Shown: piece by piece, positions 1-64,000 of the stretch
Layout of the letters: each line of letters starts with the position of its first letter
Position numbering within the stretch: the first letter of the stretch is position 1
Notes under the pieces: model-generated
The model's database searches: none
The model's input: only the letters and a program-made list of their open reading frames with translations
Told to the model about the DNA's origin: nothing
Assembly: GCA_902762495.1 (NCBI GenBank)
Contig: CACWOL010000006.1
Coordinates: forward strand, 3,771 to 67,770
DNA length: 64,000 bases
Reading direction: 5' to 3'
From: an uncultured bacterium
GTDB taxonomy: Bacteria > Verrucomicrobiota > Lentisphaeria > Victivallales > UBA1829
Program-made: the position numbers and the translations under genes

Positions 1-131
1 GCGCGGCGCGCATATTGCTGCACGGCGGGGTTCACGGCGGCGAACGCCTGGACGGAGATCAGGGCGGCCGCGACGGCGCATGATGCTCCGGTGACTGCCT
101 TGAGACTGAGGAACGGGATGTGGAATTTCAT
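1..131 (-). CDS. 5' part of a secreted protein running off the left edge of the window
   Basis: ATG at 131; MKFHIPFLSLKAVTGASCAVAAALISVQAFAA reads as a signal peptide; same strand as the upstream GH95 gene. Confidence 0.55.
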   Translation of the reverse strand, partial: MKFHIPFLSLKAVTGASCAVAAALISVQAFAAVNPAVQQYARR

Positions 132-223
132 AGAGACTTTTCTTTCAACTTGAAATCAGGTTGATGGGGCGATCAGAAAGAAAAACGGCTGCCCCCTCGC
201 GGGAGACAGCCGTGATGTCGTGC

Positions 224-3200
224 TTATTTGAAGTCGGCGGCGGTCAATTCGACCGAGCCCTTTTTTCCGGTGAGGTCGACGGTCTTGCCGTTGTAGCGGG
301 CGACGATCGGGATGCCGGTGAGGTCGGAGATCACGGCCTTGCCGAGCGTGCCGTTGTCCCACTGGATGGCGACCGTGGCGTTGCCGCGCGCCTTCAGGCC
401 GGAGACGTTGCCTTTCGGGAGCGCCTTCGGGAGGCAGGGCAGGACGTCGATGATGGTCTTGCCGTCGGCGGTCGTCTCCTGCGACTGGAGCAGGATCTCG
501 ATCATGCCGGCCGCGCCGCCGAAGTTGCCGTCAATCTGGAACGGCGGATGCGCGTCGAAGAGGTTGTTGTAGGTCTTGTTCGGGTGGATGAGATTGCTGA
601 CGAGCCGCCATGCGCGGTCGCCGTCGAGGAGACGCGCCCACAGGTTGATCTTCCAGCCCATGCTCCAGCCGGTGGCGTCGTCGCCGCGGGCGTTCAGGGA
701 GACCTTCGCGGCGTTGAAGAGATCGGTGTCGCTGGCGCGGATCACGTTGCCGGGGAACACGGTGAAGAGGTGGGAGACATGGCGGTGCTTGTTGTTCGGG
801 TTGTCGTCCGGATGGTCGTCCATCCACTCGCGGAGCTGTCCCCAGGTGCCGATGGTGAACGGCGGGAACTTCTTCATGGTCTCTTCCATCTTGGCGCGGA
901 AATCAGGATCGTCGTTGAGGAGCTTCGAGCTCTCGATGGTGGCCTTGAAGAGCGCGGTCAGGATGCCGGTGTCCATGGTCGGGGAGGCGCAGAGGCCGCC
1001 CTGTTCGGGCGAGTAGGACGGGATGGTGACGAGGACGCCGTTGTGCTTGGGATCGGGCTGGAGGAAGTCGAGGTAGAACTTCACGGATTCCTTCATGACC
1101 GGGTAGTGCTTGCGGAGGTCGTCGAGGTTGCGCGTGAACTGGTAATGGTCCCAGAAGTGGAGGCACAGCCAGGCGCCGCCCATGGGCCACATGCCGGTGG
1201 GCGAGAAGTCGATCGGGCCGCACTGGCGCCAGAGGTCGGTGTTGTGGTGCGCCACCCAGCCGTTGTCGACGTTGTAAAGTTTCTTCGCGGCCTTCTTGCC
1301 GTTCGGGACCATCTCGTGGATCATATCGAAGAGCGGCTCATGGCATTCGGAGAGGTTCGCGGTCTCGGCGGGCCAGTAGTTCATTTCCGCGTTGATGTTG
1401 ATCGTGTACTTGCTCTGCCACGGCACGTTCACCTCTTCGCTCCAGATGCCCTGGAGGTTGGCGGGCTGGCTGCCGGGACGGGAGCTGGCGATCAGCAGGT
1501 AGCGGCCGAACTGGAAGTAGAGGGACGCGAGATCGGGATCGAGCTGGTTGCCGGGCTGACGGCGGGCGTTGAGGCGCTCGTCGGTCGGGAGCTTGGACGG
1601 GGTGCCGCCGAGGTCGAAGGTCACGCGGTCGAAGAGCTTGCGGTAGTCGGCGATGTGGGCCTTTTTCAGGGCGTCGTAGTCGACGGAGGCGAACTTCTTG
1701 AAGACATCGTCGATGCGCTTCGCGGGATCACCGGAGACGTCGTTGTAGGCCTTGAACGAGGATTCGGCGTCGAGCAGGATGACCACGGAGTCGGCCTTTT
1801 CCACGCTGATGCCGCGTTCGCCGGAGACGAGCTTGCCGCCCTTGTTGAACACGCGGCCGGTGATCTGGATGTTCGTCGCGCCCTTGATGCCGTTGTAGTC
1901 GATGGTGCGGCCGGTGAGGGTCATGGTGTTGCCTTCGACCTTGACGGCCTGGAGGTCCTGTGCGGTGCCGATGAAGGCTCCGACTGTGATGCTGGCGGGC
2001 TTGTCGGCGGTCAGGCGCATGGCGACCACGCGGTCCGGGTAGCTGGCGAAGTATTCGCGGGTGTAGGTCACGCCGTTGCGGGTGAATCTGGTCTGGGCGA
2101 CGGCTTCGCGGATATTCAAGCTGTGGATGTAGCCGGAGATGTCACCGTCGCCGGTGTCCTGTTCGAGTCCGAGCGCGCCCGCCACGGAGAACGCCATTTC
2201 GGCGCTGGGACGGGAGATGAAGCTGCTGTTCGCGATGTTTCCGGCCTCGTTCGCCTTGCCGTCGAAGATGAGCTGGCGCATACGGGCGAGCTTCTCGGGG
2301 GAGGCGTCCGGGTTCAGGTGATCGTACGGACCGCCCGCCCAGATCGTGTCCTCGTTGAGGATGAGGTATTCGCGTTCGGGACGGCCGGCGATCATCGCGC
2401 CCATGTGGCCGTTGCCGATCGGGATCATGTCGGTCCAGGTGCCGGGCATGCGGCGGAACCAGACCGTGAGGGGATCTTCGGGAGCCGGGGCGGGGTTGGG
2501 ATCGGCGTCGCCGCGGAGGATGTTCACGTTGCGGACGGGGAAGAGCGGTACGCCGCCGGTGATGGGCTTCGCGGCCTTGACGTCCCAGGAGTAATTGGCT
2601 TTGGCGTCAGCAAATCCTGCGGCTTCGTCGGAATTGGAGTAGAGCTTGGTGATTTCGTCGGCGGAGAGAGCGCGGTCCCACAGGGCCACGTAATTGATGC
2701 TGCCGTTGAACTTGCTGTTGCCGTTTCCGTCCGAGCCGATGGTCATCGCGCGCCAGGTGGGCTCGCCGATCACGTTGTTCGCGCGGCCCTGCACGATGCG
2801 CTGGCCGTTCGCGTACACCTCGAAACGGTGTTCCTTCTGGCTCGCCACGATGATGAGCTTCACGGGCTTGTCCTTCGGCAGGCGCGAGGTATCGATCTGT
2901 GCCGCGCCCTGAACGCCGTTCACGCGGATGCCGCCCTGCTGCGCGGGTTGCTGACCCCAGCCGCCGGGTCCTCCGCCGCCGGGACGTCCCCCGCCGAATC
3001 CGCCGCGTCCGCCGCCACCGCCGGCAGAAACGGAGAAGCCGCAGCTTCCGCCCTGCTGGTTCAGCAGCGTGCCGGTCCAGTTGTCGCTTTCGGCGGTAAT
3101 GGCGATGGTCATTTCGTGCGGAGTTGAAAGCAGACGTCCGACGGGCGTGGAAAGAGGCTGCGAGGGTTCCGCCGCGACGGACGAGAGCGCGGCGAAGGCC

Positions 3201-3232
3201 ACCAGAGCCGAACAGAGCAGGAAGCGTTTCAT
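224..3232 (-). CDS. GH95 alpha-1,2-L-fucosidase with signal peptide and N-terminal LamG/ConA-like domain
   Basis: GH95 motifs PIGNGHMGAMI, LNEDTIWAGGP, YFQFGRYLLIASSR, ANLQGIW, YTININAEMNYWPAE, HRHVSHL, HPPFQIDGNFGGAAGMIEILLQS; LamG-like FNGSINYVALWDRALSADEI. Confidence 0.92.
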   Translation of the reverse strand: MKRFLLCSALVAFAALSSVAAEPSQPLSTPVGRLLSTPHEMTIAITAESDNWTGTLLNQQGGSCGFSVSAGGGGGRGGFGGGRPGGGGPGGWGQQPAQQGGIRVNGVQGAAQIDTSRLPKDKPVKLIIVASQKEHRFEVYANGQRIVQGRANNVIGEPTWRAMTIGSDGNGNSKFNGSINYVALWDRALSADEITKLYSNSDEAAGFADAKANYSWDVKAAKPITGGVPLFPVRNVNILRGDADPNPAPAPEDPLTVWFRRMPGTWTDMIPIGNGHMGAMIAGRPEREYLILNEDTIWAGGPYDHLNPDASPEKLARMRQLIFDGKANEAGNIANSSFISRPSAEMAFSVAGALGLEQDTGDGDISGYIHSLNIREAVAQTRFTRNGVTYTREYFASYPDRVVAMRLTADKPASITVGAFIGTAQDLQAVKVEGNTMTLTGRTIDYNGIKGATNIQITGRVFNKGGKLVSGERGISVEKADSVVILLDAESSFKAYNDVSGDPAKRIDDVFKKFASVDYDALKKAHIADYRKLFDRVTFDLGGTPSKLPTDERLNARRQPGNQLDPDLASLYFQFGRYLLIASSRPGSQPANLQGIWSEEVNVPWQSKYTININAEMNYWPAETANLSECHEPLFDMIHEMVPNGKKAAKKLYNVDNGWVAHHNTDLWRQCGPIDFSPTGMWPMGGAWLCLHFWDHYQFTRNLDDLRKHYPVMKESVKFYLDFLQPDPKHNGVLVTIPSYSPEQGGLCASPTMDTGILTALFKATIESSKLLNDDPDFRAKMEETMKKFPPFTIGTWGQLREWMDDHPDDNPNNKHRHVSHLFTVFPGNVIRASDTDLFNAAKVSLNARGDDATGWSMGWKINLWARLLDGDRAWRLVSNLIHPNKTYNNLFDAHPPFQIDGNFGGAAGMIEILLQSQETTADGKTIIDVLPCLPKALPKGNVSGLKARGNATVAIQWDNGTLGKAVISDLTGIPIVARYNGKTVDLTGKKGSVELTAADFK

Positions 3233-3408
3233 GATAAATCTCCTTGAAACTTGAGGTTATGTTTGGGTTTCAAGGGGAATATAGCATGGAATCAAGCCGT
3301 TTTCAAGACATTTTCCGACCTTTTAAATAAATTTGATGCTTTTTTTCGGGAAAGAAACGTTAGTAACGTTCCTTGTTCGTGTATTGGCCTGAACGAAAAA
3401 GCGCGACG

Positions 3409-4077
3409 TTACTGCATCATTTCGCTGCCGGTTTCCTTCGTCAATGCGTTAATTCGTTTCGCGAACTCGGGCGTGGTGGCAAAACACGGGAAGTAATTCC
3501 CCTTCCACCAGATGGTGCGGGTCGTGGGATAGACGTTCCCGAACCACGTGCTCCCCTGGAGCAGCATCACGCCGTAGACATAGATGCGCCCGAACTGCTG
3601 CGGCTGCGCCACGACGCCCCCGTCCCACGAGGCCGCCCATCCGAGCGTGCCGTTGGTCAGCTCCGTGATGGATGTGAGGGAGATCCGGCCGGGAGAGCCT
3701 GGCAGTACGATCGGTGCGTCCGCGGGGACCAGGATGCCGCCGCCGGAACTGCTTGCGGGCGGAAGGTTGTCTCCCGCGACCGCGGGGCCGGAGAAGAACC
3801 AGCCGGGTTTCGCATCGAGCATCAGACGGTCGCGCATCTGCCACATCAGGGCGTCGCGCGATTCCGGTGTGAGGTCGGAAAAACTGACGGTTTTCGTGGT
3901 GGTGCTGCCGTCCGGCAGGCGTCCGGTCACGATGAAGCGGGAGCCGGATATGCTGTCGATGGTTGCGTTTTCGAGCGTGACGCCGTTGAGCAGCCGGATC
4001 ACGAAGTCGGACGGCGGCGCGGCGGTCAGGACGGTGCAGACGAGCGTCAGCACGACGGACAATAAGACGTGTTTCAT
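3409..4077 (-). CDS. Hypothetical exported protein
   Basis: 222-aa ORF with N-terminal signal peptide (MKHVLLSVVLTLVCTVLTA); follows batDE. Confidence 0.6.
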   Translation of the reverse strand: MKHVLLSVVLTLVCTVLTAAPPSDFVIRLLNGVTLENATIDSISGSRFIVTGRLPDGSTTTKTVSFSDLTPESRDALMWQMRDRLMLDAKPGWFFSGPAVAGDNLPPASSSGGGILVPADAPIVLPGSPGRISLTSITELTNGTLGWAASWDGGVVAQPQQFGRIYVYGVMLLQGSTWFGNVYPTTRTIWWKGNYFPCFATTPEFAKRINALTKETGSEMMQ

Positions 4078-4110
4078 GTTACCCCTCCTTTTTTTGATGC
4101 CCGTTTGAGC

Positions 4111-6705
4111 TTACTGCGCGGCGTCGGTGTGCACCGCCAGGTCGCCGGGCGAATTGCTCCAAAGAAGCGCCAGGTTCGCGCCGCGCACCCAGCCCTCGTC
4201 GTTGTTTTCCAGCCGCACGCGCACCCAGTCCATACGGTTCTCCTCGATGGAGACCTCCGTGCCGGGTTTCAGGTACTGTTCCACGCGCCCGGATTCGGCG
4301 GACGGCAGGCTGTACAGCGGCGTATTGCGGACGATCACGACGGCCTCGCGCGCAGGATCGTCGGCGGACACCTTCGCGATGAGCGCGGCCGAGCAGATCA
4401 TGACGACCACGATCCCAGCATAGAACGGCCATTGCCACAGGTTCGAATGGCGCTGGAAGAACATCCCGAGGGCGATCAGCACGAGCGCGAGTCCGCACGC
4501 GCAGGCCACGAGCCATTCGTCCACGCGCAGGAAATCGCGCGCCGCGAGCATGAAGTCCGCGGGCGATTCCACGCGGTATTTCGGCGGAAGAAGCAGTTTC
4601 CGGCGCGTCAGCTCCAGATTCCCGGTGATGTCCGAGTCGCGCGGCTGGAGATAATGGGCGCGTTCATAGCAGACCAGGGCGCGCGGGTAGTCGCCGAGCT
4701 GGTAGAAGCAGTTGCCCATATTGTAGAGCAAGGCGGGCGAGACGCTCCGCGGGTCGATCTTCGAGGCGTAGTAGTCGAGAGCATGCCGGAACTGTCCCGC
4801 ATCGTAGGCTGTTTTCGCCTCGTCCTGTGTCTTCGGAAGCACGGTTTCAGCGGAAACGGACTTGTCCGCCTGTGCGGCCTCCTCTTCGGCGGCGGATGCG
4901 GGCAGGGCGAGGCAGAGCGCGCCCAGGATGAACACGATCGCGCCGAACTTGCGGACCGCGGACGCGAGCTGTTTGCGGAATTTCTCGTTGAGCTGGTCGC
5001 GGAGCGACGGCATCCAGGCGATATTCGCGAGGTCTTCGAGCTGACGGCCGAGTTCCGGCGCGGTTTCCTTCACGCGGGACGCGGTCTCGCCGAGCGCGGT
5101 TCCCGGCGGCAGATCCAGCATGTCGTTGAAGAACGCGGTCAGGTCGGCGCCGACTTTGTCGGGCAGATCCTGAGGCGGCGTTTTTTCGATGGCGGACGCC
5201 AGGTTGCCCCTGCGGGCGCGGGCGTCGATGCGTCTGCGGGCGGAAGGATCGGATTCGAGGGATCGTTTCCGTGCGGCGACGGTCGCGCTTCCTCCTGCAT
5301 AGGTGAGCCCGGCGAGGAGCAGTCCGAGCGAGATCCAGAGCGCGTTCACGGCCAGCGGGATCGCGATGCGTCCGCCGTCGTTTTCGTCGTGCAGATACAG
5401 AATGCTTTCCGGCGTCGGCGTCGCGCCTTGAGAATTCATCAGGTCGGGATCGGCGTTCACGACCGCGGCGCCGGCCGGGAGAGCGGCCACGCCGGACGCG
5501 GCCTTGTCCACCGTGATGGTTTCCTTGAAGCTGAAGGGGATGTACTGGCCGGATGCGGGATCGAACGTGGAGCATTTGAGGGAAATGGTCTGTTCGCCCG
5601 CCTCGAGCGGGATGAGGATGCAGCTCACGGAGACACCGGACGCCGTTTCCTTGGTTTCCGGCGGATATGCGCGGAAATGCTCCGGTTCGATCTTCGGCAT
5701 GTTCAGCATTTCGGTCTGGTCCTCGCCCGTGAAATTGAACTTCAGGCTCAGCGGCTCCCCGATGCGGTACGGGCCGGGCGACAGGGACGCCTCCGGGGCC
5801 CATTTCCCGATGAGTCCGACGAACGGTGCGTTCGCGGGCGCGGCAGGGAGAGGCTTGATCGTGATGGTCGGCGATGCGCCGCGGATGGTCTGCCGGGTCG
5901 AGGTGAATGCGGAGAAGAAGTCGCGTTCGTCAAGCAGGACGACCGCCGTGTCCGCGACGAGCTGGAGTTCGCCGGGCGCGAGCGCGCGGAACCTGGTGTC
6001 GAAATCGTACACGGTGTACGGTATGTTTCCGAGGCGCTGGTTGTGGCTGGAGACGGACTCGAAATTCGGCGCTTCCGGGTTGATCTTGCGGAAATCGTGG
6101 AACCGGATTGCCATTTTTCCGTTGGCGGGCTTGATCTCCGGGTAGTTCGCGAGGCGGAGCTCGTAGGGGGTGCGCACGAAAATCGAAAGCTGGAGCGGGA
6201 TCTCCTCGCCGACCCAGAACGCCGGCGTCTTGTTTTCCGAGACGCCGGGGAAGGTCATGCGGGCGTAGACCGGTTCGTTGGCGTTCACCTGCGAGGGGTC
6301 GATCTTCGGCATGGCAGAAACGCGGATCTTGATCGGTTCGGTCTTCTCCGGCTGGCGCGTGTTGCCGTTCACGATGACCTCGAACGACGGGATCGTGAAT
6401 TCGCCTTCCTCGCGGGCGGTGAACGGGATGCGGAGCGTATATTTCGACGAGGTCACGCCGTTGACGACGGACATGCTGGAGCCGCTGGAGATGCCGCTGC
6501 TCCATTCCAGCCCGGAGACGCGGCCCGGCATCCGGTTGACCTGGAGACGGCTCACGTTCTCGGCGGAGATTTCGACGTAGCCCCGCATGCCGACGGTGAT
6601 GTTTCGCGGCTGAACGGAGACTTTCAGGTCGGCAGCCGCGGCCGTGAACGCGAAGAGAAAGAGGAAGAAAGCGGCGAATCGGAGAATCAAATATTTGTTC
6701 AGCAT
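4111..6705 (-). CDS. batD: BatD-BatE fusion (BatD repeats, TM segment, TPR, C-terminal SH3b)
   Basis: Signal peptide; BatD-like beta domains; TPR (ALLYNMGNCFYQLGDYPRALVCYERA); SH3 (DWVRVRLENNDEGWV); start moved to ATG 6705. Confidence 0.75.
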   Translation of the reverse strand: MLNKYLILRFAAFFLFLFAFTAAAADLKVSVQPRNITVGMRGYVEISAENVSRLQVNRMPGRVSGLEWSSGISSGSSMSVVNGVTSSKYTLRIPFTAREEGEFTIPSFEVIVNGNTRQPEKTEPIKIRVSAMPKIDPSQVNANEPVYARMTFPGVSENKTPAFWVGEEIPLQLSIFVRTPYELRLANYPEIKPANGKMAIRFHDFRKINPEAPNFESVSSHNQRLGNIPYTVYDFDTRFRALAPGELQLVADTAVVLLDERDFFSAFTSTRQTIRGASPTITIKPLPAAPANAPFVGLIGKWAPEASLSPGPYRIGEPLSLKFNFTGEDQTEMLNMPKIEPEHFRAYPPETKETASGVSVSCILIPLEAGEQTISLKCSTFDPASGQYIPFSFKETITVDKAASGVAALPAGAAVVNADPDLMNSQGATPTPESILYLHDENDGGRIAIPLAVNALWISLGLLLAGLTYAGGSATVAARKRSLESDPSARRRIDARARRGNLASAIEKTPPQDLPDKVGADLTAFFNDMLDLPPGTALGETASRVKETAPELGRQLEDLANIAWMPSLRDQLNEKFRKQLASAVRKFGAIVFILGALCLALPASAAEEEAAQADKSVSAETVLPKTQDEAKTAYDAGQFRHALDYYASKIDPRSVSPALLYNMGNCFYQLGDYPRALVCYERAHYLQPRDSDITGNLELTRRKLLLPPKYRVESPADFMLAARDFLRVDEWLVACACGLALVLIALGMFFQRHSNLWQWPFYAGIVVVMICSAALIAKVSADDPAREAVVIVRNTPLYSLPSAESGRVEQYLKPGTEVSIEENRMDWVRVRLENNDEGWVRGANLALLWSNSPGDLAVHTDAAQ

Positions 6706-6709
6706 GGTG

Positions 6710-8995
6710 TTACCAGTCCTTTTCCACACGGTTGTTCATGCGGGCCGGACGCTGCAGCTGGTTGGCGTCCTTGTAGTCAAGCTCGTCTTTCGACATCATA
6801 TCAAGAATGGCTTCCGCCTGTTGTTTTTCGATGTCGCCGAGTTCGCCCGGCGCTTCCTGCGCGTTCGTCTGGCTCTGCTCGCCCTGCGGTTGCTGATCCT
6901 GTTCGCCCTGCTGTTCGTCCTGTTCCTCTTCGCCCTGATCGCCGGACTGCTGCTGGTCCTGATTGTCTTTTTCGCCCTGCTGGTCCTGCTGGTTCAAGGT
7001 CTCGAGCGCGTTCTTCAGGTGTTCCTCGGCCTTTTCGCCGTTGCCCTGCTCCTGTTCTTCGCGTGCTTTCTGAAGTTCCTCGCGCGCCTGCTGGGCGGCC
7101 TGTCTCCGGTTTTCCTGATTCATTTCGGACGCCTTCTGTTCCAGCTCGGAAGCCGTGTCTTCGGCCTGTTTGGTCATGTCCTGTGCGGACTGCTGGTCCT
7201 GTCCTTCGGATTGTTGATTCTGAGAAGACTGCTGTTGCTGGTCCTGTTGATCTTCGGATTGCTGGTCCTGCTGCTGGTTTTGTCCTTCGGACTGCTGCTG
7301 TTGAGAGGACTGCTGTTCCTGATTATGTTCGTTTTGCTGCTGCTGATCCTCGGACTGCTGCTGGTCCTGCCGGTTCTCCTGCTGTTGCTGGTCGAGCGCC
7401 TGCTGCGTCTGCTGGCGCGCCTGTTCCATGAGCTTCTTCAGCTCTTCGATCTGTTTCTTCATCTCCTCGGCCTGCTTGCGGTCGGCGAGAAGGATCTGCT
7501 GGTTGCGGATGACGGATGCGTCGCCGGCGGCGGAACGCATGCTTTCGCGATAAAGCTCCTCGGCGAGGTTTAGCTTGGTCAGGGCCTCGCCGACTTCCTT
7601 TTCGGCGGAGTTGAGGTCCTGCGCCTGAAGCTTTCCGGCCGCGCCCTCCATGCTGGAACGCGCGTCGAGGTGGGAGATCACGCCGATATTCTGATATGAA
7701 GAGGCGCGCACGAGCGGTTCCTTTTCGGACGCGGCAATGGCGCGCTCATAGAACGAACGGGCCTTTTCGTCGTCGTGCTCTACCTGCTGCTGTTCCAGCC
7801 CGCTGTTATAGAGTTCGGATGCCGATTTGACTGGCTCCGGCGCTGTTTCTTCCGAGGCGGCGGTTTCATTGTCGGCGGGCGCGGTCTGCGTCTGCTGGAT
7901 TTGAGCAGGCGCTTGTGCAGCCTGTGCGCTGGATTCCGTCGGCATGGCGAAAAGCAGAAGCGCGCCGAGCGCAAGGATCATCTGAGCGGAACGCGGACGC
8001 GTCTCGGAGACGCAGAAGAAGAGCGCGAGCAGGATGATCGCGGCTGTGAGCGGATAGGCGGGGCGTTCGATGGGCCGGAACGCTGAAACGGCGTTTTCGC
8101 TCTCCTTGCGGTCGAGCGCTTTGATGCGCGTTTCAAGTTCGTCGATACCGCTGTATGCGGCGGTGGAACGGACATAGATGCCTCCGGTGCGGCGTGCGAG
8201 TTCGGTCAGCTGCGGTTCGTTGAGCGGACTTTTGACCGGATTTCCCTCGCGGTCCGTAAGGATGCGGAGTTTGCCGTCCTCGTCCGGGATGCGGATGACC
8301 GCCGGATTCGACGGATCGCCGACGCCGACCGCGAAGATCGGGATCTGCGCCTTGGAAAGATCGTTGACGACCGCCGCGCCGCGTCCGGTGAGCTCGTCGC
8401 CGTCGGTCACGAGGATGACGGCCTTATGCGTGCCCTGCGCACCTTCGAACGCCTTGACGGCCTCCTCAAGCGCGAGCTGGACGTTTGTACCGCCGACCGG
8501 GATCGTGTCGACGTCGAGGTCGTCCACGAGCTGGATGAAGCTCGCCCGGTCCACGGTCAGCGGGCAGACCAGGAAGGACTCGCCCGCGAACGCGATCAGG
8601 CCGAAGCGGTCGCCCGGATTCTTCTTTACGATTTCGCGCACGAGCCATTTCGCGTGGTCCATGCGGCTCGGCTTCACGTCGTCGGAGAGCATGCTTTTCG
8701 AGACGTCGAACACCACGAGCAGGTCACGCCCGGTGCTGGTGTCATGCATGAGTTGTTTGCCCCATGACGGACGTGCGGCGGCGACGGCCAGAAGCAGCAC
8801 GACAAGCGTAAGCAGGATGACGCGGAAGACGCGTTTGCCGGACGATGCGTTGGAGAACCGGGCGATGCGTTCGTCCGTGCCAAACATTTTACGAAGAAGT
8901 CCGGTCCGGCGAACGCCGCCGGCAATGGCCAGAACGAGGATCAAAGGAATGATCCATAGTAAATTCCATAATATGTTGCCGCTGAGAAATGACAT
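6710..8995 (-). CDS. batB: BatB (VWA)-BatC (TPR, Gln-rich) fusion
   Basis: BatA-type N-terminal TM; MIDAS DVSKSM; GLIAFAG, LVTDGD; TPR segment; Q-rich linker; C-terminal EKDW typical of BatC. Confidence 0.75.
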   Translation of the reverse strand: MSFLSGNILWNLLWIIPLILVLAIAGGVRRTGLLRKMFGTDERIARFSNASSGKRVFRVILLTLVVLLLAVAAARPSWGKQLMHDTSTGRDLLVVFDVSKSMLSDDVKPSRMDHAKWLVREIVKKNPGDRFGLIAFAGESFLVCPLTVDRASFIQLVDDLDVDTIPVGGTNVQLALEEAVKAFEGAQGTHKAVILVTDGDELTGRGAAVVNDLSKAQIPIFAVGVGDPSNPAVIRIPDEDGKLRILTDREGNPVKSPLNEPQLTELARRTGGIYVRSTAAYSGIDELETRIKALDRKESENAVSAFRPIERPAYPLTAAIILLALFFCVSETRPRSAQMILALGALLLFAMPTESSAQAAQAPAQIQQTQTAPADNETAASEETAPEPVKSASELYNSGLEQQQVEHDDEKARSFYERAIAASEKEPLVRASSYQNIGVISHLDARSSMEGAAGKLQAQDLNSAEKEVGEALTKLNLAEELYRESMRSAAGDASVIRNQQILLADRKQAEEMKKQIEELKKLMEQARQQTQQALDQQQQENRQDQQQSEDQQQQNEHNQEQQSSQQQQSEGQNQQQDQQSEDQQDQQQQSSQNQQSEGQDQQSAQDMTKQAEDTASELEQKASEMNQENRRQAAQQAREELQKAREEQEQGNGEKAEEHLKNALETLNQQDQQGEKDNQDQQQSGDQGEEEQDEQQGEQDQQPQGEQSQTNAQEAPGELGDIEKQQAEAILDMMSKDELDYKDANQLQRPARMNNRVEKDW

Positions 8996-9104
8996 GTCGC
9001 AATACTTCTTTCGGGCGGGTTCCGCCGTTCCGTTGATGGTTCAGATGGTTGACGCCCGGTTTCTTGGGGGAACAGAATGTCCGGCGTCAATCCTTTTAGA
9101 CACG

Positions 9105-10490
9105 CTATTTCGCGGTTTGTTCCATCACGGCATCCCCCGGTGTCGCAAATTTCCGGCACAGGACCTTGAACTGGTCGCCGCGGTCTTTATAATCGCGGAA
9201 CATGTCCATGCTGGCTGTCGCGGGCGACAGCAGGACCACATCGCCGGCCTTCGCGGCGGCAACGGATTTTTCGACCGCTTCGGGGAATGTCGCGCACATG
9301 GAAAAAGGAATAGAGTTCTTTTCGAGATACGCGGCGATCTTCTGTCCGCACGAACCGAAGACGACGGCATGTTTGAGGTGTTTCAGACTCGGCGCGAGTT
9401 CTTCGAAATCCATGTCCTTGTCCAGTCCGCCGAGTAGGATGACCACGTTGTGTTCGCCTCCGACCGAAGCCAGCGCTGCGTTCACGGCATGCGGATTGGT
9501 CGCCTTCGAATCATTGATGTACTGCACGCCTTTTGCGGTCAGGAAGCGTTCCAGTCTATGCGGGCCGGACTCGAATTTCACGAGGGCATCGATCACGGAC
9601 GGATCGAACACGGCGTTTTCACCCTTTACAGAAGCAAGTAGCGCGAGCGCGGCGAGCGCGTTCTCCAAATTATGAATACCTTTCAGCGCGAGTTTTTCAA
9701 CTGGGACTATGGTGCGTCCGCGAAAAGAAAGCATGCCGTCCCGCACCGTGAAATCGGCAGGCAAATTCGCCGAGAACGTAAAAAGCTTCTGTTCGGGGGC
9801 GGCGGATCGGAAACGGTTGAGGATGAGCGAGTTCAATGCGCAGACGGCGGCGGGGTCGCCGAGCAGTTTGAATTTGGCGGCGGCGTACGCCTCCATGCTG
9901 CCGTGACGGTCGATATGGTCGGACGCCAGGTTCAGGACCGCCGCGGCAGCCGGATGCGGCACGGGCATGATCTCGAGCTGGAACGAACTGATCTCGACGA
10001 TGGGGAGATCGAGCTTGCCGTCGAGGCAGTCGATCGCGGCATCGCTCATGGCATATCCGTTATTGCCGCAGGCGCATGCCCGGACTCCGGCGGCGCGGAA
10101 AAGCTCCGCGGTCAGCTCGGTCGTGGTTGTCTTGCCGTTGGTCCCGGTGATGCCGACGAACGGTTTCCCGCAGGACTCGAGCGCGAACTCAAGTTCGCCG
10201 ACGAGACGGCCGGAGACTTCCGCGAGTTTCGCCCGGACGGGGTTCCCGGCGCGGAATCCGGGGCTCAATACTGTGCGTTCGAAGCGGGGAAGTGCATCTT
10301 GCGCATGGAATCCGAAGAAGACGGCTTCGGGCTGTTTCGGGAGGGATGCGGCGAACGTCCGCAGGGAATCGTTGTCCTGTTCGTCGAGCAGCGCGAACGG
10401 GATGCCGAGGCGGGCGGCGAGTCTGGCGGCGGCGCGGCCGCTGACGCCGCATCCGGCGATGAGCGTCATGCCGCAGGGTTCATTGGTCAT
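9105..10490 (-). CDS. murD: UDP-N-acetylmuramoyl-L-alanine--D-glutamate ligase
   Basis: GITGTNGKTTT, EISSFQLE, DHIDRH, NDSKATN, LSPATASMDMFRDYKDRG; start overlaps the upstream stop (ATGA). Confidence 0.92.
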   Translation of the reverse strand: MTNEPCGMTLIAGCGVSGRAAARLAARLGIPFALLDEQDNDSLRTFAASLPKQPEAVFFGFHAQDALPRFERTVLSPGFRAGNPVRAKLAEVSGRLVGELEFALESCGKPFVGITGTNGKTTTTELTAELFRAAGVRACACGNNGYAMSDAAIDCLDGKLDLPIVEISSFQLEIMPVPHPAAAAVLNLASDHIDRHGSMEAYAAAKFKLLGDPAAVCALNSLILNRFRSAAPEQKLFTFSANLPADFTVRDGMLSFRGRTIVPVEKLALKGIHNLENALAALALLASVKGENAVFDPSVIDALVKFESGPHRLERFLTAKGVQYINDSKATNPHAVNAALASVGGEHNVVILLGGLDKDMDFEELAPSLKHLKHAVVFGSCGQKIAAYLEKNSIPFSMCATFPEAVEKSVAAAKAGDVVLLSPATASMDMFRDYKDRGDQFKVLCRKFATPGDAVMEQTAK

Positions 10491-12460
10491 AAGTTGTTTT
10501 CCTTCATAAGAACCGGATCGCGTTTGTACCACGTGTGCAGGTCCAGTTCCTGGTCGTTGAAAATGGTTTCAAGGTCTTCCTGTTCGAGGTTCCGGTACTC
10601 CATGAGCCGGGCGAGACGTTCCCGCACCGCATCGACCGCGCCCCGGCTGCCCAGACGCTCGTAGACGTCCATGAGCATGAGGAGCGGCAGAACGGACCGC
10701 GGGCGCAGGGTCATGGCGCGTTTGAGGAAGGGCACGGCGTCGACCGGGTGCCCGCCGAGTACGCATGCGCGGGCGAAATAGTCGTTGACGTAGCCGAAGT
10801 CCGGCGTGCTGCTCGCGGCGAACATGGTATAATAGCGCGGAGCGTGCGCCGTGTCGTGGATCGAGGCATGGTTGAGCGCGCGGGATTTGAGCGGCAGGCT
10901 TGAGCCGGGCATGGACGCCGCCATGAGGTAGAGCCGGGCCGCGTCGTCGTGTTTGCCGTCCGTCGCGACGTTGTCCGCATGCCAGGCGATCGATTCCGCC
11001 GCCAGGTTGCTGAATGCGGAAAAGAGGGCCGTTCCGAACAGAACGAGCCCGAGCGCGGAGAGCGCGGGACGGATCAGACGACCTGTGCGGCGTTCGGGGG
11101 AGCGGTTCCGTTCAAGTTTCTTCAGGAACTCCCAGCGGAACCGCCTCAGGAAGGCGGGCGGACGCCAGAAGGGCGCGGGCGCGCCTTCGCGTTCGTGGAT
11201 GAGGAGCCCGAGGAAGATCATGGCGAGGAGATTGGTCGGCCAGCGGAAGAGCACGAGGTCGAATTGCGCGTGGACGAGCAGGCCGGCGAGGCACAGAAGC
11301 GAGAGCCTCGTTTCATCGTCCATTCCGCAGCCCCGGAATTCCCAGGCCGTCATCCCCGCCGGGAGATTGTCGTCCGTGCGGCCCCAGGTTTCTCCGGCGA
11401 TGCGTTTCGCGGCGAAGAACATGGGTTCCAGCACAAGGTAAAGCCAGCAGAGCAGCCCGAGGATGCCGGACGATGCCGCGACGTACAGCAAATGGTTGTG
11501 CGGATGGTCGACGCGTACTGCGGAATGGCGCATGGAGAAGAACTCCGGACGGCGGAAATTCAGATATTCCTGTTCGAACGACGGTGCGCCGAACCCGATT
11601 TCCGGCTGCTCCGCGATCATGTTCATGGTCGTATTCGCCAGGAAAACGCGTTCATCGCGCGAGAGCTCGTCGAGGATGCGTTCGTGCGGGACGAAGAACG
11701 CGAACCACAGCGAGCCGACGATGGCCGCCGTCAGCACGGCGAAGAGCGTCAGGCGGCGTCCCCGGTTTCCCTGCTTCAGAAATACCCACAGCGCTCCGGC
11801 GGTCGCGATGCCGAGGAGCGTACCGCGCGAACCCGTCAGCTTGATTTGCCAGCCGGTTATCCCGATGATGATGAGGGCAGACCCGATGCGCCACAGGGAG
11901 TTTGCCGACCAGTTCGATTCGGAGGGACACCATTTCCATGCCGCCAGGATCGCGAACGACGCGGTGATTGCGAGGAGCGAGGCGTTCCAGTTGATGTTTC
12001 CCGGCAGGCCGAAGAGCATCCAGTGCAGCCCATAGTACTGGACGAATCCGAGCGTGACATCGACCAGCCAGATGAGCGTCAGATACCATGGCAGCAGACG
12101 CTTGAGCTCACGGGCGAACACGCAAACGCAGAGCGGCACGGCGACCGAGAGGAAGAGCTCGCCCGTTTCCGCTGCGTTGTATTGTCCCGCATGGCTGATC
12201 CCATGCCACACTCCGATGCCGAGCAGAATGCCTGCTGAGATGAGCAGGCCGCGCGGAAGATGGTCGTATGCCGCCAGGATGCGTTGAGGAAAGAGCAGGG
12301 CCGCGCCCGCCATCGCCAGTACGATCGTGCCCGTTTCGAAGAATCGGAACGACCACGACGGCACGCAGAGGAGCATCCCCGGGCAGACCAGCAGGGCGGC
12401 CAGGAATAGGAACACGGCGGCGGTCATGGCGCTGTGTGTGGTTGTCTCCTCGTTCGGCAT
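10487..12460 (-). CDS. O-antigen ligase (Wzy_C) family membrane protein
   Basis: Multiple TM helices, TGSRG motif, periplasmic HPHN motif, C-terminal TPR-like helices. Confidence 0.75.
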   Translation of the reverse strand: MPNEETTTHSAMTAAVFLFLAALLVCPGMLLCVPSWSFRFFETGTIVLAMAGAALLFPQRILAAYDHLPRGLLISAGILLGIGVWHGISHAGQYNAAETGELFLSVAVPLCVCVFARELKRLLPWYLTLIWLVDVTLGFVQYYGLHWMLFGLPGNINWNASLLAITASFAILAAWKWCPSESNWSANSLWRIGSALIIIGITGWQIKLTGSRGTLLGIATAGALWVFLKQGNRGRRLTLFAVLTAAIVGSLWFAFFVPHERILDELSRDERVFLANTTMNMIAEQPEIGFGAPSFEQEYLNFRRPEFFSMRHSAVRVDHPHNHLLYVAASSGILGLLCWLYLVLEPMFFAAKRIAGETWGRTDDNLPAGMTAWEFRGCGMDDETRLSLLCLAGLLVHAQFDLVLFRWPTNLLAMIFLGLLIHEREGAPAPFWRPPAFLRRFRWEFLKKLERNRSPERRTGRLIRPALSALGLVLFGTALFSAFSNLAAESIAWHADNVATDGKHDDAARLYLMAASMPGSSLPLKSRALNHASIHDTAHAPRYYTMFAASSTPDFGYVNDYFARACVLGGHPVDAVPFLKRAMTLRPRSVLPLLMLMDVYERLGSRGAVDAVRERLARLMEYRNLEQEDLETIFNDQELDLHTWYKRDPVLMKENNL

Positions 12461-12634
12461 GGTGAAATTGTCTCCAAAAACACGGAAAAATGGCAATCTA
12501 ATACTGTACATGCGGAATCCGTTTTTTCAAGGTTTTTATATTTGCAGTAACTGTTTTTTCCGCCGGACGTCGCCGGTTGTTCGCATCTTTCCCGAAAAAT
12601 GTACGAATGCGGGCACAAAAAACACTTTTTTCAC

Positions 12635-12663
12635 TTGCGAAACGCGCGTTGACGCATTACATT
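12635..12663 (+). promoter_or_regulatory. Putative sigma70 promoter of the lon operon
   Basis: TTGCGA-17nt-TACATT, 41 nt upstream of the lon ATG. Confidence 0.4.
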
Positions 12664-12704
12664 ATGTAATGGCGGGGCACCAAAGCCCGTCAGGAAGGGT
12701 ACCA

Positions 12705-15700
12705 ATGAAAGACGACAAAGACAATCAGAACATGGAATTCACGGAGGCGAAGGACCAGGCGTCCTTTGCTCCGCTCAGTATTACCGTTTCAGGAGAAAAA
12801 GGAAATGACCCGTCCCAGGACGATTCCTCCGGGGACCGCATCATTGATGCGCCCGCCCTCATTCTGGGCGGCATCGTCGTGTTTCCGCACGCGCTCACGC
12901 CGCTTGTCCTGAACGATCCCGGCATGATCTCGATGATGGACGCCGCCTCGTCCGGCGACCGCATGATCGCGCTGTTCCCGGAGATCCCGGACGACGAATC
13001 CATGCGCGGCCTGATCAAGGGCAAGGCGTTTGATCCGAATACGAGCTCGTTCCTGCTCAACAAGCGCAGGATCGCGTCCGTCGGCGCGCTCGCCCGTATC
13101 GTGAAGACCCTGAAATTCCCGGACGGCACCGTCCGCGTGCTTGTGCGCGGCATCGCGCGCTGCCGTTTCATGACGGTCGTGCCGGGCAAGCCGTACATGG
13201 TCATGAAGGTGCACCGGCTTTCCGATACCCCGGACACGTCGATGGAGACCGCGGCGATGGTCCGCAACGCGACCAAGCAGTTCCAGGAGGTCATCTCGTT
13301 CGCGCCGAATTTCCCGGAGGAACTGAAGATCGCCGTGCTGAACATGACGGACAATTCCCGCATCGCGGACGTGATCGCCGACACGCTCAATATCTCCTTC
13401 GCGGAAAAAGTCGTCCTGCTCACCGAACTGAAACTCCAGGAACGTCTGCATTTCCTGACGATCCTGCTCAACCGCGAGCTCGAGGTCCTGCGCCTCGGCT
13501 CCGAGATCCAGCGGCAGGTCCACGACGCCATGTCGAAGCAGCAGCGCGAGTTCTTCCTGCGCGAACAGCTCAAGCAGATACGCGAGGAGCTCGGCGAGGA
13601 CAACCGCAACCCGGACGTGGTCGCGATCTCGGAACGCATCGAAAAGGCGCATCTCCCGGAAGCCCCGTACAAGGTCGTGACCAAGGAGCTCGAACGACTC
13701 AACATGGTCCCGCCGTCCTCGCCGGAGTACAACATCTCCTACACCTACATCGATTGGCTGCTCAGCGTGCCGTGGACGCAGGCGACCGAGGAGCGCGCCG
13801 ACGTGCAGGTCGCCGCCTCCGTGCTCGACGCCGACCATTACGGTCTGAAGGACGTGAAGGAGCGCATCCTCGAATTCCTCGCCGTCCACCAGCTCAAGAA
13901 GAACAGCAAGTCCCCGATCATCTGCTTCATCGGGCCGCCCGGCGTCGGCAAGACCTCGCTCGGCCGCTCCATCGCCGTCTCCCTCAACCGCAAGTTCGTC
14001 CGAATGTCGCTCGGCGGCATCCGCGACGAGGCGGAAATACGCGGCCACCGCCGCACGTACATCGGCGCGCTCCCCGGACGCATCATTCAGGGCATGAAAC
14101 GCGCCGGAACGGTCAATCCGGTGTTCATGCTGGACGAGCTGGACAAGCTCGGCAGCGACTACAAGGGCGATCCCGCATCCGCGCTGCTCGAAGTGCTCGA
14201 CCCGGAGCAGAACAAGGCGTTCAACGACCATTATCTCGAGGTAGACTACGACCTCAGCAAGGTCATGTTCATCGCGACCGCGAACATGCTGGAGACCATC
14301 CCTCGTCCGCTGCTCGACCGCATGGAGATCATCCGCCTGCCCGGTTACACCGCGCTCGAAAAGGAGCAGATCGCGAAGCGCTACCTGATCCCGCGCCAGA
14401 TGGTGGAAAACGGCCTCGACAATTCGTTTGTGCGCTTCAAGCACAGCGCCGCGTTCGAGATCATCGAGCATTACACCATGGAGTCCGGCGTCCGCAGCCT
14501 GGAACGCACGATCGCTTCGGTCTGCCGCAAGCTCGTCCGCAGGTTCGTCGAGAAGAACGGCGGTCAGCCGCCGGAGAAACCGGTCGTCGTGGACGACGCG
14601 CTGGTCCGCGAACTGCTCGGCCCGCGCAAGTTCACCAGCGACGAGAGCGAGAACATCCCGCGCGTCGGCGTCGTGACCGGCATGGCATGGACCAGCTACG
14701 GCGGCACTACGCTTGAGGTCGAGGCCGCCAAGATGCCAGGCCGCGGCGAACTGAAGCTCACCGGCTCGCTCGGCGACGTCATGAAGGAAAGCGCGCTCGC
14801 GGCGTTCAGCTACGTCCGCGGTCACGCCAAGGCGCTCGGCATCAACCAGAAGATTTTCAAGGAAAACGATTTCCATATCCATGTGCCGGACGGCGCCACG
14901 CCGAAGGACGGTCCGTCCGCGGGCGTTACGCTCGCCACCGCCATCGTCTCGCTCCTCACCGGCAAGCCCGTGCGTCCGCGCCTCTCCATGACCGGCGAGA
15001 TTACCCTCAGCGGCAAGGTCACGCCCATCGGCGGCGTCCGCGAGAAGGTGATCGCGGCGCTCCGGGCGGGGATCCGCGACGTCGTGATGCCCGCCGACAA
15101 CGAGAAGGACATGGAAGACGTCCCGCAGGAAGTCCGCAGCAGGATCACGTTCCACTTCGTCCGCACCATCGACGAGGTGCTGAAGATCGCGATGCCGAAG
15201 AACGTGAAGCCGTACGTCCCGAAGCGCGCCGAGAAGGTCAGGGACGAGTTCTACGAGTACGACGATTATCTGTTCCAGAAGGTCGAACCCGAGGACAAGA
15301 AGCCGGAACAGAAAGCGGATTCCAAGTCCGAGGTCAAAGCGGATAATAAACCGGCCGCGCCGGAGGCGGAGAAGCCCGCTGTAGAGAAACCTGTCGAGGA
15401 AAAACCCGCCGCCAAGCCTGCGGAACCCGTAAAGCCTGTTCAATCCGAGGCGAAACCGGAATCTGCGGCGAAACCGGAAGAAAAACCGTCCGCGCCGGAA
15501 GCGAAGAAGCCGGAGCCCGCGCCCGCCGAAGAAAAGAAGCCGGAACCGCCGAAGCCGGAACATCATTCCGCCTCGCAGTTCGAGTTCAGGATGCCGACGC
15601 TGGTCGTGAATTACGGGAAAAAACCGAACGCCTCGTTCACGGTCGGCCAGGCCCCGCTGAAAGCGCCCGAACAGCACCCCCTGCCGGAGCCGCTGAAACC

Positions 15701-16010
15701 CGCCCCGGCAAAGTCGTTCAAAGCGTCGGAAAAACTGCACCTCGATGTGAAGATGTCGACCGCGAGCGAAACCGGCGACGCCCCGGTGATCTCGCTTCAT
15801 GCTCCCGTGAAGGCGGAAAAAACCGTCTCTGCTCCAGCACGCAAAAAGCCCGTCCAGAAAGCCGCACCGAAGAACTTCCGTCCCGCGAAAACGCAGAAAC
15901 TCCGGGTCAAAGTCTCGTCCGCGTCCGCCGCGCAGGCCGGAGACGCCCCGGAGAAGAAGACGCCGCGCAAAAAAGCAAAACCTGCCGCCCCGGCCAAGAA
16001 AGGAAAATGA
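12705..16010 (+). CDS. lon: ATP-dependent Lon protease (1101 aa) with a ~270-aa K/P/E/A-rich C-terminal extension
   Basis: LON N-domain; Walker A GPPGVGKTS; LDELDK; catalytic KDGPSAG (Ser) and IGGVREK (Lys); start set at ATG 12705. Confidence 0.95.
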   Translation: MKDDKDNQNMEFTEAKDQASFAPLSITVSGEKGNDPSQDDSSGDRIIDAPALILGGIVVFPHALTPLVLNDPGMISMMDAASSGDRMIALFPEIPDDESMRGLIKGKAFDPNTSSFLLNKRRIASVGALARIVKTLKFPDGTVRVLVRGIARCRFMTVVPGKPYMVMKVHRLSDTPDTSMETAAMVRNATKQFQEVISFAPNFPEELKIAVLNMTDNSRIADVIADTLNISFAEKVVLLTELKLQERLHFLTILLNRELEVLRLGSEIQRQVHDAMSKQQREFFLREQLKQIREELGEDNRNPDVVAISERIEKAHLPEAPYKVVTKELERLNMVPPSSPEYNISYTYIDWLLSVPWTQATEERADVQVAASVLDADHYGLKDVKERILEFLAVHQLKKNSKSPIICFIGPPGVGKTSLGRSIAVSLNRKFVRMSLGGIRDEAEIRGHRRTYIGALPGRIIQGMKRAGTVNPVFMLDELDKLGSDYKGDPASALLEVLDPEQNKAFNDHYLEVDYDLSKVMFIATANMLETIPRPLLDRMEIIRLPGYTALEKEQIAKRYLIPRQMVENGLDNSFVRFKHSAAFEIIEHYTMESGVRSLERTIASVCRKLVRRFVEKNGGQPPEKPVVVDDALVRELLGPRKFTSDESENIPRVGVVTGMAWTSYGGTTLEVEAAKMPGRGELKLTGSLGDVMKESALAAFSYVRGHAKALGINQKIFKENDFHIHVPDGATPKDGPSAGVTLATAIVSLLTGKPVRPRLSMTGEITLSGKVTPIGGVREKVIAALRAGIRDVVMPADNEKDMEDVPQEVRSRITFHFVRTIDEVLKIAMPKNVKPYVPKRAEKVRDEFYEYDDYLFQKVEPEDKKPEQKADSKSEVKADNKPAAPEAEKPAVEKPVEEKPAAKPAEPVKPVQSEAKPESAAKPEEKPSAPEAKKPEPAPAEEKKPEPPKPEHHSASQFEFRMPTLVVNYGKKPNASFTVGQAPLKAPEQHPLPEPLKPAPAKSFKASEKLHLDVKMSTASETGDAPVISLHAPVKAEKTVSAPARKKPVQKAAPKNFRPAKTQKLRVKVSSASAAQAGDAPEKKTPRKKAKPAAPAKKGK

Positions 16011-16918
16011 CCATGATCCGTATTTCCCCCCGTTTGATTCTTTGTTCCCTGCTGACCCTGGCGGCCGCCTCGTTCGCGTACGCCGCCGACGAGCCCGCGA
16101 AGGAAGCCGAACCGCAGAAGGACCTTCCGCCCGAAATCCTTCAGATGCTCTTCCCCGAGGGCGCGGAGACCGATCCCGCGAAGATTTCCGCCGAGGCGTT
16201 CCTCCGCATGGCGCGCCGCGCCCCCGCCGGCGAATCCTGGGCGAAGATGGAAGGCACCGCCACGCACCGCCGCAGCGGCTCCAGCGCGGTCAAGGACACG
16301 ATCCGCGTCGGCATCCGTTTCACCCCGAAACGCGTGATCGCGCAGCTCGTCTTCGCCGGAAACGAATACTACGAGATGGGCCAGACCTTCGACACCCCGC
16401 CCGTCTTCACGCAGGAGACCGACGTCCCGGACAAGAACAAGACGCGCCTCTCCCTGTACGGCATCATGCCGTCCGACCTCACGCTCGGATTCCTCTACCG
16501 CGACCTGGTGCGCGAGGAGAAGCCGGAGAGCGTGAAGATGATCGACTGCCGCGTGTTCGTGCTGAAGGGCGGCGAGAACGACTATGTGCGCGTCTGGCTG
16601 AGTACGGAATACTTCTTCCCCCTGAAGGCGCACTGGTTCCGCGCGCTCCCCGACGACAAGGCGAAGCCGTACCGCGAGCTCGAGCTCGGCGGCGTGAAGA
16701 AGGAAAACGATTTCTACGTCGTGCAGGAGCTGTTCCTGTTCGGGCAGGACTGGCGCACCCGCGTCGAGTTCGACAAGCGCGACGCCGGACGCGTGGAGGA
16801 GGCAAAGGCCCCCGCCGACCTCTTCCTCTCGAAAGACGACGAAACGCCCGCGGTCCCCGCTCCGGCGGACAAGGACGCGGACAAGGATAAAGCCAAGGAC
16901 AAGGAAGACAAAAAATGA
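16007..16918 (+). CDS. Exported protein, probably of the outer-membrane lipoprotein-sorting (LolA-like) fold
   Basis: Signal peptide; beta-rich pattern (VRVWLSTEYFFPLKAHWF, YRELELGGVKK) resembling LolA-like proteins; overlaps the lon stop. Confidence 0.5.
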   Translation: MTMIRISPRLILCSLLTLAAASFAYAADEPAKEAEPQKDLPPEILQMLFPEGAETDPAKISAEAFLRMARRAPAGESWAKMEGTATHRRSGSSAVKDTIRVGIRFTPKRVIAQLVFAGNEYYEMGQTFDTPPVFTQETDVPDKNKTRLSLYGIMPSDLTLGFLYRDLVREEKPESVKMIDCRVFVLKGGENDYVRVWLSTEYFFPLKAHWFRALPDDKAKPYRELELGGVKKENDFYVVQELFLFGQDWRTRVEFDKRDAGRVEEAKAPADLFLSKDDETPAVPAPADKDADKDKAKDKEDKK

Positions 16919-17511
16919 ACTTCCGCACGGTCGGGATCATACGGAACGGACTGCGGCGCGGCGAATCCGGTCAGGCTTTCGCCGAGCTGACGGTCTCGCT
17001 CATCGCGATCCTGGCCGCGTTCGTCGGATTCCTCCTCGTTGCCGCGCTCAGTTCGGACCGCGTGTCGACGCTCATCCGCGCCCGCGAAGAGGCCGACATG
17101 AAGAGCGCGGGCGGCGTTTCCTCGCAGAGCGGCGACAGCATCCGCTACTGGGACTACGGCGCGGACGAGATCCCGTTCACGACGGACGACCGCGCCGTGC
17201 TCGGTTCCGCGGGCGACGGCGCGCTGTTCAAACGCCAGCTCGCCGACAACACCGGGCACGTGGGGCTCACCAACCCGCCGTCCTCCTCGGCCCTCCGCAG
17301 CGATTTCGCCTCGCTCCAGGACGCCAATATGTTCGTGAACGCCGCGAGCCTCGCCACCGGCGACGCCGGCACCACGAGTACGCTCCGCGACCACAAGATC
17401 ACCTCGCTCGAACCCGCGATCCGCTGGCTCTTCGGCGTCGGCGGCACGCGTGTCGAGGAGAAAGTCTACATGCCCGCCCACAAAGAGCTTTCCGATGAAA
17501 GAAGCAACTGA
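16915..17511 (+). CDS. TadE-like pseudopilin outside the tad cluster
   Basis: Class III signal RRGESG|[23 protein letters not shown]: Gly-1, Glu+5, hydrophobic helix. Confidence 0.55.
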   Translation: MNFRTVGIIRNGLRRGESGQAFAELTVSLIAILAAFVGFLLVAALSSDRVSTLIRAREEADMKSAGGVSSQSGDSIRYWDYGADEIPFTTDDRAVLGSAGDGALFKRQLADNTGHVGLTNPPSSSALRSDFASLQDANMFVNAASLATGDAGTTSTLRDHKITSLEPAIRWLFGVGGTRVEEKVYMPAHKELSDERSN

Positions 17512-18007
17512 TATGACCGACCCCCACACCAAAGTCATGACCCTGGAACAGGCCGTCGAAGCCCGCCTGAAGCTCGCCGCCGAGGGCCGCAAGCTCGCCG
17601 TCACCAACGGCTGTTTCGACCTGCTCCACCGCGGCCACGCCGAATATCTCATGCAGGCGCGTTCCCTCGCCGACGCCCTCTTCGTGCTCATCAACAGCGA
17701 CGAATCCGTCCGCGCGCTGAAGGGCCCGACGCGACCCGTCAATCAGGAGCTCGACCGCGCGTTTCTTCTGGCGTGCCTGGAGTTCGTGGACGGCGTGGTC
17801 GTCTTCCGTTCGTCCCGCTGCGACCGCGAGCTCGCCGCGCTGAAGCCCGACGTCTATGCGAAGGGCGGCGACTACACGGTCGAATCCCTCGACCCATCCG
17901 AACGCGCCGCCCTGCTCGAAGCCGGGGCCGAAATCCGTTTCATCCCGTTCGTCCCCGGATATTCCACCACGGGAACCCTCAAAAAAGCCGCCGGAAAAGG
18001 AGCCTGA
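17495..18007 (+). CDS. rfaE2: D-glycero-beta-D-manno-heptose-1-phosphate adenylyltransferase (RfaE domain II / HldC-like)
   Basis: TNGCFDLLHRGH, INSDESVRALKGPTRP, KGGDY, GYSTT. Confidence 0.8.
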   Translation: MKEATDMTDPHTKVMTLEQAVEARLKLAAEGRKLAVTNGCFDLLHRGHAEYLMQARSLADALFVLINSDESVRALKGPTRPVNQELDRAFLLACLEFVDGVVVFRSSRCDRELAALKPDVYAKGGDYTVESLDPSERAALLEAGAEIRFIPFVPGYSTTGTLKKAAGKGA

Positions 18008-18015
18008 TCCCCCCG

Positions 18016-18546
18016 ATGCCCGTTATCCTCACCACTCTTTACGACGCGCAGACGATCCGCCGCCGCGTCGAGGAACTCGCCGCCGACATCTCCCGCGCCT
18101 ACGCCGGGCAGGAACTCACCGCTGTCATCGTGATGAACGGCGGATTCTTCTTCGCCGCAGACCTCCTGCGCCATGTCGATCTGCCCGTGCGCGTGGATTC
18201 CCTCCCCGCCGGCTCCTACGTGCACCATGCTTCGACCGGACAGCTCACGATGCGCGGCCGCCTGAAACTCGACGTGAAGGACCGCCATGTCCTCCTGATC
18301 GACGACATCCTCGACACCGGGTTTACGCTCGCCGAACTGCAGAAAATGATCCTGGCGGACGGCGCCGCCTCCTGCCGCACCTGCGTTCTGTTCGACAAAG
18401 CCATTCCGCCCGAAATGAAAAAAGCGAAGCCCGACTGGTTTGGATTCCACGCCCCCGCGGAGTACCTCGTCGGCTGCGGCATGGACTCCGACGAGCTCTA
18501 CCGCAACCTCCCCGACATCTGCATCCTCCGCGAAAGCGAACCCTGA
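18016..18546 (+). CDS. hpt: Hypoxanthine phosphoribosyltransferase
   Basis: PRPP-binding VLLIDDILDTGFTL; VGCGMDSDELYRNLP. Confidence 0.85.
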   Translation: MPVILTTLYDAQTIRRRVEELAADISRAYAGQELTAVIVMNGGFFFAADLLRHVDLPVRVDSLPAGSYVHHASTGQLTMRGRLKLDVKDRHVLLIDDILDTGFTLAELQKMILADGAASCRTCVLFDKAIPPEMKKAKPDWFGFHAPAEYLVGCGMDSDELYRNLPDICILRESEP

Positions 18547-18579
18547 TCCCGCCCCCGCCTCAATCCCCCGCGCACGGGC

Positions 18580-18668
18580 AAAAAAAAAAAGACGGCTGAA
18601 TTGAAGCCGTCAAATGGTTTTCCCGTGGGAATGAACCATCATATCCTTTACCAGGACTTGTAGAGTAC
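18580..18668 (-). ncRNA. tracrRNA
   Basis: Minus-strand ACUCUACAAGUCCUGGU (18666-18650) pairs at all 17 positions with the repeat 5' end GCUGGGGCUUGUAGAGU (4 G-U wobbles that work only in this orientation); then stem AUGGUU..AACCAU, terminator stem GACGGCU/AGCCGUC and a U-tract. Confidence 0.87.
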
Positions 18669-18672
18669 CAAT

Positions 18673-18701
18673 AATCTACCATGCCCGGCAGGAAATGTCA
18701 A
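18673..18701 (-). promoter_or_regulatory. sigma70 promoter of the tracrRNA
   Basis: TTGACA-17nt-TAGATT on the minus strand; predicted start only a few nt before the anti-repeat. Confidence 0.75.
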
Positions 18702-18719
18702 GTATTTTTTTATAAAAGT

Positions 18720-18748
18720 TTGATTTTTCTCCGCCCCCGTGATATTAT
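18720..18748 (+). promoter_or_regulatory. sigma70 promoter of cas9, divergent from the tracr promoter
   Basis: TTGATT-17nt-TATTAT with an extended -10 TG. Confidence 0.65.
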
Positions 18749-18790
18749 ATAGCGGAAACATACAGAACCGCTACAGAAAGGGGCTTCATC

Positions 18791-21700
18791 ATGCCGTACA
18801 CGACACTGGGACTGGATTTAGGAGTCGCCTCCATCGGCTGGGCGCTGATCTCCGAAGACGGAGACAGGGAATTCCACCTGAAGGCATGGGGGTCCCGTAT
18901 TTTCGAGCAGGGACTTGACAGCGGAAGCGGTCTGGACGGGATTTCCGCGGGAAAAGGGACCTCGCGCGCGACCGAGCGCCGCCAGAAAAGGGCGCTGCGC
19001 ACACAGTACAAGCGCCGTCGCGAACGCAAAAATGAACTGAAGCACATCCTGACGGAAAACGGGATGCTCCCCGAACCGTTCACGCCTGAGTTCTTTGTCG
19101 AGCTCGACCGCAAACTTGTGCAGACGCTTCCCGAGGCGGAACGCGAACACGCCGCCCACATCGCGCCGTATCTCTACCGGAAACTCGCGCTTGACCGTCC
19201 CCTCACGAAAGAGGAATTCGGACGCGCGATCTACCATCTGGCGCAGCGCCGCGGCTACCGGAGCAACCGCAAGCTGGACCTGACGGACAAGGACGTTGGC
19301 GTAGTGAAGGAACGCATCGCGGGACTGAAGTCCAAAATGGAGCAGGTGCACGCCCGAACGCTCGCCGAGTATTTCTGTACGATCGATCCGAACAAGGAAC
19401 GTATCCGCGCACGTTACACGGATCGCGCCATGTACGAGGACGAATTCCGCAAGATATGCGAGGCGCAGCGCGCGATCGTCTCCCCCGAACTCGAAAAACA
19501 GCTTCACAAGGCGATATTCTTTCAGCGCAAACTCAAATCCTGCAAAGGGCTCGTCGGGAAATGCGAAATCTACCCGGAACTCCGCCGCTGCTCCATGGCG
19601 AAGGAGGAGGCGCAGCTTTTCCGCATTTACACGACCGTCTCCAACCTCCGCGTACAGAAAGGTGATACCGTCCGTCCACTCACGGATGAGGAACACGACA
19701 ACGCCGTCGCCTTCCTGAACGGCTATTCGGACGACATCAAGAAGGGCAAGGTTTCCCTTGCAACTCTCGGAAAAGTCATCGGGCTTGCCAAAGGTGAAAA
19801 GTTCACGCTCAGTGACGAAAGCAAGGAAATCCACGGAAACGAGCTCCACGCCGCGCTCGTCCGCGTCTTCGGCACGGAAAAGGCCGCCGCCATGAGCGCC
19901 ACAGAACAGGGCACTTTCTTCCACGACCTCAAATCCATTGAGAAGGACGCGATTCTGAAAAAACGCCTCTCCGGCTACTGGAAACTCGCTTCGCCCCAAG
20001 TCGAGGCCGCCATGACGGTTATGCCGCCGGAATCCTATTGCGCGTATTCGCTCCGGGCACTCAGAGAAATGCTCCCAAGTCTTGAATCGGGAGAGTCTCT
20101 CCCGACGATCAAAAAACTCCTTTATCCGAAACAGGTCGGAGCGGAACATGATTTCCTTCCAGTTTTCGACAGCAAAGAATGCAACATTGACATCAGGAAT
20201 CCCCTCGTTCACCGTGTGATCACGGAACTGCGCGCGGTCGTGAACGCGATCATCGCCCGCTACGGCAAGCCGAACGAAATCCATATTGAACTCGCCCGTG
20301 ATCTGAAGACATCCAACAAGGAGAAAGAAAAAATCACCAGTCAGAACAGAAAGCGGGAAAAGGAACGTCATGAAATCGCCGAACGCATCCTCGCGGAAGC
20401 CGGCATCGAAAAACCCTCCCGAAACGACATCCTGAAGGTCATGCTCGCCGATGAATGTAATTATGTCTGTCCATATACGGGAAAAGACCTACGGCCTTTG
20501 AAAAGAATCCTGTACGGGAAAGACATCCACATCGAACACATCATCCCGCTGTCGCGCTCCGGCGACGATTCGTTCCGCAACAAGACCCTTTGTGACGCCT
20601 CCGCGAACAGCGCCAAGAACAACCGTACGCCGTTCGAGGCATACTCCGGCGAACAGTACAGGCAGATTCTCGCACGCGTCGCGCAGTTCAAAGGGCATTA
20701 TGCCGCGGACAAGCTCAAGCTTTTCAAAATGGAAGAGCTGGAAAACGATTTTATCGAGCGCAACCTCAACGACACGCGCTATGCCAGCCGCATCGCCATG
20801 CAGTATCTCGGATTGCTCTACGGCGGCATAAATGACAAAAACCACAAGCAACGTATTTTCGCGACCAACGGACGCACCACTGCCCTGATCCGCAGCGGCT
20901 GGGGTGGAAACGACCTGCTCGGCGAGGGCGAGAAAGTCCGCACGGACCACCGCCACCATGCCATCGACGCCCTCACCATCGCGCTCACCACGCCGGGCAT
21001 GGTGCAGAAACTCGCGTCCATGCCGTCCGAACAGCGCCGCAAGCTCAACGATGCTGGAATTCCACAAATTGATCCTAACTTAAGGAACGAAGCAAAACAG
21101 GCTTTGAACTCCGCCGCCGTCTCCCATCACGTCCGCAACAGACTCCGCGGCGAATTGCATAAGGATACTTTATACAGCAAAGATTACGGGGGAACGGAGC
21201 GCCATGTCCGCGTGAGTCTGGATGCCATGGAGCCGGGCGATGTCGCGAAGATCGTCGACCCCGTCATTCGTGCGCTCGTACTGGAAAAGCTTGGTAGATC
21301 CAACCCGGAAGACGTTACCAAAACTGATTTCAAGCTTTTCTGTGATCCCGCCAATCTTCCCATTCTACGCGATACCAAGGGGAATCCGGTCAACGTGATA
21401 AAAAAGGTGCGCGTCAGGCAGAACCTCAAGACCGTCACGGTTGGATCTGGCGACGGTATCCGAGAGGTTAAGACGGGATCCAACTACGTCCTACCCATTT
21501 TCGCGAAACTGAACGAGAAGGGCGAGGAAACCAAGTGGGAAGGTAAGATCGTCACGCTGCTCGACGCCATCCAGCGGCAGAAACACGGTCTGCCGATCTT
21601 CGAGAAGGACAACCCCGGATACAAGTTCAAATTCTCTCTTAAAAAAGACGACATCGTCAAATGGACCAAAGACGGAAAAGAATATCTATGCGTCGTGAGG

Positions 21701-21871
21701 GGGATCTCCCTCCCGCAATTCTATCTGGTTCCGGTGGAAGAAGCGAGAAGAAAAGGAGATATTCAGAAAGGGGGATGCTGGTTCCCGCTGACCATTTCCC
21801 GTGCATTTAACGGCAAGCTGCAAAAGTACCGCATGAACATTTTCGGGGAACTGCGCGATGCCAACGACTGA
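18791..21871 (+). CDS. cas9: Type II-C Cas9, 1026 aa, catalytic motifs intact
   Basis: RuvC-I LGLDLGVASIGWA; Arg-rich bridge helix; RuvC-II IHIELAR; HNH IEHIIPLSRSGDDSFRNK..N..K; RuvC-III HRHHAIDA. Confidence 0.97.
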   Translation: MPYTTLGLDLGVASIGWALISEDGDREFHLKAWGSRIFEQGLDSGSGLDGISAGKGTSRATERRQKRALRTQYKRRRERKNELKHILTENGMLPEPFTPEFFVELDRKLVQTLPEAEREHAAHIAPYLYRKLALDRPLTKEEFGRAIYHLAQRRGYRSNRKLDLTDKDVGVVKERIAGLKSKMEQVHARTLAEYFCTIDPNKERIRARYTDRAMYEDEFRKICEAQRAIVSPELEKQLHKAIFFQRKLKSCKGLVGKCEIYPELRRCSMAKEEAQLFRIYTTVSNLRVQKGDTVRPLTDEEHDNAVAFLNGYSDDIKKGKVSLATLGKVIGLAKGEKFTLSDESKEIHGNELHAALVRVFGTEKAAAMSATEQGTFFHDLKSIEKDAILKKRLSGYWKLASPQVEAAMTVMPPESYCAYSLRALREMLPSLESGESLPTIKKLLYPKQVGAEHDFLPVFDSKECNIDIRNPLVHRVITELRAVVNAIIARYGKPNEIHIELARDLKTSNKEKEKITSQNRKREKERHEIAERILAEAGIEKPSRNDILKVMLADECNYVCPYTGKDLRPLKRILYGKDIHIEHIIPLSRSGDDSFRNKTLCDASANSAKNNRTPFEAYSGEQYRQILARVAQFKGHYAADKLKLFKMEELENDFIERNLNDTRYASRIAMQYLGLLYGGINDKNHKQRIFATNGRTTALIRSGWGGNDLLGEGEKVRTDHRHHAIDALTIALTTPGMVQKLASMPSEQRRKLNDAGIPQIDPNLRNEAKQALNSAAVSHHVRNRLRGELHKDTLYSKDYGGTERHVRVSLDAMEPGDVAKIVDPVIRALVLEKLGRSNPEDVTKTDFKLFCDPANLPILRDTKGNPVNVIKKVRVRQNLKTVTVGSGDGIREVKTGSNYVLPIFAKLNEKGEETKWEGKIVTLLDAIQRQKHGLPIFEKDNPGYKFKFSLKKDDIVKWTKDGKEYLCVVRGISLPQFYLVPVEEARRKGDIQKGGCWFPLTISRAFNGKLQKYRMNIFGELRDAND

Positions 21872-21887
21872 CACATTGTCAAGACTG

Positions 21888-21935
21888 CAAAAAAACAAAA
21901 AGCATCGCATTCCATTTCTGGATAACGATGCTTTT
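21888..21935 (-). terminator. Intrinsic terminator closing the minus-strand CRISPR transcript, convergent with cas9
   Basis: 10-bp stem AAAAGCATCG/CGATGCTTTT followed on the minus strand by TGTTTTTTT. Confidence 0.7.
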
Positions 21936-21961
21936 CTGTGGTACACTTGTTATTTGAAATC

Positions 21962-22321
21962 AGATCAGGGTACCATTTGAACTCTACAAGCCCCAGCACA
22001 GTGTTGCACTGCCGCCATTCCGACGCCAATCAAGTGTACCGTTTGAACTCTACAAGCCCCAGCAAGGTCTCGAATGGGACGGCAAATAGAAGTAATCAGG
22101 TGTACCGTTTAAACTCTACAAGCCCCAGCTGATTCTCATGGCGAACCCTGACGCAACCGAATCAAGTGTACCGTTTGAACTCTACAAGCCCCAGCCAGCA
22201 AACCATCTGCCTTGATTGCGGCGCGAATCAAGTGTGCCGTTTGAACTCTACAAGCCCCAGCATGTATTCCGCCTCCAGTGGATCGGACGGGAATCAAGTG
22301 TACCGTTTGAACTCTACAAGC
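21962..22321 (-). CRISPR. CRISPR array: 6 repeats (36 nt, minus-strand consensus GCTGGGGCTTGTAGAGTTCAAACGGTACACTTGATT) and 5 spacers of 30 nt
   Basis: Repeats at 21962-21997 (degenerate), 22028-22063, 22094-22129, 22160-22195, 22226-22261 and 22292-22321 (30 nt, truncated); orientation set by tracr pairing. Confidence 0.97.
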
Positions 22322-22406
22322 ATGTGGAGTTCAGGTTGTCAAAGAACACGGAATCAATATAGCACGGAAACCGGGAAAAACAAGCGGAAACCGGAAAACG
22401 AGGCAC

Positions 22407-22448
22407 AAAAAAGGCGGGCTCCTGCCCAACCAAGAAACAGGAGTCCGC
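22407..22448 (-). terminator. Intrinsic terminator, probably the original groEL operon terminator displaced by the insertion
   Basis: GCGGACTCCTG/CAGGAGCCCGC stem plus TTTTTT on the minus strand, ~120 nt beyond the att copy of the groEL 3' end. Confidence 0.6.
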
Positions 22449-22565
22449 TCGTTTGTTTTGCGTTTTGGGGTCGCTTCGCTCCTCGGAAAACTCGCTTACG
22501 CTCGATAGATTACTTACCGCGAGGCGCGAAATCCGAGGGGGAAATACCCCGGGCAGTAAGCTGAA

Positions 22566-22577
22566 TTACATCATGCC
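22566..22577 (+). repeat. att direct repeat TTACATCATGCC (left junction)
   Basis: Identical to 30554-30565, the last codons of groEL (GGC ATG ATG TAA). Confidence 0.85.
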
Positions 22578-22699
22578 TGTAAATTTTTATGCTCAAAAGC
22601 AAGAAAATTTTCTGTTTTGTGCTTGTAATTTGCCTTTTTGATGCTATTTTATACCAAACACGGGCAAATAAACACAAACAAGCAAAGGATCGGTAAAAA

Positions 22700-24115
22700 A
22701 TGGCACGAACGACACGCGGACGGCTGTATAAACGAGGGAAGAAGGGAAACTATTATCTCCAGTATTACCAAAACGGCATAGAGCACCGCGAAGCCTTGCG
22801 AGACGAACACGGCGAACCGATAACCGGGGCCGATGCCGCAAGGGCCGCCGCAGATCGCATTCTTGCCCCGCTACGCTTTAAGGATGACGCGCAGAAGCTC
22901 CGAACGCTTGTAAGTGAGCTTTCCTCTTTGGAAAAGAAAGCGGAAGATGCCACCGCCGCACTGAAAAACCAGGCCGCGACACTTGAAAACGGCTGGGAAT
23001 GCTTTTTGAAATGTCCGACTTGCCCGGACACTTACACGCGATACGGGCAGAGCGAACCGCCGCACGACAGCCGCGCTTATATATCCAGGGGGTACTATCG
23101 GAATTTTGTTTCCTGGACGCAGAAGCATCACCCGGAAATCATACTTTTAAGCGAAGTATCCGAAGGTATAGCGCAAGAGTACATTAACACGCTGAAAGAA
23201 AAGTATGGATCAAACGGGCGGCCAGTTAATGAAAGATTGCGAATACTGAAACAGATGTATTTTTCCATGCTGGAAGATGAAAAAATAGTTATGCCGCGCG
23301 ACCCGTTCAAAAGGATAAGAAGGCTAAAAACATTTACAACCACGAAAGACGCGCTCACGATAGAGGAAGTCCAGCGGCTTGTAAGCGCCGCCAAAGATGC
23401 TGAAATGCGGAGACTTGTTTTAATCGGTTTTTGTACGGGCTTGCGGCTGGGGGATTGCTGTACGCTCCAATGGGGAGAAGTGGATCTGATAAGACGTGTT
23501 ATTTCACGGATTCCGAATAAAATGTGCGACCGGGTACAGAACCCGGAGAATGTACGAGTAAAAGTAGGGATTCCCGCCCTTTTGATGAACGAGCTTTTAG
23601 CAATTCCAGCAGAACAGCGAACCGGGCCAGTATTGCCGCATTTATGCGAACAGTACAACGAACGCCACACGGGGCTTTATAAGCAGATCAGAGCGCTTTT
23701 CAAAAGCGCAAAGATTGTTACAATCAAGCCAGGGAGTAAAGACGCGCAACATCCGCACGGGATTATCATAAAGGGCTTTCATTCGCTCCGGCATACATTC
23801 GTTAGCCTAAGCGCCGAAGCCGGGGCCCCACAACACGTTATACAGCGGATTGTCGGGCATAGTTCGCCCTTGATGACGATGCATTACACGCACCTGGGAA
23901 ACGCCGATCTATTGCGAAGCGCCGACAGCCTGCCAGCCTTGCCCCTGGAGACCGCGCCAGGAAAGGAGACCGCCGGGGCCGCCGCCGTGATCGATGTTTC
24001 GCCCCTGGAGACCGACGATCAGACGGAACGCGATCGGGCAGAACTCCGGGCGCTTGCCGACACCCTGCCGCCGGATCAGATCCGGGAAATACTGAACCAT
24101 TACCGGGGAGCTTGA
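22700..24115 (+). CDS. int: Tyrosine recombinase/integrase
   Basis: TGLRLGDC (R), FHSLRH (HxxR), VGH, MTMHY (Y); N-terminal arm-binding-like beta motif. Confidence 0.93.
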   Translation: MARTTRGRLYKRGKKGNYYLQYYQNGIEHREALRDEHGEPITGADAARAAADRILAPLRFKDDAQKLRTLVSELSSLEKKAEDATAALKNQAATLENGWECFLKCPTCPDTYTRYGQSEPPHDSRAYISRGYYRNFVSWTQKHHPEIILLSEVSEGIAQEYINTLKEKYGSNGRPVNERLRILKQMYFSMLEDEKIVMPRDPFKRIRRLKTFTTTKDALTIEEVQRLVSAAKDAEMRRLVLIGFCTGLRLGDCCTLQWGEVDLIRRVISRIPNKMCDRVQNPENVRVKVGIPALLMNELLAIPAEQRTGPVLPHLCEQYNERHTGLYKQIRALFKSAKIVTIKPGSKDAQHPHGIIIKGFHSLRHTFVSLSAEAGAPQHVIQRIVGHSSPLMTMHYTHLGNADLLRSADSLPALPLETAPGKETAGAAAVIDVSPLETDDQTERDRAELRALADTLPPDQIREILNHYRGA

Positions 24116-24118
24116 AGC

Positions 24119-24961
24119 ATGACAGATAAACAGAAAAAAATAGTCGATGATTATATATCGAACGTGAAAAGCCGTTATTCGGATATTTTTGATTTTGTGT
24201 TATTCCTTCCTTGCTCTACCCCTTCTTTTTGGGGGAAAGAGCTTATAGATCGGCTATCAGATTCAGACCGGGAAAAGTTGGATAGTTTTCTATCAGAAGC
24301 GCGCCCCATTCGCGAGGACATTAGCTTTTGTCAAGAAAAAATACAAGCGCGGATGAATTGTTGTATAGACCATGTAGAAAGAATTGCAGCCGGAACAGAA
24401 GCGCCAAGAGACGCTATGCAGCTTTACTTGACATTCTACGGCCTTTTTGATGAAAGCATACGTTTTTCCGCGCTTGCGATGCAGTCTATAATGCTTTCCG
24501 AAAGGATCGCGCGCCTGCTGGAGAAGTATAGCGACGAAGAAACGAACACCGCCGCACGTCAGCACCTGGACGAGGTAAAAAAGATACTTGACGTGATCCA
24601 CGAGGAACACGCCGCCACGCGGGAAATGATAGGAGATCAGCACCGCCACGCCTGGGAACGCTGGGCCACTGTTCCCGAATGTGTACGCGCTATTGTGGAT
24701 ATGGCAAAGACCGAAAAAGCCGACGGGAAAAATATTTCTCTACCAGGGAATGAAAACACGTTACGGATTAAAATTTCAAACTGGTTAAATGAGCACGGAA
24801 AGCGCCGGGAAGGAACGCAGAAAAAACCGTATTTTCAGACCGCAGATATAGCAGATGCCGCAGGAGTTTTTTATAAAGAATTTGAGCCCGTTCAATATCT
24901 CCGGGAGTTTGAAAAAATCGGCATTCCCGCCGAACGCATACAGAAACCAAAAAAGAAATAA
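24119..24961 (+). CDS. Hypothetical protein of the element, possibly with a C-terminal DNA-binding domain
   Basis: 280-aa ORF 3 nt after int; low GC; no recognisable family. Confidence 0.6.
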   Translation: MTDKQKKIVDDYISNVKSRYSDIFDFVLFLPCSTPSFWGKELIDRLSDSDREKLDSFLSEARPIREDISFCQEKIQARMNCCIDHVERIAAGTEAPRDAMQLYLTFYGLFDESIRFSALAMQSIMLSERIARLLEKYSDEETNTAARQHLDEVKKILDVIHEEHAATREMIGDQHRHAWERWATVPECVRAIVDMAKTEKADGKNISLPGNENTLRIKISNWLNEHGKRREGTQKKPYFQTADIADAAGVFYKEFEPVQYLREFEKIGIPAERIQKPKKK

Positions 24962-24973
24962 ACTCGAAAAGGG

Positions 24974-25079
24974 TTTTAGAGGAGTTTTAGAGGAATTATA
25001 AAAAATTGTGCTGTTTTTTTGAGCTGGAGACGCACCACCACGCGCACCGTCTCCGGCTTTTTTTAGAGGATTTTAGAGG
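24974..25079 (+). promoter_or_regulatory. Four TTTTAGAGG boxes in two tandem pairs flanking a GGAGACG/CGTCTCC hairpin; likely operator array
   Basis: Copies at 24974, 24985, 25061 and 25071, upstream of the HTH/primase operon. Confidence 0.55.
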
Positions 25080-25130
25080 GGGAATAGTACATTTTCGGCA
25101 GTTCCAACACGCAACAAAAAACGCAAGGAG

Positions 25131-25469
25131 ATGCCAAAAATGGAAATCAGAACCAAGATCACGCCGCAAGTGATCGCCGCCGCCACTGGATTACTGCAAC
25201 CCTTCATCCCCGATCTTTCCCCGCAGGGGCTTGTTTCAGCCTTGAAGGAGTACAACGCCAGCAAGCCGAAGCCGGAGCCGGATAATCGGCCCATGACCCG
25301 CCAAGAGGCCGCCGAGCTGCTGAAGTGCTCCAGAAACACGATCAGCCACTATCTTTCAATCGGCAAGCTCCGCAAGATCACGCTTACAGCAAGATCATGC
25401 CGGATCGATCCCGCGAGTGTTCGCGCCCTGCTTTCCGGGGAGACCGCCAGCGCCAGCCAGGAAGGATAA
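25131..25469 (+). CDS. Helix-turn-helix (excisionase/AlpA-like) DNA-binding protein
   Basis: MTRQEAAELLKCSRNTISHYLSIGKL..RID matches the MerR-type HTH_17 pattern. Confidence 0.78.
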   Translation: MPKMEIRTKITPQVIAAATGLLQPFIPDLSPQGLVSALKEYNASKPKPEPDNRPMTRQEAAELLKCSRNTISHYLSIGKLRKITLTARSCRIDPASVRALLSGETASASQEG

Positions 25470-25476
25470 GCCGAGA

Positions 25477-27639
25477 ATGCACACGCACGACGATATAGCC
25501 CAATATCTGAACGCTCTTTCCGCCGACATTGATCGCGCCGCCTGGATTGACATTATGAGCGCTTTTAAATCAGCCGGGGGAGATTACGAAACCTTCCGCG
25601 CCTGGAGCGCCACCGCGCCGCACCGATTCGACGAGAACGATTGTAACAGCGCCTGGAACAGCATCACGCCGTCCGGGAATCCCGAAGGGGCCGGCGGGAT
25701 GCTCCGTAAAAGGGCGAAAGAAGCCGGGGCAACATTCGACGATCTGCCGCGCCGAGCCAGGAAAGCACCGACGGCCCCGCCGCCACCGCCGCCCATTCCT
25801 GGAGCGATCCCACCGCCGCCACCGCCGCCGTCAGCGCCAGGAGACACCGGCCTGCAGGGGTATAAACCGGGCTTTCTGCCGGGGGCCGCGCTCCGCCCTT
25901 CCCCTGGAGCGAACACCGCGCCGAAAAGATTGATCGAACAGAGTGCCGAACACCGTGCCCAGGCTTTGCCATACCTTGAAAAGCGAGGCATTACCGCCGC
26001 CACCGCCGAACGTTTCAAGATAGGCTATGCCGAACATTTCGAGCTTGCCGGAACCCACGAACCGCGCATTATTATCCCTTACCCTGGAGCGGAACCGCCG
26101 TATTTTGTAGCCCGCAGACTTTCAGCGGCCGGAGACAAGGACGGGAAAAAGTATCTGTATCCGGCAGGGGTAAAAAAGCCGCTGTTCAATTTGCCCGCCC
26201 TCACGAGCGGCGAAAAGGCCGTTTTTATAACAGAGGGGCAGATCGACGCAATGACGCTTGAACAGCAGGGCGGGGCCGCCGTCGCAAGCAACGAAGAAAG
26301 CCAAATTATAAACGCGATCAGAACCGAGAAGGATTTAACGGCACAGATTTTTATAATCGTTCCCGACGATGACCGAACCGGAAAAAATAAGGCTTTCGCA
26401 AAAATCGAAGCGCTGAAAAAGGCCGGATTTCAAGCGTATATTTACCGCATTCCCGAAGGGTATCACGATGTAAACGATTTTTTCTTGAAGGCTGGGGCCG
26501 ATGCGTTTGCCGCCTGGATCGCGTCAGCGAAATGCCCTCTTTTACAATACTGCGTCGATTTTGCCGACGTGCAGGATGATCCACCGGAATTGCCGCCGCT
26601 TTTGATCCATGATATTCTGCGATGCGGCGAAAAGATGCTTATTTCGGGGCCGTCGAAGGCCGGAAAGACCTGGTTTTTAATTCAAATGGCGCTTGACATT
26701 TCCACCGGGCACGCCTGGTATGGTTATCAGTGCGAGAAAGCCCCGATTTTATATCTAAATCTCGAACTGAAAACGAACGCTTTCAGAAAACGGATTATAG
26801 ATGTATCTCAACGGCTGGGCTTGCGCGTCGATTATAAAATCTTCCACGTCGTGAACCTTTGCGACCTCGAAAAGCAGTATAAAGACGATCTCGGACGATT
26901 GATCTTTTCAATAATTGAGCTTGCGAGAGCGATTAAGGCCAGGGCCATTTTCATTGATCCCATTTACAAATGCGGCCTTGAAGATGAGAACAGCGCCAAA
27001 GACGTTTCGAAATTCTGCCGCCTGCTGGATGAAATGACGGACGAAACCGGGGCCGCCGTGATTTACTGCCACCATTTTTCGAAGGGCTTGCAATACGAAA
27101 AAAACGCGATCGATCGCGCCAGCGGATCGGGAGTATTCGCCAGGGATGCGGATGCGATTGTAACGCTTTCAGAGCTTGAAGCCCCGGACGGCTACCGGAT
27201 CGAAGCCACCTTGCGAGGATTCAAAAGGCCGGGGCCGCTTTCGATCCGGTTTGAACATCCTTTGCATGTTCTCGCGCCGGAGCTGAACGACTGCCCGCTG
27301 AAAGGATCGAAGCCGCCGCGCCAGGGGAAGGGAACCGGGCGCGTAGATTATGCCGTTCTTGATGATGCGTCGAAAAAAGTAATCCTCGATGAAGCCGCGA
27401 AAATCTGCCCATGCAAAAAGACGGCTTTTGTTGATGCCATAGCAGACCGAATATCCCAGGGGAAAAACCGCGCCGGAGAGCTGGTAACGCAGATGATCAC
27501 CGCCGGGGTGCTTATCTGCACGAGAGACGCAAAGAACAACAACACAAAAATGATCTCGATCCCGCCGCCGGAGCCCGACGAGGCCGACGAGGAACCCGAC
27601 GAAGAACCCGACGACTTGATCGATTATGACAGCGTTTGA
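25477..27639 (+). CDS. Primase-helicase fusion (PriCT-2-like, DnaG-type TOPRIM, AAA_25/RepA-type helicase)
   Basis: DRAAWIDIMSAF..W (PriCT-2); FITEGQIDAM, PDDDRTG, DVNDF (TOPRIM); GPSKAGKT Walker A, IFIDP, HHFSKG. Confidence 0.85.
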   Translation: MHTHDDIAQYLNALSADIDRAAWIDIMSAFKSAGGDYETFRAWSATAPHRFDENDCNSAWNSITPSGNPEGAGGMLRKRAKEAGATFDDLPRRARKAPTAPPPPPPIPGAIPPPPPPPSAPGDTGLQGYKPGFLPGAALRPSPGANTAPKRLIEQSAEHRAQALPYLEKRGITAATAERFKIGYAEHFELAGTHEPRIIIPYPGAEPPYFVARRLSAAGDKDGKKYLYPAGVKKPLFNLPALTSGEKAVFITEGQIDAMTLEQQGGAAVASNEESQIINAIRTEKDLTAQIFIIVPDDDRTGKNKAFAKIEALKKAGFQAYIYRIPEGYHDVNDFFLKAGADAFAAWIASAKCPLLQYCVDFADVQDDPPELPPLLIHDILRCGEKMLISGPSKAGKTWFLIQMALDISTGHAWYGYQCEKAPILYLNLELKTNAFRKRIIDVSQRLGLRVDYKIFHVVNLCDLEKQYKDDLGRLIFSIIELARAIKARAIFIDPIYKCGLEDENSAKDVSKFCRLLDEMTDETGAAVIYCHHFSKGLQYEKNAIDRASGSGVFARDADAIVTLSELEAPDGYRIEATLRGFKRPGPLSIRFEHPLHVLAPELNDCPLKGSKPPRQGKGTGRVDYAVLDDASKKVILDEAAKICPCKKTAFVDAIADRISQGKNRAGELVTQMITAGVLICTRDAKNNNTKMISIPPPEPDEADEEPDEEPDDLIDYDSV

Positions 27640-27760
27640 ACTGGTTTTTTACTTGTTTGAACTGGTTTTTTAGGTTTTTTACGCTAAAATCTAACAAATC
27701 AGAGGGGGCGGTTTTTTAGAGTTTTATTAGAAAACCCCATAGGGGTTTCTAAAAAACCGG
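27634..27760. other. Putative replication origin (iterons plus palindrome)
   Basis: GTTTGAACTGGTTTTTTA twice (27634, 27655), more GGTTTTTTA copies, a near-palindrome TAGAAAACCCC..GGGGTTTCTA and an inverted TAAAAAACC, directly downstream of the primase-helicase. Confidence 0.5.
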
Positions 27761-28047
27761 AAAACCAGCCCACTGTTAGCGCATGAAAGAACATCACGCC
27801 ACCATGAAACAGCCACCAACACACAGCCAGTTGGAAACGCCGATCCGCCACGCCGCCGCCTTCCTGGAGCGACAGAAGGACAAAGCGCCGACGCAGGCCA
27901 GCTGCCACGATCTTCCGCGCTGGATCACACGACAGCCGCCGACGGCCTGCCGTCCTGGATCATTCCGATCAGCCAACCCGCCGCGCCGCCGATAACGTGA
28001 CGAACGCGACAAACACAAACCACAAACCCGAAGGAGTAGCCCAAACC

Positions 28048-28290
28048 ATGAACCCCGAAACCCCAGAATGCCGTTTTTGTAAATGGTTCAGAACCGAAGA
28101 AGATGTATCAATGCCATTTTCGTTCATTGGCCCGCATGGATACTACAAGCAGAGAATTGTATCTTTTTGCTGTTTTAATCCGCCCGATGGAAACGCGCCG
28201 TATCCGTGGAACTTTGGCGAAACCGTGCCGGATGCAATGTGTTCCAAATGGGAGCAGGCAGAACAGCCGGCAGACGATTCCGACCAGTAA
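28048..28290 (+). CDS. Small Cys-rich phage-type hypothetical protein
   Basis: AAGGAG RBS; CRFCKWF...CCFNPP...CSKWE pattern. Confidence 0.6.
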   Translation: MNPETPECRFCKWFRTEEDVSMPFSFIGPHGYYKQRIVSFCCFNPPDGNAPYPWNFGETVPDAMCSKWEQAEQPADDSDQ

Positions 28291-28544
28291 TCCGAACGGC
28301 CCCGATCTTCAAAAGGTACTACGGAAAACCCACCCCCGACCGACTACCACCGGGGAAGTAGTCGAAACACTCGGCACACTTTCTTTCTTTGCCATGTTCG
28401 CGCGTCGGCCGTTTTTTTTTGATGCTTGCCGCCGCCGGATGCCGCCGAGAATCGCCGCCGGATGCCGCCGCTTGCCCCTGGAGCGACGAAAGGGCCGCGC
28501 CCCTGCGTCGATGCGGATTTATCGGAAAACCCCGTAAAAACGGC

Positions 28545-28573
28545 TTGAAAACGAAAAGGAGACGTGATATATT
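28545..28573 (+). promoter_or_regulatory. sigma70 promoter
   Basis: TTGAAA-17nt-TATATT with an extended -10 TG. Confidence 0.7.
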
Positions 28574-28579
28574 ATCGTC

Positions 28580-28760
28580 GCTCCGGCTGGAACCGGGGCA
28601 AGGGCTATATCCGAGGCGGGGCCAGCACCCCCGCCGAAAATCGGCACGACCGCCGAGGCCCCACGGATTTTTTTCTTTTTATGGGCTTGCCGCTCTGCGT
28701 GAAGTGAGGCCGCTAACCTCGCAAGGTGTTCCAGCACCGACCGCCGAGCGGCTTTTTGTG
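28580..28760 (+). ncRNA. Structured leader or antisense-type regulatory RNA (C4/CI-like)
   Basis: Hairpins CCGG-CTGGAA-CCGG and GGTG-TTCCAG-CACC with complementary loops; GCCG-AAAAT-CGGC hairpin; terminator-like GCCGAGCGGC-TTTTT before the ORF. Confidence 0.5.
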
Positions 28761-28779
28761 CCCGGAAAGGTGTTTCACC

Positions 28780-29394
28780 ATGAAACAGACCACGAACAGC
28801 AAAACCAGCACCAGGAAAGCAACCAGGGCCGCCGCCGGGATGCCAGCGCCGCCGGACGGATCAGCCGCCGCGCTCGATGCCGCCGCCCTTCCTGGAGCGC
28901 CGGACGCGATCCGCGCCGCCGTCGATGCGCTGAAGGCCGCCAGGCCGGATGATATTGCCGACAACCTCGAAAAAGAAGAGTTATGCGAAGATGATTATCT
29001 TGATCTATGCAAAGAGGCAAAAGGCTTTTATCCGCGCAATCCTGCCGAAGTCCTGCACGATTTCAAGGTGCAAAACTGGTATGAGTTTTACAAAACCGCC
29101 GAGCTTGCTTTTTCCGGGTACGACGTGAAGGAGATAGCCGAGGACGCAGATCGGAGCGCAACCGAAAACGCGATCCGAACGATTGTTTACAGATTCCTGC
29201 AACTGAACCATAACGACCGCGCCGCGCTCGATCTATTCGCCGCCGCCGCTCGTTTCAGCGAGGCAGGCGAAAAAGAGATCGATGAGCTTTTGAACAGCAC
29301 CCGCGACGATATCAGCGAGAGGTTCCGCAAGAACTTTTCCGAGGCCCTGCCGCCGGACGTGCTCGAACGGATCATAAAGGAGATTCACCGCTAA
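28780..29394 (+). CDS. Hypothetical protein downstream of the structured leader
   Basis: 204-aa ORF preceded by GAAAGG; acidic, helical C-terminal half. Confidence 0.65.
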   Translation: MKQTTNSKTSTRKATRAAAGMPAPPDGSAAALDAAALPGAPDAIRAAVDALKAARPDDIADNLEKEELCEDDYLDLCKEAKGFYPRNPAEVLHDFKVQNWYEFYKTAELAFSGYDVKEIAEDADRSATENAIRTIVYRFLQLNHNDRAALDLFAAAARFSEAGEKEIDELLNSTRDDISERFRKNFSEALPPDVLERIIKEIHR

Positions 29395-29557
29395 AAGATC
29401 CTCGATCAGACCGAGCCAGCCGGGGAGCCTTGCTTTTTTCTTGCCAGGATTGCCGCCGGATGCCGCCGCGCCTGCTGTTCCCTTCCTGGAGCGAGAAGCG
29501 CCAGCGACCAGCGCCGCCAGTGATCCCCGGCAGGCCGTCGAAACAGCATCCCCGGAC

Positions 29558-29586
29558 TTGCAAAAGCGGGAAAGACGTGATATAGT
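29558..29586 (+). promoter_or_regulatory. sigma70 promoter of the small membrane ORF
   Basis: TTGCAA-17nt-TATAGT with TG; shares AGACGTGATATA with the 28545 promoter. Confidence 0.7.
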
Positions 29587-29612
29587 TCTTCTGCAAACAT
29601 GAGGAAACCAGC

Positions 29613-29786
29613 ATGAATAACGACAGCCCGGCCCCTTTAATCCTCGGATCGATTACCGCCTTTATCCTTGCCATCTATTGCGGTTTTTGGTATGCCGCAA
29701 TCGTGCCGGGGCTTATTCTTTTCGGTTTTATCGTTCTGTATCTTCAAGACCGGGCAGAAAAGCAGGATAAAAAAGGCAAGAAATAG
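29613..29786 (+). CDS. 57-aa two-TM membrane protein (below the ORF-track length cutoff)
   Basis: MNNDSPAPLILGSITAFILAIYCGFWYAAIVPGLILFGFIVLYLQDRAEKQDKKGKK; GAGG RBS; own promoter. Confidence 0.65.
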   Translation: MNNDSPAPLILGSITAFILAIYCGFWYAAIVPGLILFGFIVLYLQDRAEKQDKKGKK

Positions 29787-29929
29787 CCCGAACGCGACCC
29801 GCCGCCGATGTTCCCGGCCTGGACGGACGCCGAACGGATGCCGCCGCCCGAAGCGAAGAAAAGAAAAAACGAGGCGGGAAGAAAGAAAATCAGCATAAAT
29901 AATTCATTTATAGCGAGTTATAAAACATA

Positions 29930-29957
29930 ACGTCGCATAATAGGCATTATGTTAAAT
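29930..29957 (+). other. dif-like XerC/XerD recombination site
   Basis: ACGTCGCATAA-TAGGCA-TTATGTTAAAT: XerD arm 11/11 and XerC arm 7/11 identical to E. coli dif, 6-bp spacer. Confidence 0.75.
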
Positions 29958-30102
29958 CGTTTGAGGTTAAATTGTAGCATTTTTTATGTGTAGCGCCACA
30001 TAACAAGCATAGAAATATAACACGAAAACGACTTGAAAAAACGGAAAACGGAGTTATATTATCATAGACCCGAAACCACCAACCCCGAAAGGATCCCGAT
30101 TC

Positions 30103-30363
30103 ATGGAAAGCCCTTATCCGACCCGAAAAGAAGAGGCTGAAGTATTCAAAGAGGCCGTAGAGCGCCTAAAGATCAAAGGCATAGACGCGCCGCGCTGGTT
30201 TGGAGTTGCCCGGCAGACCCTTGCCAGCTGGACGAGTGGACGCACGACGATCCCGCGAGAAGCTTTTATAATCCTGCTGGAAACGGATAATATCAACTAC
30301 CGCCGGACGCAAGAAAGATTCGATCAGATAGCCGCGACTGTTGAACGGCTGAAGAAACAATAA
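30103..30363 (+). CDS. Small XRE/Cro-like HTH protein
   Basis: APRWFGVARQTLASWTSGRTTIP HTH pattern; promoter TTGAAA-16nt-TATATT at 30033-30060; RBS AAAGGA. Confidence 0.65.
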   Translation: MESPYPTRKEEAEVFKEAVERLKIKGIDAPRWFGVARQTLASWTSGRTTIPREAFIILLETDNINYRRTQERFDQIAATVERLKKQ

Positions 30364-30406
30364 CCGCGACCGCGCCAGGGAACTGGATACCAAGTCCCAA
30401 AAAGGG

Positions 30407-30448
30407 AGCCGCCCCCGTTATGAAGATCACACGGGAGCGGCTTTTTTT
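30407..30448 (+). terminator. Intrinsic terminator at the right end of the element
   Basis: AGCCGC-CCCCGT/ACGGGA-GCGGCT stem plus T7. Confidence 0.6.
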
Positions 30449-30553
30449 CTTCTGTTCTGTATTGTGCGTATTATCTTCAGTACAAACAAGAAATAATACG
30501 CACAAGAAAAACAAGAAATAAGCTCAAAAGATAGGGCTTGAATAGGGCGCGTG

Positions 30554-32197
<1,644 letters not shown>

Positions 32198-32243
32198 GAT
32201 ATGATATCTCCTGTGATGAATCTGTTAAAAAATGTGGGTGGTG

Positions 32244-32543
32244 TCAGCCGACGATGGCGAGGATGTCGCTGGAGCTGAGGATCTTGTATTCCTTGTCGTT
32301 GAACTTGATCTCGGTCCCGCCGTACTTGCTGGTCAGGACGATGTCGCCGACCTTGACGTCGAATTTGGAACGGGTGCCGTCGTCGTTGAGCTTGCCGGTA
32401 CCGAGCGCGATGACCTTCGCGGACATGGGTTTTTCCTTCGCGGTGTCGGGGATGTAGATGCCGCCCTTGATCTGTTCGACTTCTTCGACGGGTTCCACGA
32501 GGACGCGATCGCCCAGGGGCTGGATTTTCTGCGTTTTTGCCAT
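32244..32543 (-). CDS. groS: Co-chaperonin GroES
   Basis: [30 protein letters not shown]. Confidence 0.98.
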
Positions 32544-32676
32544 GATTGCATGACTCCTTGTTTGGTTGTGCGGATGCCTCCGCTGTTTGCTGAGGTTCGC
32601 GGAGGCACCCTTGTGTATTTGTTATGGGTTATTGATTCAGGATCGTTGTACCTGTGTTTCGATCTCGATCTTCGGC

Positions 32677-34587
<1,911 letters not shown>

Positions 34588-34650
34588 AGTAACTGTCCTT
34601 TCCTGTAAAAGGTTTTGTTGTTTTTTGTTTGAGACTTCGCCTTCGAATTA

Positions 34651-34666
34651 AGCATACATGATGCCA
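34651..34666 (-). promoter_or_regulatory. Putative sigma54 (-24/-12) promoter of dnaK-groES-groEL
   Basis: TGGCATCATGTATGCT: GG-N10-GC spacing, 63 nt upstream of the dnaK ATG. Confidence 0.55.
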
Positions 34667-34762
34667 AGTTTTTGACGTTCTCAAAAATAATTCATCTACA
34701 GTTAGTTACGAAAGACGATTGCCGGCATTGTCCGTTGTTCGGCGCTTTTTTGGGTGTCTCAC

Positions 34763-34792
34763 TGTGCCACAATGTCACAAAAAACTGGCACA
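34763..34792. promoter_or_regulatory. Putative enhancer (UAS) palindrome
   Basis: TGTGCCA-N16-TGGCACA, ~100-125 bp upstream of the -24 element. Confidence 0.4.
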
Positions 34793-34820
34793 AGTGCGTC
34801 CCATCCTCTTTTTATAAAAC

Positions 34821-35432
34821 TCATGCCGGCTTGGATGCCGTCGCTCGGATCGCGCCCAGACAATGGATCCGTACGACGCGGTTGCCGTCAGTTTCCGAGA
34901 TCGTACGCAGCTGTTCGATGTATGGACGCACAAACTCCGGTCTGCGTTTGCCGAGGACGCGGAAGATTTCCGGCGCTTCCATGCGGACTTTGTCGTCGGT
35001 GTCGTGCAGGAGTTCCGCGAAGACCGGCATGAAAGGTCCGTATGGATCGGGCGTGTGCGTGGCGATGTTCTCCGATGCCCAGATGAAGCTCAGTCGGACA
35101 TTTGCCTCTTTGTCGCGGGCGAACCGGAACAGGTCGATCCAGTACGGTTCGATCAGGGTGAAATCACCGCGCCCGATCCTGCCGAGTGCGTTGACGGCGC
35201 GTTCCCGTAGAAGCGGTTCCGCGCAGGAGAGAAAAGGCGCAACTTCGGAAACGCCGTCCTTCAGAGCGGAAGGAAACGCGAGGCCCATTTCTCCGAGAAG
35301 CCAGAGAGCTTTCGCCCGGATTCTGACCGATTCCGAGTGCAGGAGCGGCAGGACATAGGGTATATTCTCCTCCCACAGTTCCCTGTGCTTTGTCAGAATC
35401 CCAAGCTCTTTGTAAAGCTCCGATTCGGTCAT
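34821..35432 (-). CDS. HEAT-repeat protein
   Basis: Repeated VRxxAxxALGxIG / VRMEAPE helical motifs. Confidence 0.7.
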   Translation of the reverse strand: MTESELYKELGILTKHRELWEENIPYVLPLLHSESVRIRAKALWLLGEMGLAFPSALKDGVSEVAPFLSCAEPLLRERAVNALGRIGRGDFTLIEPYWIDLFRFARDKEANVRLSFIWASENIATHTPDPYGPFMPVFAELLHDTDDKVRMEAPEIFRVLGKRRPEFVRPYIEQLRTISETDGNRVVRIHCLGAIRATASKPA

Positions 35433-35570
35433 TATGCCTTTGTCCTATGGTTTCCGGTTTGTCTCAACAGAAAAACGAGCCCGGTTCCGTTTTCGGGAAA
35501 CCGGGCCCTGGAATGATTAACTCCGTGCCGGAGCGAAGCCCGGCACTACCGCAGTGGAGACTTTGTCTCC

Positions 35571-36791
35571 TTACGCCTGCTTGCCGCAGTATTTGAGATA
35601 CTTCGGATACAGCGCGTGCAGGATGCCGTATTCGAGGCCGCGGAGTTCGGCGAGGCCCTTCAAGCGCCCGAGCGCGGAGTAGCCGGGCGTGATGGGCGCG
35701 GTCGCGTCCAGGTCGTTTGCGATCACATGGCCGTGGTCGGGACGCATCACGATGCGCCAGTCCTTGCGGCCCGCTTCGATGCGGCGGATCTGCTCCTCGA
35801 TCACGGCCTTGACCATGCCGTACATGTCCACGACGCCTTCCAGGTGGTTGGCCTCATAGAAATTGCCTTCGGGCGTGTGCTCGGTGCTGCGCAGGTGGAC
35901 GAATCCGACGCGGTCGGCGCAGGATTTGAACATCGGCACGAGGTCGTTTTCCGCGCGTCCGCTGAACGAGCCGGTGCAGAAGCAAACGCCGTTTGCCGGG
36001 CTGTCGTCCATCGCCAGGAGCTCGGTCACATCCTGCGCCGTGCTGAAAATGCGCGGCAGGCCGAGCATCGGGAACGGCGGATCGTCGGGGTGGATGACGA
36101 GCCGGCAGCCGGCCTCTTCGGCGGCGGGGCAGACGGAGTTGAGGAACGCCTTGTGGTTCGCCTTGAGTTCGGCTCGGCCGATCTTGTCGTAGCGGGACAG
36201 CATGGCGCGGACGTCGTCGAGCGTGACGCCCTTGAAGCCGGGGAAGTTGTCCACGATGTCGAGCTCGAACTGCTTCGCTTCTTCGCGGGACATGCTTTCG
36301 AAGAGCTTTTTCGCGCGTTCCACGATCTCCGGCGCGAAATCCGCCTCGGCGTTCTTCCGCTGGAGGATGAAGATGTCGAATGCCGCGAACTTGGTGCGGT
36401 TGAAGAAGAGCGTGCGGGATCCGTCCGGGAGCTCGTAATTCAGGTCGGTGCGGACCCAGTCCAGCACGGGCATGAAGTTGTAGGTGATGACGGAGAGGCC
36501 GCACTTGCCGAGGTTGCGGAGCGAGATGCGGTAGTTTTCGTACAGCTCCTCGTAGTTGCCGGTCTTCGTCTTGATGTTCTCATGGACGGGGAGGCTTTCG
36601 ACGGCGCTCCAGGTCAGCCCGGCGCGTTCGATCATCTCCTTGCGTTCCATGATGTCCTTCACGGTCCAGACTTCGCCGTACGGGATCTGATGCAGCGAGG
36701 TCACGACGCCGGTCGCGCCGGTCTGGCGGATCGTTTGAAGCGAAACCGGGTCGTTCGGCCCGAACCAGCGGAACGATTCTTCCATCAGCAT
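35571..36791 (-). CDS. uxuA: Mannonate dehydratase
   Basis: FRWFGPNDPV, YNFMPVLDWVRT, IHPDDPP, RPDHGH, PGYSALGRLKGLAELRGL. Confidence 0.95.
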   Translation of the reverse strand: MLMEESFRWFGPNDPVSLQTIRQTGATGVVTSLHQIPYGEVWTVKDIMERKEMIERAGLTWSAVESLPVHENIKTKTGNYEELYENYRISLRNLGKCGLSVITYNFMPVLDWVRTDLNYELPDGSRTLFFNRTKFAAFDIFILQRKNAEADFAPEIVERAKKLFESMSREEAKQFELDIVDNFPGFKGVTLDDVRAMLSRYDKIGRAELKANHKAFLNSVCPAAEEAGCRLVIHPDDPPFPMLGLPRIFSTAQDVTELLAMDDSPANGVCFCTGSFSGRAENDLVPMFKSCADRVGFVHLRSTEHTPEGNFYEANHLEGVVDMYGMVKAVIEEQIRRIEAGRKDWRIVMRPDHGHVIANDLDATAPITPGYSALGRLKGLAELRGLEYGILHALYPKYLKYCGKQA

Positions 36792-36819
36792 GGTGTGGTC
36801 TCCTGGGGTTGAGGCGAGA

Positions 36820-37641
36820 TTAGATGCCGGAGAAGGAGGAGAAGCCGCCGTCGACCGGAATGATCGCGCCGGTCACGAAGCTGGCGGCGTCGGAGAGCAG
36901 GTAGTGGATGCAGCCGTAGACCTCGCTCTGGTCGCCGAAACGGCCCATCGGAGTCTTCGCGACGACCTGCTTGCCGCGCGGCGTGTAGGAGCCGTCCTCG
37001 TTCACGAGGAGCGCGCGGTTCTGCTTGCCGAGGAAGAATCCGGGGGCGATGGCGTTCACGCGGAGACCTTCGCCGAACTTCATGCCAAACTCCATCGCGA
37101 GCCAGCGGGTCAGGTTGTCGATCGCGCCCTTGGCGTTCGAGTAGCCGATGCCGCGGGAGATCGCCTGTTTCGCCGCCATGCTGGAGAAGTTCACGATCGC
37201 GCCTTTCTTCTGCTGGACCATCGCCTTCACGAAGACGATCGTCGGGAGCAGCGTGCCCTTCAAATTCAGGTCGAGCACCTTCTCGTACTGGTCGAACTGG
37301 AGGTCGAAGATGGTCTGGTCGGGATTGACCATCGCGCCCGCCATGTTGCCGCCCGCGCCGTTCACCAGCGCATCCACGCGGCCGTGTTCCGCCATGACCT
37401 TCTCATAGACGGATTCGATCATGGCGCGGTCAAGCACGTTGCACGCGTAGCCGGACACCTTCGGGGAGATGGTGGCCTTCGCGTCGGCGACGATCTGGTC
37501 CACGACTTCCTGTTTCAGGTCCAGCATCACGACTTTCGCGCCCTGTTCCAGCAGATAGCGGGCGGTCCCGCCGGCGAGCACGCCTGCGGCTCCGGTTACG
37601 ACGATGACGCGGTCTTCGAGATCGAACAAGCTGTTTTTCAT
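36820..37641 (-). CDS. uxuB: D-mannonate oxidoreductase (SDR family)
   Basis: TGAAGVL, NGAGGN, YSNAK, NAIAPGFF; adjacent to uxuA. Confidence 0.85.
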   Translation of the reverse strand: MKNSLFDLEDRVIVVTGAAGVLAGGTARYLLEQGAKVVMLDLKQEVVDQIVADAKATISPKVSGYACNVLDRAMIESVYEKVMAEHGRVDALVNGAGGNMAGAMVNPDQTIFDLQFDQYEKVLDLNLKGTLLPTIVFVKAMVQQKKGAIVNFSSMAAKQAISRGIGYSNAKGAIDNLTRWLAMEFGMKFGEGLRVNAIAPGFFLGKQNRALLVNEDGSYTPRGKQVVAKTPMGRFGDQSEVYGCIHYLLSDAASFVTGAIIPVDGGFSSFSGI

Positions 37642-38121
37642 GAGAAAAGCTCCTGAATTGAAAAAAGTTATGTGAGTGCAGTATTATTGAACGAGAAAAG
37701 TCGTTTAACTGAAGAAATAATATACACCGGGAATCCCTCTTTTGCAATCTTTTTTCTCCGATCCTGTTATTTTTTGACATTCTCTGTCAGTTTTTTTCGA
37801 AATGATCCTTTTTCCATCCCTTGAAGTCGTGCTGCCATTTCGAAAAAAGGATTCGATCCGGAATCAGAGAATGTTGATTTCACAGATGCTGAGAAAGAGA
37901 AAGATTTTTTGTTTTTCCCCGGAATTGTCTAAACCCCCTGTGCGGATTATATTTTTTTTCTAAAAAAGAAAAGCGATTGGGTTGAAAACAAGGGAAAAAA
38001 ATATATATTATATTGTAAAAATAGCGTATAATTCATTGCGAACAGGAGAGAAAAACAAATGTTACGCAAGAAAAACAAAACGAGCGCGGGGGTTGCGGCA
38101 CATTTGGGATGCAGCTCAGAT

Positions 38122-38175
38122 ATCCGGTCAGCCGCCGTTAAGGGTACGGTTCTGACGATCCGGTCAGCCGCCGTT
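38122..38175 (+). repeat. 18-bp direct repeat ATCCGGTCAGCCGCCGTT (36-nt period) in the cpaB leader
   Basis: Copies at 38122-38139 and 38158-38175. Confidence 0.7.
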
Positions 38176-38237
38176 GAGAATCCAATATCCAGCATGAATC
38201 AAACATATCAAATACCAGATGAAATGAGGTCAACCAT

Positions 38238-39056
38238 ATGAAAAATGTCATTCCTTTGATCGTAGCCGTTTTACTCGGACTTGCGGCAGTCTATGTGGTG
38301 AGCCACTTTTTGATCGAGAACAAAAGTTCGGAGCAGGAAACGCAAGTGTCCGTCGTGGTCGCGGCCCGCGACCTTGAAGCGGGCGAGGAACTTCTGCCGG
38401 GCGCATGTTCTTTCAAAAACGTGCCGGAATCGGCTGTCCCCCAGTCCGCGATCATGTGGGAGAGCGTCAGCCTGACCTACGGCCAGAAGATTCCGCACGC
38501 GATCAAACGCGGCAATTACGTCCTGTTCGAGGATATTCAGCTGAACCTTTCCCTCGCGGACTGCGTTGCTTCCGGCAAATGGCTGATCCCGGTGACGTTC
38601 TCCGATCCGACCCTCGTGAAAATGCTGAAGCCCCAGGACGAGATCGCAATCGCGGCCGCCTATACCCACTCCGAGGTCATCAAGCCGAAACTTTCAACGG
38701 AGGAACTGCTCGAAAACCCGGAAGAAGCTGAGAAGGCGGACGTGCAGATGGAACGTGAAACGGTCATCCTCTTCCCCTGCATCGAGGTGATTGGCATCGA
38801 CAACAGCAACGGCCTCTTCCGCGAATCGGGAAACTCGACCGCCACGATCTACGTTTCCCTGCCGCCACGGCAGGCGACGATCCTGCTGGCAGCCCAGCAG
38901 GAAGCGGAACTCTATCCGATCCTCCGCAGAAGAAACGATCCGTCCGCGCGGAGCCGTGCGGAAATCGGCTCCGTGAACAAGAAAACATTCGAAAACGTGC
39001 GTTCCGGTCTGGATACGACAGTGCTTCCGAACGAAAACACAACCACCTCGAACTGA
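38238..39056 (+). CDS. cpaB: Flp pilus assembly protein CpaB/RcpC (SAF domain)
   Basis: N-terminal TM, VVVAARDLEAGEEL (SAF), LKPQDEIAI, C-terminal LYPILRRRND. Confidence 0.85.
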   Translation: MKNVIPLIVAVLLGLAAVYVVSHFLIENKSSEQETQVSVVVAARDLEAGEELLPGACSFKNVPESAVPQSAIMWESVSLTYGQKIPHAIKRGNYVLFEDIQLNLSLADCVASGKWLIPVTFSDPTLVKMLKPQDEIAIAAAYTHSEVIKPKLSTEELLENPEEAEKADVQMERETVILFPCIEVIGIDNSNGLFRESGNSTATIYVSLPPRQATILLAAQQEAELYPILRRRNDPSARSRAEIGSVNKKTFENVRSGLDTTVLPNENTTTSN

Positions 39057-39069
39057 ACGGCGGTAAAGT

Positions 39070-40746
39070 ATGAAAAAACTGAAGACAGTTATTCTTTCTC
39101 TGGCAATCGCGGCCCTGCCTCTTCCCGGCATGGCGCAGGCGGTTCAGCAACCATCCGCTATCCCGGCCCAGCAGGAACAACCGGGCGAGACTCAAATATC
39201 CCAGGAAGATCTCGCGAAGGCGATCACTCAGGCTCTGATCCAACAGGGGGATTCCGCCGATCAGGGCATGATGCAGGAACAGGTCTCCATTACCGTCGGC
39301 GAAAAACGCGTGCTGAACGTGCCGTTTTCCATCGAATCCTGCAAGTCGGATTCGTCGAACATCAAAATCGAACGGGTTACCGGCAGCACGTTCGAGATAT
39401 CCGGGGCTTCCCCCGGCCAGGCCGTCATCACCGTCCATGCGGGCGGCCTCGAAAAGGAATATCATGTCACGGTGTACAACTCCACGCTTCAGACGTATCA
39501 GGAACTCAGCCGTCTGCTTGAGGAGCTTCCCGAAATCACGCTGCAGATGTACGACGGCGGACTGGTCCTCCGCGGCATCGTGACGCAGCCCATCCACTGG
39601 GATTATTTCCGCCGTATCATGCAGTCCTACGAGAACAGATGCGACAACTACGTCTCCTTCATCCCGGACACGAAACTGATCAACGACCTGAAAAAACAGC
39701 TGGCGGATGCCGGATTCCCCGTGGAGGAAAAATCCGGGCCCGAATATCCCGGCAAACTGACCATGAACCTGACCGGGACCGTTCTGACCGTGCGGGGTTA
39801 TCTGTATTCCGAGCAGGGCATTCAGACGGTCCAGTCCATTCTTTCCGCGCAGCGCTGGCTGAATCCGGAATGGAACGCGAACAACGTCACGCTCCAAACC
39901 GACCTGAGGATCACGCCTGCCCAGATCGACCTCGGGGTCGTGTTCGTCGGCGTGAAGCGGACTCAGCTGGAACGTCTCGGGAACGCCTCGGCGGATGGCA
40001 CGGTCCTGACCTGGGATGTTGCCAACTGGTTCAAGGCCCTGTACGGCGGCACCATGGATGCGATCAACAGTCACGGCAGCCAGCACGCGGGTACTTCAGT
40101 TACGCTCAAAACGAACCTGAAAGGATCGTTGGTGTTCTTCGGGCAGAACGGGGTCTCCGATTTCCGCGACGCCGGGCATATCACGCTCACAAGCAACGGC
40201 GGGGAATCCTCTTTCGAGAATGGCGGCACGCGCCAGGTAAAGGTGTACGGGGAGAATTCTGCCGACCTGAAGGAAATCGAATTCGGCCTGAAGTACAAGG
40301 CACAGGCGTTTCTCCAGGAGGACAACACGGTCAAGCTGGACCTCGAACTGGAACGGAGCCTGCCTCCGGTCCGGGACGACAATGACTATGTCCAGAGCAA
40401 GAGCAAGACGAAAACATCCCTGATCTGTCCGCTCGGACAAACCGCCATCATAGCAGGCCAGAAGGAAATGACGTTCAACCACTCCGGTCCGGGCGGCTAT
40501 GCGTTCCTTCGGCATATCCCGGTCATCAACTGGTTCGCCTCTTCCTCGGAGGAAAAGGGCGAAGAAAACCAGATCCTCATCCTTGTATCTCCCGAACTGA
40601 TGCATCAGGACACGCAGATGTCCACCCGTCCGTCCGAGGAGAACGCCTCGCTGGAGCAGGAAGTTTCCGAGCGGGTCAACGAGGAAAATCAGAAAGTTCT
40701 GGATAACGAACAGAAAACGTGGTTCCAGCGGATGTTCACGTGGTGA
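39070..40746 (+). CDS. cpaC: Tad secretin CpaC/RcpA-like
   Basis: Signal peptide; pilus-assembly N-domain; C-terminal secretin motifs (LRHIPVINWF, ILILVSPELM). Confidence 0.78.
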   Translation: MKKLKTVILSLAIAALPLPGMAQAVQQPSAIPAQQEQPGETQISQEDLAKAITQALIQQGDSADQGMMQEQVSITVGEKRVLNVPFSIESCKSDSSNIKIERVTGSTFEISGASPGQAVITVHAGGLEKEYHVTVYNSTLQTYQELSRLLEELPEITLQMYDGGLVLRGIVTQPIHWDYFRRIMQSYENRCDNYVSFIPDTKLINDLKKQLADAGFPVEEKSGPEYPGKLTMNLTGTVLTVRGYLYSEQGIQTVQSILSAQRWLNPEWNANNVTLQTDLRITPAQIDLGVVFVGVKRTQLERLGNASADGTVLTWDVANWFKALYGGTMDAINSHGSQHAGTSVTLKTNLKGSLVFFGQNGVSDFRDAGHITLTSNGGESSFENGGTRQVKVYGENSADLKEIEFGLKYKAQAFLQEDNTVKLDLELERSLPPVRDDNDYVQSKSKTKTSLICPLGQTAIIAGQKEMTFNHSGPGGYAFLRHIPVINWFASSSEEKGEENQILILVSPELMHQDTQMSTRPSEENASLEQEVSERVNEENQKVLDNEQKTWFQRMFTW

Positions 40747-40753
40747 CTCAGCC

Positions 40754-42442
40754 ATGAAACTTATCTTCACAAACGAAAAACGATCCATCGATCTTCCGGC
40801 CGGCTGCCGTCTGGTCATCGGACGGCAGGAGGACGCCGACATCCGAATCCCGGACAAACGCGTTTCTCGCCGCCACGCCGAAATCACGGAAGAGAACGGG
40901 AATGTGTTCGTCCGGGACTTGGGAAGCCATGCCGGAACGAAGAAAAACGGCGTCGGTATTACGGATAAAACGCAGCTGGCCGCGGGTGACGTCCTGAAGA
41001 TCGCCGACTTCGAATTCATGGTCAGACCGAATTCTTCTGTCACCTCGAACAGCGTGCCGCTCGCGCCTCAACAGCAGGCAATGCCGCCGATGGATGCGAT
41101 TCCGGGAAACGAAGGCCACACGCTTCCCCTCTACACGGCTCAGGCGGATCAGGAGAGTCTTTTTACGGAAAGCATGATGCAGTTGTCGAAACGCGTCCAG
41201 ACACGCGTGCTGGAACTGCTCAACGTGAGCAATGAGAAGCAGAACAACCTTTCCAACGCGGCCATGCGTCCGCAGGTGGAGTCCGCCCTGGACCAGATCC
41301 TCCGGGAAATCCGGCATGAGATTCCCCCGGATGTGAACATTGACCTGCTCCGGCAAACGCTGATGGACAACCTGATCGGCCTCGGTCCGCTTTCCCCGCT
41401 TCTGCGCGACACGTCCATTTCCGAGATCATGATCAACGGTCCGGAACATATTTTCATTGAAAGCAAAGGCCTGCAGTACCGGACCCCGTCCAAATTCCAC
41501 AGCGAGGCGCATCTGCAGTCGATCATCCAGCGAATCGTGGAGCCGCTGGGACGTCATATCGACGCGGCGTCCCCGATGGTAGACGCCCGACTCAAGGACG
41601 GTTCCCGCGTGAACGCGGTCATTCCCCCGCTCGCGCTCGACGGTTCCCTGGTCACGATCCGCAAATTCCCGTCGAAGAAGCTGACCTCGGACGATCTGGA
41701 GAAATTCGGAAGCCTGACGCACGCCATGACGCTTTTTTTGAAGGAGGCGGTCCGCGCCCGCAGAAACATCCTGGTCTCCGGCGGCACGGGATCCGGCAAG
41801 ACGACGCTCCTGAACATCCTTTCGCTGTTCATCCCCGAAAAGGAACGCATCATCACGGTCGAGGACTCGGCGGAACTGAAGCTGACGCACGAAAACCTCT
41901 GCCGGCTGGAAGCGCGCCCCGCAAACGTCGAGGGCCAGGGCCGGATCACGATTCGAGATCTGGTCATCAACACGCTCCGTATGCGTCCCGACCGGATCAT
42001 CGTCGGCGAATGCCGCGGCCCGGAGGCGCTTGACATGCTTCAGGCGATGAACACAGGCCACGACGGCTCCATGACGACCTGCCACGCGAACACGCCGCGC
42101 GACGCGCTGTCCCGTCTGGAAAACATGGTCATGATGGCCGGATTCGAGCTGCCGTCCACCGCGATCCGCGAACAGATCGCCTCGGCGATCCACCTGATCG
42201 TCCAGCAGACCCGTCTGCCGGACGGCTCGCGCAAGATCGTGAAGATCAGCGAGGTCACCGGCCGCGAAAACGGCATCATCCTGATGCAGGACATCTTCAA
42301 CTTCGAACAGGAAGGGTTCGACGAGAAATTCCATGTCATCGGGCACCATACGGCGACCGGCAACATCCCGCGTTTTATCGATGAACTTCGGCAGTCCGGC
42401 GACCTGCAGCTGGACATGTCGGTATTCGTACCGGAGAGCTGA
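40754..42442 (+). CDS. cpaF: TadA/CpaF assembly ATPase with an N-terminal FHA domain
   Basis: FHA: IGRQED..VSRRHAEI..VRDLGS; ATPase: SGGTGSGKTT, VEDSAEL, MRPDRIIVGECRG, TCHAN. Confidence 0.93.
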   Translation: MKLIFTNEKRSIDLPAGCRLVIGRQEDADIRIPDKRVSRRHAEITEENGNVFVRDLGSHAGTKKNGVGITDKTQLAAGDVLKIADFEFMVRPNSSVTSNSVPLAPQQQAMPPMDAIPGNEGHTLPLYTAQADQESLFTESMMQLSKRVQTRVLELLNVSNEKQNNLSNAAMRPQVESALDQILREIRHEIPPDVNIDLLRQTLMDNLIGLGPLSPLLRDTSISEIMINGPEHIFIESKGLQYRTPSKFHSEAHLQSIIQRIVEPLGRHIDAASPMVDARLKDGSRVNAVIPPLALDGSLVTIRKFPSKKLTSDDLEKFGSLTHAMTLFLKEAVRARRNILVSGGTGSGKTTLLNILSLFIPEKERIITVEDSAELKLTHENLCRLEARPANVEGQGRITIRDLVINTLRMRPDRIIVGECRGPEALDMLQAMNTGHDGSMTTCHANTPRDALSRLENMVMMAGFELPSTAIREQIASAIHLIVQQTRLPDGSRKIVKISEVTGRENGIILMQDIFNFEQEGFDEKFHVIGHHTATGNIPRFIDELRQSGDLQLDMSVFVPES

Positions 42443-42448
42443 GGCGAC

Positions 42449-43345
42449 ATGGATCTTCCCATTTTACAGAAATTCGGTATCTGCCTGCTGGTCTTCGCCG
42501 CGGTCTTCCTGCTGATCTTCCTGTCGGTCGGAATGGTCCAGGGGATCAGCATGGAGCATTATGACCACAAGGTGAAGGACAAGACCGCCGGGGGACACCG
42601 CAACGACATCGGATATTTCGTCGCGCCCAGGGTCCTGCTTCAGATTCAGATCTCGATCGGCACGCTTCTGATGGCGCTCATCGTCGCGATCCTGCTGTTC
42701 TGCAAGGTGTTCATGATCTATGTGCTGGTCCCGGTCAGCCTGCTGGCGCTCGGCCTCGGATTCGTGCTGCCGGTCCTGTATTATTCCCGCAAAGTGAAGA
42801 AACGCGCAAGCGATTTCGAGGGCAGTATCCTCGACCTCTCCATGGGACTGACCAGCGGACTTCGCGCCGGACAGGCCTTGCCGCAGGCGCTGGAAGTCTT
42901 TGCCCGGCGCAGCGAGGGGACGCTCAAGGAGGAACTGGATATCGTCCTGCGGGAATACCGGCTCGGCGTGGAGCTGCCGGATGCGCTTCAGCGCATGTAC
43001 GACCGTCTGCCCTGCGAGGATTTGCAGCTCCTGATCGTGTCGATCCGCCTGACGCTGCAATCGGGCGGAAGTCTGGCGGACGTCCTCCAGCGCATCACGC
43101 AGACGATCCGCGGTCGAATCGAGTTCCAGCAGAAACTGAGGGCGCTGACGGCGCAGGGCCGGTTCGAGGCGCTCGCCATGTCCCTGGCGCCCCTGCTGGC
43201 GTTCGTGCTTCTGTTCGTCATCAACAACGACCTGATGCTGCCGATGGTGCAGACGCTGATCGGATGGTGCGCCATCGGGGTCATGCTGACGCTGGAAACC
43301 ATTGGTTATTTCGTAATCCGGGCAATCGTGGATGTGAAGGTGTAA
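42449..43345 (+). CDS. tadB: TadB (T2SS F family)
   Basis: GLRAGQALPQAL, LQSGGSLADVL, LTAQGR, three TM segments. Confidence 0.88.
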   Translation: MDLPILQKFGICLLVFAAVFLLIFLSVGMVQGISMEHYDHKVKDKTAGGHRNDIGYFVAPRVLLQIQISIGTLLMALIVAILLFCKVFMIYVLVPVSLLALGLGFVLPVLYYSRKVKKRASDFEGSILDLSMGLTSGLRAGQALPQALEVFARRSEGTLKEELDIVLREYRLGVELPDALQRMYDRLPCEDLQLLIVSIRLTLQSGGSLADVLQRITQTIRGRIEFQQKLRALTAQGRFEALAMSLAPLLAFVLLFVINNDLMLPMVQTLIGWCAIGVMLTLETIGYFVIRAIVDVKV

Positions 43346-43346
43346 C

Positions 43347-44255
43347 ATGAACCCTACAACTATTTATCTGCTTACATTTCTTGCGGTGCTCATGCCGTTT
43401 ATGGTGTACGTCCTGTTTGCGAACAACACCCCGGCATCGAACGCAAAAAGGAAACAGGAGGAGGAAGATCTTCCCTCGCTGTTCCGGTTCTGCCTGACCC
43501 CGGCAAAAATCATGGATGCGATCGGGATCGGCAGCCTGATCCACAGGCTGTTCCCCGCGCAATGCCGCGCCATGCGGAAGAAGCTCCAGTATGCTGGGCT
43601 GAACGTATCCCCTGAATTTATTTATCAGACGCGGGTGTTCCTGATGTTCCTGCTGGGGGCGCTGGGCGCGTTGGGCGCGTGGATGGTAGTCGAGCCCGAC
43701 CAGCAGGGCGCCATTCCGGTCGCCGGACTGATCGGTGCTTTCATCGGCTGGTTCCTGCCCGGCACCACAGTCGGAAATCTGGTTCAGACACGCCAGACGA
43801 AGATTCTTCAGGCGATCCCGTTTTCCATCGACCTGATCTCGTCGGCGATGCGCGGCGGACTGGACTTCAGCGCGGCGATCCGTTTCTACGTGACGCTGGG
43901 GGTTGGTGGTCCGCTGACAGATGAATACAGGACCATGCTCCGGGAAATGGAGCTCGGCGTGATTCGCACGGTCGCGCTTCAGAACATGGCGGAACGAATC
44001 CAGCTCAAGGAGTTCACGTCGTTCGCCTCCGCCGTCGTGATGGGGACCGAACTCGGCGCTTCGCTGGCGGAAACGATGGAGATCCAGAGCGAGGAAATGC
44101 GGAAACTCCGGTTCTCCATCGCCGAATGCAAAGCGCAGCGCGCGCCCTCGCTGATGCTGCTCCCGATGGCGCTTTTCATCCTTCCGGCAGTGTTCATCAT
44201 CATCCTTACTCCGGTCTTTCTGAAAATGAAGGAATCGGGCGTTCCGTTGTTCTGA
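43347..44255 (+). CDS. tadC: TadC (T2SS F family)
   Basis: DLISSAMRGGLDF, ELGASLAETM, KAQRAPSLMLLPM..FILP. Confidence 0.88.
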   Translation: MNPTTIYLLTFLAVLMPFMVYVLFANNTPASNAKRKQEEEDLPSLFRFCLTPAKIMDAIGIGSLIHRLFPAQCRAMRKKLQYAGLNVSPEFIYQTRVFLMFLLGALGALGAWMVVEPDQQGAIPVAGLIGAFIGWFLPGTTVGNLVQTRQTKILQAIPFSIDLISSAMRGGLDFSAAIRFYVTLGVGGPLTDEYRTMLREMELGVIRTVALQNMAERIQLKEFTSFASAVVMGTELGASLAETMEIQSEEMRKLRFSIAECKAQRAPSLMLLPMALFILPAVFIIILTPVFLKMKESGVPLF

Positions 44256-44264
44256 GGAGCTGAA

Positions 44265-45749
44265 ATGATGCAGAAGTACTACAAGATACAATTTACCGGC
44301 GGAGAGCTTTCCGGCAGGTCCTTCATCATACCCGCCGAGGGGCTCATGATCGGGAAATCCCATGCGGCGGACATCCGTCCCGGCGGAAACGACATCACGA
44401 TCAAGCATGTTTCCCTGTATGTCCGGGAAACGGACTCCGCGCTTATCCTGAAGTCCCACGCCGAATCCGTGTTTATCGAAGACAAACAGCTGGAACCCGA
44501 TCAGGAAGCGGAGCTTGCCCCTGGAACGAACGTGCGTCTGGGAAAGAGTCTGGTGTTCCATGCCGAGGAGGAGGAAGGAACGATCCCGGTCACGCTGCCG
44601 TCGCCCTTCTCTCCCGGCGACGACGAGCCGACGGAGGACAGCACGGTCGACGGAGATAATGAGGCAAACGGGGAAACCAGCGAAGACAGGACCCGGTATG
44701 CCTCGGAGGACGAACTCAAAGATCTGAGACTGTTCCTTCGGAAACAGACCAGCCGGAAGAAGTTCACGATCGCCTTCTCGATCATCCTGCTGCTTGCGAT
44801 CGTCGGCGGCGGTTATCTCTATACCGAGCTGCAGATTGAGAATCCCGTGACCTGGCCTGGAGAAGTGTCCGGCGTATACAACGATGATGAATTCCGCATT
44901 GAGCTGGAGCCGCAGGGGAAGTTCATGATGTACTATCCGGTATGCGCCCAGACGAAAGTGGAGAAAACGGAGACGAATTGCGAAGTCCTGACCCTTCTGG
45001 GCAAACACCTGGACGTCGTGTTCCACCTGAAACTCGAAGTGAATCCGGTGCCGGACGGTTATGTCGTTTCGCGCAAGGAAAGCTTCGGCCGCTGGCGCAA
45101 GGATGCGGAGGAAAACAAGGGTTTCACGTTCCTCGGTCCGCCGGAAGACAAGTTCTACGCGATCTCGACCTGCGGCTTCCCGTATCAGTCGATGGAGTAT
45201 AAACGGGCCGACGAGGTCATGCAGTGGCAGGGATTCGTCTGCTATATGCGTTATCACGACCAGGAGATTATCCTCACGCGCGAAGTCCCGGTCCAGCATT
45301 ACTGGCGAGCGGAACAAGTCGTGACCAATTACGGCTGCTTCGTCGCTTCGCCGGATGCCGCGAACAGTTATTGGGAGATCCCGGAGGATATCCCGGAGAA
45401 CGCTTCCAAAACGGAGCTTTACCGTTCTCTTCTGTCAAAATGGATGATGAACAATGCCGCGATCACCAACTGGCCGGAAATCAAAAAGGAGTTCGCCCTT
45501 CTGCTTTCGCTTTCCGGAAAGGCGAACGACGAGGATATGATGCATGACGCTCTGGAGCTCCTGGCTGAATTTCGTGATAGGCAGGCGCTCTGGTATGCTC
45601 AGGCGTGTCTGGCCCATCAGCATTACGAACAGGAGGAGAACTGGCACATGATGAAAAATGTCCTCAACTCATCTTTGTCCAAATTCCCGACCCCCGATGA
45701 TTATCGGCATATCAGAATCCTGCACAACATCTGGACACTTGACGAATGA
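44265..45749 (+). CDS. Membrane protein with a degenerate N-terminal FHA domain and a large extracytoplasmic C-terminus
   Basis: IGKSHAADI..ITIKH (FHA-like); acidic linker; TM KKFTIAFSIILLLAIVGGGYLY. Confidence 0.65.
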   Translation: MMQKYYKIQFTGGELSGRSFIIPAEGLMIGKSHAADIRPGGNDITIKHVSLYVRETDSALILKSHAESVFIEDKQLEPDQEAELAPGTNVRLGKSLVFHAEEEEGTIPVTLPSPFSPGDDEPTEDSTVDGDNEANGETSEDRTRYASEDELKDLRLFLRKQTSRKKFTIAFSIILLLAIVGGGYLYTELQIENPVTWPGEVSGVYNDDEFRIELEPQGKFMMYYPVCAQTKVEKTETNCEVLTLLGKHLDVVFHLKLEVNPVPDGYVVSRKESFGRWRKDAEENKGFTFLGPPEDKFYAISTCGFPYQSMEYKRADEVMQWQGFVCYMRYHDQEIILTREVPVQHYWRAEQVVTNYGCFVASPDAANSYWEIPEDIPENASKTELYRSLLSKWMMNNAAITNWPEIKKEFALLLSLSGKANDEDMMHDALELLAEFRDRQALWYAQACLAHQHYEQEENWHMMKNVLNSSLSKFPTPDDYRHIRILHNIWTLDE

Positions 45750-48097
45750 CTCTTTTCCATTCAAAAAAACAACAGAACGAACCGGAAGACAATGGACGGA
45801 AACCCCGGAAACGGGGCATCGGTTGTTGTCTTGAAATCCGCTGCCGCGGCAAACTGGTCCAGACGCTTCTGCTGGACGATCCGGACAAGGACCTGACTAT
45901 CGGACGGGCGGAAGACAACGATCTGGTCATCCCGAAGGACGACCGCTCCTGCGGAGAGCATCACGCGAAACTGCGCATCGTCCAGAACGGCGTGAAGTTG
46001 ACCGCGTGTGAAAAGAACCGGATCCATTTCCACGGGGAAAGCGTTTCCTCGACCGTTCTGAAGAAGAACGACCGGGCTTCCATCGGCGATTCCGAGATCT
46101 TTGTCCAATCGACCTCGGAAGCCGCATTCGCTCCCTGCGACGTGCATCGACTGGAAACCCACGGCGGCGAACGGAACGGCGAAATGATCCGCCTGGAAAA
46201 AAGCCCGTTCAAAATCGGGTCCGCGGCGGACAACGATCTGGTCCTGAAATCCGACGTCGTATCCAGGCATCACGCTGAGATCAGGATCGCGGACAACGGC
46301 GAGACCTGGCTGCGGGACATGGGGAGCTCCAACGGCACGTTCGTCAACGGGGAACGGCTGAAGCGTCAGGAACGCATGCTGATGGATCTGGACGAGATAT
46401 CCTTCGCCTGTTTCGATTATGCTTTCCTCGACAAAAATGTCGTGCATACGCGGACTCATTTCGGGAAAAAGATCCTGATCCTGGTATTTACGCTGTTCGT
46501 AGCCGCGGGCGTTTTCGGGCTGTATTACATGATGTCGCCGAAAACGGAGACCGTGATCGACGTGATCGACTATTACCTGAGACAGAACAATTACGACGCT
46601 GCGAAACGCATCCTGAACAGGATGCCTGATTCCAAAGGCTTCCAGCGCTATAAAAAACAATTCACGGACTATGCCTCCAGCATCCCGAATTACGAAAACA
46701 CCTACAATGCCCTTCTTTCATTCCGTAATGAATTGAAGGAGACCCAGTGGAACACCGCCGCGGAGAGTTTCGGGAAACTCGAACTGGAGAATCCCGATGC
46801 GTGGAATCAGGCGGATCCCCAGACGCCCGTCATCCAGCATCAGATCCAGGAGGAAAAGAAGTTGCTGGATACCCAGCTTTCCTTGCGCAATATGGCGACC
46901 TCCCTGGATACGACCGTCGACGAACTGAAGGCAAAATGGAAGGAGATGCAGCCCCTGCAGACACGCCTGAAGGACGAGCTGGAGGCTGAGCCGGCAACGG
47001 TCCCGGATTATCTGCAGCCGCTCTATCAGGCAATCCTGCATCAATTGTCGGATCTGGAGAATGACTGCGGTCTGCTTCAAAAGATCGAATCGAAACTGAA
47101 CGATCTGTCCGATAGCGGAGATTTGAAGCAGATCACCGACCTCGTCGATTTCCTGACGAACGATGACAGCGATATTTCCGGTATCCTCAAAGTTTACAAG
47201 CGCGACCTGCTGAACAGGATGAAAATCATCCGGGGCAACCTCGAATCGCTGGATGAAAACGATCAGGCGCTGTTCGACCTGCGGCTGGACGAGCTTCGCG
47301 TCGTCAAACTCATTTCCTCGGACGACTGCGTCATGATCCCGCAGCTGTATAGACTCCGGGAACACATGGGGGAGCGTCTTCTGGCACAGTTCCGCGGACG
47401 GGACCAGTGGCGGGGGCTTCAGGAGTCTCTCGCAATCTATCGTCTCGAACCGGGCAAAATCCCCGAAGAGATCGCGATCTTTTCCAACGAAGCACTGCTG
47501 GAACGCGTCTTTTCGCTTTCCGATCTCTCCCCGTCAGGGACCAGGTCCGTTTCGGCGGAATACGAAAAGCTCTTCGGAGAACGTTATTTCTACGAGATCC
47601 TGCAGCAGACGGTCCATTCCTCCAACAACCTTTACGCGTCCGATCTGCTCCCGGACATTCAGTACATCCCGCAGTGCATCATGCTGAAGGACATGTACCA
47701 GAAGGTCTTCGGCGCTCTGCTCTGGTGCAATCTGCCGCAGAACGAGTGGATGATGCACGGCAAGATCCAAAAGACGAAAGAGTATTACCAGGCGATCATG
47801 AATACGCGGAAATACGTCCTGAACGCCTGCTCGAACATTGCCGCCCGGCACAAAAACAACCGGCAGTATTTCCTCGCGAAAACGGCGTATTTCTTCTTTG
47901 CCCCGGGCGGACCGGACGTCCCGGCGCAGATGCAGGCGTTCGGCGAGGAATGGCGCAAATTCCGCATGGAACAGCAGAACTACATCTACTCGTACGATCC
48001 GATGGACGAAGCGAAGGCGGCGCAGATCAAGGAGTATGCGATCAAGAACGGCATCCCCGGCGATCCGCTTTTCAACTGGGTCAGGAGTCTGGACTGA
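45746..48097 (+). CDS. Membrane protein with two FHA domains and a long helical extracytoplasmic region
   Basis: IGRAEDNDLVI..EHHAKL; IGSAADNDLVL..VSRHHAEI..RDMGSSNGTFVNG; TM KKILILVFTLFVAAGVFGLYY. Confidence 0.78.
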   Translation: MTLFHSKKQQNEPEDNGRKPRKRGIGCCLEIRCRGKLVQTLLLDDPDKDLTIGRAEDNDLVIPKDDRSCGEHHAKLRIVQNGVKLTACEKNRIHFHGESVSSTVLKKNDRASIGDSEIFVQSTSEAAFAPCDVHRLETHGGERNGEMIRLEKSPFKIGSAADNDLVLKSDVVSRHHAEIRIADNGETWLRDMGSSNGTFVNGERLKRQERMLMDLDEISFACFDYAFLDKNVVHTRTHFGKKILILVFTLFVAAGVFGLYYMMSPKTETVIDVIDYYLRQNNYDAAKRILNRMPDSKGFQRYKKQFTDYASSIPNYENTYNALLSFRNELKETQWNTAAESFGKLELENPDAWNQADPQTPVIQHQIQEEKKLLDTQLSLRNMATSLDTTVDELKAKWKEMQPLQTRLKDELEAEPATVPDYLQPLYQAILHQLSDLENDCGLLQKIESKLNDLSDSGDLKQITDLVDFLTNDDSDISGILKVYKRDLLNRMKIIRGNLESLDENDQALFDLRLDELRVVKLISSDDCVMIPQLYRLREHMGERLLAQFRGRDQWRGLQESLAIYRLEPGKIPEEIAIFSNEALLERVFSLSDLSPSGTRSVSAEYEKLFGERYFYEILQQTVHSSNNLYASDLLPDIQYIPQCIMLKDMYQKVFGALLWCNLPQNEWMMHGKIQKTKEYYQAIMNTRKYVLNACSNIAARHKNNRQYFLAKTAYFFFAPGGPDVPAQMQAFGEEWRKFRMEQQNYIYSYDPMDEAKAAQIKEYAIKNGIPGDPLFNWVRSLD

Positions 48098-48291
48098 TGA
48101 TGAGACGGATCAAACATGCCGTCCTTCTGGAGTACACCCTCCTCGTGTGCTCCATCCTGCCGCTGGTCTTCGCCACGTCGGCCGCCGTCTATTCCGGCAA
48201 CCTGTTTTCCGGCGGGTTCGGGGCGATCGGAAAGTCCGTCGTGTATCTGTACCAGAGGATCGTAACCGTCATTTCCCTGCCCATCCCGTGA
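48097..48291 (+). CDS. 64-aa Flp-like pilin with His at -1
   Basis: MMRRIKH|AVLLEYTLLVCSILPLVF; overlaps both neighbouring genes; not isolated in the ORF track. Confidence 0.65.
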   Translation: MMRRIKHAVLLEYTLLVCSILPLVFATSAAVYSGNLFSGGFGAIGKSVVYLYQRIVTVISLPIP

Positions 48292-49121
48292 AGCTCCCGA
48301 TCCCCGACATCCCGAACGATCCCGGCGATCCGCTGGACTGGCTGTGCCGCGCCGACAAGCTGGGGTTTCTGCTCAGTCCGGTTGACGGGTCTTTGGAGGA
48401 GTTCCGGTCTAAAGTCGAGGAGATGCGGCAGGAACTCCACTTTGAGCTTCCCGCGGGCGAACCCGAACTGCCGCCGGACGCGGCGGAACTTCCGCCCGGC
48501 ATCCGCGAGAAGGCGGAACAGATCGTATTCGATTTGTACGGTATCCGTCCGTCCTGGGTCCTGGCGTATCTCTCCACGCGGGAAACGGGGCGCTTTTCCG
48601 CAGGCGTCACGGCCATTTATCTGACAGATGAGGGACCGTGGGCCCCAGTTATCTTCCTGTCCGGGGCGTTCCGGACGAAGACCCGCTGTCGCGGCTATGA
48701 CGCCGCCGAAACGCTCGCCCACGAAATGGTCCATGCGGTCCGGGCGGATTTCCCTTCCGAGGCGTATGACGAGTATTTCCCCTGCCAGGTGCATAAATCG
48801 CGTTTCCGCCGCGCGGCCGGAAACTTCTTCCGCAAGTGGTACATCCCCGTCCTGTTCTTCTGCGGCCTGACGTTCTCGGTCCTGCGTCCGGAGTTCCTGA
48901 TCCTTCCGCTTCTGGTCTTGCTCCGGGAACTCCAGCTGTCGGCGCGCATCCGGTCGGCGGCAGACAAAGTGCGTGAAATCGGCCTGCGTCCGATGCCGGT
49001 CCTGCTGCGGCTCTCCGACAAAGAAATCAAGATGCTGGCGCGGGGAAAACTCCCCGCCTGCCTGTCGGAATCCGGATCACTCCGCCGGGATCTCTTTTTC
49101 CGGCGTTTCCAGGCACGATAA
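48288..49121 (+). CDS. Putative membrane-anchored zinc metalloprotein (HExxH)
   Basis: GTG start overlapping the upstream TGA; AETLAHEMVHAVR; C-terminal hydrophobic segment. Confidence 0.6.
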   Translation: MKLPIPDIPNDPGDPLDWLCRADKLGFLLSPVDGSLEEFRSKVEEMRQELHFELPAGEPELPPDAAELPPGIREKAEQIVFDLYGIRPSWVLAYLSTRETGRFSAGVTAIYLTDEGPWAPVIFLSGAFRTKTRCRGYDAAETLAHEMVHAVRADFPSEAYDEYFPCQVHKSRFRRAAGNFFRKWYIPVLFFCGLTFSVLRPEFLILPLLVLLRELQLSARIRSAADKVREIGLRPMPVLLRLSDKEIKMLARGKLPACLSESGSLRRDLFFRRFQAR

Positions 49122-49973
49122 GGGCACGTCGGGCAGCAGAAGGGAATCCAATTCATCCAAAACGGCATCCGCGTCGGGAGGCCGGTTTCCGGGCTCCGGT
49201 TCCGCCATCCAGCCGAGCAACCGGACGAAATCCAGCGTGGCGAACGGCTGCAGATCGCGCATCAGGCTCTCCGGGCGGCTTTCCCGGATGAGTGCCCCCG
49301 TCTCCTTCAATCCGACGCGCGGGAAACGCGGCTGTCCGGTCAGCAGTTCATAGATCATGGATGACAAACTGAAGAAATCCGTCCGGGCGTCGGCTTTTGT
49401 TGTATCGAGCGTTTGTTCCGGGGACATCGCGGACGGCGTACCGAACACATCGGGCCCTTTTTCCGGGAAGCCTTCCATGCGGGCGATTCCGAAGTCGCCG
49501 AGCCGGATCTCTCCGTCGTCCGCAATCCAGATGTTGCCTGACTTGATATCCCGGTGAACGATCCCGTTCCGGTGCAGTTCCCGCAGGGCGTACAGGACTT
49601 CCTTCATCACATGGACGACCTGGGCGAACTGCAGCTTGCCCTCGCGTTTCATCCGGGCGGAAAGCGATCCGCCGGAAGCGTATTCCAGCTCCACAACGAA
49701 AAACCGTCCGGCGTTGCCGGTCCCCAGAACACGGATCAGCGACCGGCACTCCGAATGTATCATGAACTCCGCCAGCGCGGGCGCCATGGCCGCGTTGCGA
49801 TGGTCGTCCCGGATGAATTTCAGGATGGCCGGCGCGTTCCGTTTTCTGTCGAACACAAACCAGACTTCCTGCCGTGAGTCACGGATGCGTCGCGCCGCCT
49901 GAAGGACGCAGTCCCCGACGATCTCGCTGGGGAAGAATGACGGAGCGCACCCGCCTTCCACGTCGTCCGTCAT
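49077..49973 (-). CDS. Soluble Hanks-type Ser/Thr protein kinase
   Basis: AILK, HRDIKSGN, DFG, FGTPSAMSPE, DFFSL; ATG overlaps the stop of the second cpaF; Gly-rich loop not evident. Confidence 0.85.
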   Translation of the reverse strand: MTDDVEGGCAPSFFPSEIVGDCVLQAARRIRDSRQEVWFVFDRKRNAPAILKFIRDDHRNAAMAPALAEFMIHSECRSLIRVLGTGNAGRFFVVELEYASGGSLSARMKREGKLQFAQVVHVMKEVLYALRELHRNGIVHRDIKSGNIWIADDGEIRLGDFGIARMEGFPEKGPDVFGTPSAMSPEQTLDTTKADARTDFFSLSSMIYELLTGQPRFPRVGLKETGALIRESRPESLMRDLQPFATLDFVRLLGWMAEPEPGNRPPDADAVLDELDSLLLPDVPLSCLETPEKEIPAE

Positions 49974-51046
49974 GGGTATTCCGGCAGCTCGATGCCCATG
50001 ATCTTCGCGTCCTCGGCGAACGTGGGCTTTTCTCCGAGCATGAACCGTCCGGTGACGGTCCCGTCGGGCGCGATGGAGTCCGTGTGCCACTTCATCAGCG
50101 TGCGCGTGCGGTATTCGCCGTGTTCCAGCGGCATGATCTCCGCGATCTCCACGGTCTTGCGGGAGCCGTCCGGCAGGCGCATGGTGTGGACCACGCAGTT
50201 GATGGCGGACGCCACCTGCATGCGCAGGGCGGTCAGAGGCAGTTCGATCCCGCTCATGATGGCGCAGGTCTCCATGCGGCTCAGCGCGTCGATTGGCGTG
50301 TTCGCGTGGATGGTGGACATGGACCCGGAGTGGCCGGTGTTCATGGCCTGGAGCAGGTCGAGCGCCTCGCCGCCGCGGATTTCGCCGATGACCAGGCGGT
50401 CGGGACGCAGACGCAGGGACGCGATCACGAGGTCGCGGATAGAGAATTCGCCCTGGCCGTTCTTGTCCGGCTTGCGCGTCTCGAAATACACGCAGTGTTT
50501 CTGCTGGAGCTGAAGCTCGCTGGCGTCCTCCAGCACGAGGATGCGGTCTTTTTCGGGGATCAGGCCGCTGATGGCGTTCAGCACGGACGTCTTGCCGGAG
50601 GACGTGCCGCCGGAGACGATGGTGTTTTTCCGCAGTTTCACGATGGCGTTCAGGAGCAGCACGCCTTCGTGCGGGATGCTGCCGAAACTCTCCAGCTTCT
50701 GAATGGTCAGCATATCCTTTTTGAACTTGCGGATGGAGATGATCGTGCCGCAGCGGCTGATAGGCGGAATCGTGGCGTGGACGCGCGAACCGTCCGGGAG
50801 GCGAGCGTCGAGGTCGGGGTGCATTTCGTCGAGCTGGCGGTCCACCGACTTGGCGATGTTCACGGCGGCGGCCTTCAGCTGGGACTCGCTGGCGAACTTC
50901 GCGTCGGTCTCCTCCAGCTTGCCGCCGCGTTCGATATAGATCTGGTTCGGACCGTTGATCAGGATTTCCGAAACCCTGTCGTCGTCCAGGTATTCCTTGA
51001 CGGGCGCCAGGAACAGTACCAGAAAAGATGCGTCGTTGTTGTTCAT
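49970..51046 (-). CDS. cpaF: Second TadA/CpaF ATPase (no FHA)
   Basis: SGGTSSGKTS, LEDASEL, LRPDRLVIGEIRG, TIHAN; start set at ATG 51046. Confidence 0.92.
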   Translation of the reverse strand: MNNNDASFLVLFLAPVKEYLDDDRVSEILINGPNQIYIERGGKLEETDAKFASESQLKAAAVNIAKSVDRQLDEMHPDLDARLPDGSRVHATIPPISRCGTIISIRKFKKDMLTIQKLESFGSIPHEGVLLLNAIVKLRKNTIVSGGTSSGKTSVLNAISGLIPEKDRILVLEDASELQLQQKHCVYFETRKPDKNGQGEFSIRDLVIASLRLRPDRLVIGEIRGGEALDLLQAMNTGHSGSMSTIHANTPIDALSRMETCAIMSGIELPLTALRMQVASAINCVVHTMRLPDGSRKTVEIAEIMPLEHGEYRTRTLMKWHTDSIAPDGTVTGRFMLGEKPTFAEDAKIMGIELPEYP

Positions 51047-51489
51047 TCCAATTCCACTCCGGGGTTGACGATTTTTTCTCTGCGGTAGGCAAAACCGGTC
51101 GAGCCGGTGTCGATCTTCCAAAGCATCAGCGTCAGTTCAAGTTCAGCTTTCCGGAACGTCAGGAGCACGCGCGGGGACAGCTTGTCGTCCAGCGTGATCT
51201 GGTTTTCCGGCGACCACCCGTCGTGCAGCAGCGCCGCGGTGATCTTCGTCCGGGTGGAGATGAAGTTCGAGGCGGTCTCTCCCTCAAATTCCCAGCCGTC
51301 AGTGCCGACCTCGTTCTTCTTTTCGTCCGGCAGCTTCAGTGCGGGCAGGATGCCTTTGACGGCCTCCGTCTTTCGCGGCTGAGGACGGGGCGGTTCCGGT
51401 TTCCGTGCTGCATGTTTCAGCATCAGGAACCCCGTGCCGCACAGGAACACCAGCAGGAAGACCAGAAAGAACGGCATCAGACGCTTCAT
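51043..51489 (-). CDS. Membrane-anchored hypothetical protein in the tad operon
   Basis: N-terminal TM; overlaps flanking genes. Confidence 0.6.
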   Translation of the reverse strand: MKRLMPFFLVFLLVFLCGTGFLMLKHAARKPEPPRPQPRKTEAVKGILPALKLPDEKKNEVGTDGWEFEGETASNFISTRTKITAALLHDGWSPENQITLDDKLSPRVLLTFRKAELELTLMLWKIDTGSTGFAYRREKIVNPGVELE

Positions 51490-52187
51490 TTTTCCGGCTC
51501 GCTCCAGTCTTCATATGTGTCATAGCGTTCGTAGAAGTCGATCTTCTTCGGCTCCTTTTCTTCTTCCTTCTTGTCGTCCTTGTATTTGGCGTTGTCCATC
51601 AGCTTCAGCTCCCACTTGGAGGGATACTTGTCCTCTTTCGCCTCGAATTTCCAGATGTCCCTGTCGGCGATCAGGCTCGGATGCCAGTGGCGTTTCGCCG
51701 TCTTGGATCCCTTCGTGCGCATGATGATGCACTGCGTATACTTGTTGCCGAAGCGGGACGAGGACATCGAAAGTTCCGGGAGCATCTCCCAGGGCGATTT
51801 CGACTGGCCGCTCATCGTGTACGGCGCGTCCATCCAGTTCGAAATGTAGTCAGGGCGCGTCTGCATAATCGTGATCTTCGACGCGATGAACTGGATGTAG
51901 CTGTGTTCCTCCTCCAGGCGCCGCGCCGCGTTCGTCGAGACCAGCGTGGAGCGCGGGAACATATTCCGGAGTGCGACCATGGCGGGCGTGCGCACCTGGA
52001 ACCGGTTGCCCTCGCTCCAGACCGACCAGTGGTCCGCGGAACGCAGGTTGATCGCGTCCAGTGACTTCATGCCGATCCACAGGACGCCGCCCATGACGGC
52101 GATGTAGACCGGCAGGACCAGCACGAATTCCATCAGGACCGAGCCGCGGCACGTTCGATTTGCTTTTTTAATGTCCCAGATAGTCAC
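51486..52187 (-). CDS. TadE-like minor pilin
   Basis: CRG|SVLMEFVLVLPVY. Confidence 0.75.
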   Translation of the reverse strand: MTIWDIKKANRTCRGSVLMEFVLVLPVYIAVMGGVLWIGMKSLDAINLRSADHWSVWSEGNRFQVRTPAMVALRNMFPRSTLVSTNAARRLEEEHSYIQFIASKITIMQTRPDYISNWMDAPYTMSGQSKSPWEMLPELSMSSSRFGNKYTQCIIMRTKGSKTAKRHWHPSLIADRDIWKFEAKEDKYPSKWELKLMDNAKYKDDKKEEEKEPKKIDFYERYDTYEDWSEPEK

Positions 52188-53907
52188 GGAGTTTTTCCCA
52201 GTTCAGTTTCTGTTCGGCGTTCTTGCCGCCGCCGTTCTTGTTATCCTCGGCGATAAGGCCTCCCGGCGGCTTGAGCTTTTCCCAGTCGGGCAGCTTCTTC
52301 TGGTCGACGTCCTTGCCTTTCGCATCGACCCAGCCCTTCTTGTCGAGCATGACTTCCTTCAGGATATTGCCGCCGGTCGGGGCGAAGGTCTGAGCCTTGC
52401 CGACGCCGGCACAGAGATCCCAGGCATGCTTCACGGGCAGCATCACGCCGTCCCAGTCGGTCTCCACCAGGTTCCATTCCTTTTCGCGGCTTTCCTTCAC
52501 GTACCCGATGTTGTAATCGGAGCTCTTCATCTTCGCTTCCTTGTCCTTGTTGTACGTCTTGTAGCCCGCGCGGGCGGTCGCGATGGCGCACATGTACTCG
52601 GGGCGGTTCCCGTTCGCCACGCTCGGATTGAACGCGGAGAGGATGCCGGATGCCGTCAGCGACTGCGGATTCGAAAGGATGCCGTCGAACTTCGCCAGAG
52701 GATTGGCCGTTTTCCGCACGATCGCGACCGTGATGGTCCCGCTCTTGCCGAAGAAGGTCGGCAGAAGCGTGATCGGAATCGCGGGCGTAACGACCAGGCC
52801 GATTGGCATATTCTCTTTGATGAGCGGAAAGTCGGTCCCCTTGATTTTGGGGTGGCCGCGTTTCCAGCCGCCGGAGCCGCGCGCGACAGGCGGCAGATGG
52901 AGAGAGACCGTCCAAATCTGAACGTGACGCCATTTGGTCCAGAACCAGTCCCATTCCGCATACAGGACTTTCTTCTGCTGCTGGTACACGCGCCAGAAGC
53001 CGACGGGCGATTTCTGTTTCATCCAGACGTCCGTCCCCCGGCCGAACACGTCCTTCGGCTTGAAACTCTTCAGCGTCGGGTCGGCAAACGCGATGAAAGT
53101 CTGCTCGTTGTCCGCGGTTCCCGGCATGGTGAGGAAGCTCAGATTGATGTCGCCCATGTGAACTTTCACATAATAATCGTCCTTGCATTCCATCATGTTC
53201 GCGATGGCGATCTGCTGGGCGGTTTCCTTGACCTTTTTCTGGTATTCGTCCCTCAGATTGACGAGCTTCTTCGTCATCTTGATGATGTTGTAGCTGTATG
53301 TCATCACCTTCGGCAGGTTTGTGACAGTGCCTTTCCCCTTGATGTTCGCCTCGGCGATATGATAGGTCTGGTTGAGCAGGAATCTCGACAGCATTCCCTG
53401 TCCGTTGAACTCCTTTGCTACAAGCGGGAGGCCGACGCCTGTTCCAGCGAGTTTGAGAACGCTGTCATTGACGAGTTCGTCCGTTCCGCAGTTGAAATTC
53501 AAGCCCGGTGCATGCATATGGCACGGGCTATTCTCCGAGACGCACGTCGCAAAATCTTTGGAGAATTTGGCGAAGACCGTAGCGCAGAACGTATCCATCG
53601 CCAGGTCGAGCGAACGTTTCTGCAGGTCCACGTAGGTCCATGCCATCGCCTTGTTCACCGTCGCCATCCGGCTGAGGTAGTCCGCCTGGACCACCGAGGC
53701 GGAATAAGCCGCCGCGTCCGCCGCGTTCTGGAGCTCGATCTTGTTCCGCACCACCTCGCCGACGCCGTAGATTCCGATCACCATCAGGTAGATCGGCATG
53801 ACGAACGACAGCGTGACGGCGAGCGCCGCGCCGGAATTCCCCTTCGCCAGCTCGTTGCTCCGGGCTTTGAATACGCCCCACATGCTTGTCGGAAGTTTGT
53901 TCGCCAT
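52168..53907 (-). CDS. TadG-like large minor pilin / tip protein
   Basis: NSG|AALAV..; ELQNAADAAAYSAS Tad N-domain; long unique C-terminus. Confidence 0.75.
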   Translation of the reverse strand: MANKLPTSMWGVFKARSNELAKGNSGAALAVTLSFVMPIYLMVIGIYGVGEVVRNKIELQNAADAAAYSASVVQADYLSRMATVNKAMAWTYVDLQKRSLDLAMDTFCATVFAKFSKDFATCVSENSPCHMHAPGLNFNCGTDELVNDSVLKLAGTGVGLPLVAKEFNGQGMLSRFLLNQTYHIAEANIKGKGTVTNLPKVMTYSYNIIKMTKKLVNLRDEYQKKVKETAQQIAIANMMECKDDYYVKVHMGDINLSFLTMPGTADNEQTFIAFADPTLKSFKPKDVFGRGTDVWMKQKSPVGFWRVYQQQKKVLYAEWDWFWTKWRHVQIWTVSLHLPPVARGSGGWKRGHPKIKGTDFPLIKENMPIGLVVTPAIPITLLPTFFGKSGTITVAIVRKTANPLAKFDGILSNPQSLTASGILSAFNPSVANGNRPEYMCAIATARAGYKTYNKDKEAKMKSSDYNIGYVKESREKEWNLVETDWDGVMLPVKHAWDLCAGVGKAQTFAPTGGNILKEVMLDKKGWVDAKGKDVDQKKLPDWEKLKPPGGLIAEDNKNGGGKNAEQKLNWEKLRDYLGH

Positions 53908-53909
53908 GT

Positions 53910-54578
53910 TCAGAAAACGTCCAGTGGATATGCTTTCGTCCCGTAGGGGATGTTGACCACGCTCGTCGAACTAAGCTCGATATACGGGATCTTCAGGTCT
54001 TTTTCCGGCTCGACTGTCTGAGGATCGTCCGCGAGCAGAGCCGGGTTCAGCGCGTACGCCTGGTCGTCGAGTTTCTTCTGCCAGTCCTTGTCCTTCTTGT
54101 TCGGGTTCGAGAAGAACGCAATCAGAGGCCCCGCGACCGGAACGTTCAGGAACATTTTGAACTTGACCGTGCAGCGCACCCCGGACGGATCGATGTCCAC
54201 CAGCGGGATGTCGACGGACACCTGTTTCTCCAGGTATTTCGTGTCGGGCAGATACCCCCAGCCGTCCAGCTTGCAGTATTCGTCTTTCGTCCGATCGTCC
54301 TTGCCGCCTTTGCCGTTTGCGACGGGCGACGCGGAGACGACCGCGAGGATGCGTTTGACGACCTTTTCCGCCTGGGACTGCCGCTGAATATTGTTCGTCA
54401 CCATGGACGAACGCGCCCCCATGTAGGCGGCGTAATGGACCACCTGCCACGTGATCATGATCTGCGCCAGCTGCATGGCAAAGAGGAACAGCACGAGCAG
54501 GATCGGAAAGCAGAGCACGAATTCCAGCAGGACCGCGCCCTTGCGTTCTTTCAGGAATGTTTCTCTTCGTCTGAGCAT
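53910..54578 (-). CDS. tadE: TadE minor pilin
   Basis: RKG|AVLLEFVLCFPILL..YAAYMGAR. Confidence 0.8.
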   Translation of the reverse strand: MLRRRETFLKERKGAVLLEFVLCFPILLVLFLFAMQLAQIMITWQVVHYAAYMGARSSMVTNNIQRQSQAEKVVKRILAVVSASPVANGKGGKDDRTKDEYCKLDGWGYLPDTKYLEKQVSVDIPLVDIDPSGVRCTVKFKMFLNVPVAGPLIAFFSNPNKKDKDWQKKLDDQAYALNPALLADDPQTVEPEKDLKIPYIELSSTSVVNIPYGTKAYPLDVF

Positions 54579-54590
54579 CGCCGCGCCTCG

Positions 54591-55154
54591 TCAAACCATA
54601 TAAGCCAGCTGGATCAGCAGATTGCACCACAGCCCCGCCGCGATCGCCACGCCGAACGGGACCCGGCATGCTTCCGTGTCCTTCGGGGGCATCGACTTCC
54701 GCCCCTCGGCGCGGTCGTACCGCCAGTCGAAGATGCAGCGCAGGTAATGCTTCAGCCGTGCCGTGTTCACCCATTTCATCGCAAGCATCACCACGGCCAG
54801 GATGATCCCCGCGAAGGAGATCAGCAGAAGCAGATTCAGCGTGTTGATCAGCGAATCGCTTGCGACGCCCGGTCCCGCCGTCAGACCTGCCGCGAACATC
54901 ATCTTCACGTCGCCCGCCCCCGCCGCACGCAGATAGAACGGCAGCAGCATGAACAGCGAGGACAGAAACGCCACGGTCAGGGACATTAGCAGATAGTCCA
55001 GCCCGGCGGCGAGAGCGACCGCCGCCATGACCGCCGCACCGCCGAAGGTCAGGCGGTTCGGCAGTTCATGCCGTCTGCAGTCGCACACCGAGAGCCAGAT
55101 CAGCCACGGCGTCGCAAGCGCCAGTTTGATGAGAATCAGGTTCGTGGTGTTCAT
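54591..55154 (-). CDS. cpaA: Prepilin peptidase CpaA/TadV (A24 family)
   Basis: CDCRRHELPN and GAGDVKM aspartate motifs; VPFGVAI; start set at ATG 55154. Confidence 0.88.
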   Translation of the reverse strand: MNTTNLILIKLALATPWLIWLSVCDCRRHELPNRLTFGGAAVMAAVALAAGLDYLLMSLTVAFLSSLFMLLPFYLRAAGAGDVKMMFAAGLTAGPGVASDSLINTLNLLLLISFAGIILAVVMLAMKWVNTARLKHYLRCIFDWRYDRAEGRKSMPPKDTEACRVPFGVAIAAGLWCNLLIQLAYMV

Positions 55155-55155
55155 G

Positions 55156-55203
55156 AAAAAAAAGAAAAAGGACAGGAACTGGGCGTTTGCGTCATTCCTG
55201 TCC
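55156..55203 (-). terminator. Terminator/attenuator between the flp genes and cpaA
   Basis: GGACAGGAA/TTCCTGTCC stem followed by a U-rich tract on the minus strand. Confidence 0.65.
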
Positions 55204-55230
55204 GGATCGTGCTGAAAAGCCGCCAACTCC

Positions 55231-55479
55231 TTATTGGTAGTTGTGCATGTTCTTTTCGTGCTCTTCGGCTTTCTTGATGTCGTCCTTGGCGTTCTGCTGG
55301 TTATTCTTCTGATAATCCGCAGCACCCTTGGCGTCGGTCATGGATCTCGTCGCCACGTTCATTTCTCTGGAAACGTTCTTGCCGAACATGATCACGGCCA
55401 CGACGACCGCCGCGGCGATCAGGACTGCGATGATGACGTATTCCATCATCACTGCATGTTTTTTTCTGACAGTCAGCAT
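55231..55479 (-). CDS. flp: Flp major pilin 2 (His at -1)
   Basis: KKH|AVMMEYVIIAVLIAAAVVVAVIMFG. Confidence 0.85.
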   Translation of the reverse strand: MLTVRKKHAVMMEYVIIAVLIAAAVVVAVIMFGKNVSREMNVATRSMTDAKGAADYQKNNQQNAKDDIKKAEEHEKNMHNYQ

Positions 55480-55497
55480 GGTAACGGGCTTGCCTCC

Positions 55498-55749
55498 TTA
55501 TTGATAGTTGTGCATGTTCTTTTCGTGTTCGTTTGCCTTCTTGATGTCGTCCGCGGTGCCCTGCTTGACTTCCTTCTGAGCGGTCTCAGCGCCCTTGGCG
55601 TCGGTCATGGACTTGGTCGCCACGTTCATTTCTTTGGAAACGTTCTTGCCGAACATAATCACAGCCACGACGACTGCCGCGGCGATCAGGACTGCGATGA
55701 TGACGTATTCCATCATGACGGCGTGTTTTTTCTGGGTCTTGCTCTTCAT
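55498..55749 (-). CDS. flp: Flp major pilin 1 (His at -1)
   Basis: QKKH|AVMMEYVIIAVLIAAAVVVAVIMFG; GGAGG RBS; tandem paralog of pilin 2. Confidence 0.85.
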   Translation of the reverse strand: MKSKTQKKHAVMMEYVIIAVLIAAAVVVAVIMFGKNVSKEMNVATKSMTDAKGAETAQKEVKQGTADDIKKANEHEKNMHNYQ

Positions 55750-55793
55750 AGCGAACCTCCTTGTTGCTGTGAAATAATTAAGTGGTTAAATAT

Positions 55794-55822
55794 ATTATAG
55801 CATAACTGTTCGAAAAATACAA
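55794..55822 (-). promoter_or_regulatory. sigma70 promoter of the flp operon
   Basis: TTGTAT-17nt-TATAAT with an extended -10 TG. Confidence 0.75.
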
Positions 55823-55965
55823 GGGCTCCGGTAGCTTTTTTAAAAAAAATGTGGAAATACGGAGAAAAAAGAGGTTCTTCGACGGTTTCTGACAAAAGAT
55901 CATAGTGATTTCTCGCAGTTGATTTCTGGGAGTTGGTATATTTTGAGTTTGAAGTTGCTATATAT

Positions 55966-56040
55966 TTCCCAAAAGTGGCAATCTTTCCATTTTTCGGGAA
56001 TATCTTTGTTTTCTTTACTTGTTTTTTTTGCTTGTGGTGC
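55966..56040 (+). repeat. ~75-bp block with an internal palindrome, copy 1
   Basis: TTCCCAAAAGTGG-CAATCTTT-CCATTTTTCGGGAA..CTTTACTTG..; near-identical to 63605-63680. Confidence 0.75.
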
Positions 56041-56144
56041 TTGAAAAAAGCAATATAACTCAATATTAAACTTGACTTTTTCTGATTCCGATGCTATTTT
56101 AATGTGTGTTATTGGATTCATGACGCCAAATCACGGAGGCTGAC

Positions 56145-56459
56145 ATGGCGAAAAAAACTGCAATCGTATTGCCGAAGACGGAGGAACTCCTGCGTACCTT
56201 CGGCGAAAACATCCGTCTGGCGCGTCTGCGCCGGAATATCACGGCGAAACTTGAGGCGGAACGAGCGGGGATTAGCATAGCGACACTCGCAAAGATCGAG
56301 AACGGCGCTCCGACGGTGGCGATAGGGCATTACATGCAGGTCCTCCTGACGCTTGGGCTGGAACGTGATATTCTGAAGGTCGCCGCAGACGATGAACTTG
56401 GACGGAAGCTTCAGGACATTGGGCTGTCCGTCCGCAGACGCGCATCGAAACGGAGCTGA
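56145..56459 (+). CDS. hipB: HipB-like XRE antitoxin
   Basis: IRLARLRRNIT..AERAGISIATLAKIENG; promoter TTGACT-17nt-TATTTT at 56072-56100. Confidence 0.8.
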   Translation: MAKKTAIVLPKTEELLRTFGENIRLARLRRNITAKLEAERAGISIATLAKIENGAPTVAIGHYMQVLLTLGLERDILKVAADDELGRKLQDIGLSVRRRASKRS

Positions 56460-56461
56460 AT

Positions 56462-57718
56462 ATGAATACAGGCAAGACTATTTACGTTTACTTCGATCAT
56501 CGGTCCGCAGGACGTACTCCTGTTCTGCTCGGCACACTCACTGCGCAACAGATCCGAGGCAAGGAAGTCTTTTCATTTGAGTTCAGCAAAGACTGGCTGA
56601 AGCAGAATCCCGGCCAGGCGCTTGATCCCGATTTACAGCTGTACGCCGGACCCCAATTCACCCTGAAACCGAACTTCGGACTCTTCATGGATTCCGCGCC
56701 GGATCGCTGGGGGCGGAAGCTCATGCAGCGCAGGGAGGCATACCGGGCTCGCCGCGAGGGAGAATCGCCGAGGATTCTGATGGAATCCGATTATCTGCTG
56801 GGTGTTCATGATGAGGCCCGCATGGGGGCATTGCGCTTCAAGACGAGTCCCGACGGTCATTTCCTGAACGACGATCAGGCGATGGCGGCTCCGCCGTGGG
56901 CTCGTTTGCGCGAACTCGAAGAGGCGAGCAGACACATCGACGACGACAGCACGGACTCCGAACGTGAAAAATGGCTTGCGATGCTGATCGCGCCCGGTTC
57001 GTCGTTGGGCGGGGCTCGACCGAAAGCCTGCGTTTCTGCTCCGGACGGGTCGCAGTGGATCGCCAAGTTCCCCAGCCACAAGGATAGCTCGAATACGTCC
57101 GCGTGGGAATATGCCGTCATGCGGATGGCGCGTGATGCGGGCTTGAACGTGCCGGAAACCAAGTTGGAGCACTTTTCCAAGTACGGTTCGACCTTCCTGA
57201 CCAAACGTTTTGACCGAAACGGTTCCGAACGGATTCATTTCGCTTCGGCAATGACGCTGCTTGGCAAAACGGACGGGGCCGATGCCCAGCAGGGCGAAAG
57301 CTATCTTGAGCTTGCGGAATTCATCATGCGCTACGGAGCAAGACCGGACGCCGATTTGCGTGAACTCTGGCGACGCATCGTTTTCTCCATCGCGGTATCC
57401 AACACGGACGACCATCTGCGCAACCACGGTTTTCTGCTGGCGGAATCGGGATGGGGTCTTTCGCCCGTCTATGACATCAATCCGAATCCGCAGGGACATG
57501 GCCTTTCATTGAACATAACCGACACGGATAACTCCCTCGACTTCGAGCTTGCGATGGAGGTCGCACCATTTTTCAGGCTCAGTGACTCCGAGGCGAAAAA
57601 GATATCAAACAAGGTCAGCTCCACCGTTGCGAAGTGGCGGCGTTATGCGACCGGCGCAGGAATCGGACACGCCGAGCAGGAGGAAATGGAGCCTGCATTC
57701 CGAGTGCCGGGGCATTAG
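56462..57718 (+). CDS. hipA: HipA-family kinase toxin with N-terminal HipA_N domain
   Basis: DSAPDRWG, APGSSLGGARPK, WIAKFP, NTDDHLRNHGF, LSPVYDINP. Confidence 0.9.
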   Translation: MNTGKTIYVYFDHRSAGRTPVLLGTLTAQQIRGKEVFSFEFSKDWLKQNPGQALDPDLQLYAGPQFTLKPNFGLFMDSAPDRWGRKLMQRREAYRARREGESPRILMESDYLLGVHDEARMGALRFKTSPDGHFLNDDQAMAAPPWARLRELEEASRHIDDDSTDSEREKWLAMLIAPGSSLGGARPKACVSAPDGSQWIAKFPSHKDSSNTSAWEYAVMRMARDAGLNVPETKLEHFSKYGSTFLTKRFDRNGSERIHFASAMTLLGKTDGADAQQGESYLELAEFIMRYGARPDADLRELWRRIVFSIAVSNTDDHLRNHGFLLAESGWGLSPVYDINPNPQGHGLSLNITDTDNSLDFELAMEVAPFFRLSDSEAKKISNKVSSTVAKWRRYATGAGIGHAEQEEMEPAFRVPGH

Positions 57719-57791
57719 TTCTTGATTTAGTTCTTTCTCAAAAAGAACTCAGAATTAAACTGTAAATCTATTCCATCATCCTCAAACAGAT

Positions 57792-58016
57792 ATGAAGACT
57801 GAACAGGAGAAGGCCGAGCTTGTTTCGTTGTATCGTGCGGGAACGCCGGTCCAAACCCTATGTGAAAGATTTGGTGTTTGTAAAAGCACGGCATACAATT
57901 GGATAAAAAAGTTTTCTCCGATCAAACGCACATCGTGCACGTCTGAAATCAGATTTTTCGGTTTATATCCTATGAAAAAAGGTGGCAGGAGCCCTGATCG
58001 ACAAGTTGCCGGTTGA
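57792..58016 (+). pseudogene. IS3-family transposase OrfA remnant
   Basis: EKAELVSLYRAGTPVQTLCERFGVCKSTAYNWIKK (HTH_Tnp_1-like); no OrfB/DDE domain follows. Confidence 0.6.
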
Positions 58017-58068
58017 AAGTCCAATAAGTTGCCGGTTGAAAATCCGACAAGTTGCCGGTCGAAATCTC
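58000..58068 (+). repeat. Three 23-bp tandem repeats (core AAGTTGCCGGTYGAAA)
   Basis: Units at 58000, 58023 and 58046. Confidence 0.8.
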
Positions 58069-58153
58069 GATATCTTGCCGATTGTATGCTTGAAAAAGTT
58101 GATTTTGATGCTATAGTAATAACAGGGAAACAACATAGGAGCGCGATGCCAAC

Positions 58154-59425
58154 ATGAAACAATACAGACCTCGTATCGTGGATGCTGTCCTTGCCCGAAA
58201 ACTGGAAGGCATGGGCGCAGTGCTGATCGAAGGTGCCAAATGGTGCGGGAAAACGACGACTGCCGAACAGATCGCCGGGAGTGTCCTTAACATGGACGAC
58301 CCGGCAAAAGTCAAGCAGAACCTTGAGTTGGCCAACCTTTCTCCGAAGCAGTTACTTCAAGGAAAGACGCCGCGCCTGCTGGATGAATGGCAGCTCGCTC
58401 CAAAGCTGTGGGATGCAGTCCGTTTCGAGGTGGATCATCGGGAAGAGCTTGGACAGTTCATCCTGACCGGCTCTGCTGTTCCCCCATCCCTTGAAGAAGT
58501 GCATCACAGCGGCACGGGGCGTTTCGCCTGGCTGAAAATGCGCCCGATGAGTCTGATCGAATCTGGAGAGTCTACCGGAGAAGTTCGTCTGGAAAACCTT
58601 TTCTCCTCCCCGGAAGAGGTATCCGGCAGCAATTCGCTGGACTTGCCGAGACTGGCATTCCTGACCTGTCGTGGTGGCTGGCCCCGTGCTGTATCCATGT
58701 CCGACAGAGTCGCCCTGGATCTGGCGGTCAATTATTGCGATGCCGTGGCAAATACGGATGTTTCCCGTGTTGAGGGCATCCGCCGTAATCCTGTCTATGT
58801 GAAACGGCTGATGCGCTCCTATGCACGACATCAGGGGACGCAGGCCGCGACATCAGTCATCTGCGAAGATATTAGGTCGAATGAAACCGCACCTTTGGAA
58901 TATGATACCGTTTCAGCCTACATCAGCGCTCTGGAGAAGATCTTTGTGATTGAGGAGATGGCTGCATGGAATCCGAATCTGCGTTCCAAGACTGCAATTC
59001 GGACGTCGGCCACCCGCTATTATACCGACCCGTCCATTGCCGTCGCTTCGCTCGGACTTGGTCCCAAAGACTTGATTGCTGATCTGAATACCTTCGGTTT
59101 CCTGTTCGAGACGCTTTGCGTACGGGATTTACGCGTACTGGCCGACGCTTTAGGCGGAGACGTCTATCATTACCGCGACAGCTCCGGCTTGGAATGCGAT
59201 GCAGTCGTGCATCTGCGAAACGGTTCCTATGGACTGATCGAGATCAAGCTCGGCGGAGACGAGCGAATTGCCGAAGGCGTGAAAAATCTGCAGGCACTTG
59301 CCCAGAAAATCGATTCTGGAAGAATGAACCGACCGGCATTCCTGATGGTCCTGACCGGCGTCGGGGATTACGCCTATCGCAGAGAAGACGGCGTGTACAT
59401 TGTCCCGATCGGCTGTCTCGGCTGA
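58154..59425 (+). CDS. AAA_14 ATP-binding protein with C-terminal DUF4143
   Basis: EGAKWCGKTT, LDEWQ, ILTGS, FGFLFETLC..DL, HYRDSSGLECDAV, IEIKLG. Confidence 0.85.
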   Translation: MKQYRPRIVDAVLARKLEGMGAVLIEGAKWCGKTTTAEQIAGSVLNMDDPAKVKQNLELANLSPKQLLQGKTPRLLDEWQLAPKLWDAVRFEVDHREELGQFILTGSAVPPSLEEVHHSGTGRFAWLKMRPMSLIESGESTGEVRLENLFSSPEEVSGSNSLDLPRLAFLTCRGGWPRAVSMSDRVALDLAVNYCDAVANTDVSRVEGIRRNPVYVKRLMRSYARHQGTQAATSVICEDIRSNETAPLEYDTVSAYISALEKIFVIEEMAAWNPNLRSKTAIRTSATRYYTDPSIAVASLGLGPKDLIADLNTFGFLFETLCVRDLRVLADALGGDVYHYRDSSGLECDAVVHLRNGSYGLIEIKLGGDERIAEGVKNLQALAQKIDSGRMNRPAFLMVLTGVGDYAYRREDGVYIVPIGCLG

Positions 59426-59564
59426 TCTTGACGATTTGCATAAAAGTTCGGCGACGACCAATCAAGACAATCCTCAAACTATGTGGCATTGGGGGTATTA
59501 TTATCTCGCTATTGCTCTGATAAGTTTTTAAACTGGCAACCTGGATTCCGCAAAACACATAACG

Positions 59565-59669
59565 ATGAGACAAAATAAGACATTAATCGATCCTTGGTTC
59601 GATGATGCCGGGATCAAGCATATCGGGCTGTACGATTTCCTGTTGGACGAGGGGGAATTGAGCCGATGA
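59565..59669 (+). pseudogene. C-terminal remnant of another AAA_14/DUF4143-type ATPase
   Basis: PWFDDAGIKHIGLYDFLLDE resembles the C-terminus of this family. Confidence 0.45.
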
Positions 59670-59933
59670 CCAGCACGAAATAGGCTCAGATTACGGAAAA
59701 ATTACGGAAAAGTTGTCTATAGGGCATATGGTCCCCTGTTCCTGATGCGAAGATGAGGGGTCGTAATCCACTGGAGACGGACACGGATTCTCATTGGGCT
59801 TAATCAGGACCACCAGCTGAGCTGGCGGTATGCACTGCGCCTGGAAGGCGATAGTACTGGCGGCCCGACACGGGCCCTGAATGGACTGCCAGGGTGCCGG
59901 TAGATTAGCTTGTGCAGGGGTTGTCAGGTGGTT

Positions 59934-61079
59934 TTACTTCCAGTCCGAACGGCAAGGGGTTACCCGGATTGCGTTTGAAATCGGAGTTCCGGAAATCAGG
60001 ATCAGGTAACCGCCGCCTCCGCAGCCGGTGAGCTTCCAGCCGCAGGCCATGCTACGGTATTGTTCAACGGCCGACTGCATGTCCGGAGTCAGCATCGCGG
60101 GGAACATTTCGAGCTGAGCTTCGAAGGCTTTCGTCGTGGCCTTTCCCCATTGTTTCACGTCGCGGGCCTGAATTGCCGCCCAGCAGCGTTCCGTCGCGTC
60201 CGCGAGTTTCCCGGCGCTGACGGCGTTGATGTTCGTCCCGGCGAACACATCATAGTCTGCTTTCCGTTGCGGGAGCTGGATCAGATACAGATGGTCCGAG
60301 ATAAAATTCAACATTTTGTCATCCGTGACGTGCTCCATGGAGACTGGCCAGAATCCGTTGTCATAATTGAGCTTGTTCACGCCCGGCAGGAGGATGCCGA
60401 GCTGGTCCTGCGAACCGCTGATATGTACGGTCCCGGGCGGATTCTCAACGCAGAACAGCTGTCTCGCGAGTTCTTCGCGGTCTCCCTGCGGGATCTTCGT
60501 CTGCCAGAGTTCGACCGCCTTCTTGCGCGAGCTCGTCGCAAGCCCGCTCCTGTCGTTGAACTCGACCGTAGGCTCGATGGACATCACGATGACCGGGCCA
60601 GGGACGAGCGAATTCACGTCCGGCTGGTCCAGCCAGCCGCCGCACAGTTCCACGCGGTACGGGATGCGGCATTCCTGGCGGAGGGCGGTCGTGGATCTGG
60701 CGGGCAGGCCCGCGCCGGGGACGCGTTTGCTCACGATCAGCTTGATTCCGAGCTCCTTGCAGAATGCTTCCTTGCCCGACGTATATCCATCCGAATTGAC
60801 GAAAAAGATGTCAGGTCTGAGCTCGCGGACCTCCTTCTCGAAGTCCATGATGCCGCTGCCGGAGTTGATCCAGGCGTCCTTCACGTAACGGACGGCCTTG
60901 ACCATGTAGAGCCGCTCATGCTCGTTGTTGACCGTTTTGCGTCCCTTCAGCTCGAGGATGGTCTGATCCGAACCGATGCCAACATACAAATCGCCGTAGG
61001 ACGCCGCCTCCTCGAAGAAGGCAACGTGCCCGCTGTGAAGCATGTCGTAGCAGCCTGAGACAAAGACTTTCTTATTCAT
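59934..61079 (-). CDS. HIGH-type nucleotidyltransferase fused to a GHMP-family sugar kinase
   Basis: SGCYDMLHSGH, VGIGSD..RKTVN..ERL; kinase motifs SGLATSS, GSQD, WKLTGCGGGGY; start set at ATG 61079. Confidence 0.8.
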   Translation of the reverse strand: MNKKVFVSGCYDMLHSGHVAFFEEAASYGDLYVGIGSDQTILELKGRKTVNNEHERLYMVKAVRYVKDAWINSGSGIMDFEKEVRELRPDIFFVNSDGYTSGKEAFCKELGIKLIVSKRVPGAGLPARSTTALRQECRIPYRVELCGGWLDQPDVNSLVPGPVIVMSIEPTVEFNDRSGLATSSRKKAVELWQTKIPQGDREELARQLFCVENPPGTVHISGSQDQLGILLPGVNKLNYDNGFWPVSMEHVTDDKMLNFISDHLYLIQLPQRKADYDVFAGTNINAVSAGKLADATERCWAAIQARDVKQWGKATTKAFEAQLEMFPAMLTPDMQSAVEQYRSMACGWKLTGCGGGGYLILISGTPISNAIRVTPCRSDWK

Positions 61080-61131
61080 GGGAAAAGAGGGCCGCGCTGC
61101 AGTTGGTCTGAATAGATGACTTCCCGTTGCC

Positions 61132-62889
<1,758 letters not shown>

Positions 62890-63042
62890 GGTCAACTCCT
62901 GTTTTTGCTGTGTTCAGACAAATGCTCGTAACGATACAATACTTCGTTTTCAGGAAAAAACAAGGTAACGTACAGAAAATTGCGCACATTTTAAAAAGCA
63001 GGGGGTTGAAAAAAGGCCTCTTCGACGTTTTGTGAAAAAAGT

Positions 63043-63474
63043 TCATAGTCCATCGTTTGTCCGTTTGTTCGGCAGATCATAGATTTTGAACACCATATAT
63101 TCTTCATCTCTGTATCCGTATGCTTCAAGCGCTTTGATAAACTCTCGCATGAACGCGATAGTCTCGGGATGATGTTTGGCCTTTATGGAATCACGTCTTT
63201 TCATTGTGCGATCCCAAGCAGCGATTTGCTCCGTGAGATGCTGAACATCTTCCGAAATGCAGTATTCATTAGATTCCGATGCCATGTGATAAATCATTTC
63301 CAGCCGACGAAGCCGAGTGAGGATTAACTCCGGAGAAACTTCGATTTTGTAATACACAGGCGGGTGCTCTTCCCTTTTCCTGTCTTTTTCACAAAACTGC
63401 ACTGGCGTTTCCAGTTCGGACATATAGGTGACGTAGTTTATATTCGGAACCAGCATCTTTCCATCGGCAGTCAA
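63043..63474 (-). CDS. Hypothetical low-GC protein
   Basis: 143-aa ORF with a TTG start; start uncertain. Confidence 0.4.
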   Translation of the reverse strand: MTADGKMLVPNINYVTYMSELETPVQFCEKDRKREEHPPVYYKIEVSPELILTRLRRLEMIYHMASESNEYCISEDVQHLTEQIAAWDRTMKRRDSIKAKHHPETIAFMREFIKALEAYGYRDEEYMVFKIYDLPNKRTNDGL

Positions 63475-63604
63475 TTTGCCAATACCAACACGCTTGGGAA
63501 TACACCCTCAAGTTGAAGGAAAGTCAAGATCAGCAATTAGGAGACGGTTATTGGAGACAATATGGTCCAGAAAGACATAAAATGGTCAGAAACACTGCTG
63601 CGTA

Positions 63605-63680
63605 TTCCCCCAAAGTGGCAATCTTTCCACTTTTTGGGAATATCCTTTGATTCTTTACTTGATTTTTTCTTTTGTTGTGC
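63605..63680 (+). repeat. ~75-bp block with an internal palindrome, copy 2
   Basis: Near-identical to 55966-56040. Confidence 0.75.
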
Positions 63681-63731
63681 TATGTTATTCTCTAAAACTG
63701 GCAAAACACCCAAAAAACAGGAATAGAAGTA

Positions 63732-63797
63732 ATGAGAATAGCACGTGACATCTACTTAGAGAAACTGAAACGCGGGATTGGCAATGGCATTTGATAA
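63732..63797 (+). pseudogene. N-terminal remnant of an AAA_14-type ATPase
   Basis: MRIARDIYLEKLKRGIGNGI then TGA TAA; resembles the family N-terminus before the Walker A. Confidence 0.4.
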
Positions 63798-64000
63798 CTG
63801 ATATAAAAAAAGCACAAGATTCGAGAGCATCAATTTTAATTAGAGTTTGCCGTTGTTTTTTATGTGAGAAGAGACAAAAAACGTGACCGAAAACCCTTTA
63901 TTTAGAAATAACCTAAGACCCCATCACAATATACATTCGGTCAAATGCTTAACCATAAATCATTTTACAACAGCTTTCTCTATATATCCTATCTTCTGGT

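Follow-up and report, generated by a model that had tools for sequence, protein, structure and literature searches.

Type II-C CRISPR-Cas loci such as that of Neisseria meningitidis carry cas9, cas1, cas2 and the repeat array in this order, without csn2 or cas4, and in N. meningitidis both the array and the tracrRNA gene are transcribed opposite to cas9. We analyzed a cas9 locus in a 64-kb stretch of DNA (the window, here always meaning the whole stretch) from a rumen bacterium of the Victivallales/Lentisphaeria. The locus resembles the N. meningitidis system in Cas9 size, in the RuvC and HNH motifs and in the position of the tracrRNA gene upstream of cas9, and the best-matching solved structure to its Cas9 was NmeCas9 (PDB 6JDQ, 8JA0; E 1.6e-64, residues 5-743). 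The nearest structures were all II-C (Nme and other II-C entries), in a comparison that covered solved structures only. However, the window locus differs from that of N. meningitidis in lacking cas1, cas2 and the leader, the C-terminal (PAM-interacting) third of its Cas9 does not align with NmeCas9, its predicted crRNA-tracrRNA duplex is just about 21 bp long, and a candidate promoter lies beyond the far end of the array, instead of, or besides, promoters internal to the repeats.

Intact loci with the N. meningitidis gene order were found in rumen Lentisphaeria/Victivallales MAGs (L001 in RGIG3616, L014/L013 in RGIG10120, L018, L021 and L025-L027). Their Cas9 proteins are 77-85% identical to that of the window, their 36-nt repeat is identical, and the tracrRNA and the flank at the far end of the array are common to both; L001 is also like the window in its chromosomal neighbours. 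The cas genes of these relatives are cas9, cas1 and cas2 only, without csn2 or cas4. Unlike the window, they possess cas1, cas2, 14-65 repeats and a leader of about 190 nt that is conserved in all cas1/2-positive loci. Neither csn2 (II-A) nor cas4 (II-B) was identified among the neighbouring genes of the window locus with Pfam and PADLOC.

A loss of adaptation genes with retention of cas9 and its RNAs has been described for the II-B system of Francisella novicida GA99-3548 (PMC6199352). The window is alike in this loss but differs in subtype and phylum; Francisella possesses a scaRNA with a link to regulation, of which no counterpart was found at the window locus. In its polarity, the window resembles Flavobacterium: PMC10309648, citing Hoikkala 2021, reports the II-C arrays of F. 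columnare and F. psychrophilum to be transcribed toward their variable end, and the arrangement predicted here is likewise a promoter at the old end with transcription toward the end where new spacers enter. The Flavobacterium loci differ from the window in keeping cas1-cas2 and in the repeat-internal promoters proposed for them. Type II-C2, finally, consists of phage-encoded Cas9 with an inactivated RuvC (PMC12669027), whereas in the window D9, E500, H723 and D726 are intact and the locus, which shares synteny with L001, is part of the chromosome. The window locus is a derivative of a known kind and no distinct system type, and it leaves the current understanding of type II systems unchallenged.

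Our preferred reading, which we hold to be probable from the comparisons of sequence given below, is that a canonical II-C locus secondarily lost its adaptation half and was left with the interference module (Table 1).

Table 1. Features of the Cas9 locus, in coordinates of the window
Feature	Position	Strand	Description
tracrRNA gene (predicted)	18580..18669	-	about 85-90 nt; anti-repeat at about 18651-18669, then two stem-loops and terminator
tracrRNA promoter (predicted)	18673..18701	-	TTGACA, 17 nt, TAGATT; TG ahead of the -10 box
cas9	18791..21871	+	1026 aa, type II-C-like; ORF, domain matches, catalytic residues
cas1 5'-end remnant	21872..21888	+	17 nt; left breakpoint of the cas1-cas2 deletion
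cas2-array intergenic remnant	21889..21961	.	A-run, hairpin at 21902-21931, about 25 nt of proximal leader
Junction unit	21962..21997	-	leader-derived 10 nt (21962-21971) fused to repeat positions 11-36 (21972-21997)
Five spacers (30 nt) and four full 36-nt repeats (22028, 22094, 22160, 22226)	21998..22291	-	crRNAs on the minus strand
Terminal repeat	22292..22321	-	30/36 match to the consensus; cas9-distal end, the old end
Promoter-like element pointing into the array	22356..22383	-	TTGTTT, 16 nt, TGcTATATT (extended -10)

The cas9 gene and its product

The cas9 product matched the Pfam families RuvC_III, HNH_4 and Cas9_a and the NCBIfam equivalog TIGR01865 (619 bits, with a cut-off of 100), and PADLOC also called it Cas9. 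Based on alignment to NmeCas9, all six catalytic residues (D9, E500, H583, N611, H723 and D726) are present in the split RuvC domain and the HNH domain inserted into it, as in type II-C effectors, which confirms the intact RuvC and HNH motifs claimed in the original prediction. Its description of the protein as compact did not hold, because 1026 aa is a usual size for II-C (the NmeCas9 chains have 1082 aa). The protein belongs to a II-C ortholog group, one of many of its kind, in which Cas9 has about 1020 aa, the tracrRNA is short (about 85 nt) and repeat and anti-repeat form a duplex of 21 bp.

The dN/dS of the window cas9 against that of L001 was 0.20, and values of 0.11-0.20 were obtained across all locus pairs, regardless of cas1/2 status. 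The Cas9 branch of the window was about twice the length of the L001 branch, in nonsynonymous and synonymous changes alike. Relaxed selection on the window Cas9 was considered on account of this longer branch, for which Tajima-type tests with close outgroups gave p values of 0.03 to 4e-6. It was rejected because synonymous changes rise in proportion: nonsynonymous/synonymous changes numbered 47/82 on the window branch and 16/42 on the L001 branch (Fisher p = 0.25).

Guide RNAs and the array

The putative tracrRNA gene ends in an intrinsic terminator with a stem at 18591-18611 and a run of 11 T. For the pairing of its anti-repeat with the minus-sense repeat (nt 1-21), RNAcofold gave -50.6 kcal/mol, versus -38.0 for the plus-sense control; this duplex of 21 predicted base pairs represents, in silico, the repeat-complementary anti-repeat characteristic of type II-C tracrRNAs. 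Lentisphaerae loci contained 29 distinct homologues, every one of them on the opposite strand from cas9, and RNAalifold on 23 aligned homologues yielded 19 pairs, nine of them with compensatory changes. A search of Rfam with the tracrRNA matched no family. The tracrRNA promoter scored 10/12 in a promoter scan, and the element is kept in 8/8 aligned relatives. The promoter-like element beyond the array is a consensus-level call that stays below the 4-of-6 rule of the promoter tool for the -35 hexamer; its architecture (TTGyaT-16-TGCTAnATT) is retained in L001, L003 and L004 despite diverged surroundings. Neither the tracrRNA gene nor the transcription of the crRNAs from the minus strand had been part of the original prediction.

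A tracrRNA on the plus strand in the cas9-array gap, marked by the GGTACACTTG motif at 21940-21949, was also considered and discarded. No structure was found downstream of it, the motif is a 12-nt match within the conserved post-cas2 region, and the upstream minus-strand gene accounts for the pairing with the repeat.

The array (21962-22321) adjoins cas9 and contains six units and five spacers, with a period of 66 nt (repeat 36 nt, spacer 30 nt), as in type II-C arrays. The units start at 21962, 22028, 22094, 22160, 22226 and 22292, and a shuffled-sequence control for the repeat gave 0 matches. Between the cas9 stop (21871) and the first unit (21962) there are 90 nt, the distance originally reported, and the two point changes reported for the 22094 copy and the one for the 22226 copy were also found. 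Of these variants, C19>U still allows a wobble pair with the tracrRNA, and the changes at positions 26 and 31 fall outside the duplex. The junction unit, read in crRNA sense, retains repeat nt 1-26, and the tracrRNA-pairing nt 1-21 are the same as in the consensus; on this alignment, unit 1 is a fusion of leader and repeat rather than a mutated repeat. The tracrRNA-pairing segment is kept in 5/5 crRNA units.

The spacers common to L013 and L018 sit at the cas9-distal end of their arrays and repeat mutations cluster there too; therefore, that end is the old one. Partial terminal repeats of a like kind are present in L001, L003, L004, L013 and L018, and the mismatch of unit 6 is regarded as ancestral because the terminal repeats of all relatives match the consensus likewise. 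The array of the window is shorter than any other and resembles an old trailer end. The point changes in its repeats were considered as a sign of decay, but decay following the loss of cas1-cas2 was ruled out because active arrays of cas1/2-positive relatives show changes of the same kind at their old end. The insertion of an integrase-bearing element into a repeat, severing the rest of the array together with the cas genes, was suspected as well and then rejected, because the 30/36 terminal repeat and about 140 nt of flank are common to L001 and because all relatives have partial terminal repeats.

The interference parts of the locus, namely cas9, the tracrRNA, the promoters and the five crRNA units, look functional as far as their sequences tell. 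In the mechanism that we propose, the far-end promoter would drive a minus-strand pre-crRNA toward cas9, while the tracrRNA, divergent from cas9, would be made from its own promoter and stopped at its own terminator. The pre-crRNA would pair with the tracrRNA, the duplex would presumably be processed by the host RNase III, and Cas9 would then be expected to cut DNA that lies beside a PAM and corresponds to any of the five old spacers. Since no spacer could be added, this immunity would be frozen and would go out of date.

Searches with the five spacers, a check suggested in the original prediction, returned no target. The spacers matched neither the window nor the fetched related loci, exact 20-nt seeds of 5/5 spacers found nothing in IMG/VR, and a BLAST search of cultured phages with the array yielded nothing beyond a match at chance level (E = 0.3). 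A spacer common to L004 and L021 likewise found nothing in IMG/VR. With no target in the window, the related loci, IMG/VR or the cultured phages, no PAM could be derived.

Deletion of cas1, cas2 and the leader

The lack of cas1 and cas2, by which the locus departs from type II-C, had been claimed for both sides of cas9 and was borne out in the whole 64-kb window, where tblastn with Cas1 and Cas2 queries from four relatives (40-100% range) gave no match. The cas1 remnant listed in Table 1 aligns to the first 17-18 nt past the cas9 stop in cas1/2-positive relatives, and the segment that follows it is homologous to the sequence directly past the cas2 stop in L001, L018, L019, L021 and L014. These cas1 and post-cas2 remnants at the junction mark the loss of cas1-cas2 as secondary. 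The hairpin of the second segment carries T-runs on both strands and is likely a bidirectional terminator. About 105-110 nt of the leader, conserved and directly adjoining the first repeat in the same five relatives, are missing in the window. Alignment of the junction with the intact loci shows that one deletion took cas1 and cas2, from 17 nt past the cas9 stop to just past the cas2 stop. This deletion probably arose at a 6-nt microhomology, CGGAAA, which is found in L001 and L025 at the equivalent sites. A second deletion took away the newer array units along with the conserved leader and ended within a repeat.

The cas9-cas1-cas2-leader-array order was observed in 9 of the 12 close Cas9 relatives, which show 70-85% identity and have the 36-nt repeat in common; L001 is among them, and more distant relatives have this order too. 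The remaining three, all without cas1-cas2, are the window, L003 and L004. The cas1/2-positive L001 is syntenic with the window on both sides, and L003 matches the cas1/2-positive L018 from the upstream flank through cas9, to 7 nt past the cas9 stop. In a matrix of Cas9 identities, loci with and loci without cas1-cas2 are intermingled, and the deletion junctions differ among the window, L003 and L004, so that the deletions are three independent events. By this comparison, a like loss of cas1-cas2 is placed in at least two other close lineages, independently of the window. The left breakpoints of the three loci fall 0, 7 and 17 nt past the cas9 stop, and the conserved leader beside the first repeat was deleted in all three. 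Arrays without cas1-cas2 have 6, 12 and 15-16 repeats, versus 14 to 65 in those with both genes; L003 and L004 show full-length cas9, 12-16 perfect repeats and unique spacers. A scan of JGI metagenomes with Cas9 returned a 36%-identical relative as its sole match.

What is unusual about the locus is confined to the recurrence and tight placement of these deletions. It is conceivable, though we rate it as doubtful, that rumen Victivallales have repeatedly and precisely shed cas1, cas2 and the leader while cas9, the tracrRNA and fixed guides stayed under purifying selection. If so, there would be selection against spacer acquisition, for example through an autoimmunity cost, with the fixed guides still beneficial; alternatively, the cas9-cas1 boundary would be a mechanistic hot spot. 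Should the recurrence hold in more genomes, it would offer a tractable test of whether the loss of adaptation is selected or merely tolerated. The main value of the locus is as a clean natural example with an intact orthologous locus at hand for comparison. It would illustrate how a CRISPR-Cas9 system becomes interference-only through small deletions, and it bears on how long a frozen set of guides is retained.

Alternative explanations and genomic surroundings

A frozen array was among the interpretations offered in the original prediction and is the one in best agreement with the deletion of cas1, cas2 and the conserved leader at the first repeat; supply of adaptation in trans and repurposing of Cas9, proposed beside it, were not supported. 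A further possibility is that the locus is a non-functional relic in the course of being lost, which would look intact because the deletion is recent and would have conferred no benefit since adaptation was lost. The shortest array of the family with old-end spacers only, the lack of spacer targets and an 8-kb mobile element that integrated unhindered about 250 bp past the array are all consistent with a relic. A recent change would lie beyond the resolution of dN/dS; for a very recent deletion, neither the intact cas9 nor its low dN/dS would tell much of selection after the loss. Yet the cas9 ORF and all its catalytic residues are intact, as are the promoter, structure and terminator of the tracrRNA, every crRNA unit keeps its pairing segment, and the two other lineages without cas1-cas2 maintain a full-length cas9 and 12-16 perfect repeats, so that we consider a relic unlikely.

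Continued acquisition of spacers through a Cas1-Cas2 pair encoded elsewhere in the genome appears quite improbable. Such trans adaptation has a documented precedent in other CRISPR types (PMC8092290), among them certain loci of types VI and III, and L003 and L004 have perfect repeats and unique spacers without cas1-cas2. However, the leader at the first repeat is gone in 3/3 loci and in the metagenome that holds the window strain (100%) no contig reached 80% likeness to the L001 cas1-cas2, which together argue against supply in trans, as does the shortness of the array. Outside its locus, the L003 genome assembly yielded no II-C-type cas1 either, and the junctions point to recent, independent losses, which would explain the unique spacers without later acquisition.

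The intact state of both nuclease sites likewise makes it very unlikely that Cas9 with its fixed guides has taken on a task other than defence, such as regulation of the kind exerted by the Francisella scaRNA/tracrRNA. The spacers, which match neither the window nor any fetched related locus, do not suggest fixed self-targets, and repeat-like sequences in the window are limited to the array and the tracrRNA anti-repeat, with no extra small-RNA gene seen. Repurposing would agree with the retention of cas9 and the tracrRNA past the loss of adaptation in three lineages, and F. novicida GA99-3548, whose loss of cas1/cas2 has been tied to a possible non-canonical function, offers a precedent (PMC6199352).

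An assembly artefact (collapsed repeat or chimeric join) as the source of the missing cas1-cas2 and the short array is hardly credible: short-read metagenome assemblies often break or collapse CRISPR arrays, and the arrays of several relatives stop at contig ends, but independent unitigs of run X1 (Logan; bovine rumen) span 21247-22057, which includes the cas9-array junction, and 22292-23000 at 100% identity, the perfect-repeat unitig has a depth of 24.6 versus 6.6-10 in the flanks, an excess of about 3x that is too modest for a long hidden array, the window Cas9 and its neighbourhood occur on three contigs, and the cas1 and post-cas2 remnants are present at the junction.

The genes neighbouring the locus encode Lon, a phosphoribosyltransferase, an integrase, a primase-helicase and GroEL. 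The adjoining 8-kb element is bounded by junctions at 22566 and 30554 that fall in the 3' end of groEL, and the CRISPR locus is chromosomal and lies outside it. This element, together with the descent of the locus from a canonical cas9-cas1-cas2 arrangement, is an addition to the original prediction.

Loss of cas1-cas2 and of the leader

The original prediction described a Cas9 gene and array lacking cas1 and cas2, and this observation was confirmed: tblastn searches with the Cas1 and Cas2 proteins of four relatives gave no match in the whole 64 kb. An assembly artefact as the source of this structure was rejected, since unitigs built independently from a bovine gut run covered the cas9-array junction at 100% identity and the perfect-repeat unitig had a depth just ~3x that of its flanks.

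Twelve distinct Cas9 proteins with 70-85% identity were compared, and nine of these relatives belong to canonical cas9-cas1-cas2 loci; cas1-cas2 are also present in remoter relatives at 57%, 52% and 40% identity. The intact loci whose contigs extend to the array carry the same 36-nt repeat, with one base changed in L019/L020. The remaining three loci, those of the window, L003 and L004/L005, are without cas1-cas2, and the identity matrix places each of them nearest to a Cas9 from a cas1/2-positive locus (window-L001, 85%; L003-L018, 88%; L004-L018, 87%). The window and L001 are syntenic on both sides, upstream from Lon through a phosphoribosyltransferase gene and downstream at groEL, and the synteny of L003 with the intact L018 covers the upstream region and cas9, ending 7 nt beyond the cas9 stop.

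Because the three junctions differ, the losses are, judged by sequence, three independent deletions. In L004 the cas9 stop directly abuts a perfect repeat (13081-13082); L003 shows 7 nt of cas1, ~12 nt of other sequence and the last 23 nt of the repeat (13081-13123); and the window (21871-21888) shows 17 nt of cas1 followed by the A-run and terminator hairpin found after cas2 in intact loci. The left breakpoints thus lie 0, 7 and 17 nt past the cas9 stop, respectively, with no cas1 fragment left in any locus. The window deletion could have proceeded through a 6-nt microhomology, CGGAAA, which in L001 and L025 occurs both at +17 past the cas9 stop and right after the cas2 stop; this motif fits the window junction only. 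The leader was also removed in all three cases. Ascertainment through full-length Cas9 explains the sparing of cas9 but does not explain the absence of any cas1 fragment, and the recurrence of deletions that start at most 17 nt past the cas9 stop and always remove the leader is the one point deserving follow-up.

In every intact locus, cas2 is separated from the first repeat by a shared, conserved region of ~190 nt. The window retains just its initial 70-75 nt and lacks the 105-110 nt adjoining the first repeat, and its first "repeat" joins 10 nt of leader-derived sequence to repeat positions 11-36. Therefore, a second deletion took the leader-repeat junction together with newer repeat-spacer units. 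The array had been proposed to be either frozen or supplied in trans. A search of the entire run that contains the window at 100% gave no contig of at least 80% likeness to the cas1-cas2 of L001, while the window's own unitig covered the cas9 3' end and array start there. When GTDB species representatives were scanned with a Cas1 profile, 80 loci were obtained, none in the L003-bearing genome. Since the leader is gone and related cas1-cas2 were found neither in the run nor in the L003 genome, continued spacer acquisition is unlikely; the frozen alternative is favoured, and supply in trans, whether from a cas1-cas2 of another type or from the unassembled part of the genome, is improbable.

Array polarity and RNA components

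The array (21962-22321) starts 90 nt past the cas9 stop and has six units with a 66-nt period and five 30-nt spacers. L013 and L018 have in common only the two spacers most distant from cas9, and repeat point mutations in intact arrays are restricted to the cas9-distal end. This end is therefore the old one, new spacers entering beside cas2, so that the five window spacers are a trailer remnant and the terminal repeat, matching at 30/36 positions, is ancestral; its truncation by the neighbouring mobile element was accordingly rejected. The reported changes, two in the repeat at 22094 and one in that at 22226, were counted correctly. Their reading as decay after the loss did not hold, as old repeats of active arrays look alike. 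Arrays without cas1-cas2 contain 6, 12 and 15-16 repeats, and those with cas1-cas2 contain 14, 25-27, 38, at least 42 and 65.

Predicted features of the window
Feature	Position	Strand	Evidence or location
tracrRNA gene, upstream of cas9	promoter 18701-18673, terminator 18611-18591	-	promoter, terminator, anti-repeat, covariation
cas9 ORF, 1026 aa	18791-21871	+	Pfam RuvC_III, HNH_4, Cas9_a; TIGR01865; PADLOC
Hairpin with T-runs on both strands	21902-31	both	sequence
Promoter-like element past far array end (TTGTTT, 16 nt, TGcTATATT)	22383-22356	-	sequence reading
Tyrosine integrase	22700-24115		8-kb element
Excisionase/AlpA-like HTH protein	25131-25469		8-kb element
PriCT-Toprim-AAA_25 primase-helicase	25417-27639		8-kb element

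The minus-strand small RNA upstream of cas9 is, by its sequence features, a tracrRNA. It has a strong sigma-70-type promoter (TTGACA, 17 nt, TAGATT) and an intrinsic terminator with a run of 11 T, and its 5' end is complementary to repeat nt 1-21 in the minus-strand reading. RNAcofold gave -50.6 kcal/mol with the minus-sense repeat versus -38.0 with the plus-sense repeat, the latter lacking an intermolecular helix. All 29 distinct homologues in Lentisphaerae loci lie on the strand opposite cas9, and in the consensus fold computed from 23 of them, nine of the 19 pairs show compensatory changes; no Rfam model matched. Since the tracrRNA pairs with the minus-sense repeat, the crRNAs are predicted to come from the minus strand, with transcription directed at cas9. 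In this sense a repeat able to pair with the tracrRNA through its nt 1-21 comes after every one of the five spacers; the single change inside this segment, C19>U, retains a G-U pair, and the others fall at positions 23-35. Array transcription thus appears to run from the old to the variable end, a direction likewise described in a report on Flavobacterium II-C arrays (PMC10309648). The element past the far array end is a putative array promoter; it fails the -35 rule of the promoter-scanning tool, and its architecture is conserved in L001, L003 and L004 despite diverged surroundings. The hairpin after cas9 would terminate both the cas9 mRNA and the pre-crRNA.

Comparison of the five spacers with the window, with the element beside the array and with all fetched loci gave no match; IMG/VR contained no exact 20-nt seed of any of the five, and BLAST against cultured phages gave only one match, at chance level. 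L004 (13184-13213) and L021 (6796-6825), from two different lineages, contain the same spacer offset by 1 nt, a protospacer apparently acquired twice; this spacer had no match in IMG/VR. Beyond the last repeat of its contig, L021 also carries an inverted repeat-like sequence, GTTGGGACTTGTAGAG (8147-8212), perhaps a fold-back of the assembly or else what is left of an inverted array.

Cas9 and classification

The window protein scores 619 bits with the NCBIfam Cas9 equivalog and is recognised by the Pfam and PADLOC models. Among solved structures, the Cas9 chains of Neisseria meningitidis are closest (E 1.6e-64, residues 5-743), and alignment with that protein, together with the sequence, revealed the full catalytic set (RuvC D9, E500, H723 and D726; HNH H583 and N611). 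The locus is predicted to descend from, and work like, a canonical type II-C system, failing a single feature of this type, cas1-cas2, lost secondarily. The phage II-C2 variant was rejected, as RuvC is intact and the locus chromosomal. Type II loci lacking cas1/cas2 are already known, F. novicida GA99-3548 being one example (PMC6199352).

Pairwise dN/dS of cas9 was 0.11-0.20 irrespective of cas1/2 status (window versus L001, 0.20). The window Cas9 branch is ~2x that of L001, with synonymous and nonsynonymous changes both increased (nonsynonymous/synonymous, 47/82 versus 16/42; Fisher p = 0.25). These data give no indication of relaxed constraint but, as the deletion is undated, are weak evidence on selection after the loss. 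Nucleotide identity with L001 is 85% in cas9, 91% upstream and 95% downstream; together with the longer branch, this means that cas9 either evolves faster than its neighbours or has recombined.

Neighbouring elements

An 8-kb integrative element (22578-30565), missing from L001, lies next to the array, with a 12-bp direct repeat, TTACATCATGCC, on either side (22566-22577 and 30554-30565); this repeat corresponds to the final groEL codons including the stop (minus strand, ...GGMGGMM*). Besides the tabulated genes it contains small ORFs without assigned function, and its layout resembles that of a phage satellite or small mobilisable island. No spacer of any fetched array targets it.

In L001, a 3.2-kb insert (6545-9717) bordered by a ~80 bp duplication separates the phosphoribosyltransferase gene from the tracrRNA and includes nine copies of a ~77-nt tandem repeat (8598-9259). 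Window positions 22467-22530 correspond to an inverted copy of L001 9560-9630. Two short intergenic segments of the window (22382-22538 and 18457-18613) had contig depths of 41-176 versus 5-8 for cas9 in three other gut metagenomes (X2-X4), which suggests a multi-copy small element. Farther away, a lower-GC region (56145-59425) encodes a HipA-like kinase (56462-57718) with a small ORF upstream, followed by a 23-nt tandem repeat (57999-58084) and an AAA_14/DUF4143 ATPase (58154-59425) matching the PADLOC candidate system PDC-S01; together these may form a small islet with a defence or toxin-antitoxin role. The window also contains a 267-nt tandem duplication with 86% identity (55227-55731) and two copies, 7.6 kb apart, of an 86-nt AT-rich repeat (55956-56041 and 63596-63681).

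Follow-up and report, generated by a model that had tools for sequence, protein, structure and literature searches.

A Tad/Flp pilus locus with an FHA-domain motor ATPase and a linked Ser/Thr kinase in a Lentisphaeria bacterium

The DNA analysed here is a 64-kb stretch (hereafter the window) from a Lentisphaeria/Victivallales bacterium, and all coordinates below are positions in it. The 18 genes of the original prediction were all found where it had placed them, between 38238 and 55749, and domain matches support its arrangement of them in two convergent operons, which are translationally coupled. The plus-strand operon encodes the envelope conduit, the platform, the motor and the FHA membrane proteins, and the minus-strand operon encodes pilins, a prepilin peptidase, tip pilins, a second ATPase and a kinase. 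The flanks are unrelated to Tad, with GroEL, DnaK, UxuA and an SDR on one side and HipA on the other. Since the two operons are complementary and are fused into a single operon in a distant relative (contig L084), they can be taken as one machine. The locus contains an adjacent TadB/TadC pair, a CpaB above cut-off, a secretin and a CpaF/TadA-family ATPase. We concluded that both operons contribute to a single chromosomal pilus machine, a Tad/Flp (type IVc) system of the FHA-ATPase subgroup.

The plus operon begins with the CpaB/RcpC periplasmic pilus assembly protein, the equivalent of KilB (38238-39056; TIGR03177 pilus_cpaB, E=1.1e-20, 74 bits against a cut-off of 71), which has an N-terminal TM or signal anchor and weak Pfam matches to SAF and RcpC. 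It is followed by the outer-membrane secretin (39070-40746), the equivalent of RcpA/CpaC/KilC, which carries a signal peptide and matches PF00263 over residues 373-511 (E=9e-11). A PDB sequence search returned no match for the secretin, and in BLASTP it is collinear with the KilC homologue of contig L005 (residues 72-537 against 214-660, E=7e-11, 21% identity). The inner-membrane platform proteins TadB (42449-43345; T2SSF, E=5e-16) and TadC (43347-44255; T2SSF, E=2.6e-13) are encoded downstream of the motor gene.

The motor itself is an FHA-CpaF, that is, a class III CpaF and the equivalent of KilF (40754-42442; FHA, E=1.7e-17; T2SSE, E=6.3e-63). Its FHA domain (residues 21-83) is followed by a variable linker (about 95-150) and, from about residue 200, by the CpaF/TadA ATPase core; the nearest solved structure in the PDB is Caulobacter CpaF (1.7e-111). 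The phosphothreonine-binding residues of the FHA domain, G-R and S-x-x-H (S-R-x-H), are conserved in nine of nine Lentisphaeria orthologues, while the conserved Asn is substituted in every one of them. Among the four FHA domains of the locus, this is the only one with the full Arg/Ser/His set.

The other three FHA domains lie in two bitopic membrane proteins and are degenerate. P494 (44265-45749, plus strand; 494 aa; Yop-YscD_cpl, E=1.8e-5; TIGR02500 SctD, E=6.5e-6) consists of a degenerate YscD/PrgH-like FHA fold (residues 1-104), a disordered acidic linker, one TM helix and, beyond the membrane, an alpha/beta plus helical domain of about 300 aa. Its FHA domain resembles the phospho-independent YscD; the AF2 model (pLDDT 80.2) gave FHA domains as Foldseek matches, including YscD 4a0e. 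The linker is variable apart from an invariant T-R-Y-A-S motif (T143-S147). P783 (45746-48097, plus strand; 783 aa; FHA in two stretches, E=1.1e-27) combines two FHA domains in tandem with a single TM helix (about 239-263) and an all-helical C-terminal domain of about 520 aa. The S/N-G loops are missing from its FHA1, and in FHA2 an invariant Gly-Ser stands in place of Gly-Arg. The FHA folds of the locus were confirmed by AF2 and Foldseek (P783 model pLDDT 79.6). Three proteins of the Tad machine, the ATPase and two membrane proteins, thus carry FHA domains, in agreement with the wiring originally proposed.

Two further genes complete the plus operon. Flp3 (48097-48291) is a small Flp-like pilin with the motif KH|AVLLEY, conserved in seven orthologous loci and without a Pfam match; by analogy with KilK/KilO (PMC12075869), it is a candidate adapter pilin. 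The HExxH protein (48288-49121), of an uncharacterised family, starts with a GTG that overlaps the Flp3 stop codon. It had no Pfam match and no meaningful PDB match, and E141, H145, E146, H149, Y160, E162, Y163 and F164 are invariant in eight orthologues. It has no signal peptide and appears to be membrane-anchored with a cytoplasmic N-domain. At their 3' ends its gene and that of the kinase overlap by 45 bp.

The minus operon begins with two major-pilin paralogues, Flp1 (55498-55749) and Flp2 (55231-55479), a tandem duplication with 86% identity, which match Flp_Fap below its cut-off (E=3.9e-4 and 8.5e-4, respectively). The x-x-x-E-Y motif, the size and the context fit their assignment, and the mature sequence is near-invariant across loci; the residue at -1 is His or Arg and not Gly, in which these pilins differ from those of canonical Tad systems. 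Next come a short CpaA/TadV A24 prepilin peptidase without a methyltransferase domain (54591-55154, minus strand; 187 aa; Peptidase_A24, E=3.2e-11), whose start was placed at MNTTN by comparison with orthologues of 174-189 aa, and three minor pilins on the same strand: a TadE (53910-54578; PF07811, E=5e-10), a large TadG-like protein that is a tip candidate (52168-53907; PF13400, E=1.4e-5, 25.8 bits against a cut-off of 22.3), and a second, TadE-like protein with the prepilin motif RG|SVLMEF (51486-52187; PF07811, E=1.5e-4, just under the cut-off). P148 (51043-51489, minus strand) is a hypothetical protein of 148 aa with an N-terminal hydrophobic segment; it matched nothing in Pfam or NCBIfam, and orthologues of 113-156 aa occupy the same position in contigs L001 and L083-L088.

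The last two genes of this operon encode CpaF2, a second CpaF/TadA-family ATPase that lacks an FHA domain (49970-51046, minus strand; T2SSE, E=3.8e-52), and a soluble Hanks-type Ser/Thr protein kinase (49077-49973, minus strand; Pkinase, E=4.6e-32), the ATG of which overlaps the CpaF2 stop codon (ATGA). CpaF2 and the second ATPases encoded in L084-L086, L011 and L030 form one clade (100% bootstrap). Judged from sequence alone, the catalytic motifs of the kinase, K (AILKF), HRD (HRDIKSGN), DFG and SPE, are conserved in seven orthologues, and the Gly-rich loop is missing in all of them.

Domain and family profiles matched no TadZ/CpaE and no TadD/CpaD pilotin at the locus, and the TadZ-type deviant Walker A motif (KGGxGK[ST]) had no match in any of the six frames of the window, which bears out the reported absence of cpaE/tadZ and tadD. 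A tblastn search of the window found no PP2C phosphatase.

To see how stable this arrangement is, relatives were compared. The same gene set and order occur in at least seven other contigs, and thus the locus is not a chance assembly. Synteny that includes the kinase was seen in six other Lentisphaeria contigs (L001, L083, L085, L086, L087 and L088); in the five of these for which it was measured, the P783 orthologue is 33-48% identical. The position of the kinase is therefore stable among relatives whose 2xFHA proteins have diverged this far, and we concluded that the kinase belongs stably to the locus and is translationally coupled within it. L083 lacks CpaF2, and L002 keeps the plus operon with neither an adjacent minus operon nor a kinase. 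In L084, where the P783 relative is only 24% identical, a PP2C gene, a degenerate kinase-like gene and a second ATPase gene follow directly after the 2xFHA gene; since HGD and DFS replace HRD and DFG, the kinase-like gene may encode a pseudokinase.

The original statement that FHA proteins are missing from ordinary Tad loci was too strong, because FHA domains were found at 25 of 80 diverse CpaF loci and a class III with FHA-CpaF architecture is already recognised, chiefly in betaproteobacteria (PMC12019362). The full-length architecture is present in about 25 of the best 150 cluster representatives (50% identity), and the group also includes many non-predatory beta- and gammaproteobacteria. 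Class III proteins such as Achromobacter xylosoxidans E3HIW0 (PMC12019362) have the same order as the window motor (FHA, linker, 3HB/NTD, ATPase), fall in the same broad clade of the ATPase tree and are 54-59% identical over the ATPase part. However, most of the class III loci fetched have no extra FHA-TM proteins and no linked kinase, unlike the window locus. Of the 25 FHA-bearing loci, 5 have a Hanks kinase within ±10 kb and 20 have none, against 1 with a kinase among the 55 FHA-less loci (Fisher p=0.01, with loci that are not phylogenetically independent).

A Hanks kinase and FHA proteins inside the locus of an envelope-spanning nanomachine are also found in type VI secretion (PpkA/PppA/Fha1, cited in PMC8460266), and the PP2C of L084 extends the likeness; this suggests that assembly is gated post-translationally. 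The likeness is one of mechanism and not of membership, because the machines are unrelated, the window kinase is soluble without a periplasmic sensor domain, and in the window locus the FHA domain is part of the motor ATPase. In the mechanism that we consider most likely, with slightly better than even chances of being correct, the FHA-CpaF motor would dock or be activated in a phosphothreonine-dependent way. The target of the soluble kinase would be a threonine on the cytoplasmic side of the machine, in a linker or next to the membrane, for which the invariant T-R-Y-A-S of P494 is the best candidate, and a phosphatase encoded elsewhere would oppose the kinase, comparable to the PP2C in the L084 operon. 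Binding of the phosphothreonine by the CpaF FHA would then recruit or activate the motor and in this way make pilus extension depend on a signal, a gating formally like the PpkA/PppA/Fha1 checkpoint. P494 and P783 may together form a cytoplasmic/inner-membrane scaffold and, as such, stand in for TadZ in positioning and docking, and CpaF2 probably provides an opposing or alternative motor activity, e.g. retraction; these roles, like that of the TRYAS site, are read from architecture. The output would be a Flp fibre with a TadE/TadG/TadE tip, likely used for adhesion or cell contact.

It is also possible, if on balance unlikely, that the locus encodes an ordinary adhesive Tad pilus in which the FHA domains are structural and phospho-independent, as in YscD/PrgH, and the kinase regulates something else, or acts only on transcription or at some other level, being linked through operon history. 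The degenerate motifs of P494 and of both P783 domains, the match of P494 to YscD/SctD, the atypical N-lobe of the kinase, the L002 plus operon that stands alone and the wide occurrence of FHA-CpaF in non-predators, usually without a linked kinase, all fit this explanation. Three observations speak against it: the retention of the Arg/Ser/His set in the CpaF FHA of every orthologue, a kinase that stays over deep divergence at the tail of the pilin/second-ATPase operon with its start overlapping the ATPase stop, and the PP2C and kinase-like genes that lie between the 2xFHA gene and the second ATPase gene in L084. A fuller version of phosphothreonine gating can be put forward only tentatively, as we think it rather unlikely to hold in all its parts: a two-motor Tad switched by kinase and phosphatase, in which phosphorylated TRYAS would dock the FHA of the extension motor and CpaF2 would retract, giving gut and sediment Lentisphaeria a signal-triggered contact, possibly antagonism. 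If this were true, an FHA scaffold would functionally replace TadZ in a class of Tad systems that includes Kil.

The resemblance to Kil of Myxococcus xanthus (PMC8460266, PMC12075869) that had been pointed out is real at the level of parts. Both systems have an ATPase with an N-terminal FHA domain, CpaB, TadB/C, a short A24 peptidase, small Flp pilins, a TadE/TadG-type tip set and collinear secretins, and both are without TadZ/CpaE or TadD. KilD and P783 are alike in layout, as both are bitopic, carry two FHA domains and a TM helix, and have a long C-terminal part that is helical; hhalign joined P783 and KilD homologues over the tandem FHA region only (98.8%, E=5e-17), and in the L003 KilD homologue the TM helix follows the second FHA as in P783. 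MXAN_4649 and P494 are both YscD/PrgH-like FHA proteins. For the C-terminal domains of P783 and P494, on the other hand, no homology to the counterparts in Kil or L011 could be detected. Kil comprises two clusters plus separate tip clusters and the window system one locus; Kil has one ATPase and the window locus two; and the window locus adds a dedicated Hanks kinase and the HExxH protein. The Kil core clusters as first described lack TadG, whereas the window locus has a TadG-like gene, and the Kil paper's own table gives MXAN_4659 a TadG-like N-terminal domain.

Over the ATPase domain, the window motor is 56% identical to KilF and 47% to Caulobacter CpaF, but it is equally close (56-59%) to the ATPases of Stenotrophomonas, Thauera, Acidithiobacillus and an Olavius symbiont. 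In NJ trees of the ATPase (KilF) part of the Kil paper's own supermatrix rows, with limited taxa and moderate support (80-88%), it branches outside the Kil clade of Myxococcales, Bdellovibrionales and Bradymonadales and is basal to the whole FHA-CpaF group. The locus is related to Kil by its parts list, not by ATPase descent. With canonical Tad/Cpa systems (Caulobacter crescentus, Aggregatibacter) it has the core in common, namely Flp, A24 peptidase, CpaB, secretin, CpaF, TadB/C and the TadE/F/G minor pilins, and it differs from them in lacking the ParA-like positioning ATPase CpaE/TadZ and TadD/CpaD, in the FHA on its motor and in having two ATPases.

For Kil, the literature argues that FHA proteins link prey contact to assembly of the machine by way of a predicted phospho-signalling cascade (PMC8460266, PMC12428579), which fits the gating preferred here. 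That the window locus is a true Kil-type machine for contact-dependent killing or prey attachment, with which this Lentisphaeria clade antagonises or preys on its neighbours, is improbable. The identity to KilF and the shared accessory parts, including the tip-like TadE/TadG/TadE set and the small adapter-like Flp, would suit such a machine; the position of the ATPase outside the predator group, its equal closeness to the four other ATPases named above, the second ATPase and the C-terminal domains of P783 and P494, for which no homology was detected, speak against it. Kil is functionally coupled to a needleless T3SS (T3SS*), and neither T3SS* genes nor a toxin nor extra tip clusters were seen in the window, so that the sequence gives no sign of the suggested contact-dependent antagonism and killing is unsupported. 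Searches of a paper library found no report of predation in the lineage, which also counts against a killing machine. Cultured members of the lineage are known to be saccharolytic anaerobes. A Tad-derived machine for DNA uptake or T2SS-like protein secretion, in which the HExxH protein would be a cargo or a processing enzyme, is very improbable. Flp-dependent transformation is reported for Actinobacteria (PMC4322843), and translational coupling joins the conserved HExxH gene to Flp3, but no ComEA/ComEC competence genes or secreted substrates were seen at the locus, and the HExxH protein, which has no signal peptide, appears to be anchored in the membrane with its N-domain in the cytoplasm.

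With phosphothreonine gating of the motor as the preferred reading, the locus offers a compact, genetically defined system in which the control of a Tad motor by FHA domains and the replacement of TadZ can be studied. The Kil papers report Kil-like systems only in predatory 'delta-proteobacteria'; here, a Kil-like FHA scaffold architecture occurs in a PVC-group bacterium whose lineage, unlike the Kil hosts, is not known as predatory, and 'FHA + Tad' should thus not be taken as a marker of predation. The locus also departs from the Kil picture in its own kinase, which is translationally coupled to a second motor, and in the PP2C beside a kinase-like gene in the distant relative. A further departure is seen among Myxococcota/delta MAGs, in two of which related loci with two ATPases were seen: a member of the CpaF2 paralogue clade accompanies an FHA-Tad locus, and the flank that was fetched contains a kinase.

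The Tad locus was resolved by ORF listing, translation and codon-position GC into 18 consecutive genes at 38238-55749, and both the gene list and the coordinates of the original prediction proved to be correct. The plus strand carries genes for CpaB (74 bits with TIGR03177, cut-off 71), a secretin (PF00263, 9e-11), an ATPase with domain matches to FHA and T2SSE, two T2SSF platform proteins (TadB and TadC), a 494-aa FHA-TM protein with a weak YscD-type FHA match (P494), a 783-aa TM protein with two FHA domains (P783), a 64-aa Flp-like protein (Flp3, 48097-48291) and a 277-aa HExxH protein (48288-49121), the GTG start of which overlaps the Flp3 stop. On the minus strand are two Flp genes (55498-55749 and 55231-55479), genes for an A24 peptidase and for TadE, TadG-like and TadE-like proteins, and those for a 148-aa hypothetical protein (P148), an FHA-less T2SSE ATPase (CpaF2) and a Pkinase. 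Neighbouring genes abut closely or overlap: the kinase start and the CpaF2 stop share an ATGA, as do the CpaF2 start and the P148 stop. The two operons are convergent, with a 45-bp overlap between their terminal genes. The predicted absence of cpaE/tadZ held, as a TadZ-type Walker A motif was not found anywhere in the 64-kb window; nor was a PP2C gene. The locus is flanked by unrelated housekeeping or toxin genes. Directly outside it lies a HipA-family toxin kinase gene (56462-57718, HipA_C 8e-54), followed by an AAA_14/DUF4143 ATPase gene (58154-59425), with a 23-bp tandem repeat (57999-58084) between the two.

The closest named homologue of the FHA-ATPase belongs to a 'Victivallales bacterium' (73% identity) and that of P783 to a 'Lentisphaeria bacterium' (87% identity). 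Full-length homologues of P783 and P494 were found only in Victivallales/Lentisphaeria-type records, with identities from 98% down to 23%, and the single named organism among the nearest FHA-CpaF cluster representatives is Kiritimatiellia. We compared nine gene contexts, the window included. The convergent 18-gene layout is also present in five Lentisphaeria contigs (L001, L085, L086, L087 and L088), and P783 of the window is only 33-48% identical to its counterparts in L085-L088. The kinase is kept in all five layouts, which bears out the prediction that a Ser/Thr kinase is part of the locus. Contig L083 has the layout of the window minus the second ATPase, and L002 has the plus operon only. 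In L084 (24% identity) there is one operon instead of two, with the order FHA-CpaF, TadB, TadC, FHA protein, 2xFHA protein, PP2C phosphatase, weak or degenerate kinase and second ATPase. This synteny across contigs indicates that both operons form one system, to which the kinase, plus the phosphatase in one branch, belongs. The parts of the Tad locus, their conservation and their coupling are thereby established. The possibility of two separate Tad systems was rejected, because neither operon is complete by itself and both are fused in L084. In L087, the region immediately upstream of cpaB (246-2023) contains two further genes, coding for an ECF-like sigma-70 factor and a second Pkinase.

To place the FHA-ATPase, a neighbour-joining tree was built from the window sequence and the ATPase rows of the supermatrix published with the Kil system, the Tad-like contact-killing system of Myxococcus xanthus, with the bootstrap run in numpy. 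The ATPase domain shares 56% identity with KilF, 47% with Caulobacter CpaF and 56-59% with its counterparts in Stenotrophomonas, Thauera, Acidithiobacillus, Burkholderia and an Olavius symbiont. It was basal to that whole group and did not fall with the predators, so the CpaF phylogeny, which had been proposed as a check against Kil, did not place the locus there. In a second tree, to which the fetched loci were added, the Lentisphaeria FHA-CpaFs formed a monophyletic group, once more basal. The FHA-CpaF group was separated from alpha, Desulfo and second-ATPase sequences by a split with 80% support, and CpaF2 of the window joined the second ATPases of L084-L086 and of two Myxococcota/delta MAG loci (L011 and L030) in one clade with 100% bootstrap. 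FHA-CpaF corresponds to 'class III' of a 2025 CpaF study, where it is mostly betaproteobacterial (PMC12019362). Among the 150 best cluster representatives (50% identity), about 25 had the full-length architecture, and FHA occurred at 25 of the 80 diverse CpaF loci fetched; with class III already defined, the statement that ordinary Tad loci lack FHA proteins is too sweeping. The locus also corrects the notion of FHA/Kil-like Tad systems as predator markers.

For direct comparison with Kil we used cluster 1 loci (L003, from Citreicoccus, and L005), obtained with a chimeric KilF+KilH query; besides cluster 1 (L003-L005), this query fetched 77 diverse CpaF loci, its matches being dominated by the universal DMLQAMNT motif. 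The Kil FHA parts are KilF (ATPase), KilD (FHA+TPR), MXAN_3104, MXAN_4648 (FHA+TPR) and MXAN_4649 (PrgH-like); TadZ, TadD and RcpB are all absent and there is one ATPase (PMC8460266). Like P783, the KilD homologue has tandem FHA domains (FHA1 and FHA2) followed by a predicted TM helix and then a C-terminal part, here of about 430 residues, and over the tandem FHA region the two are collinear (hhalign 98.8%, E=5e-17). In the Citreicoccus homologue (L003:11244-13466) the predicted TM helix follows FHA2 at residues 289-307, RGKLIMAVLGVVGLLVVGA; KilD is described as a cytoplasmic multidomain protein (PMC8460266). The window secretin aligned end to end with the KilC homologue. The Myxococcota MAG locus L011, which has a matching gene order, served as proxy for MXAN_4648 and MXAN_4649; like the window, it has CpaF, TadB, TadC, a YscD-like FHA protein, a 2xFHA-TM protein and a second ATPase, and a kinase gene flanks it. 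Orthology of the accessory C-terminal domains with Kil or L011 was dropped, since hhalign gave no signal between P783 and KilD beyond the FHA region and a probability of only 0.8% between P494 and the L011 YscD-like protein; agreement is limited to architecture and gene order. The likeness to Kil holds for the FHA parts, the 2xFHA-TM architecture and the secretin; the ATPase branches outside the predators, and there are two ATPases. By its sequence features the locus appears Kil-like in build and predicted working, as a member of the broad FHA-CpaF class; on ATPase phylogeny and ATPase number it is not a Kil system proper.

To see how widely kinases accompany such loci, FHA and Hanks-kinase HMMs were built and scanned against 10 kb on either side of each CpaF locus. 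A linked kinase was found at 5 of the 25 FHA-bearing and 1 of the 55 FHA-less loci (odds ratio 13.5, Fisher p=0.01), an enrichment that is supportive only, since the loci are not independent samples. In two of the kinase-linked loci, L006 and L030, the kinase lies upstream of the Tad genes on the same strand. L011 and L030 have an FHA-type CpaF, extra FHA proteins, Hanks kinase(s) in the fetched flank and a CpaF2 orthologue; a two-motor layout is therefore not confined to Lentisphaeria and is found near the Kil lineage too. Most FHA-Tad loci, Kil cluster 1 among them, are without a linked kinase, and stable kinase linkage sets the Lentisphaeria system apart from them.

AlphaFold2 models of P783 and P494, made from family alignments, were confident (pLDDT 79.6 and 80.2, respectively). 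The P783 model comprises two FHA sandwiches, one TM helix (243-263) and an all-helical domain of about 520 residues; in that of P494, a disordered acidic linker (106-147) joins an FHA sandwich to a long TM helix, which is followed by an alpha/beta plus helical domain. Foldseek matches in PDB were confined to the FHA parts, being of GarA/OdhI type for P783 and including YscD for P494; the C-terminal domains gave no informative match there. The Gly-Arg and Ser-x-x-His of the ATPase FHA are kept in 9/9 orthologues. In P783 FHA2 the Gly-Ser is invariant and the Arg missing, and by motif inspection P783 FHA1 and the P494 FHA are degenerate. The P494 linker is variable except for an invariant T-R-Y/L-A-S motif directly before the TM helix. 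The kinase keeps its Lys, HRD, DFG or DLG, and SPE motifs, without a Gly-rich loop; in L084 the motifs read HGD and DFS, and this copy may be inactive. Direct reading of CpaF2 showed intact Walker and His boxes.

We lean towards a Tad machine under phospho-dependent control. The FHA-TM proteins would stand in for TadZ as scaffold, and the kinase would phosphorylate a juxtamembrane threonine, the best candidate being T143 of P494. The pThr-competent FHA of the motor would dock on this phosphothreonine, licensing extension; the second ATPase could supply an alternative motor activity, and a phosphatase would reset the switch. Such a switch parallels the PpkA/PppA/Fha1 logic invoked by the Kil authors (PMC8460266). 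That the FHA domains are purely structural and the kinase incidental would accord with the degenerate FHA domains of P783 and P494, and sits poorly with the conserved ATPase FHA and the retained kinase; we regard it as unlikely. A true killing or predatory function, suggested by the Kil-like build and disfavoured by the basal ATPase, is quite improbable. FHA-type/Kil-like Tad systems are known already, and so is the core machinery; new are a kinase dedicated to the locus, a second ATPase kept as a conserved paralogue, the HExxH protein and the occurrence in a PVC host. In the literature searched, neither a Tad system that has a kinase or PP2C within its locus nor any Tad system of Lentisphaerae was found to be described. 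With this locus, the long-standing question of where the FHA proteins of Kil receive their signal from becomes open to testing.

In the Flp pilins, the -1 residue of the expected cleavage site is not Gly (KKH/AVMMEY, cleavage marked by the slash), and it is H or R in the L083 and L085-L088 orthologues. Flp3 is likewise non-Gly (KH/AVLLEY); the minor pilins TadE1, TadE2 and TadG retain the -1 Gly, and the distant L084 (11846-12067) has a canonical EQG/SMLMEY. Judging from these motifs, Flp would be cut either after the next small residue, placing Glu at +4, or by non-canonical processing. Between loci that share only 33-48% identity in their other proteins, mature Flp is almost invariant. By analogy with the Kil 'Tip' work (PMC12075869), TadE1/TadG/TadE2 would form a tip complex, with Flp3 as adapter pilin and Flp1/2 as major pilin. 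The conserved, uncharacterised HExxH protein, translationally coupled to Flp3, has an invariant HExxH and Y-x-E-Y-F, a C-terminal TM segment and no signal peptide. Every locus with a non-Gly Flp leader carries it, and L084, with its canonical Gly, lacks it; it might be a protease dedicated to pilin processing or to regulation. Profile searches of Pfam, NCBIfam and PDB gave nothing usable for it, P148, Flp3, the secretin N-terminus or the accessory C-terminal domains.

Elsewhere in the window, a gene at 18791-21871 codes for a Cas9 with the domains RuvC_III, HNH_4 and Cas9_a. After it comes a short array (22028-22321) of around 5 units with a period of 66, made up of a repeat of about 36 nt and a 30-nt spacer; gene and array together look like a type II CRISPR-Cas locus. 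The G+C content falls to 50-55% at about 20000-30000, compared with about 60% elsewhere. This stretch, which includes a primase/AAA_25 gene (25417-27639; PriCT_2, Toprim), is possibly an integrated mobile element adjoining the CRISPR locus.
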